From positions 3,162,001 through 3,226,000 of the forward strand of contig CDPCPM010000196.1 of NCBI GenBank assembly GCA_976551045.1: a stretch of 64,000 bases of DNA, read 5' to 3'. How positions within the stretch are numbered: position 1 is the stretch's first letter; each line of letters opens with the position of its first letter. This document shows positions 1-64,000 of the stretch, piece by piece. Position numbers and translations under genes: made by a program. The notes under the pieces are model-generated. The model ran no database searches, had not been told where the DNA came from, and was given only the letters and a program-made list of their open reading frames with translations. The stretch is from Glaucostegus cemiculus (Eukaryota).

Positions 1-1346
1 TTCAGCGCTGCACAGTTACAATTCCAACGTTTTTCAATTTCAGACATGGGAGTTACAATTTAAGTATATCCACATCTTTGACTGGATCCACAAACTTCTC
101 AATCATAACCTTCCTGCTGTGGCATAAACAGTTAAATGGATGTTATCACTATTTCATATACATGGATTCCATAACAATAAATAGTTTAAATCGTCTCAAA
201 ACTCGTTATTGCTTGTTCATCTACATGTCACTTTCATTGTTAAGAAAGGGGCTGCAGTTCGGTGTTCATCTTTTTTTCCACGAGTGTGCAAAATATCAAA
301 TTTGTTTTTACTTGTTGTTTCAGTTCATAAAACGAATTCGCCTTTCAATGCGATGTTTTATATAATACAGGTTGATGCAATGATAGTCATAAACATCCGT
401 CTGAAAGGAATACTGTTTTGCAATCTAAAGATGCCAAGTCTGGATTCAGGAATTTAGTGGGAATGCATCGTATATAAAATGGCTTCCAATTCTTTGTTAT
501 TTGTAGCTCTCGTTCTCAAGGATACATCAAAATTTGATTTAGGATAAAGGCAGAAATCTGATTGTTGACATGATTCTGCGCAGGTTAGTCGTCAAATAAC
601 TTTTCTTCCAGAGAGATATTTTGAAATAGTAATTATGTCTTGAAATAAATCTGAGATTTATATCGAAACATTATTCTCAGCTCTATATTCCAGGGAGTTC
701 CATGTTCAACGTGAAATGAACTAATTCTTCCCCAGTGTTTGCAATGATGAGGCCGACCCGTGTGCGAGATATTTTTTTAAGTTATTGAAAACCCAGCGTA
801 TCGGTTTGCTGAGTAGCGCTTATCTGACAGCGACTTGTTGACGTTGCTTCCCTAGAAACACATGGCAGACGCTAAAACATTGCAGAGATTATCCTCTTTC
901 CACTGAGATCTAACATAGAGATGTTTTATTTTTCAAAGAGAACAGAACAGGGCATTTTGTTCACGAAGTCTCATTAACATTTCAAAATCACTCAGGTAAG
1001 AAGCTGATATATCAATTTATAAAATATTAACATCAGAATAGCAGATCAATGTCAATATACTACTAAATAATCTCACATAAAAAAAAACAGATCGAAGCAT
1101 AGAGAATGTTATCCTTACAGCTGAGCAAAATGTTATATCGCATTTTTTCAGCAGGAAAATTAAAGTAAATTATCTGTGTGGAATTTTGGTCAATGAAGGG
1201 CATATGTAAAATCTTTTGTTGTAATTCTTACATTCACTCGATCAATTTCATGAAAAATGATGGACGAGTAAATGACATATTCATGCAACTTTTCAAAGGA
1301 AGAAGATATAACCACTATGAAGTATTTTGATGTTTATTTTTTGCAG

Positions 1347-1628
1347 CTTATTTGTTGACAATATCAACCCTGTCCAACAGAAAGTGCAGTCTCTCTAAAT
1401 GTATCGGCCGATATCTGATATGGATGACAGTAGCTGATCTAATACACTTGATAGTCGGCGGAATTTGTGATCAAATTAAATAAGCATGCTTTCCAAATAC
1501 ATCTCTCAGTTACACACTGTTTGCAACCTTAGTCAATCTGGCCCAGATTTACTTCGTATTTGTTGCAATGTCTGGCTAACTGTAGGTTTCACTTTAATCG
1601 ATTTGTTACTATCGGTTGCCAGTCTGTA
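1347..1628 (+). pseudogene. Locus A: truncated exon 2 of a GPR139-like GPCR pseudogene (exon 1 would lie left of the window)
   Basis: After the acceptor tttttttgcag it reads (A)YLLTISTLSNRKCSLSKCIGRYLIWMTVADLIHLIVGGICDQIK*, homologous to the exon-2 starts of B-E. There is an in-frame TAA, then indels, and homology ends just after the TM3-like 'gtctggctaactgtaggtttcacttt..atcgatttgttactatc..tgccagtc'. Confidence 0.85.
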
Positions 1629-1779
1629 ATCTGTTACAGTCCTCCTGTATGGTAAAGAATATCCCAGAAAATCAGAAGGGACGTAAAGCATATCGTTTGA
1701 TTTTAAATGAAATATTTGAGGCAAAAGTATTTCCCGATTTTTACAGGAGTAAACTGAAACAAGGTGGAGGCCAGAAGCG

Positions 1780-2370
1780 AATGAGGTTTTTTTGAGGATA
1801 CAACGAGACACAGATCAGCAGAATAGCTGGGGAGATCAGTGGCAGATGTAATATGATCCAGACAAGTGTCAGGTAATTCGCTTCTGGACGTTAAATTCTG
1901 ATAGGCCATAAAGAGTAAAGGACAAGGGCTATCGTGGAGTTGATGTGCAGAGTGATGCTTGGGTGCAAGTTCAAATCTCCATGAAAGTAAAGGCACTGAG
2001 GGATAGCATAGGGAAAAGACATTCGGTAAGCTTGCCTGCGTAGACTGGTGTATTGAAAATTGGAGTCGAGACGTTATGTTGCAACTGCACTAAACATTCG
2101 TTGGACCACACGTAGAATATTGTTTTGGTCACCATAGATCGGGAAGGGTTTGATTGAAATAGAGATACAGCAGATGAGATTAATAAGGATTGTGCCTGGA
2201 ATGGGGATCTGGATTTCAAAGAAGTGATTGGATAGTCTGAGTTCATTCTCACTGGAAAGTAAGTGGATGAGGGGTTACCTGATGGAAGTTTATGAATTTA
2301 TGAGTGTGGGGCATGGATGGGATGGGTGGTCAGATGTTGTCTGATGGTAGGGAAGTATAGAGCCAGAGGA
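1780..2370 (+). mobile_element. Degenerate CR1-like LINE, 3' part of RT ORF
   Basis: Decayed CR1 ORF2 C-terminal motifs (gagacgttatgttgcaactg..., ggaccacacgtagaatattgt..., ggggttacctgatggaagtttat), similar to the better-preserved copy at 37617-38750. Confidence 0.6.
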
Positions 2371-2444
2371 CGCAGAAACAACGCCAGGGGGAAACTACAT
2401 GTTAGGATTTGAGAAGTTATTCTTTCATTTCTCACCGCCCATCC

Positions 2445-2555
2445 TGAAAAAGGGTCCTGACACGAAACCTTGACCGCTTTTCTCCACGGATGCTGCCTGG
2501 CCTGCTGAGTTCCAGCAGCATCAAAGTGTTTTCCTCTAGATTCATTCATCAGCAT
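2445..2555 (+). repeat. Penelope-like terminal repeat fragment
   Basis: gaaaagggtcctgacacgaaac...ggatgctgcctggcctgctgagttccagcagcat; this motif recurs across the window (6165-6357, 14620, 35090, 52455, 63720). Confidence 0.55.
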
Positions 2556-4587
2556 TCCTTAGTTTATCAAGTCATTCTCTTACTTGACATTGGCTACATT
2601 ATTCTTAAATAAGAGCAGAGAACGCAGGGAATAGACAACATCTCATGCAATATATTTGCAGGCGGAAACAAACGAAGAGTTTCACGATAATGTCATAACA
2701 CACGTTTTAAGAGACAGAAGGCTGTGTTGATTAAAAATTGAAGGGCAATATTAAGGTGGAGACATATAGATATTGAATGACTTCAATGGCTGTGCATGGG
2801 ATCAAGCGTTTAAGCACATCTGAACTTTCAGGGGAATTAGGCAGGTGGAGTTGAATTGTGAAAATGTAGGGAGAGTAACGAAAATAATGCTGGGCGTTAC
2901 GTAAAAGGAAATACCAACCAGATTTATCAAGAAGAGTATGTTTGAAATGCCTATAACGCCAGTCAGAACTTGTGGATACAAGAAACAGAATGAATTATTT
3001 AAGAGTTACCCAATCACCATGTCTGATTGTTTAAACAAATACCGATTCTTGGTATCAGAAATAGAACGACAGGCAGCATCTTCTCAAGAGTACCACGACG
3101 GATCTGCTTTCGGTGTTTCCATTACCGAAGACACCACATTTCTGTCATCGAATTCGTTACCATAAAGTTGAAGGAGCGTCGGATACTGCAGCTCCGTCCT
3201 GAAATATTTCACAAGTCCCTGATATTCAGCACCTTCGAAACACAGATTGGATGGTGCACTTGATGCGATTTCATGCAAACGTTCCCCACGCATCAGCATT
3301 ACTTGTGGGGAATAAAAGATTGAACGAGGGAGTTACAATGTGAGTGGTTCATTGAAACTGCTGAAAGATGAGAGGAAGGAAAATATTGTAATGGTGGCAT
3401 ACATTGAATGTGAGAGAAGTCACAGAACAGAATTTGTTTACTTGGAAGGCTGGTGGATGGAGATTGAGGACCACGTGAACCCCGATAGTTGTTACTGTCG
3501 AGTAGAACGGGTTAGTCAAAAAATGCAGAAAATTAGGAAGGCATGCTGGAGAGCCTATTCATTAGTGGTGCAGGGTAAAACATTGTTGAAGAAAAAAGTT
3601 GCTGTAAACACCATTGTGGAAAGCGTTAAAGATAGCAATTATGACGGAGAGGCGGAAAAGTGCGACGTGTAGTGAAGTTAGCTTTAGAAGTATATGCACA
3701 GGAAACCTAAAAGTGGCGAGACATGCAGAGTTCAAAGAAGAGAATAGGTAATCAGAGATGGGTAATTTGAAAGTGAGTGCAGAGTCGGAATTGGAAGGAA
3801 ATAAGCTGAAACCTCTTTAAGAACAGAAAGCAGTGCCAATACATTTATTACTCTCCTGAAATAAAATACACAAGCGAGGACGCCATAGATGTTGCGAAAC
3901 AAAGACAATTGCACACATATTACAAAGGAACATAGAACATAAATTGTCCCACACAGGTTTCAATAATTTTTCAAAGTTGCAAGAAGCTTCACAAACTGCA
4001 CAGTGATGTGGTTAAGGGAAGTGATTGTGTTACTGAGTAACGAAGAAACAAAAGTTGATCAGTGATAGCAAATAGTGGGTGTAGAGGAATTGGAAAATCA
4101 TGCTGAAAATAATCTACTTGGGTGCCTTAATTTACCTGGGAGCATAGGTGTTGTAAATGCTGTAAATTAGAAAAAAATATAGGCAACGGGAAGAAAACGA
4201 CTGAATGTAAGAACACGTAACGTCTTCTGGACAAGTAGAGGCAGAAAGATTTGCTCCACCAGAGCAATGCTACTTCTGATTACTTCTCTGTATCGAAATA
4301 TTTTGGGATCGCACATGTATCTTCGGATTCCCGTGTGTAAGTGATAGTTTGAAAGACAGTAAAATACTGCAGATTGCCCTGCTAATCAGTTGAATACAAC
4401 TTCAAACGAAACGGTTGCAAATATTCCTTAAGAGATGTTGTAAACAAATGTGTAATACATGCTCTAGCTTTCATACGCATATTCAATTTGCGGAGAATAG
4501 TTATTAAATCTGTTTCACGAAAAGTTGCATCATAACCCCGATTAATGGCAGTCACAAGTACGTGGTCGAATCAGTGTGTTCAAGGGA

Positions 4588-4650
4588 ATGAACAATTAAA
4601 ATCGCCATGTTGTGCATATTCTTCCTCTGAGGTTTCTCTAAGGTATAAAT
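4588..4650 (+). promoter_or_regulatory. Core promoter of locus B: CAATTA (TAATTG on minus strand), O/E-like TCCTCTGAGG and TATAAAT
   Basis: TATAAAT at 4644-4650 is 78 nt upstream of ATG 4722. The block aligns with the upstream regions of C, D, E and G. Confidence 0.65.
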
Positions 4651-4721
4651 AAGACCTACATTTGAAAGCAGGACATCTTCACGTCTGTTCGACGTCTATG
4701 AACCGAAGTTTCTCTCCCGGA

Positions 4722-4791
4722 ATGGGACTACCTGTAATCCTACATATAGAAAGGACTTACTATCCAATTCTTGTGGCAATTGGTGTTCCTG
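4722..4791 (+). CDS. Locus B exon 1, GPR139-like GPCR (MGLPVILHIERTYYPILVAIGVP)
   Basis: 70 nt ending cct g|gtaagt donor, same length and phase as exon 1 of C, D, E and G. An in-frame upstream ATG at 4698 is a possible alternative start. Confidence 0.85.
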
Positions 4792-6164
4792 GTAAGTCAT
4801 TTCAAAATAGCATTGCAAACCTATTTTTATGTGTCAAACTGACTGACTGAGATAACTAGTCTCTGGAAACGTTTCAATTCTCCGTCATATTCCTTGTGCA
4901 AACATCCTACTGAAACAGTCCTTTAGGATAATGTGATCCACTCGCACATTTAAACATCAGGTGCTTATGCACTGAATTAAAGATTAAAGCCACCTAAGTT
5001 GTAATAGATTTGGATGCTTCTCAAAGTGAACAAAGAATAATTTCCACTATTTATTATATGTCCAGCAGAAAGAAAGGAACTGCTTTCGTGCTGAATGGAA
5101 TTATCTGCCTTACTCTAGGCTCACTGCATTTTTTTCTCCATTCTTTCTGTGGAGCTTATCAGCTGCAGGTCGTAAAAAAAAAACATACTGATCCCATGGA
5201 CAGTTGGACCCTGACGCCGACAATAGTGCTCTGATACTGGCATTAGGGTTAAATGCGCTGCTGGGTGAAACTCGGAAAATCATGTTGCAGCTGATAAATG
5301 CATCATTGGATATTTTACCCCACACCCTGTTTATTGTCAATAGCACTTGCAACGGAAAAGTATCTGCATCTCGAGTCCTAGCAAGTATCCAAAATAATGC
5401 TGACTGTGCTTCTGATTCCGAAATGTAGATGTGTGTTATTCCCTCGAAATGGAAGAACTTGCACAAGGAGCTGCTAAACCAATTGAGGTCATTGTAAACA
5501 CCAGGAGCCTAAATACTGGCGCGCAGATAAATACGTCACTGAAATTAATGTCTTATAGGAAAATATGAGAGCTTAGATTTATCTGAGAATGTTTACAATC
5601 AAAGGAGCCTCGGATTCTCAGTTAATTGAAACCACTGTTCACAGATATTCTACTACTAACCTTAACAGTGGTTGCCTCCATTTTTTCTTCTTTTCATAAT
5701 TCCACTTAATTCAGTTCTCAAGAAATATTCCTTCAAGATATTCCTGCAGCATGTTACAGAAACATATGGGATAGTTCTCCCGTCGTTTTCAACCACTTAT
5801 CCACATTATCTCACGAACTGCTGGCGTATTTTTGGTGTTTATCCATTTTTAATGGTTAGCATGAGGCAAACTATCCATGCGAGAGGTAGTTGGAGAACTG
5901 TTAAATGCCTTGCATACCAAATTTCTGAGAAGCCAATAGCTGGCTGTGAGCTATGGAGAATCATCAGAATATCAGCTGCAAGAAATGATCATCTACTGGA
6001 TTTTTTTTTGAGATAATACAATAAACATCTTCTTAATAGCACTGAAAACTGGAGAGTGATTTTGGAGAAATTTTATTATTCAAACGAGGATAGAACGGTG
6101 ACACTTGAATAAGATGTCTGTATTAACACTGATATACGTGTACTACAGATGCTGGATATCTGGA

Positions 6165-6357
6165 CCAAAACACAAAATGCTGGGTTAACTTAGCGGGTCA
6201 GGCAGATTCTAAGGAGTTAAATTGAACGTCCACTTTTCGTGTCGAGACCCATTCATCCGGACTCGATGAAGGGTCTACACCTGAAACATCAACCGTCCAT
6301 CTACCTCCATAGATGCTACCTGACTCACTGATTTCCACCAGAACTTTGTGTTTTGTT
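6165..6357. repeat. ~190-bp imperfect palindrome formed by two inverted Penelope-like terminal repeats, in the intron of B
   Basis: caaaacacaaaatgctgg...gagacccattcatc (centre ~6260) gatgaagggtct...ccagaactttgtgttttg; the arms are approximate reverse complements. Confidence 0.7.
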
Positions 6358-6721
6358 CTGTCTTAACATTGGTGTGTCGGTACGGCTGTCAATAGTTGCT
6401 TTTTAAAGGGAACTTCCAAATAAACAATCCAGTTGCAACCCCTCCACAATGTTATTTGAGAAACAGATGAAAGCAAACACGCTGTTCTTGTGACGAAACA
6501 AATGTGTTGCAACGGCTCAGGCAAGACAGACAATCTGGCCCTTTCACAAACACTTTGACAAAGCATTCTTTAATAAGCCGTGACCAACCGATAAATTCGA
6601 AGAAAATGTAAAATCACAAGGCAAAAGTAAAGAAAGTGCTTTGACAAAGAGACGACTTATTCACTAAGTTTCCTAGAGCAATGAAAGTTTTTAATGAAAA
6701 TTCCTTTCTTTTTTTTAAAAG

Positions 6722-7632
6722 CCAATTTGATAACAATTTTCATCCTGTCCTCTGGAATGTGTGGTCTGTCAAGATGCATCATCCGATATTTAATGTGGAT
6801 GGAAGCAGCTGATCTAATGTGCTTGATTTTTGGTGCATTTCTTTATGAGATTAAGGAAGCGTATTTTCCACATACATTCCTCAATTACACGCCTGTTTGT
6901 AGTCTTGAGTTCGCCGTGTCGTACTTTTCAATTGATTGTTCTGTCTGGCTAACATTCGCTTTTACCTTTGATCGATTTATTGCTATTTGTTACCAGTCGT
7001 TAAGAACAAAATACAGCACTGCAAAAAACTCATCGCGGATTTTAACAGTGATTTGTTTGTTATGTATTGTAGAAAATATTCCAGTGTACCTCGTATTGGA
7101 ACCTGTGGAAATAATTGACAAGGTGCCGTGGTATTGTGCTATAAAATCAAGTTTCTACACCTCACCACTTTGGGTTGCATATTTCTGGTTAGAAACAATC
7201 TTGACCCCATTTCTGCCGTTTGTGCTGATTCTCCTGTTTAATACCTTGACGATAAAGCACATTATACTAACCAACAGAGTTAGGAGCAAACTTCGCGGAA
7301 TTAACAGTGAAAAGAGCCAACCTGATCAAGAGCTTGAAAACAGAAGGAAATCAATTACTTTATTGATCACGATATCCTGCAATTTTATCCTTTTGTGGAT
7401 ATTAACGTTCGGTGCTTCGTATCTGTACAGTTTACTACTCCTCAGTTGTTGGCAACAAATTACCATTGCAGAAGAACTTGTCTGCATGCTAAGATTTTTG
7501 AGTACCTGCACAAACATTTTCATTTATGCAATATCCCAGAGGAACTTCAGAGAGGAGTTGAATAATATAATTAAACGCCTGTTTTTCTCATCCTTAATGC
7601 ATTTAAATAATTTATATGGATTAGACTATTAA
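6722..7632 (+). CDS. Locus B exon 2, GPR139-like class A GPCR (joined with 4722-4791 gives 326 aa); TM6/ECL3 altered by compensating frameshifts
   Basis: Polypyrimidine tract plus aag| acceptor at 6721. The ORF has MEAADL (TM2), YTPVC, VWLTFAFTFDRFIAIC (TM3), ENIP, PWYC, WLETILTPFLPF (TM5), ENRRKSI and STCTNIFIY (TM7). Confidence 0.85.
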
Positions 7633-8028
7633 ATGGCGTATTTCTGTACAAAGTGACGTCAATTATGTGGTAGATATGAAAACAGAAACCCTCAGAAGGA
7701 GGATTTAAAATTGCGTGTAAGAGTCTTCTTCCCAAGTTGTAAGTACTGTTTTATCATTGGCAATTCATTTTATTTTAAGTAAAATACCTGAGACAAACAT
7801 GTCTGTTTATTTGAATGTGAAATGAACACGAAACTAGTTTCAGTGTAGCTCCACTTTGTTGAACTGATTGGTGAAGCTATGCGTGGTGTCGTTGAACATT
7901 CAGGTAAAAACGGAAACTATTGAGTTTCCTGGAGTGTTCACACAGGATCAATGGAGATGAGTAACAGAGTTTGCATTTCAAGTTGTTCACTGAAGTAAAA
8001 GAAAGAAAGATAGAACCCAAACTTTATT

Positions 8029-8061
8029 TGAGAGAGAGAGAGAGAGAGAGAAGGAGAGAGA
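8029..8061. repeat. (GA)n microsatellite
   Basis: gagagagagag... run seen directly. Confidence 0.9.
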
Positions 8062-8537
8062 TTTACGTGTCCGTGGTCTCAGCAGAAAAGCTATGTTGAA
8101 GCCTGTGAAGCACAGACGATGTTTGGATGCGGAAATGGAAAGAGATGGATGTGAGATGCGGAGAGAACAAAGAAAAACAACAATTTTCATCAAGGACACC
8201 TGTAGGAAATCTAAAAAAAACGAGAGTCCTTGAAGTAATCGGAAGGTCATACAGTATCACGGGTTCAATATCCAAAGTGTTGTATTCTGTCAAAATGGAA
8301 CGCCCTACCATTAGTTTTGTTTGCTGCATTGGGTAAATATTATAGGCTAGGTGCAGGGAATTTAGACTGCAATGGTGTTGGACGCAGAATTAACTGAAAT
8401 TGGAAACTCGGACTCCTTACAAAGTCTTCATCAATTGAGTTCCCGAATTTGCGTTTAGTTAATGCAATATCTAGAATGGGTTGTGACTTGAGTACCGGCA
8501 CAGTAAACTGGAAGAGGTATGAATGAATTTCTCCTTC

Positions 8538-9181
8538 TGTTGTGAAACAGATTCAAAGTCTCAGAGGACAAGGACTCTGAACACAGGTTTAGAGATAAAT
8601 GGTATATTTACCAAGACAAAAGCGGGGGGAAATGTAATGGGAATAACGCGCACCGGTTAAAGCGAGAGTGGAAAAATCGCAACAAGTGTAAAATACACAC
8701 ACGCACACAAAACAAACTGAGTACAGACAATCAAGTAAAAACAACACGACACCCACCACCCTTTGACTCAGTACAGGCAAGTCAGTATGCTACCGTGGAT
8801 ACCAAATGGAACGCCCCTAACTCTATTGACAGTGCACACGTTACCAACAATCTCTCCATTGTTCCTCGGCCTTATATGAAACAGGGTGAATCCCTCGGAC
8901 CAGTGAAAAGAGAAGGAACCTGGGGCACGTGTCACTCTTTATAGTGCTGGAGGGCTGTGGGGTCCAGCCCAGGTAGTTCAAAAGTGCCAATGGCCAAGTG
9001 CCAGCCAGGACTAATCGATCACAAAAGCAATGGCTCGAAGTCAATGACGAAGGTGTTGAGAGCGACGAAAGGTCAGGTGTGCACTGATGGGTAGAGTGGG
9101 GTGGAGCAAAGCCTGGAATGGCAGTGGTGTGTTTTTCGACCAATGACCAGTGCTGTCACGTGAGGGCTACGGCCCTCAACA
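8538..9181 (-). mobile_element. 3' LTR of an endogenous retrovirus
   Basis: TGTTG...CAACA termini at 8538 and 9181, a minus-strand TATA-like motif (plus tctttatag, ~8936-8944), and a purine-rich tract (minus gaggagtgga) between the env remnant and the LTR. Confidence 0.7.
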
Positions 9182-10020
9182 ATGTAGTCCACTCCTCGAA
9201 AGTCACAGTACTCGCAAGCCATGGTAATATCTATTACTGAGCCGAGAACTCTGTGTCAGTGTACAGAACTAATGAAAGGCCGACGTGCTTTTGATAACCC
9301 GGCAAGCAGAGCATAATAATGACAATAAGAATAAAAACATTTTCCCAGTGAATGACAGTTGCCTACCATCCCCTCAGAGAACTAAACGACCACCAATTTC
9401 CCCATGAGGTGTCGTGCCGGAGAGGCTGGTCCCTGGTATTTTGAATTATGGCCCCCGAGTTCCGAATGCAAGCAGCCAAGTGGGCAATGTTCCTTGACTC
9501 CTCATGGATAAAGGTGCAGCAATTCTTACCAATCACTGCACAGGTACCACCATCGGCAGCGGATAGGTAATCCAGGGCCATTCTATTCTTCAGGGCGACC
9601 ATCCTGACGGCAATCAGTTCAGCTGCAGTCTGCGTCAGGGCGTCTTCCGTATGTTGCAATTCCACTGCCGTTTCGTTGTCCAGCGTCTCGATCACGTTGG
9701 CCATCTGGATGACCTCGCGGGACAGTCGGGTCGTGCCATACGTGGGAAAATCTATCATCCAAAACTTCTCGGCCTCCGTAATGGCCCTCTTGTTCTGGTG
9801 GCCGTTGTATGGTGGGTGCTCTCCAAGGTCATCTAAGGCGTGGATCTAGGGCACTACAAGTGCTGGATGGCAGCAACCATACCAGCTCCCGGGGAGCTAC
9901 GGGTATGCACGGTGGCCGCAAATCCAGTGAGTCCCATTGAAATTTCAAAGAGCTCCCAGCTTAGCGGCACCATCGTTAGTGGTCACTCGGGCACCTGAAT
10001 ACCAGTTTCAGAAATGTCCC
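9182..10020 (-). mobile_element. env: ERV env remnant (end of SU, furin site, gamma-type TM), with stop codons
   Basis: The minus strand reads NGTHWICGHRAYP*LPGSWYGCC...HQNKR|AITEAEKFWMIDFPTYG...RMVALKNRMALDYLSAADGGTCAVIGKNCCTFI. This contains an immunosuppressive domain and a CX6CC motif, followed by a hydrophobic anchor after the stop at 9363. Confidence 0.9.
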
Positions 10021-10859
10021 ACCGTTTTCAATAAAATAAATATATGTGTTCCTAGAAAGGAAATGAGTTGGAAAAAAAGGTGACATTTACACGTAGGTAA
10101 TGGGAATTGCACAAATACATTGCTAGAGAGATGTAGACATCCTGTACACAGTCACAGAGGAAGCTAATTCATATAATGAACTATGTCGAGCAATGACAAT
10201 TAACATGTGGAAACTTCTACTAATATCACAGAAAAATTCAACACGATCTTGACCTGTTGGGCACACAAGTGTCAAGCCACAGGAGAATCATTACTCCACG
10301 ATTGTACGATGCACTACAATATCGGCATTTAACCCAACCCCGATATCATTATTGTAATGCAGCATAATTTATTAGTTTTCACTGGCACCTCTCACTAGAT
10401 CTAACATCAAAATCCGATATTCCACAGCATTCCATTCCGTGCAGAATGTTTATTTCTGAAACAGCTCGGGAAGTAGAGCTTTCTTTTTCTACCTGAGTCC
10501 ACTGAAGGTGCATACCTTGCAATTTCCAAGGAGTATAAAGACAATAATCGCCAATATGTGGTGAGAGCACTTTGTTATAATTTCTTCAGCCTCATTGAGA
10601 ACGTCTCAAGCTTTCCAATTTGCTGAATGTACAAGTCGCCACGAATTCATTTGGGTAAAACACATCTTCGATACTTGGTTGCAATTATACTACAATTAGA
10701 CATAGAAAGCAAAAGGCAACCACAATTTGCTTTAAAATAAAATATTGTTGAGCCTCTAACGAAGTTGAGGGTTCTGTCGCCAAAACTGTGTTTGCCATTG
10801 TGCGAAAGGAAGGTATTCTCAGAACAGTCAAAGAACCGCTCTCCTCGCAACGGATTCAA

Positions 10860-11267
10860 TGTCACAAAGTTGATTGAAGAGCAAGTTCACAGAGAACCCA
10901 AATACGGCACACTGGTACAAGACTGGAGTCAGGTACTTCCTCAGGACGGGACACAGGCAATACTGAAAGGAAATCTTGCCTCGGAGATCTGAGTAGTAAT
11001 CCCAACACAAACTGAATCTTCAAGCAGGACTAGAGAACACAGGACTGCTCTGGAGTCGACCATTCTAAGCAGCTAGGAACCAAACTGAATCTTCAAGGTT
11101 GACCAATCCTCCAGCAATTAGTGCGAGAGAAAACCGGGTACATATGCTAGTCCCCTGATGGGGCTGAGGTGTGTGTTATTATGCTATCAGTCCAGCATGG
11201 AATTCATCTGTTATACATCGACGTAACTAAGGAACCAAATCAAGGGCCAGTATTCAGAATCATGACA
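10860..11267. mobile_element. Solo LTR-like insertion (~408 bp) specific to the C unit
   Basis: TGTCA...TGACA termini with attcaa/attaa flanks. It is absent at the paralogous site in the D unit (23355 cgcaatggtattaatactgaacacg). It carries an internal direct repeat, caaactgaatcttcaag. Confidence 0.7.
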
Positions 11268-11789
11268 ATTAATTTTCAACACTTGAGCATACCTTTGCAT
11301 TTCTTACTACCGATGCAAAGATATTAAGAAGAGGCATACGTTCAATAGTGTATATCGCCTTACGATTTCAAGAAAAATGAGAACCGGTTCTTCGTTTTCC
11401 TCTTTGCTTTCTCATATGTTTGGGTACTTGTAAGCAACAGGGAATATTTGCAGCAGAAGTTTCGCACCAGAAACAGGAATATTCTGCATGGATTTGAAGT
11501 GGTAAAATCCAATGTCCATACTGTTGTGCAGTACGCAGCCATGTGGAAGAAGATACACCGTACTTCGAGATTGTGTTTGGGCTCACCGTGGCGTGGGATA
11601 AGGCCGAGAACAGAGACATCAGTTTTGGAATGCAAACAGAGATTCAAATGACATGCAAAACAGTCAAACAGAAGGAAGCAGGAGAGAACCTGGAAAAGAA
11701 ATTAGGACGATACGTAAAGAATTGTATTCGTACATTAGGTGCAAGGGTACAGCCCGGGAAAGCAATTACTAATCAAGGATAAAGGACAA

Positions 11790-12160
11790 CATTTATTCGA
11801 GGAGCTCAAGAAGTAACAGCGGTGTTCATGAATACGTTGTATCAGCATTCACTACTGAAAAAGTCATGGATGATGGTGGGATAATAATGGATATGTTACT
11901 ACCATTGGGGAGGAGAGGATGTACACGACCAGAAGACCCACTTTCAACTTTTCAGGAACAGGATCTTTCCTTTCTGTCTAGATTTCTGAACTGTCCATGA
12001 AGCCATGAACACCATCCCGTTATTGCTTTTTTTGCACAAATTAGTTTTATTTGTAATTTACTGAACAATGTTTTCCTTTATGTGCTTCACTGTACTGCTC
12101 GCCCAAAATAATAAATTTTATGACATATTTCAGTGATAATAAACATGATTCTGTTTCCAA
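11790..12160 (+). mobile_element. Rex1/Babar-like LINE 3' fragment (paralogous copy at ~23900-24260)
   Basis: ctaccattggggaggag...ttcaggaacag...aataaacatgattctg, resembling the PSGRR..RNSFF region and the (ctgatt) tail. Confidence 0.6.
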
Positions 12161-12199
12161 TGTTCTGAGGCATGTCTATATCATGACGGTGAGGGTGTC

Positions 12200-13540
12200 A
12201 GATGTATTGAAAACAAATAAATATGTATAAACTTCCAGGACCTGAGGCATTTATACCAGCAGACTGAGGATGGCAACTGAGAAACTGCTGGGCTTTTAAA
12301 TGATTTTTTATATCTTCCTTTGCTGCAAACAGGGGCCCAGAGCACTGGAGAATTGCCAATTGTGATATTTTGTTCAAGACGTGCAGGAACAATATTCTTG
12401 GGACTGATCACCAGGTTTGGTAGTTAAACGACTGGAGATGATTCTCAAGGACAGGATTTACACGGATGTGGGAAATCTTGGCCTTATTAAGAAAAAACGG
12501 GATGTCTTTGTCTGGAAACAGCTTGCCATTCTATTTTATGAAGAAGTGAGAAAAACAATTGGCAAAGGTTTGGGCACTAGAGCTTGCTGCATGGACTTGA
12601 GTAAAGCACTTGACGATGTTCACTGTGTTATGCTAGTTCAGAAGATTAAGTAAATGGAATTCAGCTGGCGAATGCGATCTGCTGCAAGTTTTGGTGGTGT
12701 GAAATTCGAAAAGGAGGATTACAACGACACATGTGAAGTGACGGATTTTCGGAGGGAAAACTACAAGAGGAAGGAATACAGTAAATGGCGGGATACTTTG
12801 GTACATTATGCATTGTACGATCCTCGGATGCAGGATCTCAGCTCCTTGAAAGCAGCAACGCAAGTGAATAGTGCGGTAAAGATGGCGCATGAAATTGATG
12901 TCTTGGTCACGGTACTCCAGGTGTGTTCTGACCCACTATTTTTATCCAGCTGTATTATGCCTTGCAAACGTTATACTGAATGTCCCGACATATGCCATAC
13001 TGTGTGCACTTCTGCTTGTCACATTACAGTAAGAATGGGGAGGATCTGTCGGATAGGTACACCGGGATATAGACCATACTAGACTGCATAAGGGAAAATA
13101 AGAGGTTGGACAGATTTCTGTTTAATTTTTTTCTGGAGCGTCTACGGATGAAAGACATCCTGAGAGAGATATAATACTTACGAGATGCATCTGCAGAGAA
13201 GAAAACCAGTGTCTTTATTTTTCGTCCCAGTGTCGAAAGGTCATTCACAAGAAGGCATAGGTTTAATGCGGGAGGAGGGAAATTTTTTATGGGATTTGCG
13301 AGGCAAGTTTTGTTTTACACAGGAAATGTAAGTGACTGGATCACTCTGCCAGTGGACGTGGTGGAAACAAATTGGAAAAGATGTTCAGAGGCACTTATAC
13401 AGACACACGAAGAGAAAGTGGATACTGTGATACGAACCATGTGCAGCAAGACGGGTTATATTTTAGATTAGCACTCTGGTTAGCAAGGACACGATAGGCA
13501 GAAGCACCTATTCCTGTGCAGTAATGATCTTTGTTATTTG
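12200..13540 (+). mobile_element. Degenerate CR1-like LINE (paralogous copy at ~24300-25620)
   Basis: ORF 12417 'LEMILKDRIY...CMDLSKALDDV...LVQKIK' is a CR1 RT motif, followed by 'CEVTDF' and a CR1 3' UTR-like end. Confidence 0.7.
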
Positions 13541-14026
13541 GAGTAACTCACTTAAAGAGAATGTCAGTGTTTCGCTATCTTGTTCAATTAATCTGATGTT
13601 CTTTACTTCAACATACAAACAACTCTCAATTGAGTACCATGTGCAGAATCACAGGTCAAAACTCTTCGATTTTGTTTGGTTAAAATTTCGCTGACAAAGT
13701 ATCTGTACAGTTATATGAAATTGCATTGGATTTTACCTGTATCTGAATAGATTTTCAACGGATTTGTAACAAATGTTCCGCCAAGTAATTTAAATTTTGT
13801 CCGATGAAAGAGAATAGAAAGCTACACTTTGCGTATTTAATAAAAAAAACTAAGTGCACTCTTTTCATAAATAATGCTTTAAAGGAAATCTTAAGGAATA
13901 ATTCGGCCTCTAACTCGTATTGTTCTCAACTGAGAAATGCATGCTATGTCATTTCTGATCCTGCGTCAAAAATAGCCATGATCGGCAGCAGTAAACAAAA
14001 CGCGGCTTTCTCAGAGGGATCAGGAG

Positions 14027-14090
14027 ACTGGATAATTCCAATCATTTTTTTGTGCTCATTCTTCCCTGGAGGCTTTGCTCACATACACAT
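14027..14090 (+). promoter_or_regulatory. Promoter homologue of locus C, with degenerate TATA (TACACAT)
   Basis: GATAATTC at 14031 and TCCCTGGAG at 14063. TACACAT at 14084 lies 78 nt before ATG 14162, where B and D have TATAAAT. Confidence 0.55.
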
Positions 14091-15120
14091 AAGACATACA
14101 TTTAAATGCAAGAGATCTGCACATCTGTCCCACGCACCAGAAACGTGGCCTGTCTCCGATTATGCAGTTTGCTTTAAAGTTACTGACTGAACTCATTTAC
14201 TACCATATTCTTGTCATAATTGGCGTTCCTGGTAAGCTCGTTATAGAATTTTGTAATAGAAATATTACTCTATGTTTTACTTGTTACCTATTTTCGAAAA
14301 TGCTAGAAAATGTTTCAGGTTTCTTCCAAATTGGTAATACAAATATCCAACTGGAAAAAATATTGCTCCGGACTTTGAACATTACGGCTTTAGATGAATC
14401 AGCTTCCGTATGTGAGTCGCCCTTGAAATTTATTGCATAATCATTCAAACAAATACATGACTAGATTGTTGAAATTTGCTCCCCGAAGCAGAAAATTGTG
14501 GTTTCCACGTTTCCAAAACTAACAAAAGGAAATTTTCTCTTCGCAAACGATGAATGTTCTTTGCTAATGACAGTTCGTCCCTTTCTCTATCCTTCAAACA
14601 AATCTAATCAATTCGACGCGCTGAGTCCCTCCAGCGCATTGTTTGCTGTTCCACTTCCCAGCATCTGCAGTCTCGCGTCTCCAAACCTAATAATCTGTCC
14701 CCGTACGTGAAAGAGCAGACGAATACAAAGGTCAGAAGAACGCTCATCCCGCCAACACCGGGCCACGAAGACGTTCGCCGTTTGCACTCATCCACGCAGC
14801 TGGATGGATGATTGCAAACGACATTATCGCTCATAATCCGATCAGTTTGCATTTTATTCTACTGAAAATCAGGACTACCTTTCCAAGCATCGTCTTGTCG
14901 TGCATACTCCAAGGTGGCTTTGCTGCAATCTATTTTAAAATTTCTACCTGCAGCAGGAGATAGGTGGACATCCTGTACACCATATGCCATTGCCAGCCTA
15001 ACCCATTGACTCTCGGTAACTGCAAAGGGTTCGGTTACTCTCCAGACCGACACCCTTCATGCTGAAAGTTAGAAAGTAATTTTGTCATTTCTCGATATAC
15101 AAACGAACGGCGGCATATGT

Positions 15121-15256
15121 NNNNNNNNNNNNNNNNNNNNNNNNNNNNNNNNNNNNNNNNNNNNNNNNNNNNNNNNNNNNNNNNNNNNNNNNNNNNNNNN
15201 NNNNNNNNNNNNNNNNNNNNNNNNNNNNNNNNNNNNNNNNNNNNNNNNNNNNNNNN
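15121..15256. other. Assembly gap (N run) in the intron of C
   Basis: N characters. Confidence 1.
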
Positions 15257-16207
15257 TAAATACAATAATGGCTATGGGGAAACCTTCATATACGACCGTT
15301 CTTTCATAACGCTAATGCACATGGAAGTTTCCTCGCTCGCAATGCAATCAATGGTAGTATTTATTCGGCGTAACATTCCAAAACATTCCAAGCATTTTAT
15401 TCATGGCATTTTCCGAGAATGACACAATTCCAGGAGAAGTTTAATTTTAATTTGTATTATGCTCGCTCCCAATGTTTGTTTGAAAGTGGCAATGATACCA
15501 TAGGACACTGACTCATACATGCAGTCGACGGAGTCACGATATTAAGTTGAGTTTAAAATCTGGGCTTAAACTATTTCTTGACAGCCTTCTGTAAACGTAA
15601 GTATATTTGAAAAAGGAAAGAAAAATACATTTGCATAAAATAAAAACAAAATATGAGAAACTGACAAGCCCAGGTCTGTGCTAATTTGATCTGGCTTCCA
15701 AATGGCAACAATTCAACTGATTCAGAAGCGTCCGTCTAGAGATTTCGGAGAGAATTGGAGCTGAGTTTCTGCCAGCTGTCTGAACGTATTCTGCTGAGTC
15801 GCCAAAGCTGGGAACTTTAAATATCCTTGGATTGAAATTCGACCTCATATTATAGAGAAACTTTCTATACTTTCAGTAGTTGAGATGAAGATGACACTCT
15901 TATAGTATATCTGCGTGAGCATCACATTACGCGGTTTAGGATGCACTTCGTGCAACTGCAAGAGGTTTTGGGCACTGCAGCTGATCTCGCCGTAGGGGAC
16001 AACTGTCAGGTTGCAAATGTATATTTGCACGAATTCAGAATCTGTACGCAATCTAGCGGATCTAAGAGGGCGACGTTCTCTGTACCTGATCCATCAGATG
16101 TATTCCAGTTATCAGTTTCATCTCCTAAAACTCGCCCAGGTTGAAAGATGGTAAGGCGAGCTGGGATTTCTAAATCAAGTAACCTTGAAGTGCTGAATTG
16201 GTGTAGG

Positions 16208-16750
16208 ACATAGAACGCTGCAGCGCGGTACAGGCTCTTCGGCCGAGAATGTTGTGCCGACATTTTATCCTGCACTGAGATCTATCTAATCCTTGCCTCT
16301 CACACAGCTCCCCATTTCTGTTTCATGCATGTATCTATCTCAGATTCTTTTAAATATCCAAAATGTATCTGCCACGCAACCTCTGCAGGTAGTGCATTCC
16401 ACGTACCTATCACTCACTCTGTAAACAAAAATGTACCCGTGACATCCCCATTATACTTTCCTCTCATTACCTTAAAATTAATCCCCTCGTGTTGCCATTG
16501 CCGCCCTGAGGAAAATGTCTCTGACTCTCCACTCGATCTATGCCTGTTATCTTCTTGTACTCCTCTCTCAAGTCACCTGTCATCCTCCTTCTCTCCAAAG
16601 AGAAAAGCCCGAGCTCACTCAACCTATCCTCTTCAGTCATTCTCTCCAATACAGGAAACATACCTGTACATCTCCTCTGTAATCACTGTAAAGCTTGCAC
16701 ATCCTTCTTATAATAGGGCAAGCAGAACTAAACACAATTATCCTGAAATA
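16208..16750 (-). mobile_element. CR1-like LINE 3' end inserted in the intron of C (absent from D)
   Basis: ORF 16467-16661 'EDRLSELGLFSLERRRMTGDLREEYKKITGIDRV' is the CR1 ORF2 C-terminus; there is an acatagaac tail at the left end. Confidence 0.85.
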
Positions 16751-17129
16751 TCCTGAAATATTTCATTCTTATATTTTTCAGCTAGATTTCGACAACTTTG
16801 CAGTTACCAGAGATATTGTCAACAATTCATCAGGATTCCTGCTGTTTATTCTGTGCTATGAGGATATTACGTTGAGCTGATGCTAACTATCCTTTGTCTA
16901 TGTTGGGCCTGTCTAAAACAAGAATACATCTGAGGTTGTATTTCTGACCAATCGGAGAGTTTACAGTCTACAATAGTTACCATAGATTGCGTTGGAAGCA
17001 GCTACTCTCACAGCCTTTCAGAAGCATCTGCACAGCCATTATAATCGCAAAGAAACAGAAAGCTGAAAAAAAACGACGACAAAGATGAGTAGTAACAGTA
17101 AGTGCAAAGGTCCCCATAGTATGGAAGAT

Positions 17130-17540
17130 CTAATGCACAGACCGCATGAAGCTGCACAGTATTGCGGAATCAGACGGTCCCTCACGGGCACAACTCTCCC
17201 CTCCATCGAGGACATCTTCATAGTGCGGTGCCTCAAGAAGGCATCAACATCATTGAGGACGCTCACCAACCGAGACATACCCTGTTTCAATATTGCCATC
17301 TGGAAGGAGGTACAGGAGCCTAAAGACCCAAACCCAATGTTCCAGGAACAGTTTTTTCTCCATCGTGATCAGATTTCTGAACGGTCCATGTCCCATAAAC
17401 TCGATCTCGTTATTCATCTTTTGTACTATTTCCTTTATTCTTTTGTTCAGTTCTTGTCAATGTTATATCTTCAATGAACTGCTGCCGCAAAACAACAAAC
17501 ATCACGACGTATGTCAGTGAAATTCAATCTGACTCTGATC
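17130..17540 (+). mobile_element. Rex1/Babar-like LINE 3' fragment in the intron of C (paralogue ~27960-28330 in D)
   Basis: LTGTTLPSIEDIF..RCLKKA..., PSGRRYRSLKTQTQCSRNSFF, and a tctgactctga tail. Confidence 0.8.
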
Positions 17541-19399
17541 GTTTTGAAGAAATGTGATTGATGAATAATCAATCAAATTAAATACACATTGTTATAAAAA
17601 TGTGATTTAGTTGCTATTCATTTCGAATTAACATATGCTTCCTGCATTTTCTCTCCGATTACAGCTAATATGGTGACAATCTCAATCCTATCATCTGGAA
17701 AATGCGGTCACTCCAAATGCATCAACCAGTATCTATTGTGGATGGCTGCAGCTAATCTAATGCATTTGATCGTTAGCGGAATACTTTATCGGATATTCGA
17801 CCAGTACTTTCCATATTCATTTCTCCATTACACTCCTGTTTGCAGTCTTAATCTTGCCTTTATTTATGTTTCTGTTGATTGCTCTGTTTGGCTAACTGTG
17901 GCACTTACCTTTGATACATATGTTGCAATTTTTCACCAGTCATTACGGACAAAATATTGTACTGAAAAAAAGTGCAAGCATCGTTATAACAGTGGTTTGT
18001 TGCACAGGTGTTTTGCAAAATATTCCAGTGTACTTCGTGTTTGAACGTCGAGAAGAAGTTAACAAAATGCCATGGTTCTGCAGAGTAAAATCAAGCTTCG
18101 ACATCTTACCGACTTGGGCTGCATTCCTCTGGTTGGAAACTATATTAACGCTATTTTTGCCATTTCAGTTGATCCTCCTGTTCAATGCGTTGCCTATAAG
18201 GCATATTATACTGGCGAACAGTGTCAGAAGAAAACTCCGAGAAAGCAACACTGAAAAGAGGCAGACAGATCAAGAGATCGAAAACAGAAGGAAATCCATA
18301 ATCTTACTACTCACAATATCTGGAAGTTTCATTTTGTTATGGGTGGTAAATTTTGCCAGCTTCATTGCTCTCTATTTTACAGATAATCAATTGATGAACT
18401 CCGAGGATGATGATACTTTCACGATTGTAGAAGAAGTTGGTTATCAGTTAAGATTTTTAACTACCTGCACAAACGCATTCATTTGCGGTGCCTCCCAAAG
18501 CTGCTTCAGAGAGGAAATGAAAAAAATGATCAAACGTCCTCTTGCCTTAATTGCAAAAATATTCAAATAGTTCGGAACAGCAAACAATCTAGTCCGGAGT
18601 AGATGTTGTTTAATTGCTGATCAGAAATTCAAACGCATTAATCCCCAAAACACGAATACATGACGGCATACCTTTTGCCAAATCTATGTGTGATCGATTA
18701 ACTGTTTTTCAATATTGTACTTGAGCTTTCCCAAATCATGCATAACGTATGAAAACATCTCTATCTGAAATATAATAGCTGAGACAATCAGCTTTGCTGA
18801 TTTTAAAAGTGGAGTTCTATAGACCAGTTTAGTTTGTTGCAGAGATTATCCAATCTGTCGGGGCGAACCTTGTTACTTTAACTATGATGGAAAAATGCGA
18901 ACACATAACTGGTTGTGGAATATTCCTTGGAACGAAAAAAATAGCAACAATGTTTTCACTCGATGACCTCTCATCATAACTTAGAATTGTTGGAAATTAA
19001 ACGTTCTTTGACAAGAGAGGAAATCCTTTGCCGATAAAAAAATGCATGAGAATGCAGTGACGAATATAAACTGAATGACATCTGTGTTTTCTGTGTTTGC
19101 CGACAGAGGGTTACAAAAAGTGCTGGTTATCATATCCGATTGCTCCGGAGAATGTGGTGACTTGTATTAGTAGACAAGGAAACAGAACGAATGTGGTGCT
19201 GCGCAATTTGAATATGAAATACGGATAAAAGTTAAACATAAAGGAGGACAATTGTATAGTCAGAATTTCGAAGCCTCCTTGAGATTCTGAGTGGAATTGT
19301 GACGATACAATCTACTTATCTCCCAGCTCATAAACTAACTGTTGAAATATCCCTTACATTATATTTCTTCCTTGATCAGATTGCATTTAGTTAGGCAAA

Positions 19400-21930
19400 C
19401 CAAATAAGGTGAAAAATTTTAAAAGAGCCTTTCACACAGTCTTGGCTTCAATATCCCTGGTATTACCTCGGGAAATATATTTGTTGTACAAATGATGGTC
19501 AACAAATACTGATTCCCTGCCTTGGTCTTTGGCAATGGGCCAACACAATCCACAATTACCTTTGAAAAGCATTCACCAAATGCAAGAATAGTAAGTAATG
19601 GAGGCATAAGAGGTTTAGGTTTACCTGCCATTTGACATGTGTGACAATTCCCACAAAATATTACCAATCCTTTCTCGCACCAGGCCAAGAGAATTGTTTA
19701 AAAACCTTCTTTACCGTTGTTTGCACATCAAGGTGATTACCTGAAGGCATACGATGGGCCAGGCAGAAAATCTCATTGCTGAATTTCGGGGATCACATTC
19801 CTCACTAACAGGAACATCAGGAGTTTTCCACTTCAACATTAACACTCCATTTTTGAAATAATATCCAACTGGCACGTTCGCAATCTCATCAATTGAGAGT
19901 GTTTTTTTATCTCAATACAGCGAGCTCAGCGTCTTTGGCCTACTTCATCCTAAACTCTTTTCTGGATAGAGACAAATCTTTACACTCTGACTCGACACAA
20001 GTACTTTGGTCCACAAGTGAAGAAAGAAAAGTCTCTGACAAATCATCATCATCATTTGAATCTTGTTTTGGGCTGCAACAGCGAATAAATATCAGGCTGC
20101 ACAGAACCATCTGCATTGGCTGGATTCATAGCTTATCTCGAGTCACTGCACCGGATGGATAAACATCGGAATCGATCTTTAACTCATCAATAATCGGTTT
20201 GTTCGTTAGCGGCACCGCAGGGAAAAATTTACCACCTGCAAGTGCATTCCCTAATAACAAACAAACTCTTTCCACTGGTATACGAGGTCGTAGTCCTATT
20301 TTAATAAGTCCTTCTACTAACTCTGACTTGAAAATACCTTGTGCAGTTGTATAGACACAATGTCTGCTGTAATGCATCGAACTAGCTTTACCTCACCAGT
20401 GGCAGTATTGTCAACAAACTTCAAAATATTGTCCAACAAGAGGGACTGCAAGGTCTCAGTAACCCGAAGGATTTTCACAGGCAACAAGTGTGTCCCATTT
20501 TTACTAAAACGAAACCCTCTGACACAAAAGAATGAAATTTATCCCGAACTCCTTCCAACGTCTCAGAATTTGCCTCCATAGAGGACTGAGATTTATCAGC
20601 ATGTCCAGATCCCCTTCGGTTTTTAACTGTTTCAACTGTTTGCAAACAAGCATCTGGCACTGCCTCCTTTTCCTTCCTTTTCTTCAGGAGGGAAAAATTA
20701 GCTAAAACATGACCACGTTTCTTACAAAAATAACACGGACGATCAGCAGGTGTCTCTAATACTTGCTTCCGATTATTTTTGCCCTACATACTACGTCCCA
20801 ATTTGATTTCTGGTTCACCTGAATTATCCACACTACTCTTCTGGAAGGTCTCAGTTTGTCCCATTTTATATTTGCGAGTTAAAGCAAACTCAGTAGCTGA
20901 CTCAGCATCTTCGAGCAATGTTTCCAATTCCTTCTCATATAAATGTGTTTGTAAGTCACTCTGGACACACCTTTTAACTTTTTCCACAAAAATCAACTCT
21001 TTCAATCTTTGATAATCCTCATTTGTACTTTGATAGTGCACCATTTCAAAACGCAAACTCTATTCGCTAGCAAACAACATTTCAGTCTGGTTCACATATT
21101 TCTTCAGATTCCTGAAATTTGGCTGTACGCTTCAGCAACCAATTCAGAAAAGCTAGGCACAGCCTGTTTTATTGTATCATAGTCAGCCGCCTCACTAACG
21201 GATAGGGCAAAATAACCATGTTGCGCTTTACCTCTTATTACACTTAGTAACATAAGAGACCAACTGCAAAGTGGCCACATTTAACTCTGAGCATTTTTTT
21301 TTCAAAATATTGAAAATACTGATCAAGCTGATCTTGCTCAAATGGAGGGACTAATCGAACCTTCCTGCTGGCCATAAGGTTACCACCATAAACATAAACA
21401 AAACCCCCACGCTTCGTCATTTCTAACTCATGCTGCCGTTCTTACTCCTGTTCCTCCGTCTCTAAAATTATCTTCTGCACTTGCACCTCCAGCTTCCTGA
21501 CTTCTATATCTAGTCTACTTTCTTCTGTCTCAGTCTCTATCTTCTTTTCTTCTAACTGAATCTGGGCCATCTTCACCTGTACCTCAGAGATCTGATTACA
21601 CTCTAGGAAAATTTTCTAACATGCTCTTATCAAACACCCTCTCATCCTCATAATATGCAACTATCAGTCTTGGAATATCTGGCTCTTTCATAGATCGCTT
21701 TGCTGCTTCAAGTTTTAACGTTCTGGCAACGCTCAACAACTCTTCCTTCCACGCCCTGTGCGATCCAACAAGTGTTCGTGATTCCATTATGCATCAACAT
21801 CCATGGCTGCTGGTTTTCGCACACACAAGCCAATCAAAAGGAAATGTATCAGATGAATAATCTCCAAGTTGTTTCAAACACAGACCGCTTGTACCGCTCT
21901 TGAGTTCCATCCCGGACGAGTCCTCAATTT
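19400..21930 (-). mobile_element. Degenerate Gypsy (Gmr1-like) LTR retrotransposon internal region: gag, CCHC knuckle, protease, integrase; 3'-truncated
   Basis: Gag 'YQRLKELIFVEKVKRCVQSDLQTHLYEK' (20784-21056), knuckle CYFCKKRGH (~20710-20736), protease-region 'SELVEGLIKIGLRPRIPVERVCLLLGNALAGG' (20126-20377) and integrase 'CHTCQMAGKP...VIVDCVGPLPKTKAGNQYLLTIIC' (19419-19688). Confidence 0.9.
21909..21926 (-). promoter_or_regulatory. Primer-binding site complementary to the tRNA-Pro 3' end
   Basis: Minus strand tgaggactcgtccgggat vs canonical tgggggctcgtccgggat, 4 nt from the LTR boundary. Confidence 0.8.
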
Positions 21931-22673
21931 TGTTCCCTGCCGGCAACAAAAGAAACACAATGATCCATGATTAAATGTTCGACTCAATTTATAAGTAACT
22001 ACGTGTAACAATAAAGAAGAAAAATCGTAAGGTATTACACCTTAAAAAAAAAACAACCAAAATATGTTTGTGGCAAATCCACAAACCACCCAGTCGAAAA
22101 CAGTTCTCAAAGTTCAGTTTCGTTAGTCACGATGCAAGACAATGTGCCAACGCTATTGAAACCCACGTTGGAATGCAGAGAAAATGCAGGAAGAAGGATT
22201 TTACGAATTCCACAAGTTCCACAATGGAACCAATACGACACCCCAATCACCGAAGATCTCCCTTACTTTGTTCCGAAGTATCTGCCACACCGAGGGCACT
22301 CGATACTTGACCGTCCACAGATACACAAGATTCCCGGTACAGAGTAACGACAAAGTGGACTCCAGAGATTGCTCCAAAATACATGCATGAATTGTAAAGT
22401 GACACTCAGAACGATTGTGATCCACTCACAGATGCAGAAACTGGCAGTCAGTGCCACCAACACTCATGACTCTCTCTCTCTATCTATCTATCTTGCTACT
22501 TTCTGTCAGTGTCTGCAGTTTCCAGTACTTCAGTGAATCCGCCTTCGGACACTTGTATTATTACAGTTATAGAAGCTTGCTTCTCCCACTCCCAGCAATC
22601 ATACAAAACCACACACACTACCGTACAGGTGCCTTAAAGGGACACTCACCAAGTAGCAACCTGGCTCGTAACA
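21931..22673 (-). mobile_element. 5' LTR of the Gypsy/Gmr1-like element
   Basis: Plus-strand TGTT...TAACA termini, directly adjacent to the PBS. Homology to the C-unit flank resumes just after it. Confidence 0.75.
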
Positions 22674-25600
22674 ACAGTCATATGATGAACTAAGTCGAGC
22701 AGTGAGAATGAATATGTGGAAAGCCCTTCAAATATCATAAAATAATTCCACATGAATTGACCTTTTAGGGACCCAAACATCAAACTACAGCAGAAACGCT
22801 TCTATGCGATTCTACAATGCACTACGATATCAGAATGTTATCCACACTCCGATATCATTGTTGTAATCCGGTATCATTCATTTGTTTTCATTGACATCAG
22901 TCACTAAGCTCTAAAATCGAAGTCCAATATTCCACAGTGTCCGATTCTGAGTAGAGTGTCCATTTCAGAAACAGTTCGGGATATATTTCTGAATTTCTTT
23001 CTTCGTTATTCTACTACTAGTGCATGCCTTGCTATTTCCAAGGAGTATAAATAGAATTATCGCCAATATGTGGAGAAATCACGTTGTTAGATATTCTACA
23101 GCCTCGCTGAGAACGTCACAAGCCAACCACCTGGGTGAACTTACAAGTGGCCATGAACTTATTTGGGTTATACACACCTCCAGTGCTTACTGAAACTTAA
23201 TTTGCAATTAGGCAGTGAAAACAAAGGTAATCGCAATTTGCCTTAAAAGAAAATATAGTGAGGCGAAAAGCAACTTGAGGATTCTGCCGTCAAAATTGCT
23301 CTTGAGAATATGCGAAAGGAACATATTGTCAGGTGAGTCAAAAAGTCGCTCTGCTCGCAATGGTATTAATACTGAACACGTCAGCATACTTCTGTATATC
23401 TTGCCAACGAGCGAGCGATATTGACAGGAGTCATGCGTTCAATAATGATCGTCGTCTCATGACGTTAAGAAAACTGAGAACCGGGTTCTTTGTTTTTCTT
23501 CTTGCTTCCTCATAAGTTATATGTATGGATATTCGTAAGCATCAGGGAACATTTGGAGCAGAATGTTTCCACCAGCGACAAGAGTGTTCCTAATGAACCT
23601 GAAATGATAACATTCAAATCGATATTGTTGGTCTGTACCCAGTCCAAGTAGAATAAGATACACAGTCCTTCTTGATTCTGTTTGTTCTCATTGTGGCGGC
23701 GGGGAATGCCGACAGAGACATCATTTTGGGAATGCAAAGGGAGGTTCAAATGCCATGCAAAATAATAAAATATAAAGAAAGCGGGAAGGACATGGAGAGA
23801 AATTAGGAAGATTCTCAAAGGAACGTATTCCTTTACCCGGAGGAAGAGTAAAGCTCAGGAAAGGGATTATCCACAGGGACAAAGGAAAACACTTCGGCTT
23901 GAAGTACAGTGAGATGACGAGGTACTCATGAAAACGTTGCATCAGCATTCACCGAGGAGAATGTCACGGATGGTAGTAGGATTAAGAATGGGTATGTAAC
24001 TATCATTGGGGAGTAGAGGGGGTACACAATCCTGACGACCCAAATTCAGCGTTTCAGGAACTGCTTCCTCCCTTTCGTTATCAGATGTCTGAAAAGTCCA
24101 TGAAGCCATGAACACCATCCCGTTATTCTTGATTTGCAAAATCTATTTATTTTTGTAACACATTGGAAATTATTTGTCTTGATGTGTTGCACTATACTGA
24201 TGCTTTAAAACACAAATTTTGCGACACATTTCCGTGATGATAAACCTGATTCTGATACTGGTAGTCCGTTCAATGTCGATATCAGGGTGTTTGATTATTG
24301 AAAATAAATAAATATGTAATAATGTCCATGCCCTGAGACATTTATATCAGCAAACAGAAGATGACAACAGAGAGACTGCTGGGGCTATGACCTATTTTTT
24401 GTATCCTCTTTTGCTATAAGCAGGGGTCCAAAACACTGGGGAATTGCCAATTTTTTACTTTGTTGAAGAAGTGCAACAAAAACATTCTTGGAAATTATCG
24501 CCAGATTCGGTAGCAAAACGACTGGAGAAGTTTCTCAGAGACATAATTTCCTCGGATGTATAAAACCTTGGCCTTATTAGGAATAATCAGCATGTCTGGC
24601 CTTTGATTTATAGGAGGAAGTGCGGATAATGATTACTGGAGGTTGGTCAAAAGATGTTGATCCATGGCCTTTAGTAAAACACTTGTCAATATCCATTATG
24701 GTAGACTGATTTTCGGATGATGAAGCAAATGGGACTCACATTCAGTTGCCGAATGCGATCTGGTGGATATTCCGGTGGAGTGAAATGCGAGAGGAAGGAT
24801 TGTAATGCGGACAACTGTGAGGTGTTGCACTTTGGGAGGGAAAATGAGGCAGGAAGAAATGCAGTAAATAGCAGGATCCTGAGGCACCTTCATGTTCTGT
24901 GCGATTTTGGGTTGAAATTCTATTGCTCCCTGAAAGCAGCGATGCATGTGAGTCGTGTGGTAAAGAAAGCGTAAGGCATGGATGTCTTGGACACGGTCTT
25001 CTGACCCGTTATTTTTATCTAGCCATTTCAAGCCATGCAAATTTTATACTGAAAATCACAATGTACGTCGGAGAATGTGCACTTCTGTTCTCCACATTGA
25101 AGAATGTATGGGGATGTTCTGCACATCAGATTCACCAGGACATCGAACAGACAAGACTGCACAATGGAAAAGGAGAGGATGGACTAATCTGGATATTTTT
25201 TTTTATTCTGGAGAATCTGAGGATGAAAGGCGTCCTGGTAGAGATATAATACTTGTGAGACGCATTCACAGAGAAGTAAGTGAGAGCCTTTTTTCGCCAC
25301 AGTGTAGAAATGTCAAAAACATGGAAAAATGCGTTGAATGCAATAGGAGGTAATATTTAAATGAGATTTTCGAGGCAAGTTTATTTTTACACAGTAAGTG
25401 CTCGGTGACTTGATCGCACTGCCTGTGGGGTGGTAGAAACAAATAGGATAGGACTTTCAGAGGCATGCAGACAGACATATGGACAGACAGTGAATATTAC
25501 GATGAGGACCATGTGGAGCAAGACGTGTTAGTTCTTTAGATTAGCACTCTGGTTGGCACGGACACGATCTGCTGATGCGCCCGTTCATGTGCGGCAATAT

Positions 25601-26106
25601 TCTATTTTATTTGGTGGAAATGATTTTACGAGAATGTAAGTGTTTACTGTATCTTCCTCAACTCTTCTGATTGTCTTTGCTTTTATATACGATGGACAAC
25701 ACTCATGTGCGTACCATGCGCAGAATCACAGATCAACAGTTTTCTATTTTGTTTGTTTAAAATTTCGCTGACAAATCTTCTGAACAGTTAAATGAAATTG
25801 CATGAATTTTTCTCTATCTCACTACATATTCAAAGAACTTGCAACAACAGTTTCCGTCATGTAATTTCCGTCATGTTGCCTGATCAAAGAGAATAGAAAT
25901 CTCGACTTTGTGTACTTAATCAAAAGAATTTAATGCATTCCTTCTTTAAATAATGTTTCAAAGGAATGTTTAAAAAATAATTCTGCCTCTATCTGATATT
26001 GTTCTCAGCTGAGGAAGGGGTTTTATTTCATTTGTGAAATACTGCATCAAATTAGCCGAAAATCAGTGACAGTAAACAAATCCCGGTTTTCCCAGACGGA
26101 TCACGG

Positions 26107-26171
26107 GACTGGATAATTCAAATCTTATCTTTGTGCTCAATGCTCCCTGAGGCTTTCTCTGACATATAAAT
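26107..26171 (+). promoter_or_regulatory. Core promoter of locus D: TAATT, O/E-like TCCCTGAGG and TATAAAT
   Basis: TAATT at 26114, TCCCTGAGG at 26144 and TATAAAT at 26165, 78 nt before ATG 26243. Confidence 0.65.
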
Positions 26172-26242
26172 AATACATAACTTTGAAAGCAACTAGATTT
26201 GCATATCTGCCCACACACCAGAAACGTGGCTTCTTTACAATT

Positions 26243-26312
26243 ATGGAATTGGATGTAAAGCTACTGACTCAACTCATTTACTACCATATTCTTGTCATAA
26301 TTGGCGTTCCTG
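26243..26312 (+). CDS. Locus D exon 1, GPR139-like GPCR (MELDVKLLTQLIYYHILVIIGVP)
   Basis: 70 nt, ending in a cct g|gtaagc donor. Confidence 0.87.
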
Positions 26313-28457
26313 GTAAGCAAATTATAGTATTGTCTAATGGAAAAATTGATTCATGTTTTGCAGAGCGGGACAACTATCGTCGAAAATGACTGAACGTGTT
26401 TCCAGATTCTGCCAAATTGAGAAAAAAATTCCTACTGAAGCAGATATTGCTCCTGCCATTGATCATTGCGAATGCCATAGTCACATTCTGTGTGTGGGTC
26501 GCCTTTGAATTTGATTGTGTGATGATTGCAAAAATGCATGAATAATATTTTCAAGTTTGTCCCAAAAATCCAAATTCCTATTTTACGCCGTATTTATGCC
26601 CACATAACAGAAGGAAATTTACTCTTCGCAAACCATAGATACAACTTCTTCGCTCGTAATGCGATCGATTTTATTATTTATTCCACGTAACATTGTCATC
26701 ATATTTTTCGGAACATGTCTGCGAAGGATATAATTTCCGAGGAATCTTATTTTAATTGGTCGTGTGCTCAGTCCAAATGTTCGTTTGTATGTGTGAATTA
26801 TACTGTACATCAGAGACTCATAAATGCATACCGACGGAATCATTATATTAAGTTTAGTTTAAAATCTGGATTTAAACTATTTGTCGACAGATTTCACTGA
26901 ACGTAAGCATATTTCAGGAAAGCAAGAAACAAGCAAATTTGTTGAAATAAGCAAAAGATGGGAAATCCAGAAGCCCAGGTCAGTGCTAATTTGATAGGAC
27001 TTCCAAGTAGCAACAATTCCATTCACAGAAGCTTCCATCTCTCGATTTCGGAGAGAATTGCAGCTGAGTTGATGCGTGCTGTCTGAACGTATTCTGAAGT
27101 TCGCCAAAGGTGTTACATTTAAATATACATGGATTGAAATAGCTTCAAACACATCCGAAGAATATTGAGAAACTTATATTTGTCGTGGTTGGGATGAATA
27201 TGGCACTCTGATGGATTTATCGATCTGAGCTTCTGCTTGCACGATTTAGGATGCAAGAAGTGCAATTTTAAGACGTCTTCAACACTGCTGCTGACCTTGC
27301 TATAGGGAGAAAATGTCAAGTTGCATATAAATATACAACACGAATTCACAATCCGTACGTAATAAGAGTGATATGAAGGGGTTGGGCTGGGGCTGCGCTC
27401 TGAAACTGACCTAACCGATGTACTGCAGTTGTCACTTCCATGCCGGAGAACTTGCCCAAGTTGAAACAAAAGATTGCAAGCAAAACTGGGTTTTCTAACT
27501 GAATTAACCTTGACGTTCGGAAGTAATTGATGTAACACTTTTAAATGTTTGCATTTCTATGTTTTAATCATTCAATTCTATTTTGACAATTTCCCAGTCA
27601 TCAGAGATACCATGTCAGCAATTAATTAGTGGTTCTGCTGGTTGGTCTGTGCTGTGAGGATAAAACGTAGAGCTGATTGCAAACATCCTTTCTCTGTGTT
27701 GTGTCTGTATAATACAGGAATGCATTGATATTTTGTGAGGGGTAACGGGGTTAGAATGGATCTGAGGGGGCATTTCCGAACAATGAGATAGTTTTGAATC
27801 TTGAACAGTGACCTGAGGTTGGAGAAAGATACTCTCACAGTCTTTCAGAAGGATCTGGACAGACACTCAAATCGCGAAGACACAGAAATCCTCGGAACAA
27901 ATAACGATACATGTGTATGCAACGGTAATTGTAAAGGTCGCCATGGTAGGAAAGTTCCAACGTAGAGGATAGAAAGAGGCAGCAGAGTGTTGTAGACTCA
28001 GCCAGGTCCTCACGGGCGTAAGTCTCCGCGCCTTCGAGAACATGTCAATGAAACGATGCCTCAACATCCTGGACATATTTTCTTTTCATTACTCCCATAA
28101 GGGAAGAGGTAAAGGAGCCTGAACAGCCACATTGATCTTTTCTGGAACAATTACTTCCCCTCCACCATCAGATTTCGGAATGGTCCATGAATCATAAACT
28201 CTGCCTCATTCGTCTTTTGCACCTTTTCTTCTGGTAACTTATTGTAATAATGCCTTGTATTGCTCCACAAAACAATAAATACCACGACGTAAGTGAGATT
28301 AAACCTGATTATGAAGCTGAGACTGAGAAATTTGAAAAAAAATGTGGATGATGTAATAACGAACAACGAAGTAAATGCACGTTATGATAGAAGGGTAGTT
28401 TAATTACTATTCATTGCGAAGTAACGTATGTTTTCTGCATTTCCTCTACGATTGCAG

Positions 28458-29383
28458 GTAATATGTTAACAATCTCGATCCTATCCTCTGGAAAATGCAG
28501 ACTCTCCAAATGTATCACTCGGTATCTTGTCTGGATGGCTGCAGCTAATCTAATGCACTTGATCGTCAGCGGAATATTTTATCGGATTTTGGACGGGTAT
28601 TTTCCACATTCATTTCTCCATTACACTCCTATTTGCAGTCTTAATTTTGCCCTTATTTATGTTTCCATTGACTTCTCTGTCTGGCTAACGGTGGCCTTTA
28701 CTTTTGATAGATTTGTCGCAATTTGTTGCCGGTCACTACGAACAAAATATTGTACTGAAAAAAGTGCAATAAGGGTTATAACAGTGGTTTGTTTCATATG
28801 CATTTTGGAAAATATTCCCATATATTTTATGTTTGAACCTCAAGAAGAAGTTAACAAAGTGCCATGGTTCTGTAAAGTAAAATCAGACTTCTACATCTTA
28901 CCTGCTTGGGCTGCGTTTTTATGGTTGGAATCCCTCTTAACACCATTTCTACCATTTCTGCTGATCCTCCTGTTCAATGCGTTGACCATAAGCAATATTA
29001 TAGTGTCTAACAGAGTCAGAAGAAAACTCCGAGAAAGCAACACTGAAAAGAGGCAGACAGATCAAGAGATCGAAAACAGAAGGAAATCCATAATCTTACT
29101 ACTCGGAATATCTGGAAGTTTCATTTTGTTATGGGTGGTAAATTTTGCCAGCTTCATTGCTCTCTATTTTACAGATAATCAATTGATGAACTTCGAGGAT
29201 AATGACATCTTCACTATTGTTGAAGAAGTTGGTTATCAGTTAAGATTTTTAAGTACTTGTACAAACGCATTCATTTATGGTGCCTCCCAAAGCTGCTTCA
29301 GAGAGGAACTGATTAATATGTTTAAACGTCCTCTTACATTAATTGAAAAATATTTAAATAGTTTGTATGGCTTTGGAACATGA
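28458..29383 (+). CDS. Locus D exon 2, intact GPR139-like class A GPCR (joined with exon 1 gives 331 aa)
   Basis: Acceptor attgcag|. Uninterrupted ORF with MAAANL, YTPIC, VWLTVAFTFDRFVAICC, ENIP, PWFC, WLESLLTPFLPF, ENRRKSI, FILLW, STCTNAFIY and helix-8 FREEL. Confidence 0.92.
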
Positions 29384-29570
29384 AACAATCATATCCAGTG
29401 TAAAAGAATTTTTTTTCAATTGCTGATCAGAAACGCATTAATCCCCAAAATATGATCAGCTGACAGGATGCCGTTTCACCAAACCTGTGTTTGATCGATT
29501 CTCTGTTTTTTCAATACTGGATTCGAGCCTGGGCAAATCATGCATGACGTACAACAACTGTTTTGATCTG

Positions 29571-29576
29571 AATAAA
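29571..29576 (+). terminator. Candidate polyadenylation signal of locus D
   Basis: AATAAA 188 nt after the stop codon. The aligned position after pseudogene C reads aaatataa (~18768). Confidence 0.35.
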
Positions 29577-32290
29577 ATATTTGAGACACACAGCTTCTAC
29601 GACTTTAAATAAGGAGATCCAAGGAACAGTTCATTTTGTGGCGGGGATTCTCCAACCTGTCGGGGTTCCCCGTATTTTTGTTTAGCCTTGAAGGAAAATA
29701 CAAATACAGAACTGGTTGCGGAATATGTATTTGGAAGGAGATCAATAACAATAATATTTTCGTTCGATGATGTTTCAGCGGAACTTTGAATAGTTGAAAA
29801 ACAAATGTATTTTGAGGAGAGAAAAGCGTTTCTCGATTTAAAAACAAGTTAAACGTTATATTGTGGAGACCGAGAGAAACTGAATGACGTGTGTTTTCGG
29901 TGTTTGCTGACAGCGGGTAAAAAATGTTGTTTATCATATCTCTTATCTCTGGAGAATTTGCTGACTGGTATGAATAGACAGCCAAATGGAATGGATGTGT
30001 GCAGCGATATACAAATATGCATTCAGAATATGGATATTATGAATATACAAATATCTTCCGAAATGTCATAATTAAGGAGGATACTTGTATATTCAGAATG
30101 ACAGACGACATCTACAACGAGAAATAAAGTTGAGTATAGGCGTAATTATCAGTTCTGAAAACAAAACGAAAATGGATATTGGCTTCAGAAAACTTATATT
30201 AATAAAGAAAGTACAGAAAATATCAGCAGCTGAAGAAGCCTGCGAAGAAAGAAAAACAGTTACTATTTCAAGTACTTGACCCTCAGTGACGAAATTAGGT
30301 CCCTTTCAGCGCTAATAATAACTAGTCGCGTAGGACGACAGGGATTTAATGAAATTTCATTTGGTTCTATCTCCCGATTGTAAAAGTCCGACAATTGAGG
30401 AATAACAATTAGGAACCACTTAGCAACTAGTGTTAGCAAGGCATATTGAAGGTCTAGTAAAACATAACTTTGTATCAGGAGGCTGAAAGATCTAGTTATC
30501 CTTAAAGCGCATATTTTTTGCCATGTCTCGTTCATTGAAAGTCAACATTGAAGCAGAGGCGTGCATAGTTGAACAAACCGCGTCGAGATGCAGATACCCT
30601 CAGTTATGTGGTTAGTGGGATAATCTTGTCACTGTCTTTTTGTAACGCTGATGTTGGAGATTTGAGATATATATTGAAAATGATGAATGGCCTGGACAGA
30701 AAACGGAAACCAAAATGATGCAGACTTTGGAAATTTGACAGAGACTGTAAAATACGGGGCATACGCAGATCGTCGGACAGTGTGGGTGAAGATCAAAACG
30801 GAAATTAAGCTGATGTGGAAAGCTACATCTTAGTCTGAGGCTCTGAAATGAATTTGGAGAAAAAAGTGGAATGGGTATGATAGGACCAAGACCAAGGAGG
30901 CCCATTTCACGTAGTTCTGTACAATTAATCATTACATCCCTTATAGTCACCTGTGGATCCGAAGAGTGAAAGATGAAATCTCAGTTCGAATCAAAATAGA
31001 ATATATTGGAAATTATGACATCTGCAAGGGAAGTATTTCTCTCAGTGTATTTTCCAAAACCGTCTTGTTTTCAGCACCATTGATGATCAGAGTATCACGA
31101 AGTTCTCTTTACTTTCCCACTCCATCCTCTGCAAGATTAATCACGCTTGCTTCTCGCGTTTATGATTCAGTTAATGGCGCATTGATATGAAACATCAAGT
31201 CTGGTCCCAGTTCACAGATGCCACCGGACGTACTGCGGACGTCCAATGTGCTTTCATATCCTTTGTTTTCATTGAGGGGCCCGGCAGAATAGATGGCAGG
31301 ACGAAATTCCCATTGATGAAGGTACGAAGAAATAGGAGGCATAGAAAGAAACATTAAAAGCCCTCTGCACTACCTCTCTATATCTCACCGACCGATGCAC
31401 ATCCAGCTGCACCCCATTACCGCCCACCTCACAGCTGTCAATGTTGAGAAGTTTTGTACTGTCTCGAAATTTAGAAATTGCGCCTTGAACCATGACGTCG
31501 AGCTCCTTAATATAGATTACATGGCGAAAATGTTATTTTCTGGGTGATGCCACAATTCATTTTCATCCTAACCAAAATGAAATATTCACCACACTCCTTG
31601 TTGGCTTATTCCTGTACGACATTGTTTCCATGCACCTTTATGCCATGCACTCATGTTTCCTGATCTGCCTGTAAGCGACACCTAATCGACATTTTCCTAA
31701 AGTGCTGCTCAGACTATGGTTTGTGTCAGCTTAATATAAATAATAAATACATACGACTCTTTATCTGGCGATTTCCGTTAAAATACATTAAATGGATGAT
31801 ACACAGTTTTCTTGCAGAGAAATCGTGTTCTCTTGTTGATCCATTTCCATATTTATCCCTTCGCGCATGATAAACTGACTGTTTTATAATTGTTGTGCTT
31901 ATTCTCACTAACCTCAGAAGAAAGGGCTAACCAGTGGGAATAAGATGCACAAATGAGAAGGTAGGGATGGAGGTATCGTGGATGGAGTTCTTTGGGAGAG
32001 CAACAGACCTGTGGATACCGTTGTGGAAAGCATTATGGCGGGGGGGGGGGGCGGTTGTGCTTGAGGGCAATTATCGCTTGCAAATATGGAAGTGATCACA
32101 TCAGAATGAATTAGGCCAGTGATTGCCCCGGCAATCATAACAAAATGCTGCAGAATACAGTACTGGTGTAAACAGAGGAATGATGAAATAACAGACAATC
32201 GGTTCTATAATGCTCGCTGCAATTTTTTGACATTAATCAACATTACATTACACAAAGCCGACTGTTGCAAAGTCATGTGCTGTCTTCCAG

Positions 32291-32293
<3 letters not shown>

Positions 32294-32332
<39 letters not shown>

Positions 32333-32344
32333 TGCGCGCGCGCG
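32294..32344. repeat. (GT)n/(GC)n microsatellite
   Basis: gtgtgtgt...gcgcgcgc seen directly. Confidence 0.9.
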
Positions 32345-35300
32345 CTTCTGTGTGTCTGTCTGTATGTCTGTTTGAACAATTCACGGGTGGATGTGCGGGC
32401 AGGAATAGGGAAAGGAAGGAGGCAAGATGAAAATTCTTCTGTCAAAATCACACTGAATCCTGACGAAGATGAAAGAGGTCCAAACAAATTATTTCGGCTG
32501 GATCTCAACTTATATCGAGTCATATTCTCTGGCGACAAAAACGTCGCCTCATGTTGGATATCATCGATTGTGTCTCTCTGTAACAGCAAGATACACACAG
32601 AATTGTCTATGACTGTGAATGTTTGAACCAAACAGGGATTGCACGTCCTTAAACTATCCTCTGAATGAGGAAGACGGATCTGACGTATTTAGAAAAGATT
32701 TGTCAGTTCGGGATTCTGAAATCATCACAAGAAAAGGTATAAAATGAAGAAACGAAGCTGCTGTGATCCGAAAAAGGCTACGTCGCTGTGCTTGGAAAGG
32801 AAACTGAGTTGGACATTCAGCTCAACAGAAGTTCTCAGAAAAGGGCAATGTGATTTATATCGTCACATTGGGTAGGTACGGAGAGGAGAGGTTGGTAAAC
32901 AAAACAAAGTTGCCAAGATTCAGCTCACAAGCTTGTTATAGTACGTGGAGAACATGTAATCACTATTGATCAGCGATAAATGGATTTTCAGCTGGAACTC
33001 AAAAACGGCATACAGAGGACATGGAGCAAGAAACCAAGGGAAGAGTTGAACCATCCGTACTGGCTACTTTTCAATATCTCATTTATTCTTTCTTCGAAAG
33101 ACGGTGAAATTCACCCGATTATATTGTTCCCTTTACCCGCCCCCCCACCCTCCCGAGGGCTTAAAACAAATCTGATTTCCAATTTTTCAGTTGATGACGA
33201 AGAATAATTGCAGCATAACATTCATAAGGTCATCCAGATCGGAAACAGGTCTCTCAACCCTGTTTTCCTGTGCTGGCCATCGTCTCTGACCTTGTCAATC
33301 CAACCGAGTGAAGATACAATGTGATATCGTAAAACAATCCCAAAACTCAGAACAGGAACTTACGCCGTGTTTTTTTTCTCTGCCATAAAGGAGCAGGTCA
33401 TGGGTCTGGATTAAAAAAAAAGTGCCTTAGTAAATGAAATTGAAATGTGCCCTGATGTGTATGTGAACTAAACTTATGTATGTTTAAAAGCTGAAATAGT
33501 TGAAAAAAATCCTCTTATTCGGTAACATTAATTACAGGAAGGACTGAAATATGGAAAACAATTCGTATGGGGTAATACCATAAAAAATCTGTGTATCAGG
33601 TCTTGTCTTTCCTCCAATCACAACTATTTATACCGGCTATCTTTCCTCAGTCTCAGGATGCAGGGCCTTGGCCGGAAGCCTTCGCCACCACATACGTTGC
33701 CTGACAGCTTAGTTCCACGGGAAGTTTGTTTTTCTTTTGGCAGCCAATTCCGGTATCTTCATGCTCTTGTGACTATGTTTTATAAAAACTTATTTTTAAA
33801 ATATTCATCAAAGAAACAAGCATTGCGTTGTGATTTCGTGCAGCACTCCCGATTAATGTGGGTCTATTATTATTGTCAGTCGTTCTCCCTGAAAACAATG
33901 AATTTCAAGGGTAGGGGATATACAATCGTACATTACCGATGTCGGAATGAATGGTAAGGCTGTGTCTCAGGAAACAATCAAACCTTATGAAGAAGTGGAG
34001 GAACGAGAATTACTTGCAGGAGAACTCCAGCGTTTTATATAGTATATTGCTGTTTTCATGAAAATGGATATGGGGTTGGGGTGGGCGGGGTTGAGGGTGG
34101 GGTGTGGGTGAACATTTGAAAATATAACTGATGTTTAACATGAGTGATTGATGCTATTAAGGATGACCGTTGCCAGTGGTACAGGACGCCCGGTGACTTC
34201 ATAAATGTATCCAGTGAAGTGTGTCTGAAACAAAATGTTCTGTATAATTTTTGTCACCTAATAAATTGACAAAAATCTTGAGTTTCCCGAATTTGCGTTT
34301 GATACAATATGACTTCTAGCTTTATCAGACACTTCTTGATCATTATCTTAATTCGGCAGTTTTGTTTTGAATTTGTACTGACAACCGTGTTCTCCTGGAA
34401 AACTAAGAACCAATCCAGGAACGAGAACTGGATTAAGGTTCCTTTTCTCTGATTGTACTGAAGGTGGAAGTACCTTGCTGCGCAGCATGACAGATGATTA
34501 TAACAGCAGCATGTAATATGAAAACAACTTAACTTACTTGTTTCTCAGTCGCATACTTGAAGTGAGAGAATTTTCATCCGGCTGATTTCCACAAGTCACT
34601 GTAAAACTGTCTTATCAATATGATTCTTCAGTATCTTCTGATATGAAAAATGAAAACAAAAGCGATTTCTTACAGTCCATGGAGCTCCTTGCATTGGAAC
34701 ATCTCAATGCTCGACTGCAAACGGAACAGATTTGGTATCTGTAATTGAAGACATTAAACAACGTGGGTATTTTATTAATGACGTCAGTGAATCTCTTTTT
34801 CCTGACTCATTAGTAATAGTCCTGTTGTTCCTATTATAGAGTCCTCTTGCTTCTTGCAGAGTACTATTTGTAAAAGTCATATTGTTCCTTGCAATAATAT
34901 GGATGTTATTCTGACCGTAAATTGCTCTGGCGTGAGCAGTTGCTTAGGAAAAAAGTCATTGTCTTGGGGCTGATAGAAGTATTTCTTTTGTGTCTAGTTA
35001 AGAATGATTGAACCGAACATTGCTGTGACTGTTGTGAATGAATGTGATCCGCCACGTGGACTTTCCATGTTTTCTCACTCGGCAGAAAGACAGCAAGCTG
35101 GAAGAACTCAATCGATCGAGCAGCAACCTTGAATACAGTATGTTTAAGTCGATATTTCGGCTGGAGCCCCTGCATCAGGACTAAGAGGGAACGGGAAAGA
35201 TTGTGAGTTCCTAGCAGCACCCATGGAATGGTTATGTGACAGAGGCTGGGAGGTGAATTGTGGAACCATACGATGGAAGGGATAATGGGTCGATCGAAAC

Positions 35301-36297
35301 AGGCCGTTCAGGGAAAGTACTGAGACTTGTCCTAGTCGTGATAGGTAAAACCCTATTGCGAGGGTATGATGAGGAGAAGGAACTGGTTAAGTGAGCTAAT
35401 GGAAGGATGAATAAAGGGAGAACATTTGGTCGGCAAACAAGTTGTGGGAGCAGAGCACAGGGAAATCGGAATAGCCAATGTTTGCATCATTTGGTTGCAA
35501 ACTACCGGAGAATAAACTGCAATTTTGCACTTCCCATCTATGGTTGGCCTCTAGGTAGCAACAGACAGCACAGAGGACAGGAAGCTGGCGGAAGGGGACG
35601 TCAGTAATTTTCAGCAGCATCCAACGGTAAACTCGAGATAGCTATTCCGCTGATGGTGCAGGTAGTCCGCAAAACAAAAAAAAAAAAAACAAAACTTGTC
35701 TACTTTCCCCTTCATTTCACGAAAGAACCGTCGTTTATATCTCGGGCACTGAATGCACCATATCCCCATTAAATGGTTGTCATATTACATTGCCACCGCG
35801 GTTTATCATAAACACATTTGACTGCCAACTGATCGATTAACAAAAATGAAATTGTTTTTATTTTTGCATGCAATTCAGAACTCCCGAGTGTGACTCTAAA
35901 CGATCACAACCCCTATAAACAATTATTTTGTTTTTGCTGTTTGACTTTATGCGAAATTCCTGGAAAATTGTCATAACGCATCAAATTCTCCGAATATTTG
36001 ATCTTATTTCATTTATCCCACATGTTACTTCTGATCCGCCAATGTAAATGATATGCGGCTGAAAGTAAAGGAGATGCAGATAAGCTTTCATGAAAATAAC
36101 CAAGAAAATCCTCGTTCAAGAGAAACAGCATTTATTGAATAGAAATCTTTCTTCAACGCAAATGCAAGAAATTTTATTGCTCCTTTCTGTTCTTTAATTT
36201 GTTGAGTACTTTAAATGATGAAACATCTATATACAGCTTACACTTTAACTGTGGTCAGATGCATAAACAGCAGACAGATTAATTAATGTGATCAAGT

Positions 36298-36361
36298 GAC
36301 TGAATAATTCCAGTCATCTTGAATGCTGCTGCCACCCTGGAGATTTCTCTGAGATATAAGT
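36298..36361 (+). promoter_or_regulatory. Core promoter of locus E: TAATT, O/E-like ACCCTGGAGA and TATAAGT
   Basis: TAATT at 36305, ACCCTGGAGA at 36334 and TATAAGT at 36355, 79 nt before ATG 36434. Confidence 0.65.
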
Positions 36362-36433
36362 AGCAAGTAAAATTGAAATCAAGAGATCGACGTGTCTGTT
36401 AAAATACAAAAAAAGCGTAGCATCCCTTCGAAT

Positions 36434-36503
36434 ATGAAACGACCTGTGATTTTGCAGACTGAAAGTATTTACTATCCTATTCTTGCAATAATTGGAATTC
36501 CGG
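36434..36503 (+). CDS. Locus E exon 1, GPR139-like GPCR (MKRPVILQTESIYYPILAIIGIP)
   Basis: 70 nt, ending in a ccg g|gtaagt donor. The link to exon 2 crosses an N gap. Confidence 0.85.
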
Positions 36504-36517
36504 GTAAGTCAGTCGCA

Positions 36518-36676
36518 NNNNNNNNNNNNNNNNNNNNNNNNNNNNNNNNNNNNNNNNNNNNNNNNNNNNNNNNNNNNNNNNNNNNNNNNNNNNNNNNNNN
36601 NNNNNNNNNNNNNNNNNNNNNNNNNNNNNNNNNNNNNNNNNNNNNNNNNNNNNNNNNNNNNNNNNNNNNNNNNNNN
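36518..36676. other. Assembly gap (N run) just after exon 1 of E
   Basis: N characters. Confidence 1.
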
Positions 36677-37616
36677 CTTGATTGCTGATATTAATCAAGA
36701 TCAGTCAATACAGCTGAATATTAATCCGAACGCGTTTTGATCTGATAGTAATATCTGACTGTCTTTAATCAGTAACGTAACTGGCAGGCAATATAGTGCC
36801 TTAAAATGTGTGCATTGGATTGAGACATCAAGCCAACGATATTTGAATTTGCCTTGGGGGTGAAATATATATCCACTTTGTAGAAAGAAGAAAGAAAATG
36901 CCTACTTCACCTCCTTGGAATACAAATTCCCTTAAAAATGGCAGAAAGTATTTATGTCCCGAAGGTTCAATGTGAAAATGAATTATTTTATTCGCTTTCA
37001 GTCAACATACAAGTTTCTGTAACAATTCATGACATAAATGAAAAATCAATGTGTGGTGCCCTGCAGATTTTGCTCATCGTCCAAGATCACAAAGAATTTC
37101 AACTCGTATTAGAAAAAAAAACATGGAAAATCATTTCGATGGATGTTCTCCGTTTCACCGTGGATCTCTGATGCAAGGAAATTGGTATTGCAGGCGAATA
37201 TCCCACAACAAATGGAAGTTGAAATCTCCTTCTGACTGATAATTTACCGAAAAGTAGCACATGTATCAACAACAGGATGGAATGTGTCGCTTTTCTTTAT
37301 GCTTACTACTGTTGGCCATATCAAACTCACTGAAAATTGAACGGTATTAAGTGGTCACTAACACTTACTGACTGCTTGATGAATGACGATTTATTATTGC
37401 CAATAATTCCTAATATTAATCGTTTTGTTCAAAGCAGTATTTAAATAGGTGACGATGAATGGATACATGCAACGCAGATCACGGCAAATAGTTCAAGCGA
37501 ATATGGTAATAAACAGAACTATTGAATCTCTCCAGCAGTTGCCTTTCTGGAGCTTTAATTTCTAACTTTGACAGTTACATGGAAGAAAGGTAACACCTAT
37601 TTCTTTTCGATTATAG

Positions 37617-38750
37617 AATATAGAATATAGATAGAACATAGATGCCTACAGCACAATTCAGGCCCTTCGTCCCACAAAGCTGTACCTGACATCTCCCCAC
37701 ACTATTAGGCATACCCATAGCTTTCTATCTTATTTACCTCCATGTACCCATCCAACATTCTCTTGAAAGACCCGAACGGATTCGCCTCCACCACCATCTC
37801 TGGCAGCCCATTCCACGCACTCACCACTCTATGAGTAAACACTTACCCCTAACATCTCCCCTATATCTTCCCCCCAGCACCTTAAACTTATGTCCTCCTG
37901 TGGCCACTATTTCAGACCTGGGGGAAAGCCTCTGACTATCTACCCTATCAATACCCCTCATCATCTTCTACACCTCAATCAGGACCCCCTCATCCTCTTC
38001 CTCTCCAAGGAGAAAAGGCCGAGTTCCCGCAAACTGCTCTCATAAGGCATGCTCCTCATTCCAGGCAGCATCCTCGTAAACCTCCTCTGCACCCGTTATA
38101 CAGCATCCACATCCTTCCTGTAGTGAGGCGACCGGAACGGAACACAATACTCCAGGTGAGGTCTGACCAGGACCTATACAACTGAAGCAACACCTCCCGA
38201 CTCCTAAATTCAATCCCTCGACCGATGAAGGACAATACACCATACGCCTTCCTAACCATAGAGTCAACCTGCGCAGCCGCCTTGAATGTCCTATGGACTC
38301 GGACCCCAAGATCCCTTTGATCCTTCACACTACCAAGAGTCTTACCATTAATTCTATATTCCTCCGACCTATTCGACCTACCAAACGGAACCACTTCACA
38401 TTTATCTGGGTTGAACTGCATCGGCCATTTCTTAGCCCAACTCTGCATCCTATCTAATTCCCTCTGTAGCCTCTGACAGCCCTACAAACTATCCACATCT
38501 CCCCCAACCTTCGAGTCGTTAGCAAACTTACTAACCCACCCCTCCACTTCCTCATCCAGGTCATTTATAAAGATGACAAACAGCAAGCGTCCCAGCACAG
38601 ATCCCTGTGGTACACCGGAGGTCACCGACCTCCACTCAGAATATGATCCTTCCACAACCACTCTTTGCCTTCTGTGGGCCAGCCAATTCTGAATCCACAC
38701 GGCAATGTCCCCCTGGATCCCGTGTCTCCTCACATTCTCCATAAGCCTGG
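37617..38750 (-). mobile_element. 5'-truncated CR1-like LINE in the intron of E
   Basis: ORFs 38482-38787 ([41 protein letters not shown]) and 38056-38448 (WPMQFNPDKCEV..RDLGVRVH), plus a (tagaa)n tail at the left end. Confidence 0.93.
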
Positions 38751-40436
38751 TATGTTTCGCACATTTTATTCCGCACATTTTAATCACCGAGACAGATATT
38801 AATATTGAAGCTCCATTTACTGACGACGGTAGGTGAGTGGCTTAGGCGGAGGACATTAATTGCCTGAGATTCAGCTGTAATTTGAGCTATTTCGTGGCAT
38901 GTCCTGTGAGAAATTTCTACGAACACCAGGAAATTACGAATCACGAGTATTACGACACCGAAAGAAACCGCTATTTACTTTTCTATGATGTTGCATATCA
39001 CTCAGGTTTAGCGATGGCTCGGCAACAAATCTTCCTGAGCAGATGGAGCAGCTGATTTTCTGTCCAACCCATGAACATCACAACAGCCAGACCTCGAGGC
39101 ATTTTAAAAAAGCTACTCCGTATTCTTAAAGATACACATGTGTTCACACTCTATGAAGATTATCAGACAGAACGGAAAACTCGTTTGACAGTACATGTTG
39201 TCAAATGCCACTGAAATTTTCTAGGGGCAGAAAAGCAGACTTCTAACGCCTGTCTATTTTTTCCCTTCAATTCGCTTCTCTTTACCACATGTTTGATGAA
39301 TTCACGTTTCCAGGACATTGTGAACGGCAGGGCCTCAGGATTGAAATGCGATCACTGCAGATAGTACAGAGAATGGGATGTACGCACGAGTTTCGGGTCT
39401 CTTCCTTTAGGTCCACCCACCGACTCATTGAAATTTGGGGACTTTTGGCCCACTTCGTGCTTCCCCGTTGATTCGTTACTCTGAACTCAACGGTGAACAT
39501 CCTGTTGTTGACTTATTGTAAAATTTCAAAACTTCAGCGCTTGTGCGTTGCAAGTAGTATTGAAGCACGAGCTGAAGGTCTGAGGCCTGAAGTTACTTCT
39601 CTGATAACAAGAACAATGATGTTCAGAAGAAAAAAACAGACCAATGTTTACACCTGCCTTTCAATTTTATCCCGCGACGACAAACGTCGAAATGAGAGCA
39701 GATTGATTTCTATGGGATTGTAGACTCTGAATGGGAAAGTAAATTCAATCAGGGATTTCATATTTTACTTTTCATTTAATTTAACTATTTGTCAGTCACT
39801 TGATTTATTTGAAGGAAATTGATTTGACTCATGATGAAAATAATTCACCCACTTATCAAGGTGTATTCGAGTAATTTGTTTGCTTTCCTTTGGACATTAG
39901 AGATATTGATAATGTGTTCCAATTAGAAAGCTATTAAAGTATCAACGGTGTTCGGACTTTCCCCAAGTCTGAGCCTAAGAATATCCCGCCTGAGAGTGAA
40001 TCGCCACTTGGACTTAAACTGGCACACATTATCTGTACCGGACGTGGAAAGTCAGTTCACTTGGCTCACTGTTTTGGAATTAGCACTGTGGGAGTGGAGT
40101 CGCTGAGTTGTAATTCTGGAAAGCAAATTAACTTCAGAAAGCAAATATTATCACCACTGAGGTAGTGCCGTTTGAGATGGAAAAAAAAGTAGTGATAATT
40201 CCACGGGATTTTGCTCAATCGTCGACGGCACTGCCTTTTGGAAAGGGTTCATCATGCAAAAATACATGGAATAAGTGAGGGATGTTTTCGAAATCATTTT
40301 TTTCAAATCCTTAATTTCATTGCAAAGACTTGAAGGTGAAAAATAATGGTGCATGTGCCACAAATTGCAACCATATGCTTTGTATTTCTCGCATTATTTT
40401 CACATTTTTCATGCATAATATGTTGTTTGTTTGCAG

Positions 40437-41356
40437 CTAATTTGGTGGCAATCAACATCCTGTCCTCTGGAAAGTGTGGTCTCTCCAGATGCATTATCCA
40501 ATATCTTATATCGATGGCAGCAGCAGACCTAATGGTGTTGGTTTTCAATATAATGCTGTACGAGATGAAAGAGGCATACTTTCCGCATTCATTCCTCAAT
40601 TACACACCTATTTGCAGTCTTCTTATTACACTAATTTATATTTCCCTCGACTGCTCTGTCTGGCTAACTGTCACTTTTACATTTGATAGATTTGTTGCTA
40701 TCTGTTGCCAGTCATTACGGACAAAATATTGTACTACTAAAGTTGCGTTGAATGTTATAGCACTGGTGTTTTTGTTAAGCATATTAGAAAATATTCCAAT
40801 ATATTTCATATTTGAACCTCGGGAAATCATTAACAATATGCCATGGTCCTGTTATGTAAAGTCAAGCTTTTACACTTTACCAACTTGGGTTGTGTTTTTG
40901 TGGTTTGAAACGATTTTAACGCCATTTACACCATTTGCTCTGATCTTGATGCTCAATTCCTTGACCATTAAGCATATTATACTGGCCAACCGAGTCAGAA
41001 GCAAGTTCCTAGGAAATAAAAGTGAGAATTGTCAGACTGATCAAGAGATTGACAATAGAAGGAAATCCATCATTTTATTGGTTGCGATATCTGGTAATTT
41101 TATTCTCTTGTGGATGATTAACCTTGCGTGCTTCATCTGTGTACAACTTACAGATACTCAGTTTCTGAAAACCGATTACAATGACCCTTTTACCATTGCA
41201 GAAAAAAGTGGTTATATGCTGAGGTGTTTGAGCACTTGTACAAACACCTTCATTTATGCGGTATCTCAGAGACACTTCAGAGCAGAATTGCAGGGTATGT
41301 TTCAACGTCCTCTGTTTCTAATTTCTCATTTCTGCAAACGTTGTTTAAATATTTAG
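40437..41356 (+). CDS. Locus E exon 2, intact GPR139-like class A GPCR (joined with exon 1 gives 329 aa)
   Basis: Acceptor gtttgcag|. ORF ANLVAINILSSGKCGLSRCII..MAAADL..YTPIC..FTFDRFVAICC..ENIP..PWSC..WFETILTPFTPF..DNRRKSI..STCTNTFIY..FRAEL. Confidence 0.92.
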
Positions 41357-41404
41357 CTGAAAAAAAACCTGCATTCAGTCAAAGGAAAAGTACACGATTC
41401 TTTT

Positions 41405-41535
41405 ACATAGAACATAGAGCATAGATACCTACAGCACAATTCAGGCCCTTCGGCCCACAAAGCTGTGCTGAACATCTTCCCACACTATTACCCATAGCCT
41501 TCTATCTTATTTACCTCAATGTACCAATCCAAGAG
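41405..41535 (-). mobile_element. Short CR1 3'-end fragment just downstream of E
   Basis: catagaacatagagcatagatacctacagcacaattcaggcccttcg... is nearly identical to 37635-37750. Confidence 0.8.
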
Positions 41536-42224
41536 CTTTGAGAGACATGCATAAATATATGTGAAATATAAAATCCTTTGATCTTCGTTTCCAAAATTTG
41601 TTACTTCTTTTATTTTGGATAATTTGAAAAAAAAAACAATATAATGCGATATAATTTTAGGAGCTGTGAAAAAGTCAGTGAAACAAAATCATTAGCTTCA
41701 TTTCACAACAACGTTGTCAGAAAATGTTGCATGAACCTAAGAGTTTCGGACGCATGTGTACAAACAACTCGGTTTCAGTGCGATCTTCGTTCGCTGGAGA
41801 TCAGAATAAAATTCTCAACATGTTATGGTTTGCAGAGTAGATGGGGGTAAGGCACTAATTTTGATAAAAGGTAGTTCTTTGATCTGACAGGCACTAGGAG
41901 TGAGCACAAATATAAATTATTTTGTTGTCAACTCTCAGTGAGGGTGTAGACTTGTAAATCGCTCTTGATCTCTCTGGAGACAATAGAAACAGAAGGGGCG
42001 GAACAATGCAAATCAGATCGAAATGCAGTGGCAGAAAAAACGGATTGAACATTGCTGAAACACTTAGCAGCTAACGCTGCCTGAATGTTGAGCGAAAGCA
42101 GTTATTGGTGTCGTCTGAAGACTTATCACCGAGCTTGTCTGTTTTGATGCAAGAAGGAAAACCAATTCGTCGGAAATCGCGAATTCAATGTCACTAGGAA
42201 TCTAAACGACCAAACAAGACCATA

Positions 42225-44790
42225 AAAGCAGAAGACGTAGGAACAGAACTGGGCCATGACGCCCATCGAATCAGCACCGCCATTCGATCATGGCTTTTTA
42301 TTTTCCCCCCTCAACACCAGTCTCCTTCCCGCAAACTTTGACACACTTACTAATCAATAACATATCAACCTCCCTCTAAATATACCCAATGACTTAGCAT
42401 CCACAGGTGTCTGTGAATTAAATGAATTCCACCGATTGACCACACGGTGGCTCAATAGATTCCTCCTTATTTCGGCTCTATAGGGACGTACTTCTCTTTT
42501 GAGCCTCTGCCTGAGGTCCTGGAATCCCAATCTGAAAGAATCATCGTCTCCACATCGGGTTTCACCAGGCCGTCCATTATTTGTTGGTTTTCAATAAGAT
42601 TCCCCGTCGCCCTTTTAACTCTAGCACGTCTAGGTCCAACAAAAGCCCCTCGTATGTTAACGATTTCTTCCCCGGGATCATTTTCCTAAACCTTCGCTGG
42701 AATCTCTCCTAGGCCAGCACATCCTTCGTTAGTTATGGAGTTCAAAACTGCTCATGACAATCTAAATGTCGTCCTGCCAATGCATTATAAAGCCAAGTAA
42801 TTCAATCGGAGAGGAGTAGAACGTAAAGCATATCTTTGTTTATGTATTCTCCTCTTTCCCAGTTGAATTCTAACACTGCATTTGCCTTCCTTACCATTCA
42901 CTCAGAATCAGAATCAGAATCAGAATCAGTTTTATTGTCACAACCATATACATACATGGTACGCATAGGAGCGAGATACCGTCCTCCACAGGAACACGTC
43001 TCATAGAAAAGAATAACATAACAACCAACAGAGAGACACATACACACTTGGCAGAATACACAGTACAAAACATTACTCATTAGTTCTTACATAAATAGAT
43101 CTTAAAGTGAACGGGCTGGTGTCAGGCATTTAAAGTGCTGGTGCATTTCTGTGCACCTAGCATCTCCTAGTGTTAACAAAGGAAGATGGAGGGATGAGAG
43201 AGTTTGCAGTTCTTATGGCTTGCGGAAAGAAGCTATTGTTCAGCCTGGACGTTCTTGCCCTGATACATTTAAGCCTCCTCCCTGATGGCAAAATTGTGAA
43301 GAGGTGGTGGGAGGGGTGAGAGGGGTCGGCCATTATGCTTTTTGTCTTCCTCACACAACGGTCTTTGTATATGTCTGCGAGGGATGGAAGCGAGACACCT
43401 ATGATCCACTCCGCAGCCTTAACTATCTTCTGGAGGGACTTCCGCCCAGCAGCTGAGCAGCTTCCAAACCAAACAGAGATACATTGAGTTAGGATGCTCT
43501 CAATGGTCCCCCTGTAGAAGGATTTCATGACTGAGGGGTGTGGGTACGCTTTCCTCAGTCTCCGCAGGAAGTAGAGGCGTTTCTGAGCCTTCTTCGTGAG
43601 GGCCGTAATGTTAGTGGACCAGGTCAGGTCGTCGGTGATGTGCACCCCCAGGAACTTGGTGCTGCGTACTTGTTCCACAGCAGACCCGTTGATGGTCAGC
43701 GGGGCGTGCACACGATGACACTCAACCTGCAAGTTAACATTTGAGGAATCATGCACTATGACTCGCAGGTCCCTTTGCACCTCCAATTTCTGAATTCGCA
43801 CCCCGTTTAGAAAACAGCCTTTGCCTTTACCCATTCTGTCAAATTTCGTTATCATATACTTCATTGCATTGCCTTTCGTCCGCCACCTCTTTGCCCATTC
43901 TCTCAAACTGTCCAAATCCATCTACAGATTCCCTGCTTTCCCCGCACTACCCACACATCCTCCTATCTTTGCATCATACGGAAACTTCATCACAAAACCA
44001 TCAATTCCATGATCCAGATCATCATCATACAACGTGAACAGTAGCCGACTCAACATGAACCTCTGAGGAAGATTATTAGTCACCTGCAGCCAAACAGAAA
44101 AGGCTCCTTTTATTCCCACTGTTTGCTTTCTTCCAGTCAGCCAATCTTCCATCCATGCCAATATTTTCCTGTAATACCATGGACCCTTATCTTGTTTAGC
44201 AGCCTCATGTGTGGCACATTGTCAAAAACCTTCTCAAACTCCAAGTGTTCAACCTTCTCTGACGCTCCTTTATCTCTTATGCTTGTTACTTCCTCTAAGA
44301 ATTCCACCAGATTTATTAGGTAATATCTCTCCTGAAGGAACTCATGCTGACTTCGACCTATGTTATTATGTGATTCCAAGTGCCCCGAAACTTCATCCTT
44401 AACGATAGACTCTAATATCTTCCGAACCACTGAAATAAAACTAATCGACCTACGACTTCCTGCCTTTTGCCTCCCTCTCTTCTTAAAGATTGGAGTGACA
44501 TTTGCGACTTTCCAGTCCTCTGTAACTAACTGAGTCTAGTGATTCTTGAAAGAGCACTGCTGATGCCTCCATAATCTCTTAAGTTTCGAATTTCAGAGAC
44601 CTGCTGTGCAGTCCATCCGTTCCAGGTGACTTATCTAACTTCAGACCTTACAGCTTTTCAAGCATGTTCTCCTTCGTAATAGAGACTACACTCACTTCTG
44701 TCCACGGACTCCACAGAATTTATGACCTGTTCTGGTGTCTTCCGCAGTGAAGACTGACGCAAAATACCAATTTAGTTCATCCTACATTCA
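42225..44790 (-). mobile_element. CR1-like LINE ORF2 remnant, interrupted by a nested Rex1/Babar element
   Basis: ORFs 44137-44430 (KILESIVKDEV..FEKVFDNVPHMRLLNKIRVHGI) and 43922-44161 (WMEDWLTGRKQTVGIKG..DDLD) are CR1 RT. The 3' part continues at 42225-42900. Confidence 0.88.
42905..43718 (-). mobile_element. Young 5'-truncated Rex1/Babar-type LINE with (TCTGAT)n tail and CACTCA target-site duplication
   Basis: Open frame HAPLTINGSAVEQVRSTKFLGVHITDDLTWS..KKAQKRLYFLRRLRK..FYRGTIESIL..DPSHPSH..PSGRR..RLNNSFFPQAIR. The tcagaa repeats are at 42902-42929 and cactca occurs at 42899-42904 and 43719-43724. Confidence 0.92.
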
Positions 44791-44813
44791 GAGAACTAAA
44801 TTGTAGGATGTCA

Positions 44814-45110
44814 TGGGCTGGCCTGGTAATGTAGCGGTTAATGTAACGCTTTACAGCGCCAACGACCCTGGTTGAATTCCAGCTGCTGTCTGTAAGGAGT
44901 TTTTACGTTCTCCCTGTGTCTGCGTGGGTTTCTTCCGGGTGCTCCTGTTTCCTTCCACATTCCAAAGACGTACGAGTTGGAAAGCTGTGGGCATGCTATG
45001 CTAGCGCTTGTAACGTGGCGACTCTTGCGAGCTGCCACCAGAACACTCCACGCAAAATATTCATTTCACTGTCTGTTTAGATGTACATATAACTAATAAA
45101 GATATCTTAT
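44814..45110 (+). mobile_element. tRNA-derived V-SINE (HE1-like)
   Basis: A-box-like tggtaatgtagcgg, B-box ggttgaattcc, V-domain gtgggtttcttccgggtgctcctgtttccttccacattccaaagacgt, and aataaag near the 3' end. Confidence 0.85.
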
Positions 45111-46290
45111 TTTACCCAATCCCTTCCCCACAACATCATGCATCATTATCTTTTGAATAAGTCTTCTGTGTGGCACCATATCGAAAGCATTCTGGAAAAC
45201 CATATATAGAACATCAACAGTTGCCCTCTCTCCACTGCGCTCATTACATCCACAAAGAGCTCCAGTAATTTCGTCAAACATGATCTGCCCTCCTTGGACC
45301 CATGCTGTGTCTGGTTGATGGAACCATTTCTATCCAGACGTTTCGCAATTTCTTCCTTAATGACAGCTTCAACATTTTCCCGAAGGCAACGTTGTTAACT
45401 GGACTATCGTTACGTGTCTTTTGCCTACATCCCTTTTAAACAATGGAGTGACATTCGCTGTCTTCCAATCCTCCGAGACCTGTGCAAAATCCAGTAAATT
45501 TGGCAAATTGTCACAAAAGATTCCAGTGTAACTTCTGCCGTTTCGTTCTGTACCCTGGGATGCATCCTATCAGGACTAAGGAACTTGCTTACCTTTATGC
45601 CCATCAGTTTGCTCATTCATGCCTATTCAGTGACAGCGATTATATCGAGGTCCTCCTCTCCTACCGCACCATCACATCTCTCCTTAGCATGTTAGCTGTG
45701 TCCTTCACTGTGAAGACCGAAAACAAAATCAATATTCAAGGTCTCGGCTATTTCCATATTACCCAACATTTTTCCCTATTCTCATTCCTCAAGGGATCTA
45801 CGTTCACTTTAGCCACCCCTCCGCTTTATATAATTATAAAAATAAATACTGTCTATATTTTCATATATTTTGTGCTGGTTTGCTTTAGTCACCTATCTTC
45901 CCTTTCATTATTGCTTGCTCTGTGGTTCTTTGCTGCTTTTTAAACTTGTACCAATTTTCCCGTTTCCCAGCACTCCTGACGACTTTGTTTGCATTAGCTT
46001 TTAGATTAATACCGTCTTTTATTTCTATTGTTATCTGAGGCTGGGTCTCCCCTCCCTTACTGTCCTCGCTTTTAACTGGAATATACTTTTGTTGAACACC
46101 ATGAAAAATACCTCTCAAAGTCTTCCACTGGTCTTCAACTGTCCTACCATTTCACCTGTGTTTCCAGTCGACGCTCGCCCAATCCTCCCTCATCCTGCTC
46201 TCGTCTCGCTTGTTTAGGCATAATGCACTGGTTGGAGATCGAACTATTACACCCTCCATTTGCATCTAGAAATTCTAAAATCTTCGTTGT
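45111..46290 (-). mobile_element. Second CR1-like LINE fragment (endonuclease-RT linker and RT start)
   Basis: 'VDVLYMVFQNAFDMVPHRRLIQKI' (45093-45281), 'SPDRMHPRV' (45425-45616) and 'IFHGVQQKYIPVK' (45885-46118). Confidence 0.8.
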
Positions 46291-46559
46291 CAAGTATTCA
46301 ATGAGCAATCAAACAATGCCTCGTGATTTCTACAACTCTGCTCTGAGAAGAGCATCTTCTCTGTATGGAACGTCGTTCAAAATAGATCAAGAAGCTTGAA
46401 TGTTCTACCACCAGCCGTCTGTTACGATATAACATTCTTCGTTCAATAACATAGTACAGCGCAGAGAACATGGTAGACAGACAAGCTTGTGGGAGAAGAG
46501 CACAGTGAAATTGTAAAATTCGCTGTTTTTTAACATTGAATTGTAAGGTACACGAATAG

Positions 46560-46790
46560 ATTGTGCTACATTGTTCTTCCTCTGAGGGGTTGGCCTCTCG
46601 GTCGCAACAGAGAAGGCCAAGAACAGACCGATAGGTGTGCAGGAGGGAAGGACATTTGAAACAACTTGGAATCGGCGGGTCGAGATAGCCGTTGCGTGAG
46701 AGTGCAGGTGCAGTGAGAACGATCGCCAAGCCTCCCCTTCATTTCAAGAAAGCGACTTAGATTATATCTCAAGCATCGATTGTACTACAC
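46560..46790 (-). mobile_element. Penelope-like GIY-YIG endonuclease fragment
   Basis: 'MKGRLGDR...' and 'HTYRSVLGLLCCDREA...EEEQ' resemble the Penelope EN C-terminus. Confidence 0.55.
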
Positions 46791-47172
46791 CAGATTGGAA
46801 TGGCTACAGGAGATGTTGGTCATATTGAACTAATTTCGCTATGTATCTTGAACAGAATTCAAACTGCTACATATCTATTTAAATAATACAGATAGACTTC
46901 ATTTTGACATGGAATTGACGATCCCCATCGGAGTGCGACTCCAAAGGATGATGTCCCTTATAAACAACTCTAATTTTCTTTTTGGTTTGCTTTCTGCGGC
47001 GTTTCTATACAATTGAGAATTGGGTAGAAATGGAAAAGAAAAGAACGCATTTGTTTTCTCATGGAGTTGAAGGGCAAAGAAATATTAGTGCATGAACCAC
47101 AAATTGCACCAACGACCCGTCTAGTTTTTGGGTTATTTTCGCGTTTATTGCCATTTCTATACTGTGTTGCAG

Positions 47173-48080
47173 CTAATTTGATGGAACTCATCGTCTTCAC
47201 TTCTCTAAAGTGTGGTGTCTCTCGATGCATCACAGAATATCTAATATCAATAGCAGCAGAAGCCCTAATGGAGTTAGGTTTCAAGACAATTAAGGAGGCG
47301 TATTTTCCGCATTCATTCCTCAATTACATATCTACTTGCAGTCTTCGGTTTGTACTGATTTATATTTGGTTTCATTGCTCTATCTGGCTAACTGTCACTT
47401 TTACATTTGATCTATTTATTGCTGTATGCTGCCAGTCATTACGGACAACATATTGTACAAAAAAATTGCATCGAAGGTGATCGCATTGGTGTTTTTGTTA
47501 CGGTTTTAAGAAAATAGTCCAATCGACTTCATATTTGAACCTCAGTAAATAATTGACAAAGTGCCATGGTCCTGTTCTGCAAAGTCAAGCTTTTACACCT
47601 CATTAGGTCGGGTGGTATTTTTGGTTTGAAACCATTTTAACATTATTTGCGCCATTTGCGCTGATTCTGTTGCTTAATTCCTTGACCATAAAACATATTT
47701 TACGCCTAACACAGTCAGAAGGTAGCTCCGAGGAAAGAACAGTAAGAGGAACCAGATTGACCAAGAGACTGACAACATAAGGAAATAGATTATTTTACTG
47801 GATGCAACATCTGACAGTTTTATTCTCTTATGGATGGTAAATCTTCCGTACCTCATCTGCGTACAGTTTAGAGATCGTTAATTTATGGAAACCGGTTGTA
47901 ACGACGCCTTCAGCATTGCGGGAAAAGAATTGTGGCTATATACTGAGTAGTTTGAGCACTTGTACAAACACCGTCATTTGTGCGGTATCACAGAGAAACT
48001 TCAGAGAGGAAAAAAAGAATGTGTTTCAACGTTCTCTTTTTCGCATTTCTCACTTCTTCAAACCTTGTGTGAATGTTTAG
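47173..48080 (+). pseudogene. Locus F: full-length but decayed exon 2, closest to E; no exon 1 seen
   Basis: Acceptor gttgcag|ctaatttg. Lesions include a 12-nt deletion in TM2, DRF to DLF, a -1 frameshift at the A-run 47459-47465, and several stops (e.g. cctcagtaa ~47546, aggtag ~47725). The intron end and 3' flank align to E. Confidence 0.9.
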
Positions 48081-49839
48081 CACGAAAGGAACTATATCCA
48101 AAGTAAACGTAAATGTTTCAAATAGAGGCACATATAAAAATTTGCAAAATAAAACAACTTTTGACATAGTGTTCATTTCTCAACACAGTTGCGATTTTTT
48201 TTGTTTTAGTTACTTTGAAGTAATAAGCAACGTATTGCAATCTTTATCATATTTTGTCATAAATTCAGTTAAATATTTGCTGCATTTCAATGAAGTAAAG
48301 ATTACAACCATCGCAGAAAATGCTGGATAAGCATGAAGGTTTCGGATGCATTCATGAAGATAACTGCGCTTCAGGTCGATTACAAGATTCTTCTTTGCAG
48401 CGAGAAAAAAAATGCAGTTCAACTCAACATGCTGTGGTTTGAAGGGCAGGTAGAGTGTAGAAACAATAAATTAAATGCAATTATGTGGTCCGACAGACAC
48501 CAAGAGAGAGGAAAAATATAATTTACTTTGCTGTCAACTGACAGAGTTACACTCGGCTTGTTAATTGCACTTGATAGCTTTGCAGGAGATGGAAATCAAA
48601 ACGGCAGAACAATGTTATTCTCGCAAATCAAATGAAATACCGCTGCAGAAAAATCACAAAGAAAAATGAATTGTTGAAACACTCAGCAGGTCATTCAGCA
48701 ACCATGTTGAGAGAAAACAGTGTTAAGGATGTAATTGAGGCCTACCATGGGGATTCAATCAGTTTCGCTGCAATTTGGAAAACCTCAGTGTTGGAAATTG
48801 ACGAAAGGAATGGTCCGTGGCATTTAAACTGCCGGGAAACCAAATACAGAGAGTTCAGAGCTGCATTCGGAGTCGGATATACAAGTGAAAGTTCAAAGTC
48901 ACTCGTACGGATTGAACAATTGTGTTCTCTAAAAGATTAAAACAGTTCAGCTCCTCCACGTTTGCGTTTGTTCCCTCTGCGTCGGAGACTAACTTCTGAG
49001 CACTGAATGTAATGCAGTAAATTGGAAGTATAATTTAATGCATACAGAGGCCAGGCAATGTGTTAGGTCCGTTCAGGTGCTGCAAACGCAACTAAAAAAA
49101 CTGCAGGTGTAACGTCTCACGTGGTTGCCTGGAAACGGGCTGAAAATAAGGCGAGTATTTGCTAAGGATAGAAAATAGAAGTATAGAGCCTGAAAGGGGA
49201 GAGAATCAAAAGATGTAACCAATCGTGGGGTCACTTCCACTCGACGTGAGGCCGACATCTGCAGAAACGTAAGCAATAGAACCCATGTCAAGCCCTGGAT
49301 TTGAGGATACCTGGTTCATGTAAAACATAATGGAAAGTTAAAAGGCATATTTAAAAACCATTCAGCTTTTAAGGAATCGATGCACGGCGATGTAAATGGA
49401 ACTGATCAAGAAAGTCTTACTGTGGAATGCTTCATTGTTAGATCAGGAATGCCGAAGTTGATCAAAGTGGAAAAATGGAATGACGAACTTATTGGAAACT
49501 GGAATAATTTTAGTAAAAGTAGCAAATGGAATCTGGCGGCTTACAACCTATTATTTGAGATTCGGATAGCGAGGTCGAAGAAGGGCAAAGAAGAGTCCGA
49601 GGTTGGACGCATGAAAGCATTTCAGGTCCAAAGTAATACCAGAGCTGTAGAAACGTAAGATTCTGTCTGAGAAGAGGAAGTTACACGAACACAAGTCTTC
49701 AGTTTACCAGACACAGTTATGATAGAGGAGAGCCGAATCAGCATCATAGGGATGTGCAGCACAGAAAATGTTCGAATGCACCACCGTGGCCTTAGCGATG
49801 TTTTTGCCAAAATACTTATCCGACAATGTTAGAACAGTA

Positions 49840-51150
49840 TATGTCTGTGCCTTGCCTATATAATTGCATCTCTGATTTTTTATTAAAGGCTTTGATTCTA
49901 TCGGATTCTATCATCTCCTCTTATTGCGAATTGCAGATATCGACCACTCTCGGTATAAACTGAACCTTTCTCTTCAAATATGATTTTTAAACTCATTCCT
50001 CTCACCATAAACCTTTGTTCTTTTGTTTTAATACTCCTGCGATGTTAAGAAAAATGATTCTGACTATCTGTCCTATCTATGCTTCACATGATTTTATATA
50101 TCTCAATCAGGTCATCTCCGAGGATCATTTACCCCAGGGAGAACAAACCAGATTGAACCAATCTATCGCTATAACAAAATGTTCCAATGCTGAAAACGTC
50201 AAAGGAATACTGTTCGGCACCCTCTGCCCAACGCAACTAAACTCTTCCTGCAGCAATGTAATCAGAACTGCACAACATACTACATATTCTGCGTAACCTG
50301 TGTTGAGTAATGTTGCGACATAACGTCCCAACTCTTACACTTGATGCCACGACCTACAAAAGCAAACATACTGTATGTCTTCTTTGCCATACGACTTACC
50401 GGTGTTGCTGCTTTCAGACCCTTCAGGTGTCCATGGAGTTGAAACCCAGGAAACACTGTTTATCACCTTTTCTGAGCAGCCAAACATTCGTTCTATATCA
50501 ACCACATCTATTTGACTTGCACAAAGTGCATGACTTCATGTTTATCATGATTAAACTCGACCTCTTCTGCTCTAATAAACTTGCTATGTGTTCGATATTC
50601 TGCCAAACGTCCTCCGTATGACCAACATCACCAATTTTACGCGTATTTGCAGATTTATTGATCATACATCCTGAATTCCTTCCAGGTACATTATTAACCG
50701 CAAGCATTCCAACACCGATAAATAAATCAATGTATTCCCCCTGTCAACAAGAATAACCAGCTCTCCTTGTGGCTTATGTCAACAGCCTACCATGCGGAAA
50801 GTTGTCAAAAGCCTTACAAAAGACAATAAAGGCAATTTATTGTCTTTTGTCTGCCTTCATCAATCTTCTGAGACACTTCAAAAACTCGAGCGAAGTAGTG
50901 AGACAGGAGTTCCCTTGCACTAATCGATCCTGATTATCACTATCAGCCGCTATCCTTCCAAATGTAAATGAATTACATTCCGTAAAATTCCCTCCGCCAA
51001 TTGGCAACCGCTGACATAATCTCAGCGCTCTGTAATTAGTGCTTATCTCTGTTCCCAATCATAAATAAAGGAACAACATAAGCTATACTCCATTCTTGTT
51101 ACACCACAGTTGTTACTAATGAATATTACCATCAGCACCCGAGCTATCTC
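49840..51150 (-). mobile_element. Highly degenerate CR1-like LINE (paralogous decayed copies at ~30960-31700 and ~60700-62700)
   Basis: 'LVQGNSCLTTSLEFL' (50837-51058) and a recognisable reverse-complement CR1 3' region. Confidence 0.55.
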
Positions 51151-54100
51151 CATCCTTCTTTCCCATTGCAAGCGGTGACGTTTCTCATGCAGTCAGATAA
51201 GCACATTTTTCGAACCCCTTTATGCATCATACGATATGAAACTGCTCCCCGTAGAAGGAAGTACTAGAATTGTTGACGAAGATGAACGACGATCGTGTAG
51301 TGGGTTTGTTCTCAACTTATATCGAGTTCTGCTAGCTGTGGACTGGAAAATCGCCTCATATTAGATGTCATTGTTGATGTCACCGTCTGAAATGGAGATT
51401 CGCACATAATGGTGGTGAGTGTGTACGGTTGAAACAAATTAGGATGAAATTCAGAATGTTTCTCTTTTGCGGGCAATACAGGCACGCCGGATCTAATCTG
51501 CACAGAAAGCAATGATTAATCCGGGTTTCTGATGGATGAGGAAACGGCAAAGTGTGTAGGTACATCGAAAAGAAAGCAAAAAAAAAAAAGAAGTATGAAT
51601 TCAAGAACAACAGCAGCCGGTATATTCAGCTTGTCAGGTCGCATCGGTGGGAAAAAAAATCTGGTTTGACCGTTCAGCTCAGGGAAAAAAAAATCGAAGG
51701 TAAAATATGCTTTGAGTCACAGAATGGGGGAGGATGGAAAAATATAATAATTGTCGATGATCGGGTGGACCAATTTGACAAAGATCCAGATGACATGGTT
51801 GTTCTATTGCATGGGAAATGTGCAATCGTGGTCCATTAACGGAGGAAAGAGTGAACCAGCGGTACCGACTTCTCGTCAAAATCTCATTTCATCTTGCTTT
51901 TAAGAACTGTGAAATTCACGCAATCATTTTGCCACCTCTGCCTCTCCCAGGGTTCGCATCTTCCAACACGTTTCATTTCCCACTTTTCAGTTGCTGATTA
52001 AGGATCGTTGGAGAGTGACGGTCATAAGGTCATTCAGGTCAGATACAGGTTTCTCAGTTCTCCCTAATTGCAAAGCTACTCTGGCAATGCTAATTCCGTT
52101 ATTCAAACCAAGTGAAAATGCATCTGGATGTGGTAAAGGAATTCCAAATGTCGGAGTTCGAATTTACGCTTTTGGGATGCCAGAAGTTGTCAGATCATTG
52201 GTCCAGTCAAAACAAAGGCACGAGTAAACGTAAATGAAATAATTCCTGACATTGTTGCGAACTAAAATTGCAGACTAAAATTATAAAAACAATGAAGCTG
52301 AAATAATGTTTTAATCGAAAACAGTCTGTAAAGAAACGACTACATTTCGGAAAATAATCCGGGTGAGTTCGGAGCATAAATGTATTGGACCTTGTTTCAC
52401 GTTTCCTCTTATCATTTTATACTTGCTCTATTCCCTGTACTCTCTGAGTTCTGATGCAGGGCTTTGACCCTAAATCTTTGTCTCCCCACGCTGCTTGACC
52501 AGCAGAGTTATCTGTCAGCTTAATATTTGCTCCAATTTCTGGCACCTGCAATATTTTTGGTCGCTGTATGGTAAATAGTTCTCTGAATGTTTCTTTTTCA
52601 TGTTTCCTGAAAAACTATTCGGTGCTTGAACCATCCGACATTCCCGAATCACCACAACAGTTTAGGATCGCTATGACTACTCTGACAACTTGGCATTAAA
52701 ATAGATTTGTTGTTTCGTTCTAATTCAGTGTTTTTTCTTGTATCACATCAGTATAATTTCTGTTTAATTTATGTTTTCTTCTTGTCAATGTTGTTTATAC
52801 GATCCTATGTGCCTGTGATGCGGCTGTAAATAAGATTATCATGACACCGATGCATTTATGTATTTGTGCGTATGACAATAAATTCGTATTTGAATTTTGA
52901 CTTTGATTTTGTAAATATTCAACAGGGAAACACGCAGCACGTCGTGATTTCCCCGAACTCTCCCTATTACTGAGAAGGGATGTGTATTGATAGTAATATT
53001 GTCTGTAAGCAAAGAAAAATGAAGGGCAGGGATGCAGATTCGTACATTGCGACTGTCTGATCCTATAGAGGGTCTGTCCTTCAAAAATCAAGTTGAAGAT
53101 TGCCAATGTATGGATGAACTGGAATCACTGACGGGGGAACGCGAGCATTTTCTGCAGTACACAGCTGTCATCATGGAAATGGATATGGGATTTAGGGTTC
53201 ATCAGTTCTAAGCATCGCCGATTTGTGACATTGATGATTGTTTTCAAATAAGTTAACTTTGCTTCGCTAATTCCTACCGTTCTCAGCGGCGCCTGCAGCA
53301 CGATTACCTCATGGTTATCCATGGAATAGTGTCGGAAACAGCATTTACTCCGTAAGTAATGTTACCCACAAGTGCTCAAGAAGCTTGACTGTTCTGCTAC
53401 GAGCCGTTAGCTGCAATACCACTTACATCGTGTTTTAAAAGATCCCGAGTATTACAATAATCCAGCATTGTTCATTAACCTTTACTGACAATTGAAGACA
53501 CCCGGAAAACTGAGAACCTTCTTCAATAAACTTTTCTCTTATCAATACAAAACCTGAGCTTCAATTCCTGACATCAACGCATTGGCAATATTGGGCAACA
53601 AAGAAGAAAAGTGTGGTTGAATATTGTGATACATTTTCCACCCTTTCCTCCCACATCCTAACATTTAGAAATAAAAAAAAGACTGCACAGCAATTCTGCG
53701 TAGAGCTCAGACAGCTGAAGTAAAAGGCGTTTACTGAACATTAAATAACACACTATAGGTAGGAAAATATTTGAAATGTATGTCTTCTTGAAGTTATACT
53801 TAGACGAATGCGGAGTGTTTTTCTGGACAATGGGTCAATCCCTTCCCTGCAATCGACTTAAAACCTACCAATGCTGCAGTGAATATGTTGAATATGTCGA
53901 ATTTATTTTGACGTGGAAAGAAAACACTTCCTGATAGTACATCATTCTGATAGTACATCAGAGGCCATGACTCAGAACATCTAAATGGACGACAGTTTTG
54001 GCATCTGAGATGGCCGATATTTGACACTGAGTGTGTCTTGTAAATTATATCACTGAACTTTTATCTTGCGACTGCTGAGTAAGAGTGGATCCTTGCAATA

Positions 54101-54589
54101 ATCTGGACGGCATTCTGACGATGTATTCGTCGCGTTATAACGTGATCAGGATGCATTCGCTGTCGTGGGGTTGATGAGAATATTTCTATTACATGCAGTT
54201 AAGAGTCATTGACCTGAATATGCGTGTTGTTTCTGTGAAAAAAATACGCTCCTCTACCTCGGCAGTGAGTTTGCTTCCTCCTCGACATACAGAAAGAACA
54301 CTGAAACAACTCAAACCGTTGAGCAGCAACCGTCGGAACAATGACTTTCAGTCGAGGTTTCGAAGCGATACCACATCAGGGCGCACAGGGAAGAGGAAAC
54401 ATTGCAGGGCATTGTAGAACTTAGGGGCTGGGTGAAAAAACAGTGGTGGGGGTGACTGGTGGTGTCAGATGATGTGACGGTTGATGGTTAGATGGAACCC
54501 CGTTGGTAAATGCTGGGACAAGGACCGGATTACTGTGGGATGATGGGTAGAAGGAACAAAGAGGAGAGTTGAACAACGAGAGAATAAAA

Positions 54590-54880
54590 CTTGGTGGTTA
54601 AACAAGTGTGGTGGAGAAAAGCACGGGGAAATTGAGATATTCAATGTTTTTGTTAACATTCGGATGAAAGCCACCAAATTGGAATGTGCAATGATGCTCT
54701 TTCGATCTGGTCTTTGGCCTCTCCGTAGCAATGTAGAAGGCCGTGGACAGGCATCTAGGTGTGAGAGCAGTGTTGAAAATACATGTAAACGGAAGCTCAA
54801 GATGGCCCTTGCCTACAGAGTGTTGGAACTCCACAAAACGGTCGCGATATCTACCCTTCATTTCACCAAAGTAGCTAAGG
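54590..54880 (-). mobile_element. Penelope-like GIY-YIG endonuclease C-terminal fragment
   Basis: YFGEMKGRYRDRFVEFQHSV...PFTCIFN...KEHHCTFQFGGFHPNVNKNIEYLNF resembles the Penelope EN end. Confidence 0.65.
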
Positions 54881-55455
54881 TTATATCAATGTACTATACC
54901 AGATTGAACAGGTTAAACGGCATGTTGGTGATATTATCGTTCCGCTATTCATCTGATATGAAATACAATTGAATTCACTGCCTATCTAATCAAACAATGC
55001 AGATTGTCTTTATTATGTCATGCAATTATTGATTTAGGTCTGAGTGCAATTCCAAGGGATCAAATGCTCATCGACAGATCTCTCTACATATTTTTGTTCT
55101 GCTGTGCATGACTTTCCTGGAAAGTTATCATACTGCATCAAAGTCTCAGAATATTTGTTTGATTTACTTATCCCATGTGTAGCTGCAGATTATAATATTT
55201 AAATTTTACATAACGGAAAAGAAAGAAGATGCAGAATGGATTCCGGCGAAAATCACCAACAAAGCGTTCATTCAACAGAAACGGCATGTATTCCATCGAA
55301 CATTTTCTCAAAGACTACTGCAATAAATATTATGGCTTTTGTCTGTTGATTCGTTTGTTGAAAACGTTAAATGCTGAAACATCGGTATGCAGTTTATCAT
55401 TTGAAGCGTGATCAGATTCACAACGAAAGAACAACCTAATTATTGAAATCATGAG

Positions 55456-55587
55456 ACTGAATCATTCCAGCCATCTTGCCTGCTGATTCTACCATGGGGA
55501 TTTCTGTGAGATAGAAATAGCAGCTTAATGTGATATCAAAAGATCCGTGTTGCTGTTCAACTATCTGGAAACGTTGTTTCCCTTTCT
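55456..55587 (+). promoter_or_regulatory. Orphaned promoter/5' UTR of locus G with degenerate TATA (TAGAAAT)
   Basis: gactgaatcattccagccatcttg...accatggggatttctgtgagatagaaatagc aligns to the E promoter at 36298-36430. Confidence 0.7.
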
Positions 55588-56355
55588 TGTGGTTTTCCGA
55601 GATTCAGTTGACCAGGAGACACAGAACATTCTTCAAGAATTTAAACTTTTATTTGCAAACAAAAGTTGTGACCGTCAAAGAAAACAGATACTGAGCACGC
55701 TCAGACTGCCCTCAGACTGCTTCCGAGCATGGCTCACGGGGCTTTTTTATACCTTTTTCATTGCTCAATTACATTATCCCAATCAATCATTTTCCCTCTT
55801 ATCTTCACAGTTCTCATCCTTCAAACATTTGTATCCCGTGCAGCTGGTTTTCTGTCTCAGTCATTGGGAGCCCCAGTTATCTATGGGCCTTGAGCGCATG
55901 GTACTAGGTTTATTAGTTTGCAACATAAAACAATAAAAAAATGCTATTGCTACATGTTATTAGTTATCAAGTTATGCCACTATCACCCATGAGCTCTAAA
56001 ACTTCACTAGCACCTGGCAAAACCATTAGCTACAAGAAACTATTGTCAAAGCATTCGTCGCGCTTCGCAATAAAGACCATTTGCTGCAGAATGTGCCCAC
56101 AGTGTCTTCCTAGGAATGTGTTGATCATCTATTTAATGAAGTTGACAAAAGGCCAAATGTTATACTTTCCTCCTTAAGATCTGTTGGCCATTTGTTTAAT
56201 AAGCTGCATATTTCCGCACCGTGTTTCCAGCGCTAGGGCTGAAGAAGAACAGCAGCCATCTTAGGAGGACCAGCGGCCATCTTAGACACGTAACAAATAA
56301 TGAATAAACACGAGTACAGCCTCCATTTTCTAATTTAAATATTCTATACCTTACA
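55588..56355 (-). mobile_element. Solo LTR (768 bp), antisense, inserted just before the start codon of G
   Basis: The minus strand starts TGTAAGG and ends ACCACA. A minus-strand TATAAAA (plus ttttata ~55745) and AATAAA (plus tttatt ~55648) occur in U3-R-U5 order. No clean TSD is visible. Confidence 0.75.
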
Positions 56356-56357
56356 TT

Positions 56358-59210
56358 TTGGAACAGCCTGTAATCCTGCAGAGGGAAAGTATTTATCATC
56401 CTCTTCTTGTAACAGTTGGAGTTCCAGATAAGACACCCAAAGAATGGCATTGCAATTACATGTTGATGTGCTTTCCTCGCCGGCATGAATACACCACAGC
56501 CAAACTATGTGAAAATGATTTGTTTTATTTCACGTTATTAACGCAAACACCTCACTGATATAAAATTTTTAAATAAGTCTGAATGGTTTTCTTCAATGAT
56601 GTACCTGAATGGCAATATTTTGAAGGCATAATTTGCACACGACTTTAAGCAATGAAGCTAATAATATTAGAACTCGTCTCAGGAGGGAAAATATACATTT
56701 GTTTCATTCCACACAGCCCACTGAAAGACGCCCTTCCACTTGATCGAAAACAGGCTGCTTCAGCCATGGCAGAATGCATGGTTCAAAGACAGTTCTCTTG
56801 TAAAATGCAAAGGTTCCTGATTTTCCGTTTTGATTCTACGCACCAGATTTTCCAAGAGATTCGGGACACAAAGGAACAATAAATTACGATGCCATACAGT
56901 CTAGGTTACTTGGCGCCAAAGATCATTTAAAAAAATCAAATTTAGAATTCATTGTCGAAACAAAAAAGATGTAAAGTCGTTTTCACGGATGCTATCCGGA
57001 TCACCGACCAAAATGTGCGGACGATACAGCCGAATCCATCACAATATATGCAAGCGGCAGTCTCCTTCTGACCGAAAAATTGTCTGTCAGTAGTACCGAA
57101 TGGAATGCGTGGTTTATTTTAATGCTTGGTACATTTGGCATTAAGCGCGCAGTGAAAGTCAAAATATTCTCTTGGCAATGACTTGTACCTATTCGTTGAT
57201 GAACCACGATTTATTTTTCAGAATAATTCTTAATTTTAGTCTTTTTTAAAGATGTGAAATGTTTTATGCAACAAAAGACATGAAAATATGACGTTGGAAT
57301 TAGCCAATGAGCAAGACTTCCTGAGATTTATAGCACTTACGTATCCAAAAAATTGAATTTGTAATTTTGCCAGATATTTAGGAGAAAGTTAGCGCTATTG
57401 TTCCCCATCGTTTTTTGGAGGGCTGATGATTTACATGTCGTGGATGTGTTGAGCCACAAACGTTTTAGAAGGTGGGCAGGGCGGAGAGACAGGGTTGCCA
57501 GAGATACCGCTGTTTGAGTCGACATATTTAAAGATATGGCTTGGAAGAAATCCGAAGTGTATCAGGAAATGGAAAGACATTGAGCCTAAACACAGCGAAA
57601 GGAACCGATGTTTCTATACGCATGATGTTGCATATCATTCAGTTTTCGCGTTGACGCGGTAGCTGGTCTTGCTCAGCTTATGGCTCCACCTATTTTCTAA
57701 CCAGCATATTACATTTACAGCAGCCAGTGCTCGATACATTTTATTATGTTACATTATTATTTTGAAGATGCATGTGTACTTACACTCTATGTTGATTGTA
57801 AGACGGAATGGACAGCTCTTCTTATAGCAAAAGGCCACCGCTATTTTCCGAAGCAGGATGTTAGACCTCCCTTCCTGAGGTTTAGTTTTCCACGTGCTTT
57901 CACTTCGCTTTGTACAATGGCCGATGAAATCATGCATTCAAAACATTGTTACCGGCATTTCTTCAGCAGGGAACGAGGACGCAGCAGTTAGCGTCGCGCA
58001 TAAGGGGTATACACTTGGTACGTCCTGATTCAGTTTGATTTGAGCCATTAACTCATTGAAATTTTGTGACCATGGACATCGATCGTGCTGGGCAGCGATG
58101 ATTGATCTGGATCCAACAGTCTATTTTCCACTGTTGACAATATTCCAACATTTCAAAACACCCGCCCTTCTACGTTGAAAGCGGAATTATCAGGGGAGCT
58201 TAAGGTATGATGGCAGAATTGCCTACAGTTTATCTCCCTGTTCATTGGTGCAATGACCTGTTGAAGAGTACGCATGAACATAATTAGCATCGGGTTATCA
58301 AATTTATTCCGGAGTAACAGTCATCGAAATGTCAAAAGCGTCATTTCAAAAGTGATAGTAGACCCGGCAGGGGAAGGAAAAGTTTATATTTTCATTTTCA
58401 GGAAATTTTCATTATTTGTCAGGAAGTTCATATTTTTTAAGTAAACTGATTTATTTGGAGATGGCCATACTCTATCTGTGGACTTAGAAAACACATTGGA
58501 TTAGTTTTTGCTTGCCTACGGCCACCAGAGATATTGAAAAGCAATGGTAAAAGTCGAACAACATCGAGTTGCCAAAGGTTGTTGGACTTACAAGAAGGAT
58601 GGGCTGAGAATATACCCCGTGATACCGATTCGTCATGTGCATTAATCCAGTCTGCAGTTTCTCCATTGGACGTGGAAAATCTACTGCTGGCCCACCAACT
58701 CGGATTTGTCGGCGTGGACGTGCTGTCCATGGGACGTGATACTGGAGAGCGTACGATCTTCAAATGCAAACGTTCTCATTACTAAAGCAAAGCAAATTAT
58801 AGCAACTGTAGAGATAACCAAAAATTAGACAATATTTCATAGACAGGATATTTTAACGCAAATTGCACCGCCATTTCAAAAGAATCCTCTGGGTCCAATT
58901 AGAATAAGTGAAGCACGTTTTCATAATCATTGTTTTCTAATTCTAAAGTTAATTCCGAAGTATTATCAGAAAAAAAAGTGTATATAAACAACAAATCGCA
59001 AGAAAGGGGAGGTCTATTTCACTGGTTATTTTTCGTTTTTGATATCATTTCCTCTTTCCACGTTTGTAGCAAATTTGGTCGCAAATTTTATCCTTTCCTC
59101 AGGAGAGTGAGGTCTCTCTACATACGTAATTCAATATTTTATATCAATGGCAGCAGCAGATCTCATGGTGCGGTTTTTAAATATAATTTTGCATGTTTTT
59201 AAGGAGGCTA
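56358..59210 (+). pseudogene. Locus G: GPR139-like pseudogene (exon 1 56358-56427; exon 2 fragment 59070-59210)
   Basis: Exon 1 reads (TTG)EQPVILQRESIYHPLLVTVGVP g|ATaag, so both the start codon and the GT donor are lost. Exon 2 after tttgtag| reads ANLVANFILSSGE*GLSTYVIQYFISMAAADLMV..FKEA and is then truncated. Confidence 0.88.
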
Positions 59211-61104
59211 CCTGAAATACTTCTGTTCGATTATCTTTCATTGGGGCTGAAAAAATGTTCAAGTCAATATGATGTGGTTATCATAAAATCTGGAGGGTAG
59301 AGAGACAAAAATGCATGTATTCTGACAGACACCAAGATTGAGGGAATATACAAATTATGCTGCTGTCAACTGATGGCGGCCTTTCAGGCTTGTTAACCCC
59401 ACTTAAAATCACCGGAGAAGATGGATAGAGAAGGTGCAGAAAATTCAGAGCGAGCAAATCACATGGAACTATAGTTCCAGAAACACACACACACACACAT
59501 AAAACGGAAAGAATTGCTAAAACACCTAGCAGGTTTGGTAGCATCAGTGTTGAGAGAAAACAAAGCTAATGGTGGAGGTTGATGACTTATTATCTGAATT
59601 TGTCAGTTCTGATGAAAAGAATAAAATCTTGTTGTCGAATATTGTCCAATTCTATACCCTTATGGACCTAAACTGCCATGAGTCAAAATGCCGTTCGGTC
59701 AGAGCAGGTGAGGCAGTTGGACAGGCTACTTTACATTCGGCATTTCTCCTGCGAAGTGAACATTCGTTTTCCCAAATATCATCATACTGGTTAGCCGTTG
59801 TGTATTTGGACATGTTTCCATCACGGAGAAGACGACATGTTCAGCAATGAGTGCAGTGTACGAAGTTGTAATTATGACTTCATTCCTGTTGAGTCCAGAT
59901 ATGTTTCCATTTGGAAGACGATATGCCATCCAAGTTGTAATAAGGTGCAATGTCTTGCATGGTTGAGTCTAGAGGGGCCCAGAAAAGGCGGGTGGTTGTT
60001 GTAGATCGAAGAGTGAAGCTGAGAAAATAAGCTGTTCAGGGAGAGAATGAGATGTGACATAATGACATCACTTCCGTTCAGTGTGCGGTTGATGATGTAA
60101 AGGCTGAAACAAGGGAACCGCTGTTGCATTCTGGATTTGGCAAATACTGGTTGACGTAGAAATGAGGGATATTGTACAGGCACGTTTCTGAAGCCAGTCA
60201 TCTCTTGACCAAACGAAGCCATGGTGATGAAAAAGGGAAGTAATCTGGAAAACATTCGTACGGAATATTTCATCGTCAGAACAGATGTGCAGAAATTCAA
60301 GACGGGGGAATGGAATGAATTACTTATTGGAAACAGGAAAATATTACATTCGCGATATCTATGAGGACTTACATCCTGTTATTTGAGGTGGAACTAGAGA
60401 AGTCGAAGAAGGGCAATGAAGAGTCAAGCGATGGCCTCGTGAATGCAGTTCACGAACGGGCAAAATTAGTACCGGAATTGTAGAAAGGTAAGATTCAACG
60501 TGAGAACATGAAGCAACAGGAATGCAGTTATTGGGCTCAAAATAAAGTCCTAATAGCGGAAACTCGAATTGGAATCATGGAGATGCGCAGCAACGATAAT
60601 TTGCCTTCCGTCTACCTCGCCCACAACCACTTTTTGCCTATTTATATTAATCCTATCTGATAGCATCTGAACAATACCCTCCATGCTTTGACTATAGAAA
60701 TCTTCTATTGCACGTTCTGATTGTAGCAGATTTTATATCCTCCACTGTTAGCGAGTATCAGATCTTTACGACTCTTGGTATTAACTAAAACTTCTTTTTC
60801 AAATCGATAGTAAATCTCTTTCATATCGCTATATAGCTATGTCCTTTTGTTTTAGGACCCAATGCATTGGGGAGGATAAAAATGCAGATTATTTGTGCTA
60901 TCTGAGCCTCTCATGATTTTATATTTCTTCTTCAGTCATCCTTGCACCTCCTTTGGTCCGGGGTATGCATACCAAATCCATCTAATCTCGCGGCATAAAA
61001 ACCTGCTGCAATGCCCGCAAATTCCTGGTAAATCTAGCCTGCAAGCAGAATTATTTTTCAACCAGAAATGCACACATTACTCAAAGTGTGGTGTAAACAG
61101 CAGC

Positions 61105-61820
61105 AGCAGCGTTGCCACTTTGTGCGGTGGCTGATAAGAGCAAACCTGTCCTCCCCACCTTCGGCACATTCTAAAGGGTACCATTGAGAGTGTCCTGACG
61201 AGCTTTATCTCTGCCTAGTACGACAACTGTAACATCTCTGATCGGAAGACATTGCAGAGAATTACGAGTAAAGCTGGAAAGATCATTGGGGTACTTCTTT
61301 CCTCCATCCTGGAGATTTGCAAGACACGATGAATACGCAAGGCCTGCAGAATCATAGATGACGTCTCTCATCCCTCCCACGACCCTTCTTCCCACTGCCC
61401 TCTGGCAAACGGTCCCGAAGCATCAGGACCAGAACTACGACATTGCACAAGCTTTTTTTTTTCCGTCAGGCTTTCAGGCTCCTCAATAACCTGCGGCATC
61501 AAAAGCCTCGGTTTGCACAATGGCGAATAAGAACTTTGACTGCTGCTGAACATGTTTATACAATTAGTACAGCAAACTGAACTTTGTAGTTTTCTTCTTC
61601 CAACTCGGTTTGCCACTAACTCTGCAGTAAATTTGTGGTTTGTATGTAGCTTTTCTTTGTACTATTTGTATTTGCACATTTTTTTTTGTTTGCGTTTATT
61701 GTATGCCTTCTGTTCTATGTATGTCCTCTGCTGTATGAGTCTAGGAAAAAGGATATTTCATTCCGACACGTGTTTTTATAGCATGGATGAATGACAATGA
61801 AGTAACTTGAACTTGAACAG
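61105..61820 (+). mobile_element. Rex1/Babar-like LINE 3' fragment
   Basis: gggtaccattgagagtgtcctgacg...cccactgccctctggcaaacgg...caagcttttttt, with an (acttga) tail. Confidence 0.8.
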
Positions 61821-63719
61821 TGTTTTGTAAAAATGCAGCTATTACATTTTATGCCACGGCATATGAAGGCACACAGACCATGCGCCTTCTTCATTAGTCT
61901 GTATAGCCATATTCCGTTTGCCTAGCCTTTTGGAATCTGTCGAATTCACGCCGAAGAAACCCCGTTATCAACATTGCTGAGCGGCCGGCCATTCATTCCA
62001 TCTGTCCCACAACAGGTTGCACTCAAAAGTTCATCATTTCACACCAGTCGGGGCAGATGCCACTTGCCACCTTTGAGTTTAACTTGCCATCTGCTTTATA
62101 GTCTGCCAAGCATCCTCGTTATTCACCATATCACCAACGTTCCGGCCACTGACAAACTTACTGATCACACCCAATGAATTTACTTAAAATTTACATCACA
62201 AACAACAAGGATTCCATCGCTGCAGTACAACACTCGTCCTAGAATTCCCATAAATATATTCAGCCCTGCATTCGGACGCCTGTCTACCTCTCATCAAAAT
62301 GAAGAATTTCGCCTTGTGAATTAGCTTTCTGAAGCAGCCTATTGTGCAGAAACTGAATAAATACCTTTTGTAAGTCCATGTGGAAAGCGTTTTCCACTCT
62401 GCTTTCATCAATCGTCTTAGAAACCTAAAAAAGGAAGCTAAACAGTAATTAAGATTCTTTATTTACCCGAGTCCGTGCTTTCTATCTCTGATCAGCCTCT
62501 TACATCGCAAATGAAAATAAACCTACCCCGCAGAATTTCCTACAATCCATTCCCACCACTGACCTAAGTCTTGACGGTCTTTTGTCACTGCTTATCCCTT
62601 CAGCCCTTCCTAAAAGAGGAACGACATATTTTTAGGTTCCATTCTCCTTTCTCCTCAAGCTTGACGAAGGATTTTTTTTTGTAATAGGGATTGTGATTTA
62701 GTAAACGTCTCTTTCTTATGCAATCCAGGGAAGTCGGATCTGATCTGCTTCGGAAAGAATGGGTTGTTCAGGATTCTGATGGATAAGTTCAAAATGAGGA
62801 AGAATATAGATATATTTAAAGAAACAAAACAATGAAATGTGAAATTCGAAACAAGCTGCTGGGATTCTCAACTGCTTAGGTAACATTCGTGCTGGGACAA
62901 ACAGATATGTGAGTGTTCAGCTCAGCCAACAATTCTCGGAACCGGAAAATACTACTTTCACCGGACAGGGGAGGTTGGAAAAAAAACAAAGGAAATGTCT
63001 GTGATCGGACGGGTACCAGGTTATCAGATTTTAGGTGGAATTTCAGCTGCAAATCAAATGACAGCTACACTCGAATGCAACTGCAACGACTAAAAGAAGC
63101 AGTGATTAAACACATTGAACACGTTCAATTGCTTTTGACATTGCGAAAACAAAACGGCTGGGGTTTTTTTGTGCATGCTTATAGCTCCATCGTCCATGCC
63201 TTTGAATATTGGAATGGCCTGCTGCCCAGGGAACAGTTTTGGTATCTAAGATGGCCGACATTTAACACTGAGCATGTTTTATGAACTATATCACTGCATG
63301 TGCATGTTGCATCTGCTGCGTAAGAATGGATCCTTGCGGTAATATGGGCAATATTTTGACCATGCGTTTCTCGCACATTATCACATAATTAAGATGCAGA
63401 CTATTCTGTGGCGATGGTAAAGATATTCGGATTGAAGCTAATTATACTTATTAATCAAGAGATTGTTGGAACTATTTCTTTTATATTTATCATACTTGAT
63501 TGCTTTTTTTAATGATTAAACCTGATTGTTACCTGATATCTCTGTAATACATGTGTAAATATTGTTGTTATATATATTAACCTGTATTGATTTGTTATCA
63601 ATAAAATGATTGAAAAAGAAAGAAAGAAGCTCGTTTGGAGTGATTGAAATGAACATGAATAATGTTTCTGTGAATACGTAGGCTCCTCCATTTGGTCGGG
63701 CGTGCCAGCTCTCACTTCA

Positions 63720-64000
63720 CAGAAAGAGAAAAAGCTGGATGTACTCAACGGGTCAAGAGCAACTGTGTGTCGACGTTTCGGGCCTATTTCCTGCATCAAG
63801 ACTGAGAGGTATAAGGAAAGTAGTATTTAGGGGTTTGGTTAGGGACAAGGACTGACATGTGACTGATGGAGGCAGATGGTGAATGTCGTGATGGTCAGAT
63901 GGAACGGGGTTTGCAAGGGATGGGACAGATACTGGCATGTGAAAGGTGGAACCAGGTTGTGAGGAGATAATGGGCAAAATTAACCGGTTAGGAGAAAATA
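63720..64000 (-). repeat. Penelope-like terminal repeat
   Basis: aagctggatgtactcaacgggtcaagagc...gtcgacgtttcgggcc...ctgcatcaagactg, the same family as 35090-35190. Confidence 0.55.

What the first reader, a model, noticed from the sequence alone, without database searches (positions are those of the whole stretch)
1347..59210. Tandem array of GPR139-like orphan GPCRs undergoing birth-and-death evolution: a candidate unrecognised chemoreceptor repertoire
Seen: 7 same-strand paralogues in 58 kb with identical two-exon architecture where complete. Two are intact (D, E), one is rescued (B) and four are pseudogenes (A, C, F, G). All have only ~10 residues before TM1, and the extracellular-facing segments diverge. 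Established: mammalian GPR139 and GPR142 are single-copy receptors activated by aromatic L-amino acids (Trp, Phe). Amino acids are major odorants in fishes, cartilaginous fishes have few classical OR genes, and tandem arrays with many pseudogenes are typical of OR/TAAR/V1R/T2R/MRGPR families. Inference: this is a lineage-specific expansion that may serve as an amino-acid or peptide sensing repertoire (olfactory, gustatory or immune), rather than true GPR139.
Basis: partly seen in the sequence, partly recalled or inferred. Interest (0 to 1): 0.85.

Follow-up and report, generated by a model that had tools for sequence, protein, structure and literature searches.

The report
Thousands-strong undescribed ray receptor family
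The seven receptor genes in this window are a small piece of a shark-and-ray gene family with over five thousand copies in this genome, part of which is rapidly changing its predicted binding pocket, and which likely serves as a large undescribed set of chemical sensors in animals thought to have very few, though where the genes are active is untested.

Summary
There are seven same-strand class A GPCR copies: D and E are intact, B is kept open by compensating indels, and A, C, F and G are broken.

The array is a small part of the family. Two independent motifs match 5,365 and 5,692 places in this assembly (controls 0), while RAG1 and true GPR139 are single-copy. All 61 sampled hits were family exons and 24 were intact. 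I extrapolate about 1,600-4,400 intact copies, roughly half that after merging 99%-identical duplicates. Published olfactory repertoires of cartilaginous fishes are 20-62 genes.

The family is not GPR139. It is an elasmobranch radiation, sister to an orphan found once per species in amphibians and sturgeon, and it lacks two of GPR139's four Trp/Phe-binding residues. The window's clade is under purifying selection (omega 0.29). A younger subfamily shows strong positive selection, with 37 of 43 sites extracellular, many in the pocket.

Promoters share a TATA box and an EBF/Olf-1-like site, but NF-kB-like and C/EBP-like sites fit too. Best reading: a chemosensory repertoire, probably for peptides or amines (0.5). 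Immune sensing is the main rival (0.25). No expression data were available, and no paper describing the family was found.

The parts
1347..1628 (+). copy A, truncated exon-2 pseudogene (TM1-TM3), no exon 1 found
4644..4651 (+). TATA-like box of copy B, 78 nt before the ATG
4722..4791 (+). copy B coding exon 1 (second in-frame ATG at 4698)
6722..7632 (+). copy B exon 2, open frame with compensating -1/-14 indels in TM6-ECL3; function doubtful
14162..14231 (+). copy C coding exon 1
17665..18570 (+). copy C exon 2, +1 frameshift in A7 run near 17964; pseudogene, older tandem duplicate of D
26165..26172 (+). TATA box of copy D
26243..26312 (+). copy D coding exon 1
28458..29383 (+). copy D exon 2, intact (331 aa with exon 1); carries N at 2.50
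36334..36349 (+). promoter element of copy E that fits both an EBF/Olf-1-like and an overlapping NF-kB-like consensus, about 21 nt above the TATA box
   Evidence: consensus motifs recalled
36355..36362 (+). TATA-like box of copy E, 79 nt before the ATG
36434..36503 (+). copy E coding exon 1
40437..41356 (+). copy E exon 2, intact (329 aa with exon 1)
47173..48080 (+). copy F, full-length exon-2 pseudogene with five indels, closest to E; no exon 1 found
56358..56427 (+). copy G exon-1 remnant, start codon and splice donor lost
59070..59213 (+). copy G exon-2 stub, truncated after TM2

Best explanation
The array is one segment of a multi-megabase cluster of a shark-and-ray class A GPCR family with more than five thousand copies in this assembly, which likely works as a chemosensory repertoire: each intact gene would be expressed in a sparse set of sensory cells and is predicted to bind water-borne peptides or amines in a pocket that differs from copy to copy. 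Shown: copy number, monophyly, separation from GPR139, ongoing gain by segmental duplication and loss by frameshift, purifying selection on the signalling face, positive selection on pocket and loop residues in the younger subfamilies, and a shared compact promoter. Predicted: a seven-helix fold with an ECL2 hairpin. Inferred: peptide or amine ligands (ancestry among peptide receptors; conserved acidic D3.37, E4.56, E5.42, E7.35 in the window's clade), sensory-cell expression and one receptor per cell. The window's clade looks like an older, conserved arm with a stable ligand class; the diversifying arm lies on other contigs.
For: Size: 5,365 TM3-motif and 5,692 TM7-motif matches, controls 0; 1,734 exon-1 donor motifs, control 5; RAG1 and GPR139 one copy each. 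61 of 61 sampled C1 hits are family exon 2, and 24 of 61 are intact. Selection: young subfamily, 37 sequences, 2dL 454 against 0-0.7 in six null simulations. 37 of 43 selected sites are extracellular, including 3.29, 3.32, 3.33, 4.60, 6.51, 7.32, 7.36 and 7.39; tree-free pairwise dN is 0.124 outside against 0.017 inside. Mixed non-C196 set, 28 sequences: 2dL 127, 28 of 28 sites extracellular. DRF, W6.48, N7.49 and Y7.53 are near-invariant in 78 intact genes. Promoter: an EBF/Olf-1-like site 19-27 nt above a TATA box in 10 of 31 C196-type and 5 of 6 other-type promoters, background about 1%, also enriched in 17 held-out promoters. O/E, homeodomain and TATA sites are enriched in mouse OR promoters (PMC3247239, abstract and passages). 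Known olfactory repertoires of cartilaginous fishes are only 20-62 genes (PMC10869828, passages).
Against: No expression evidence of any kind. The catshark nose is reported to be all TRPC2+/Go+ microvillous neurons with robust V2R expression, which already offers amino-acid receptors (PMC10116579, passages). The same promoter stretch fits an NF-kB consensus better than EBF in the window's clade (18 of 31 against 10 of 31), and a C/EBP-like site occurs in 7 of 31. An NF-kB-like site also sits beside the EBF-like site in the young subfamily. EBF also acts in B cells (recalled). In the held-out set only 3 of 17 reach 6 of 8 matches to the EBF consensus. The window's clade shows no positive selection, and its pocket positions are no more variable than other outer-TM positions. 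Omega values of 5-12 are as typical of host-pathogen conflict as of smell (recalled). dS is also higher on the extracellular codons (0.106 against 0.064), a hint of gene conversion that can inflate site tests. Promoters are homologous, so the p-values overstate independence.
Confidence: 0.5

Rival explanations
1. Innate immune sensors: the receptors sit on granulocytes, B cells or barrier epithelia and detect microbial or parasite peptides, as formyl peptide receptors and MRGPRX2-type receptors do, and the pocket diversifies in an arms race.
For: NF-kB-like site in 18 of 31 and C/EBP-like site in 7 of 31 C196-type promoters at fixed distances above the TATA box; NF-kB-like site next to the EBF-like site in the young subfamily; very high omega in ECL2 and pocket; nearest folds after GPR139 are peptide and chemokine receptors.
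Against: Motifs are loose consensus matches from memory with up to two mismatches, and they overlap the EBF-like site. No immune class A GPCR family of this size is known to me (recalled). No immune genes were found among 60 of 142 long intergenic frames scanned; all Pfam hits were retroelement-type domains.
Confidence: 0.25
2. Genomic drift: a modest functional core is carried along in unstable segmental duplications, so most of the thousands of copies are passengers, and part of the count is assembly redundancy.
For: Copies come in sets of 2-8 at 99.1-100% identity including flanks. The whole window is duplicated about 975 kb away at 99.4-99.9%. About 60% of sampled copies are broken. 69 intact copies collapse to 37 at 99%.
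Against: Six copies of E, all different from one another, cannot be two alleles; RAG1 and GPR139 are single. Intracellular dN/dS of 0.26 next to extracellular 1.17 in recently diverged copies means selection acts on many young copies. Public proteins hold 2,530 clusters at 90% identity.
Confidence: 0.13
3. Reproductive or social signalling receptors (sperm, oviducal gland or pheromone detection) that recognise species- or individual-specific peptides.
For: The wider clade includes invertebrate sex-peptide/MIP and FMRFamide receptors (PMC12208981, passages); fast evolution of the ligand face.
Against: Nothing in the sequence points to gonads. The ancestry is shared with GPR139, a brain receptor, and is too distant to carry a function.
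Confidence: 0.08
4. True GPR139 paralogues that sense L-Trp and L-Phe, as the database names imply.
For: GPR139 is the best solved-structure match by sequence (E 1.8e-6) and by fold; an aromatic residue at 3.33 and W6.48 are kept.
Against: A separate single-copy GPR139 lies on C73. The AU test rejects family plus GPR139 as a clade, p 0.0019. H(5x43) aligns to E/D and N(7x38) to Y/F. Identity is 24%.
Confidence: 0.04

Closest known systems
GPR139 (and GPR142), class A orphan receptors activated by L-Trp and L-Phe
   Same: Best PDB match by sequence and fold; exon 2 of both begins at the TM1 'AN' position; altered NPxxY (no P7.50).
   Different: GPR139 is single-copy here and outside the family's clade. 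The family keeps C3.25 and an ECL2 cysteine, lacks P6.50 and R6.51, and replaces H5x43 and N7x38. GPR142 was not in my tree.
Single-copy amphibian and sturgeon orphan (e.g. XP_069092602.1, Pleurodeles), auto-named 'probable GPR139'; possibly one of the GPR210 orphans of Rinne et al. 2019 (PMC6504862, passage)
   Same: Sister group of the family, 100/99 support; shares the TM6 'DPEM-RRRSI' stretch.
   Different: One 90% cluster per species, 66-74% identical among amphibians, 32-33% to the shark and ray genes. Identity with GPR210 was not tested.
Vertebrate chemoreceptor families OR, TAAR, V1R, T2R
   Same: Works like them in genome terms: large clusters, compact genes, short N-terminus, many pseudogenes, variable pocket, O/E-like plus TATA promoter.
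   Different: Not a member: Pfam gives only 7tm_1 for B, D and E; the tree places it among GPR139-related orphans; the coding region has an intron; expression is unknown.
MRGPR and formyl peptide receptor expansions (recalled)
   Same: Lineage-specific class A expansions that detect peptides, with selection on the extracellular face, used in both sensory neurons and immune cells.
   Different: Unrelated branch of class A; tens of genes rather than thousands. Tan et al. 2021 report MAS1 relatives as absent from cartilaginous fishes (PMC8455134, passage).
RefSeq/UniRef models 'probable G-protein coupled receptor 139', 'sex peptide receptor-like', 'neuropeptides capa receptor-like' of sharks and rays
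   Same: The same family: 1,473 and 2,530 clusters found with two queries.
   Different: Automatic names only; no paper found that treats them as a family.

Membership tests
Class A (rhodopsin-like) GPCR | 7tm_1 domain and seven-helix fold | tested here: met
   Pfam PF00001 over cut-off for B, D, E; model of relative P0003 pLDDT 88, seven long helices
Class A (rhodopsin-like) GPCR | Activation motifs N1.50, D2.50, DRY, W6.48/P6.50, NPxxY | tested here: met
   N1.50 77/78, D2.50 76/78, D-R 78/78, W6.48 78/78, N7.49 77/78, Y7.53 78/78; P6.50 and P7.50 absent throughout
GPR139 orthologue | Clade with GPR139 | tested here: not met
   AU p 0.0019 against family plus GPR139; separate GPR139 on C73; GPR139 is a long branch, so its exact place is unsure
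GPR139 orthologue | Trp/Phe site F3x33, H5x43, W6x48, N7x38 (PMC5430874 abstract) | tested here: not met
   3.33 F/Y in 57 of 78, W6.48 kept; H replaced by E/D in 61 of 78, N by Y/F in 66 of 78; equivalence by alignment to this genome's GPR139
GPR139 orthologue | Activation by L-Trp or L-Phe | not testable with these tools
   needs a cell assay
OR/TAAR/V1R/T2R families | Family-specific domain or clade membership | tested here: not met
   only 7tm_1 at E<=0.001; nearest relatives are GPR139-related orphans; ORs and TAARs themselves were not in the tree
Chemoreceptor repertoire (works-like) | Large clustered family with birth and death | tested here: met
Chemoreceptor repertoire (works-like) | Diversified ligand pocket on a conserved signalling core | tested here: inconclusive
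   met in the young and mixed clades; not met in the window's clade
Chemoreceptor repertoire (works-like) | O/E and homeodomain promoter sites | tested here: inconclusive
   EBF-like site positionally conserved, homeodomain-like site weak (7 of 31), NF-kB-like site fits as well
Chemoreceptor repertoire (works-like) | Sparse, one-receptor-per-cell expression in a sensory epithelium | not testable with these tools
   no RNA holder was listed
GPR210 orphans of Rinne et al. 2019 | Orthology to the named Ensembl proteins | not tested

The most novel reading that the evidence does not exclude
A seventh vertebrate chemoreceptor family, arisen independently from a peptide-receptor orphan and confined in its expanded form to cartilaginous fishes. 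In this ray-like genome it rivals or exceeds the largest odorant receptor repertoires on record (about 2,400 complete genes), which would overturn the view that sharks and rays sense chemicals with a few dozen receptors.
Probability: 0.4. Interest if true: 0.95.

Novelty: new variant of a known kind. Interest (0 to 1): 0.82.

Why it matters
Cartilaginous fishes are described as having 20-62 olfactory receptors (PMC10869828) and a relative paucity of GPCRs (PMC8455134). Their large noses and small repertoire have been explained as sensitivity traded for discrimination (PMC10116579). A GPCR family with thousands of copies and a positively selected pocket contradicts the paucity statement whatever it does. 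If it is expressed in sensory cells, it is a new chemoreceptor class. If it is in leukocytes, it is an immune GPCR repertoire of a size not known to me. Either way the question is directly testable with existing shark and skate tissue RNA data.

Tried and rejected
Expression: the look-up of sequencing runs for E exon 2, kind rna: no RNA holder listed, so no reads were laid. None of the 12 proteins from unnamed sources that I inspected begins with a spliced exon 1, which says nothing on transcription.

Literature: ten searches gave no paper on this family. Searches listed only 30 of 5,286, 25 of 424, 15 of 1,295 and 40 of 180 hits.
- Term searches of the main text only: PMC12294341, PMC11979771, PMC6504862, 10.1101/2022.10.17.512540, PMC12208981, 10.64898/2026.10.27.761883, 10.1101/2025.06.08.657570, PMC8455134.
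- Supplements: PMC11979771 unreadable; PMC8455134 12 of 24 files searched, no hit; PMC10115646, one file unreadable and no hit in the rest.
- The Squalomix preprint surveyed tandem clusters in two batoids; its figure 5A and supplements, which I could not see, may list this family.

Uniform assembly redundancy was rejected by single RAG1 and GPR139. Local false duplication is not excluded, above all for the ~1 Mb tandem duplicate on C196 and for three loci identical over 3.9 kb. Carriage by a transposon found no support: intergenic frames are mixed LINE and LTR remnants (60 of 142 frames scanned).

Script faults: the first null model was faulty (masked classes regained weight); one search is the corrected test. 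In one search the null's best synonymous scale lay at the edge of the grid, so 454 may be somewhat high. TM2 labels printed are one too high.

Rows dropped: promoter counts leave out 6 of 45 without a TATA call (some are false exon-1 hits) and 2 with misplaced calls. L045 and L053 were moved from intact to broken because their frames stop inside TM7.

Exon 1 was not found within 6 kb for most C1 genes of the L034 and L042 types, so their gene-level integrity is open. No complex was folded, as no ligand candidate exists.
Full report
The observation. The window holds seven same-strand copies of a class A GPCR gene. Where complete, a 70-nt coding exon is joined by a phase-1 intron of 1.9-3.9 kb to a 0.9-kb exon carrying the rest of the receptor. 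D (331 aa) and E (329 aa) are intact. B is open through a -1 and a -14 indel that alter TM6-ECL3. C has a single frameshift, F five indels, and A and G are stubs. The lesions recur in a duplicate block about 975 kb upstream. A 9-kb block around C matches the block around D at 70-74%, and F matches E at 76%, so local tandem duplication built the array.

The surroundings. The window lies at G000:C196:3,162,001-3,226,000. A search with E scored 129 hits, 95 of them by my count on C196 between 1.45 and 5.57 Mb; a further copy lies at 1.10 Mb. In 264 kb of continuous sequence around the window there are 21 copies away from the edge, 11 with an intact exon 2. E itself occurs six times at 99.1-99.9% identity with flanks, on five contigs. 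One of the six is frameshifted, and the C129 copy of D carries a 2-nt deletion, so death follows birth quickly.

Size of the family. A 29-letter TM3 pattern matches 5,365 places and an independent TM7 pattern 5,692, each with 0 control matches. An exon-1 donor pattern that fits only some subfamilies matches 1,734 (control 5). RAG1 and GPR139 each give one match. On the first 5.5 Mb of C1, 100 TM3 and 92 TM7 hits share 50, a union of 142; if that overlap held genome-wide the union would be about 8,400 (extrapolated from one contig). I fetched 61 motif hits from that stretch: all were family exon 2, and 24 were intact (7 of 21, 8 of 20, 9 of 20). In 26 rare-variant hits on 19 contigs, 16 were intact (not independent). 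A share of 0.28-0.52 (95% interval, hand calculation) applied to 5,692-8,400 gives about 1,600-4,400 intact exon-2 copies. Near-identical sets reduce distinct sequences by about 1.8-1.9 (26 to 14; 69 to 37; 137 to 78), leaving roughly 850-2,300. These figures are estimates, they concern exon 2 only, and some duplicates may be assembly artefacts. Members were listed on more than 80 contigs (my count). For scale, Policarpo et al. give 20-62 complete olfactory receptor genes in ten cartilaginous fishes and a record of 2,399 complete ORs (PMC10869828, passages).

Range and ancestry. Searches with E and with a C1 gene found 1,473 and 2,530 protein clusters; every named one among the 120 listed each time is from a shark or ray and bears an automatic name. 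No chimaera appeared in the listed rows, and I did not test chimaeras. The nearest outside relatives came from the representative search: an orphan found once per species in amphibians and sturgeon, two other fish orphans and amphioxus receptors. Both trees make the elasmobranch genes one group (93; 92/84), sister to the amphibian-sturgeon orphan (99; 100/99), with GPR139 far outside (85 and 34 rows, rooted on two unnamed invertebrate-type receptors, GPR142 not included). Holding family and GPR139 together is rejected, p 0.0019. Subfamilies mix sharks and rays, so the radiation began before their split, and the genome's closest named relatives are mostly rays.

Protein anatomy. A model of P0003, 70% identical to E, has mean pLDDT 88, helix 1 from residue 5 and a beta-hairpin in ECL2. 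Its best structural matches are GPR139 and then peptide and chemokine receptors at similar, unremarkable scores. Among 78 intact genes the DR, W6.48, N7.49 and Y7.53 motifs and C3.25 are nearly invariant, P6.50 and P7.50 are absent, and D3.37 is present in 70. Of four GPR139 residues needed for Trp/Phe activation (PMC5430874, abstract), the 3x33 aromatic and W6x48 are kept, while H5x43 aligns to E or D and N7x38 to Y or F. The window's clade keeps acids at 3.37, 4.56, 5.42 and 7.35. From this, and from the peptide-receptor ancestry (PMC12208981, passages), I infer cationic peptide or amine ligands.

Selection. With my own codon mixture model, the C196 clade (50 intact genes, chosen by likeness to E) has omega 0.29 and no positively selected class (2dL 1.2); extracellular codons average 0.34 against 0.25 inside. 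The other clades (28 genes) give 2dL 127 with all 28 selected sites extracellular. A young subfamily (37 genes after merging at 99%, no gaps in the alignment) gives 2dL 454, against 0-0.7 in six null simulations. 37 of its 43 sites are extracellular and include the classic pocket positions 3.29, 3.32, 3.33, 4.60, 6.51, 7.32, 7.36 and 7.39. Pairwise dN/dS, which needs no tree, is 1.17 outside and 0.26 inside. Gene conversion was not screened, and dS is also raised outside. So the family contains receptors being pushed to new specificities, but the genes of this window belong to a conservative arm.

Promoters. A TATA-like box lies 78-80 nt before the ATG of B-E and was called in 39 of 45 non-redundant upstream regions. 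About 21 nt above it is a conserved element resembling TCCCNNGGGA, the EBF/Olf-1 site (consensus recalled). I noticed it in the first 25 promoters. In 17 fetched separately it scored above control windows (13 of 17 with at least 5 of 8 matches against 5% of controls; only 3 with at least 6). It is the only one of 20 recalled motifs found at the same place in both subfamily types (10 of 31 and 5 of 6). O/E, homeodomain and TATA sites are enriched in mouse OR promoters (PMC3247239; PMC5608512, passages). However, an overlapping NF-kB-like match is more frequent in the window's clade (18 of 31), a C/EBP-like site lies further up (7 of 31), and the young subfamily has an NF-kB-like site beside the EBF-like one. 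The promoter therefore does not decide between neurons and immune cells.

How it most likely works. Segmental duplication copies blocks of tens to hundreds of kilobases, each gene taking its compact promoter along. Purifying selection keeps the G-protein face, selection diversifies the pocket in some subfamilies, and about six in ten copies decay. That much is shown. That the intact receptors are read out one per sensory cell as a chemical code is inferred from size, architecture and the pattern of selection (0.5). Against a main-nose role, catshark olfactory neurons are reported as uniformly microvillous with V2R expression (PMC10116579, passages). Immune sensing (0.25), drift with a small functional core (0.13), reproductive signalling (0.08) and true GPR139-like Trp/Phe sensing (0.04) are the rivals.

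Novelty. The proteins are in public catalogues under wrong automatic names. Ten literature searches and term searches in genome papers found no description of the family (15, 19, 46, 91, 106, 107, 108). One paper states that GPCRs are relatively few in cartilaginous fishes (PMC8455134, passage). Subscription papers and several supplements were out of reach. Earlier AI notes of this scan report the same family at about a thousand copies in other genomes; they are leads, not evidence. What this genome adds is a count several times larger, the sister orphan, the split between a conserved and a positively selected arm, and the promoter element. Verdict: real, undescribed as far as I could search, function open; interest 0.82.

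Noticed in passing
window 9366-9845, - strand: Fragment of a retroviral envelope gene (Pfam TLV_coat, E 2.8e-7) between copies B and C; observed only.
   Followed up: partly
window 38059-38841, 43160-44535, 58440-58775, 59875-60378, - strand: Stop-free frames that look like LINE reverse-transcriptase remnants by eye; only 43160-43921 was scanned, giving a short ALKBH8_N match.
   Followed up: partly
G000:C196 about 2.09-2.91 Mb versus 3.06-3.88 Mb: A tandem duplicate of roughly 0.8-1 Mb that contains the whole window, 99.4-99.9% identical where compared: a very recent duplication or two haplotypes assembled in line.
   Followed up: partly
G000 C24, C65, C129, C647: A block with E and four or five neighbours sits at 98-99% identity on four other contigs, three of which (C24, C65, C129) also hold genes of other subfamilies; the C129 copy of D and the C24 copy of E are frameshifted.
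   Followed up: partly
window copy D, TM2: D (and the broken C) has N instead of the near-invariant D2.50, the class A sodium site; only 2 of 78 intact genes lack it.
   Followed up: no
P0232 clade: A conserved single-copy orphan GPCR of amphibians and sturgeon, mis-named GPR139 in databases, is the sister of the whole family and a simple handle on its ancestral function.
   Followed up: partly
L143, L144, L146, L148 (G000:C412 540-600 kb): Several long stop-free frames of up to 463 codons without Pfam match in a 60-kb gap between receptor genes; possibly GC-rich repeats.
   Followed up: no
L282, L288-L291 (both ends of C196): GC rises to 51-59% with many open frames and no receptor copies, unlike the 40% of the cluster.
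   Followed up: no

What the first reader, a model, noticed from the sequence alone, without database searches (positions are those of the whole stretch)
4588..55520. Conserved promoter module: homeodomain-like site, O/E(EBF)-like site and TATA at fixed spacing
Seen: upstream of each exon 1 there is a TAATT/CAATTA (B 4593, C 14033, D 26114, E 36305; TCATT in G at 55462). About 30 nt later comes TCCTCTGAGG / TCCCTGGAG / TCCCTGAGG / ACCCTGGAGA / ACCATGGGGA. About 21 nt after that is the TATA box, 78-79 nt before the ATG. More distal flanks of B, D and E do not align well by eye. Established: paired homeodomain (Lhx2/Emx2) and O/E (EBF; consensus ~TCCCNNGGGA) sites characterise mammalian olfactory receptor promoters, and EBF1 also drives B-cell genes. 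Inference: these receptors may use olfactory-neuron (or B-cell) regulatory logic. The O/E matches are imperfect and could simply be shared by descent.
Basis: partly seen in the sequence, partly recalled or inferred. Interest (0 to 1): 0.72.

Follow-up and report, generated by a model that had tools for sequence, protein, structure and literature searches.

The report
Smell-gene-like promoter on ray receptor cluster
Five neighbouring copies of an unstudied receptor gene in a ray share a short, conserved start switch that partly resembles the switches of mammalian smell-receptor genes, a hint, not yet proof, that sharks and rays have an overlooked family of chemical sensors.

Summary
The module is real. 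Coordinates and spacings are exact (HD to O/E 29-30, O/E to TATA 21, TATA to ATG 78-79), except that G has no ATG there. The window is a tandem cluster of seven two-exon class A GPCR genes of an elasmobranch-expanded family annotated 'GPR139-like'; three are intact. The five promoters are only three lineages (B; C/D; E/G), separated by dS 0.9-1.2. The 72-bp block is constrained: 29 invariant columns against 17.5 expected. TATA and HD core are the conserved peaks (0.83, 0.82). The O/E site is not more conserved than its neighbours (0.57 vs 0.54), yet all five copies stay within 1-2 mismatches of the O/E consensus (p about 0.002-0.02 as one prior hypothesis; not significant against a whole motif library). 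Best reading: a short TATA core promoter, probably EBF/homeodomain-driven, on a birth-and-death receptor family that looks chemosensory. No expression data could be obtained, so olfactory use is inference (about 0.3).

The parts
1347..1624 (+). Gene A, broken exon-2 remnant; no promoter or exon 1 found inside the window
4580..4590 (+).
   Evidence: 10 bases equal the mb-1 EBF site printed in PMC2394523
4593..4598 (-). B: homeodomain site, CAATTA = TAATTG on the minus strand
4623..4632 (+). B: O/E-like site, 2 mismatches to TCCCYNGRGA
4644..4651 (+). B: TATA box TATAAATA
4722..4791 (+). B: coding exon 1 (23 codons + 1 base, GT donor)
6722..7632 (+). B: coding exon 2, open, 7tm_1
14020..14091 (+). 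C promoter block: upstream element 14020-14030, TAATT 14033, O/E-like 14063-14072 (1 mismatch), degenerate TATA 14084-14091
14162..14231 (+). C: coding exon 1
17665..18570 (+). C: exon 2 with a frameshift in an A run near 17969 (pseudogene or assembly error)
26101..26172 (+). D promoter block: upstream element 26101-26111, TAATT 26114, O/E-like 26144-26153 (2 mismatches), TATAAATA 26165-26172
26243..26312 (+). D: coding exon 1
28458..29383 (+). D: coding exon 2, open, 7tm_1
36280..36362 (+). E promoter block: extra TAATTA 36280-36285, upstream element 36292-36302, TAATT 36305, O/E-like 36334-36343 (1 mismatch), TATAAGTA 36355-36362
36434..36503 (+). E: coding exon 1
40437..41356 (+). E: coding exon 2, open, 7tm_1
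46467..48080 (+). Gene F: distal flank abuts the intron remnant and a broken exon 2 (47173-48080); proximal promoter and exon 1 are missing
55437..55519 (+). G promoter block: TAATTA 55437-55442, upstream element 55449-55459, TCATT 55462, O/E-like 55491-55500 (2 mismatches), TAGAAATA 55512-55519
55585..56353 (.). G: insertion of about 770 bp between 5' UTR and exon 1 (ends approximate)
56358..56426 (+). G: exon-1 remnant without ATG and without GT donor
59070..59209 (+). G: short broken exon-2 remnant

Best explanation
The block is the real proximal promoter of a birth-and-death family of GPR139/GPR142-related receptors, inherited by tandem duplication and kept by selection. Shown: a constrained, nearly indel-free 72-bp block with fixed spacing. 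Inferred: TBP binds the TATA box and transcription starts 26-31 nt downstream (an invariant CA lies at +25/+26), giving a 5' UTR of about 50 nt inside coding exon 1. Inferred, weaker: a COE/EBF dimer binds 21 nt upstream of the TATA box, and a second EBF-half-site-like element with a TAATT homeodomain core 5 nt away forms the upstream activator. That would restrict expression to an EBF- and homeodomain-positive cell type, most likely chemosensory neurons (olfactory epithelium first, other sensory cells next). My odds: core promoter 0.9; EBF really binds 0.5; olfactory neurons 0.3.
For: Constraint: 29 of 72 invariant columns vs 17.5 neutral although lineages differ by dS 0.91-1.24. TATA 0.83 and HD core 0.82 between-lineage identity, ranks 1 of 94 and 4 of 97 windows. 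Upstream element 8 of 11 invariant, identity 0.81; best 11-column window in about 700 bp of distal flank has 5; 194 of 5000 neutral 100-bp blocks reach 8. O/E fit: total 8 mismatches over five genes, against 13-19 in 8 of 8 aligned exon-2 blocks and 15-20 in the 6 other flanking 100-bp blocks; 6 of 1141 frequency-matched permutations; B, D, E alone 10 of 1500. The window holds no perfect and 34 one-mismatch TCCCYNGRGA sites, two of them at this position in C and E. Family traits: 4 of 7 genes broken, dN/dS 0.22-0.38, 1676 clusters at E<=1e-20 with all 110 named among the best 120 from sharks and rays. Nearest solved relative is GPR139, an amino-acid-activated receptor (PMC5430874 abstract).
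Against: O/E columns are not more conserved than the spacer (0.57 vs 0.54). If the ancestor held a good site, neutral drift leaves 8 or fewer mismatches in 80-493 of 2000 runs, so selection on this site is not shown. 30 of 3000 (five genes) and 61 of 3000 (B, D, E) random motifs fit as well. No copy matches the O/E consensus perfectly; 35% of random 100-bp stretches hold a 2-mismatch site. C and D carry only TAATT, not TAATKR. The upstream element has 2-4 mismatches to the O/E consensus and a 5-bp, not 1-bp, gap to the HD core. Mammalian OR promoters are mostly TATA-less without this fixed geometry (PMC5318403), and catshark olfactory epithelium appears to lack the ciliated neurons that express ORs (PMC10116579). 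Only three independent lineages were available.
Confidence: 0.45

Rival explanations
1. The core promoter is real, but the O/E match is incidental and shared by descent. The true activator is the 19-bp block TCAnGnGAmTGrAyAATT, read by other factors (for example a POU-homeodomain protein; resemblance of TGAATAATT to POU4F sites is recalled, from no call), so the olfactory link does not follow.
For: O/E columns sit at background conservation; neutral retention from a good ancestral site 4-25%; 1-2% of random motifs fit as well; the best-fitting permuted motifs hit the upstream element, not the O/E site (my reading of their letters); 12 of 19 columns of the upstream block invariant.
Against: A degenerate site can turn over while keeping its match: positions Y and R vary only within class and C2, C3, G9 are invariant in 5 of 5. 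As a single prior hypothesis the fit has p about 0.002-0.02.
Confidence: 0.35
2. The EBF sites are real but serve EBF1 in B cells or another non-sensory EBF-positive tissue; the family is an immune or hormonal receptor expansion.
For: B's upstream element shares 10 bases with the mb-1 (B-cell) EBF site. EBF proteins act in B cells and olfactory neurons alike (PMC2394523 passage).
Against: 53 of 110 named database models lack exon 1 (45) or carry extra, apparently wrong, N-terminal sequence (8); I read this as poor transcript support in commonly sequenced tissues, which fits sparse expression better than an abundant blood or spleen cell (indirect inference). The paired TAATT core is an OR-promoter trait (PMC3247239).
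Confidence: 0.1
3. The block is not the promoter: it is neutral residue of duplication, or exon 1 is an internal exon whose acceptor is the pyrimidine tract plus AG just before the 'TATA', with the start site far upstream.
For: B, E and G have a pyrimidine run ending in AG one or two bases before the TATA. Some homology persists at -450..-180 between lineages (0.52-0.63 per base).
Against: C and the intact gene D have AC, not AG, there. Conservation exceeds neutral descent. The only 2-mismatch TATA is in frameshifted C, and the only lost TAATT is in pseudogene G.
Confidence: 0.08

Closest known systems
Mammalian odorant receptor promoters (O/E plus homeodomain sites within 200 bp of the TSS; Young et al. 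2011, PMC3247239, passages read)
   Same: O/E-like site and TAAT-core site within about 100 bp upstream of the inferred TSS, AT-rich background, clustered paralogous class A GPCR genes with many pseudogenes.
   Different: Fixed spacing and a TATA box in every copy; two coding exons and no evidence of an upstream non-coding exon; O/E site not more conserved than local background here, whereas it is in mouse; the protein is not an OR (no OR Pfam family at E<=1).
Greek Island Lhx2/Ebf composite motif (Monahan et al. 2017, PMC5608512, passages and supplements 2 and 7 read)
   Same: A degenerate EBF-like 10-mer lies directly upstream of a homeodomain core; B has CAATTAAAA as in the Sfaktiria probe.
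   Different: Gap is 5 bp here and 1 bp in the probe, where 2 added bases already impair binding of the fusion protein; no exact composite found in the window; those elements are distal enhancers.
GPR139 / GPR142 and their fish relatives (subtypes named GPR210A/B by Rinne et al. 2019, PMC6504862, passage read)
   Same: Best solved-structure match is human GPR139 (E 1.4e-18 by profile); database models are named 'probable GPR139'; relatives in coelacanth, salamanders and two teleosts, 31% identical for the coelacanth protein.
   Different: Tandem multigene family in sharks and rays. Of the four Trp/Phe-site residues, F109 (Y/F here) and W241 are kept; H187 is E/D and N271 is Y (mapping by my count on the alignment). 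Whether the coelacanth relative is GPR210A or B was not tested.

Membership tests
OR-type promoter | O/E consensus site within 200 bp upstream of the start | tested here: met
   1-2 mismatches to TCCCYNGRGA at TATA-21 in 5 of 5; perfect YYYCARRRR there in B, C, D; consensus from PMC3247239 Table 1 and PMC5638857 legend
OR-type promoter | O/E site more conserved than neighbouring bases | tested here: not met
   0.57 vs 0.54 upstream spacer and 0.68 downstream spacer; three lineages only, low power
OR-type promoter | Homeodomain site TAATKR | tested here: inconclusive
   B has it at the stated place, E and G at TATA-75, C and D have none in the 100 bp; TAATT core column identity 0.82
OR-type promoter | Binding by EBF and Lhx2/Emx2; sparse expression in olfactory neurons | not testable with these tools
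   needs EMSA/ChIP and RNA data
Greek Island composite motif | EBF 10-mer and homeodomain core 1 bp apart | tested here: not met
   5 bp in 5 of 5 vs 1 bp in the published probe
Known vertebrate olfactory receptor families (OR, TAAR, V1R, V2R) | Protein family membership | tested here: not met
   Pfam at E<=1 gives 7tm_1 and only sub-threshold Srx and zf-RING hits for 4 of 4 proteins; nearest structure GPR139
GPR139 orthologue | Trp/Phe site F109, H187, W241, N271 | tested here: not met
   2 of 4 kept
TATA core promoter | TATAWAWR octamer (recalled consensus) | tested here: met
   0, 0, 1 mismatches in intact B, D, E; exact matches occur 0.22 per kb on the + strand
TATA core promoter | Transcription start 25-31 nt downstream | not testable with these tools
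   invariant CA at +25/+26 seen; no RNA data

The most novel reading that the evidence does not exclude
Sharks and rays have a fifth, large olfactory receptor family, unrelated to OR, TAAR, V1R and V2R, that grew out of a GPR139/GPR142-type amino-acid/peptide receptor and independently took on EBF plus homeodomain promoter grammar with fixed spacing for one-receptor-per-neuron expression in microvillous neurons.
Probability: 0.3. Interest if true: 0.9.

Novelty: new variant of a known kind. Interest (0 to 1): 0.55.

Why it matters
Cartilaginous fishes smell well but are reported to have very small OR, TAAR and V1R repertoires and a few dozen V2Rs (PMC10116579, passages). A large receptor family outside these four, with an olfactory-type promoter, would change that picture and show independent recruitment of the same regulatory code. 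The 72-bp block gives a small, direct test (reporter, EMSA, in situ). If the O/E match is incidental, what remains is an ordinary conserved core promoter, but on a family I could not find described in the held literature.

Tried and rejected
No whole genome is held for this window, so the family-wide motif test could not be run. No RNA holder listed for exon 2 of E; this is no evidence either way, and no reads could be laid. More promoters were sought without success: exon-1 pattern in metagenome contigs, 0 matches; protein profile in metagenome contigs, 1 weak locus L001 that looks unrelated; viral contigs, 0 of 250 candidates. N-terminal extensions of mispredicted shark models were tried as translated promoter DNA: P0022 and P0077 show UTR-level likeness and P0077 has Tyr-Lys 26 codons before the Met, where TATAAA would fall, but nothing reliable reaches the O/E site; dropped. 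Greek Island composite rejected on spacing. Splice-acceptor reading rejected because D lacks the AG. Literature: 'GPR139' with 'elasmobranch' 0 papers; with 'shark' and 'expansion' 4 papers, none on this family by title and abstract start; whale shark supplements 24 of 24 searched, no GPR139; PMC11886862 0 hits. The catshark atlas supplement (PMC11979771) was too large to read and may hold the tissue expression; the 2018 shark genomes paper is not held. The tree is the quick version; the careful search did not finish.

Full report
What the window is. Three long ORFs hit Pfam 7tm_1. tblastn and a promoter profile resolve seven tandem + strand genes, A to G, each with a 70-nt coding exon 1 and an exon 2 of about 900 nt. 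B, D and E are open; A, F and G are broken; C has one frameshift in an A run. A protein search gave 1676 clusters at E<=1e-20; of the best 120, 110 carry names, all from sharks and rays, mostly 'probable G-protein coupled receptor 139', and 10 are unnamed Logan proteins. In a quick tree of 71 rows, B, C, D and E fall in a 12-row clade (SH-aLRT 98) with skate, electric ray and stingray proteins and four unnamed ones; E's nearest named row is from Hemitrygon. The source is therefore probably a ray (inference). Relatives exist in coelacanth, salamanders and two teleosts. Human GPR139 is the nearest solved structure but distant. No whole genome is held.

Check of the observation. Every coordinate and spacing given is right: HD to O/E 30, 30, 30, 29, 29; O/E to TATA 21 in all five; TATA to ATG 78, 78, 78, 79. 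G is the exception: about 770 bp separate its 5' UTR from an exon-1 remnant with no ATG and no GT. F has lost its promoter and exon 1. The five promoters are not independent. C and D are one duplicated unit (72-74% over several kb; 78% over 650 bp at the promoter), E and G another (71% over 454 bp). There are three lineages. Between them dS is 0.91-1.24 and fourfold-site identity 0.44-0.62. Against that, the -70..+10 window keeps 0.64-0.69 identity per base, while more distal bins give 0.45-0.63 and shuffled DNA 0.53. In simulations of neutral descent tuned to these identities, 17.5 +/- 3.6 of 72 columns are invariant; 29 are observed, reached in 9 of 5000 runs (no indels in the model, window chosen after seeing the data). 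The block is constrained.

Which parts carry the constraint. Between-lineage column identity: TATA 0.83 (best of 94 windows), HD core 0.82 (rank 4 of 97), O/E-like site 0.57 (65 of 92 windows equal or better), spacer before it 0.54, spacer after it 0.68. The three motifs together beat the other columns (p 0.015), but that comes from TATA and HD. The 18-base consensus covering it and the HD core occurs at these five places only. In B it shares 10 bases with the mb-1 EBF site printed in PMC2394523 (passage); against the O/E consensus it has 2-4 mismatches on the better strand, so it is at best a half-site. Its gap to the HD core is 5 bp; the Greek Island composite probe has 1 bp and is spacing-sensitive (PMC5608512, passages and supplement 7). 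It is not that motif. An invariant CA at +25/+26 from the TATA is a candidate start. The intact genes have 0, 0 and 1 TATA mismatches, the broken C and G have 2 and 1, and G has lost the TAATT core at the stated place.

Is the O/E match more than chance? Against TCCCYNGRGA (PMC3247239 Table 1, passage) the five sites have 2, 1, 2, 1, 2 mismatches. For: 6 of 1141 frequency-matched permuted motifs fit the same 100 bp as well; 9 of 5000 neutral simulations do (2-39 of 2500 at other divergences); 8 of 8 exon-2 blocks and the 6 other flanking blocks score 13-20 against 8; with B, D, E only, 10 of 1500 permutations. With the looser YYYCARRRR (PMC5638857 legend) B, C and D are perfect, but neutral simulations reach the observed score in 28-193 of 2500. 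Against: 30 of 3000 random motifs of the same layout fit the five genes as well and 61 of 3000 fit B, D, E, so a scan of a hundred or more motif families is expected to return one or more such matches. If the common ancestor held a good site, drift alone preserves this fit in 80-493 of 2000 runs. So an EBF-like site probably stood in the ancestral promoter, and whether selection keeps it is open. For the HD site, the OR-type TAATKR is present at the stated place only in B, further upstream in E and G, and not in C or D; 26% of random 100-bp stretches hold a TAATT, so its fixed position, not its presence, is the signal.

How it most likely works. Shown: fixed geometry and constraint. Inferred: a TATA core promoter starting about 26-31 nt downstream, a UTR of about 50 nt, and an upstream activator of EBF-like plus homeodomain sites. 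The family behaves like chemoreceptor families: tandem copies, 4 of 7 broken, dN/dS 0.22-0.38, a very short N-terminus, and an amino-acid receptor as nearest characterised relative (PMC5430874, abstract), although only 2 of its 4 site residues are kept. 53 of 110 named models lack exon 1 or have extra N-terminal sequence, and none of the 12 Logan proteins inspected has exon 1 spliced to exon 2; both fit low transcript coverage but prove nothing about tissue. Against the olfactory reading: mouse OR promoters are mostly TATA-less (PMC5318403, parts 1-2 of 5 read; PMC3247239 finds TATA calls in 39%), and catshark olfactory neurons appear to be all microvillous, with ORs not expressed there (PMC10116579, passages). 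EBF also acts in B cells. I give 0.45 to a true EBF/homeodomain promoter for sensory cells (0.3 for olfactory neurons), 0.35 to an incidental O/E match on a real core promoter, 0.1 to a B-cell or other non-sensory EBF role, 0.08 to no promoter.

Comparison and novelty. It works, at most, like an OR promoter; the genes are not ORs, TAARs, V1Rs or V2Rs and not GPR139 orthologues by the pocket test. Seven searches of the held library (listings and abstract starts seen) showed no paper on this family's expansion or promoters; Rinne et al. 2019 name GPR210A/B subtypes in bony fishes without shark data (passage). Most subscription papers are not held, and the catshark atlas supplement that may hold tissue data could not be read; its main text passages do not mention the family. 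Two earlier AI notes of this scan describe the same family in other genomes, one as chemoreceptor-like and one with a conserved TATA promoter; they are unchecked leads, not support.

Verdict. Observation confirmed with small corrections; interpretation partly supported. A real, constrained promoter with a suggestive but unproven O/E site and one more conserved element than reported. Interest 0.55: the promoter alone is modest evidence, but it gives a cheap test of whether a large, apparently undescribed receptor family serves smell in sharks and rays.

Noticed in passing
window 46467-47173: Gene F's distal upstream flank runs straight into the intron remnant before exon 2: a deletion removed the whole proximal promoter and exon 1.
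   Followed up: partly
window 55585-56353: Insertion of about 770 bp at the start codon of G, with no second copy in the window; origin not identified.
   Followed up: partly
window 36298-36317: In E the HD core sits inside an inverted repeat, TGACTG-N8-CAGTCA; only partly kept in the other copies.
   Followed up: no
window 4633-4643, 26154-26164, 36344-36354, 55501-55511: The pyrimidine-rich TTTCTCTGA stretch between O/E site and TATA is better conserved (0.68) than the O/E site; in E it is a perfect YYYCARRRR match on one strand.
   Followed up: partly
window 4698-4721: B has an in-frame upstream ATG that would add 8 residues to the N-terminus.
   Followed up: no
window 7380-7470: B has a 5-residue deletion with divergent sequence between TM6 and TM7, and Cys in place of an otherwise invariant Tyr (27 of 28 rows); it may be decaying despite the open frame.
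   Followed up: partly
window 9363-9845: Minus-strand ORF of 160 aa that by eye resembles the transmembrane subunit of an endogenous retroviral envelope gene; a remnant, not checked with a tool.
   Followed up: no
window 19419-21059: Minus-strand fragments that by eye resemble integrase and Gag/SCAN-like parts of a Gypsy-type retroelement; not checked.
   Followed up: no
window 37690-38841, 43157-44535: LINE reverse-transcriptase-like fragments (CR1/L2-type by eye) in introns and spacers; not checked.
   Followed up: no
window 6685-6697: A 1-mismatch copy of the extended OR homeodomain motif AACTTTTTAATGA lies in B's intron just before exon 2; probably part of the branch/pyrimidine region.
   Followed up: no
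window 15121-15256, 36518-36676: Two assembly gaps of N, in the introns of C and E.
   Followed up: no
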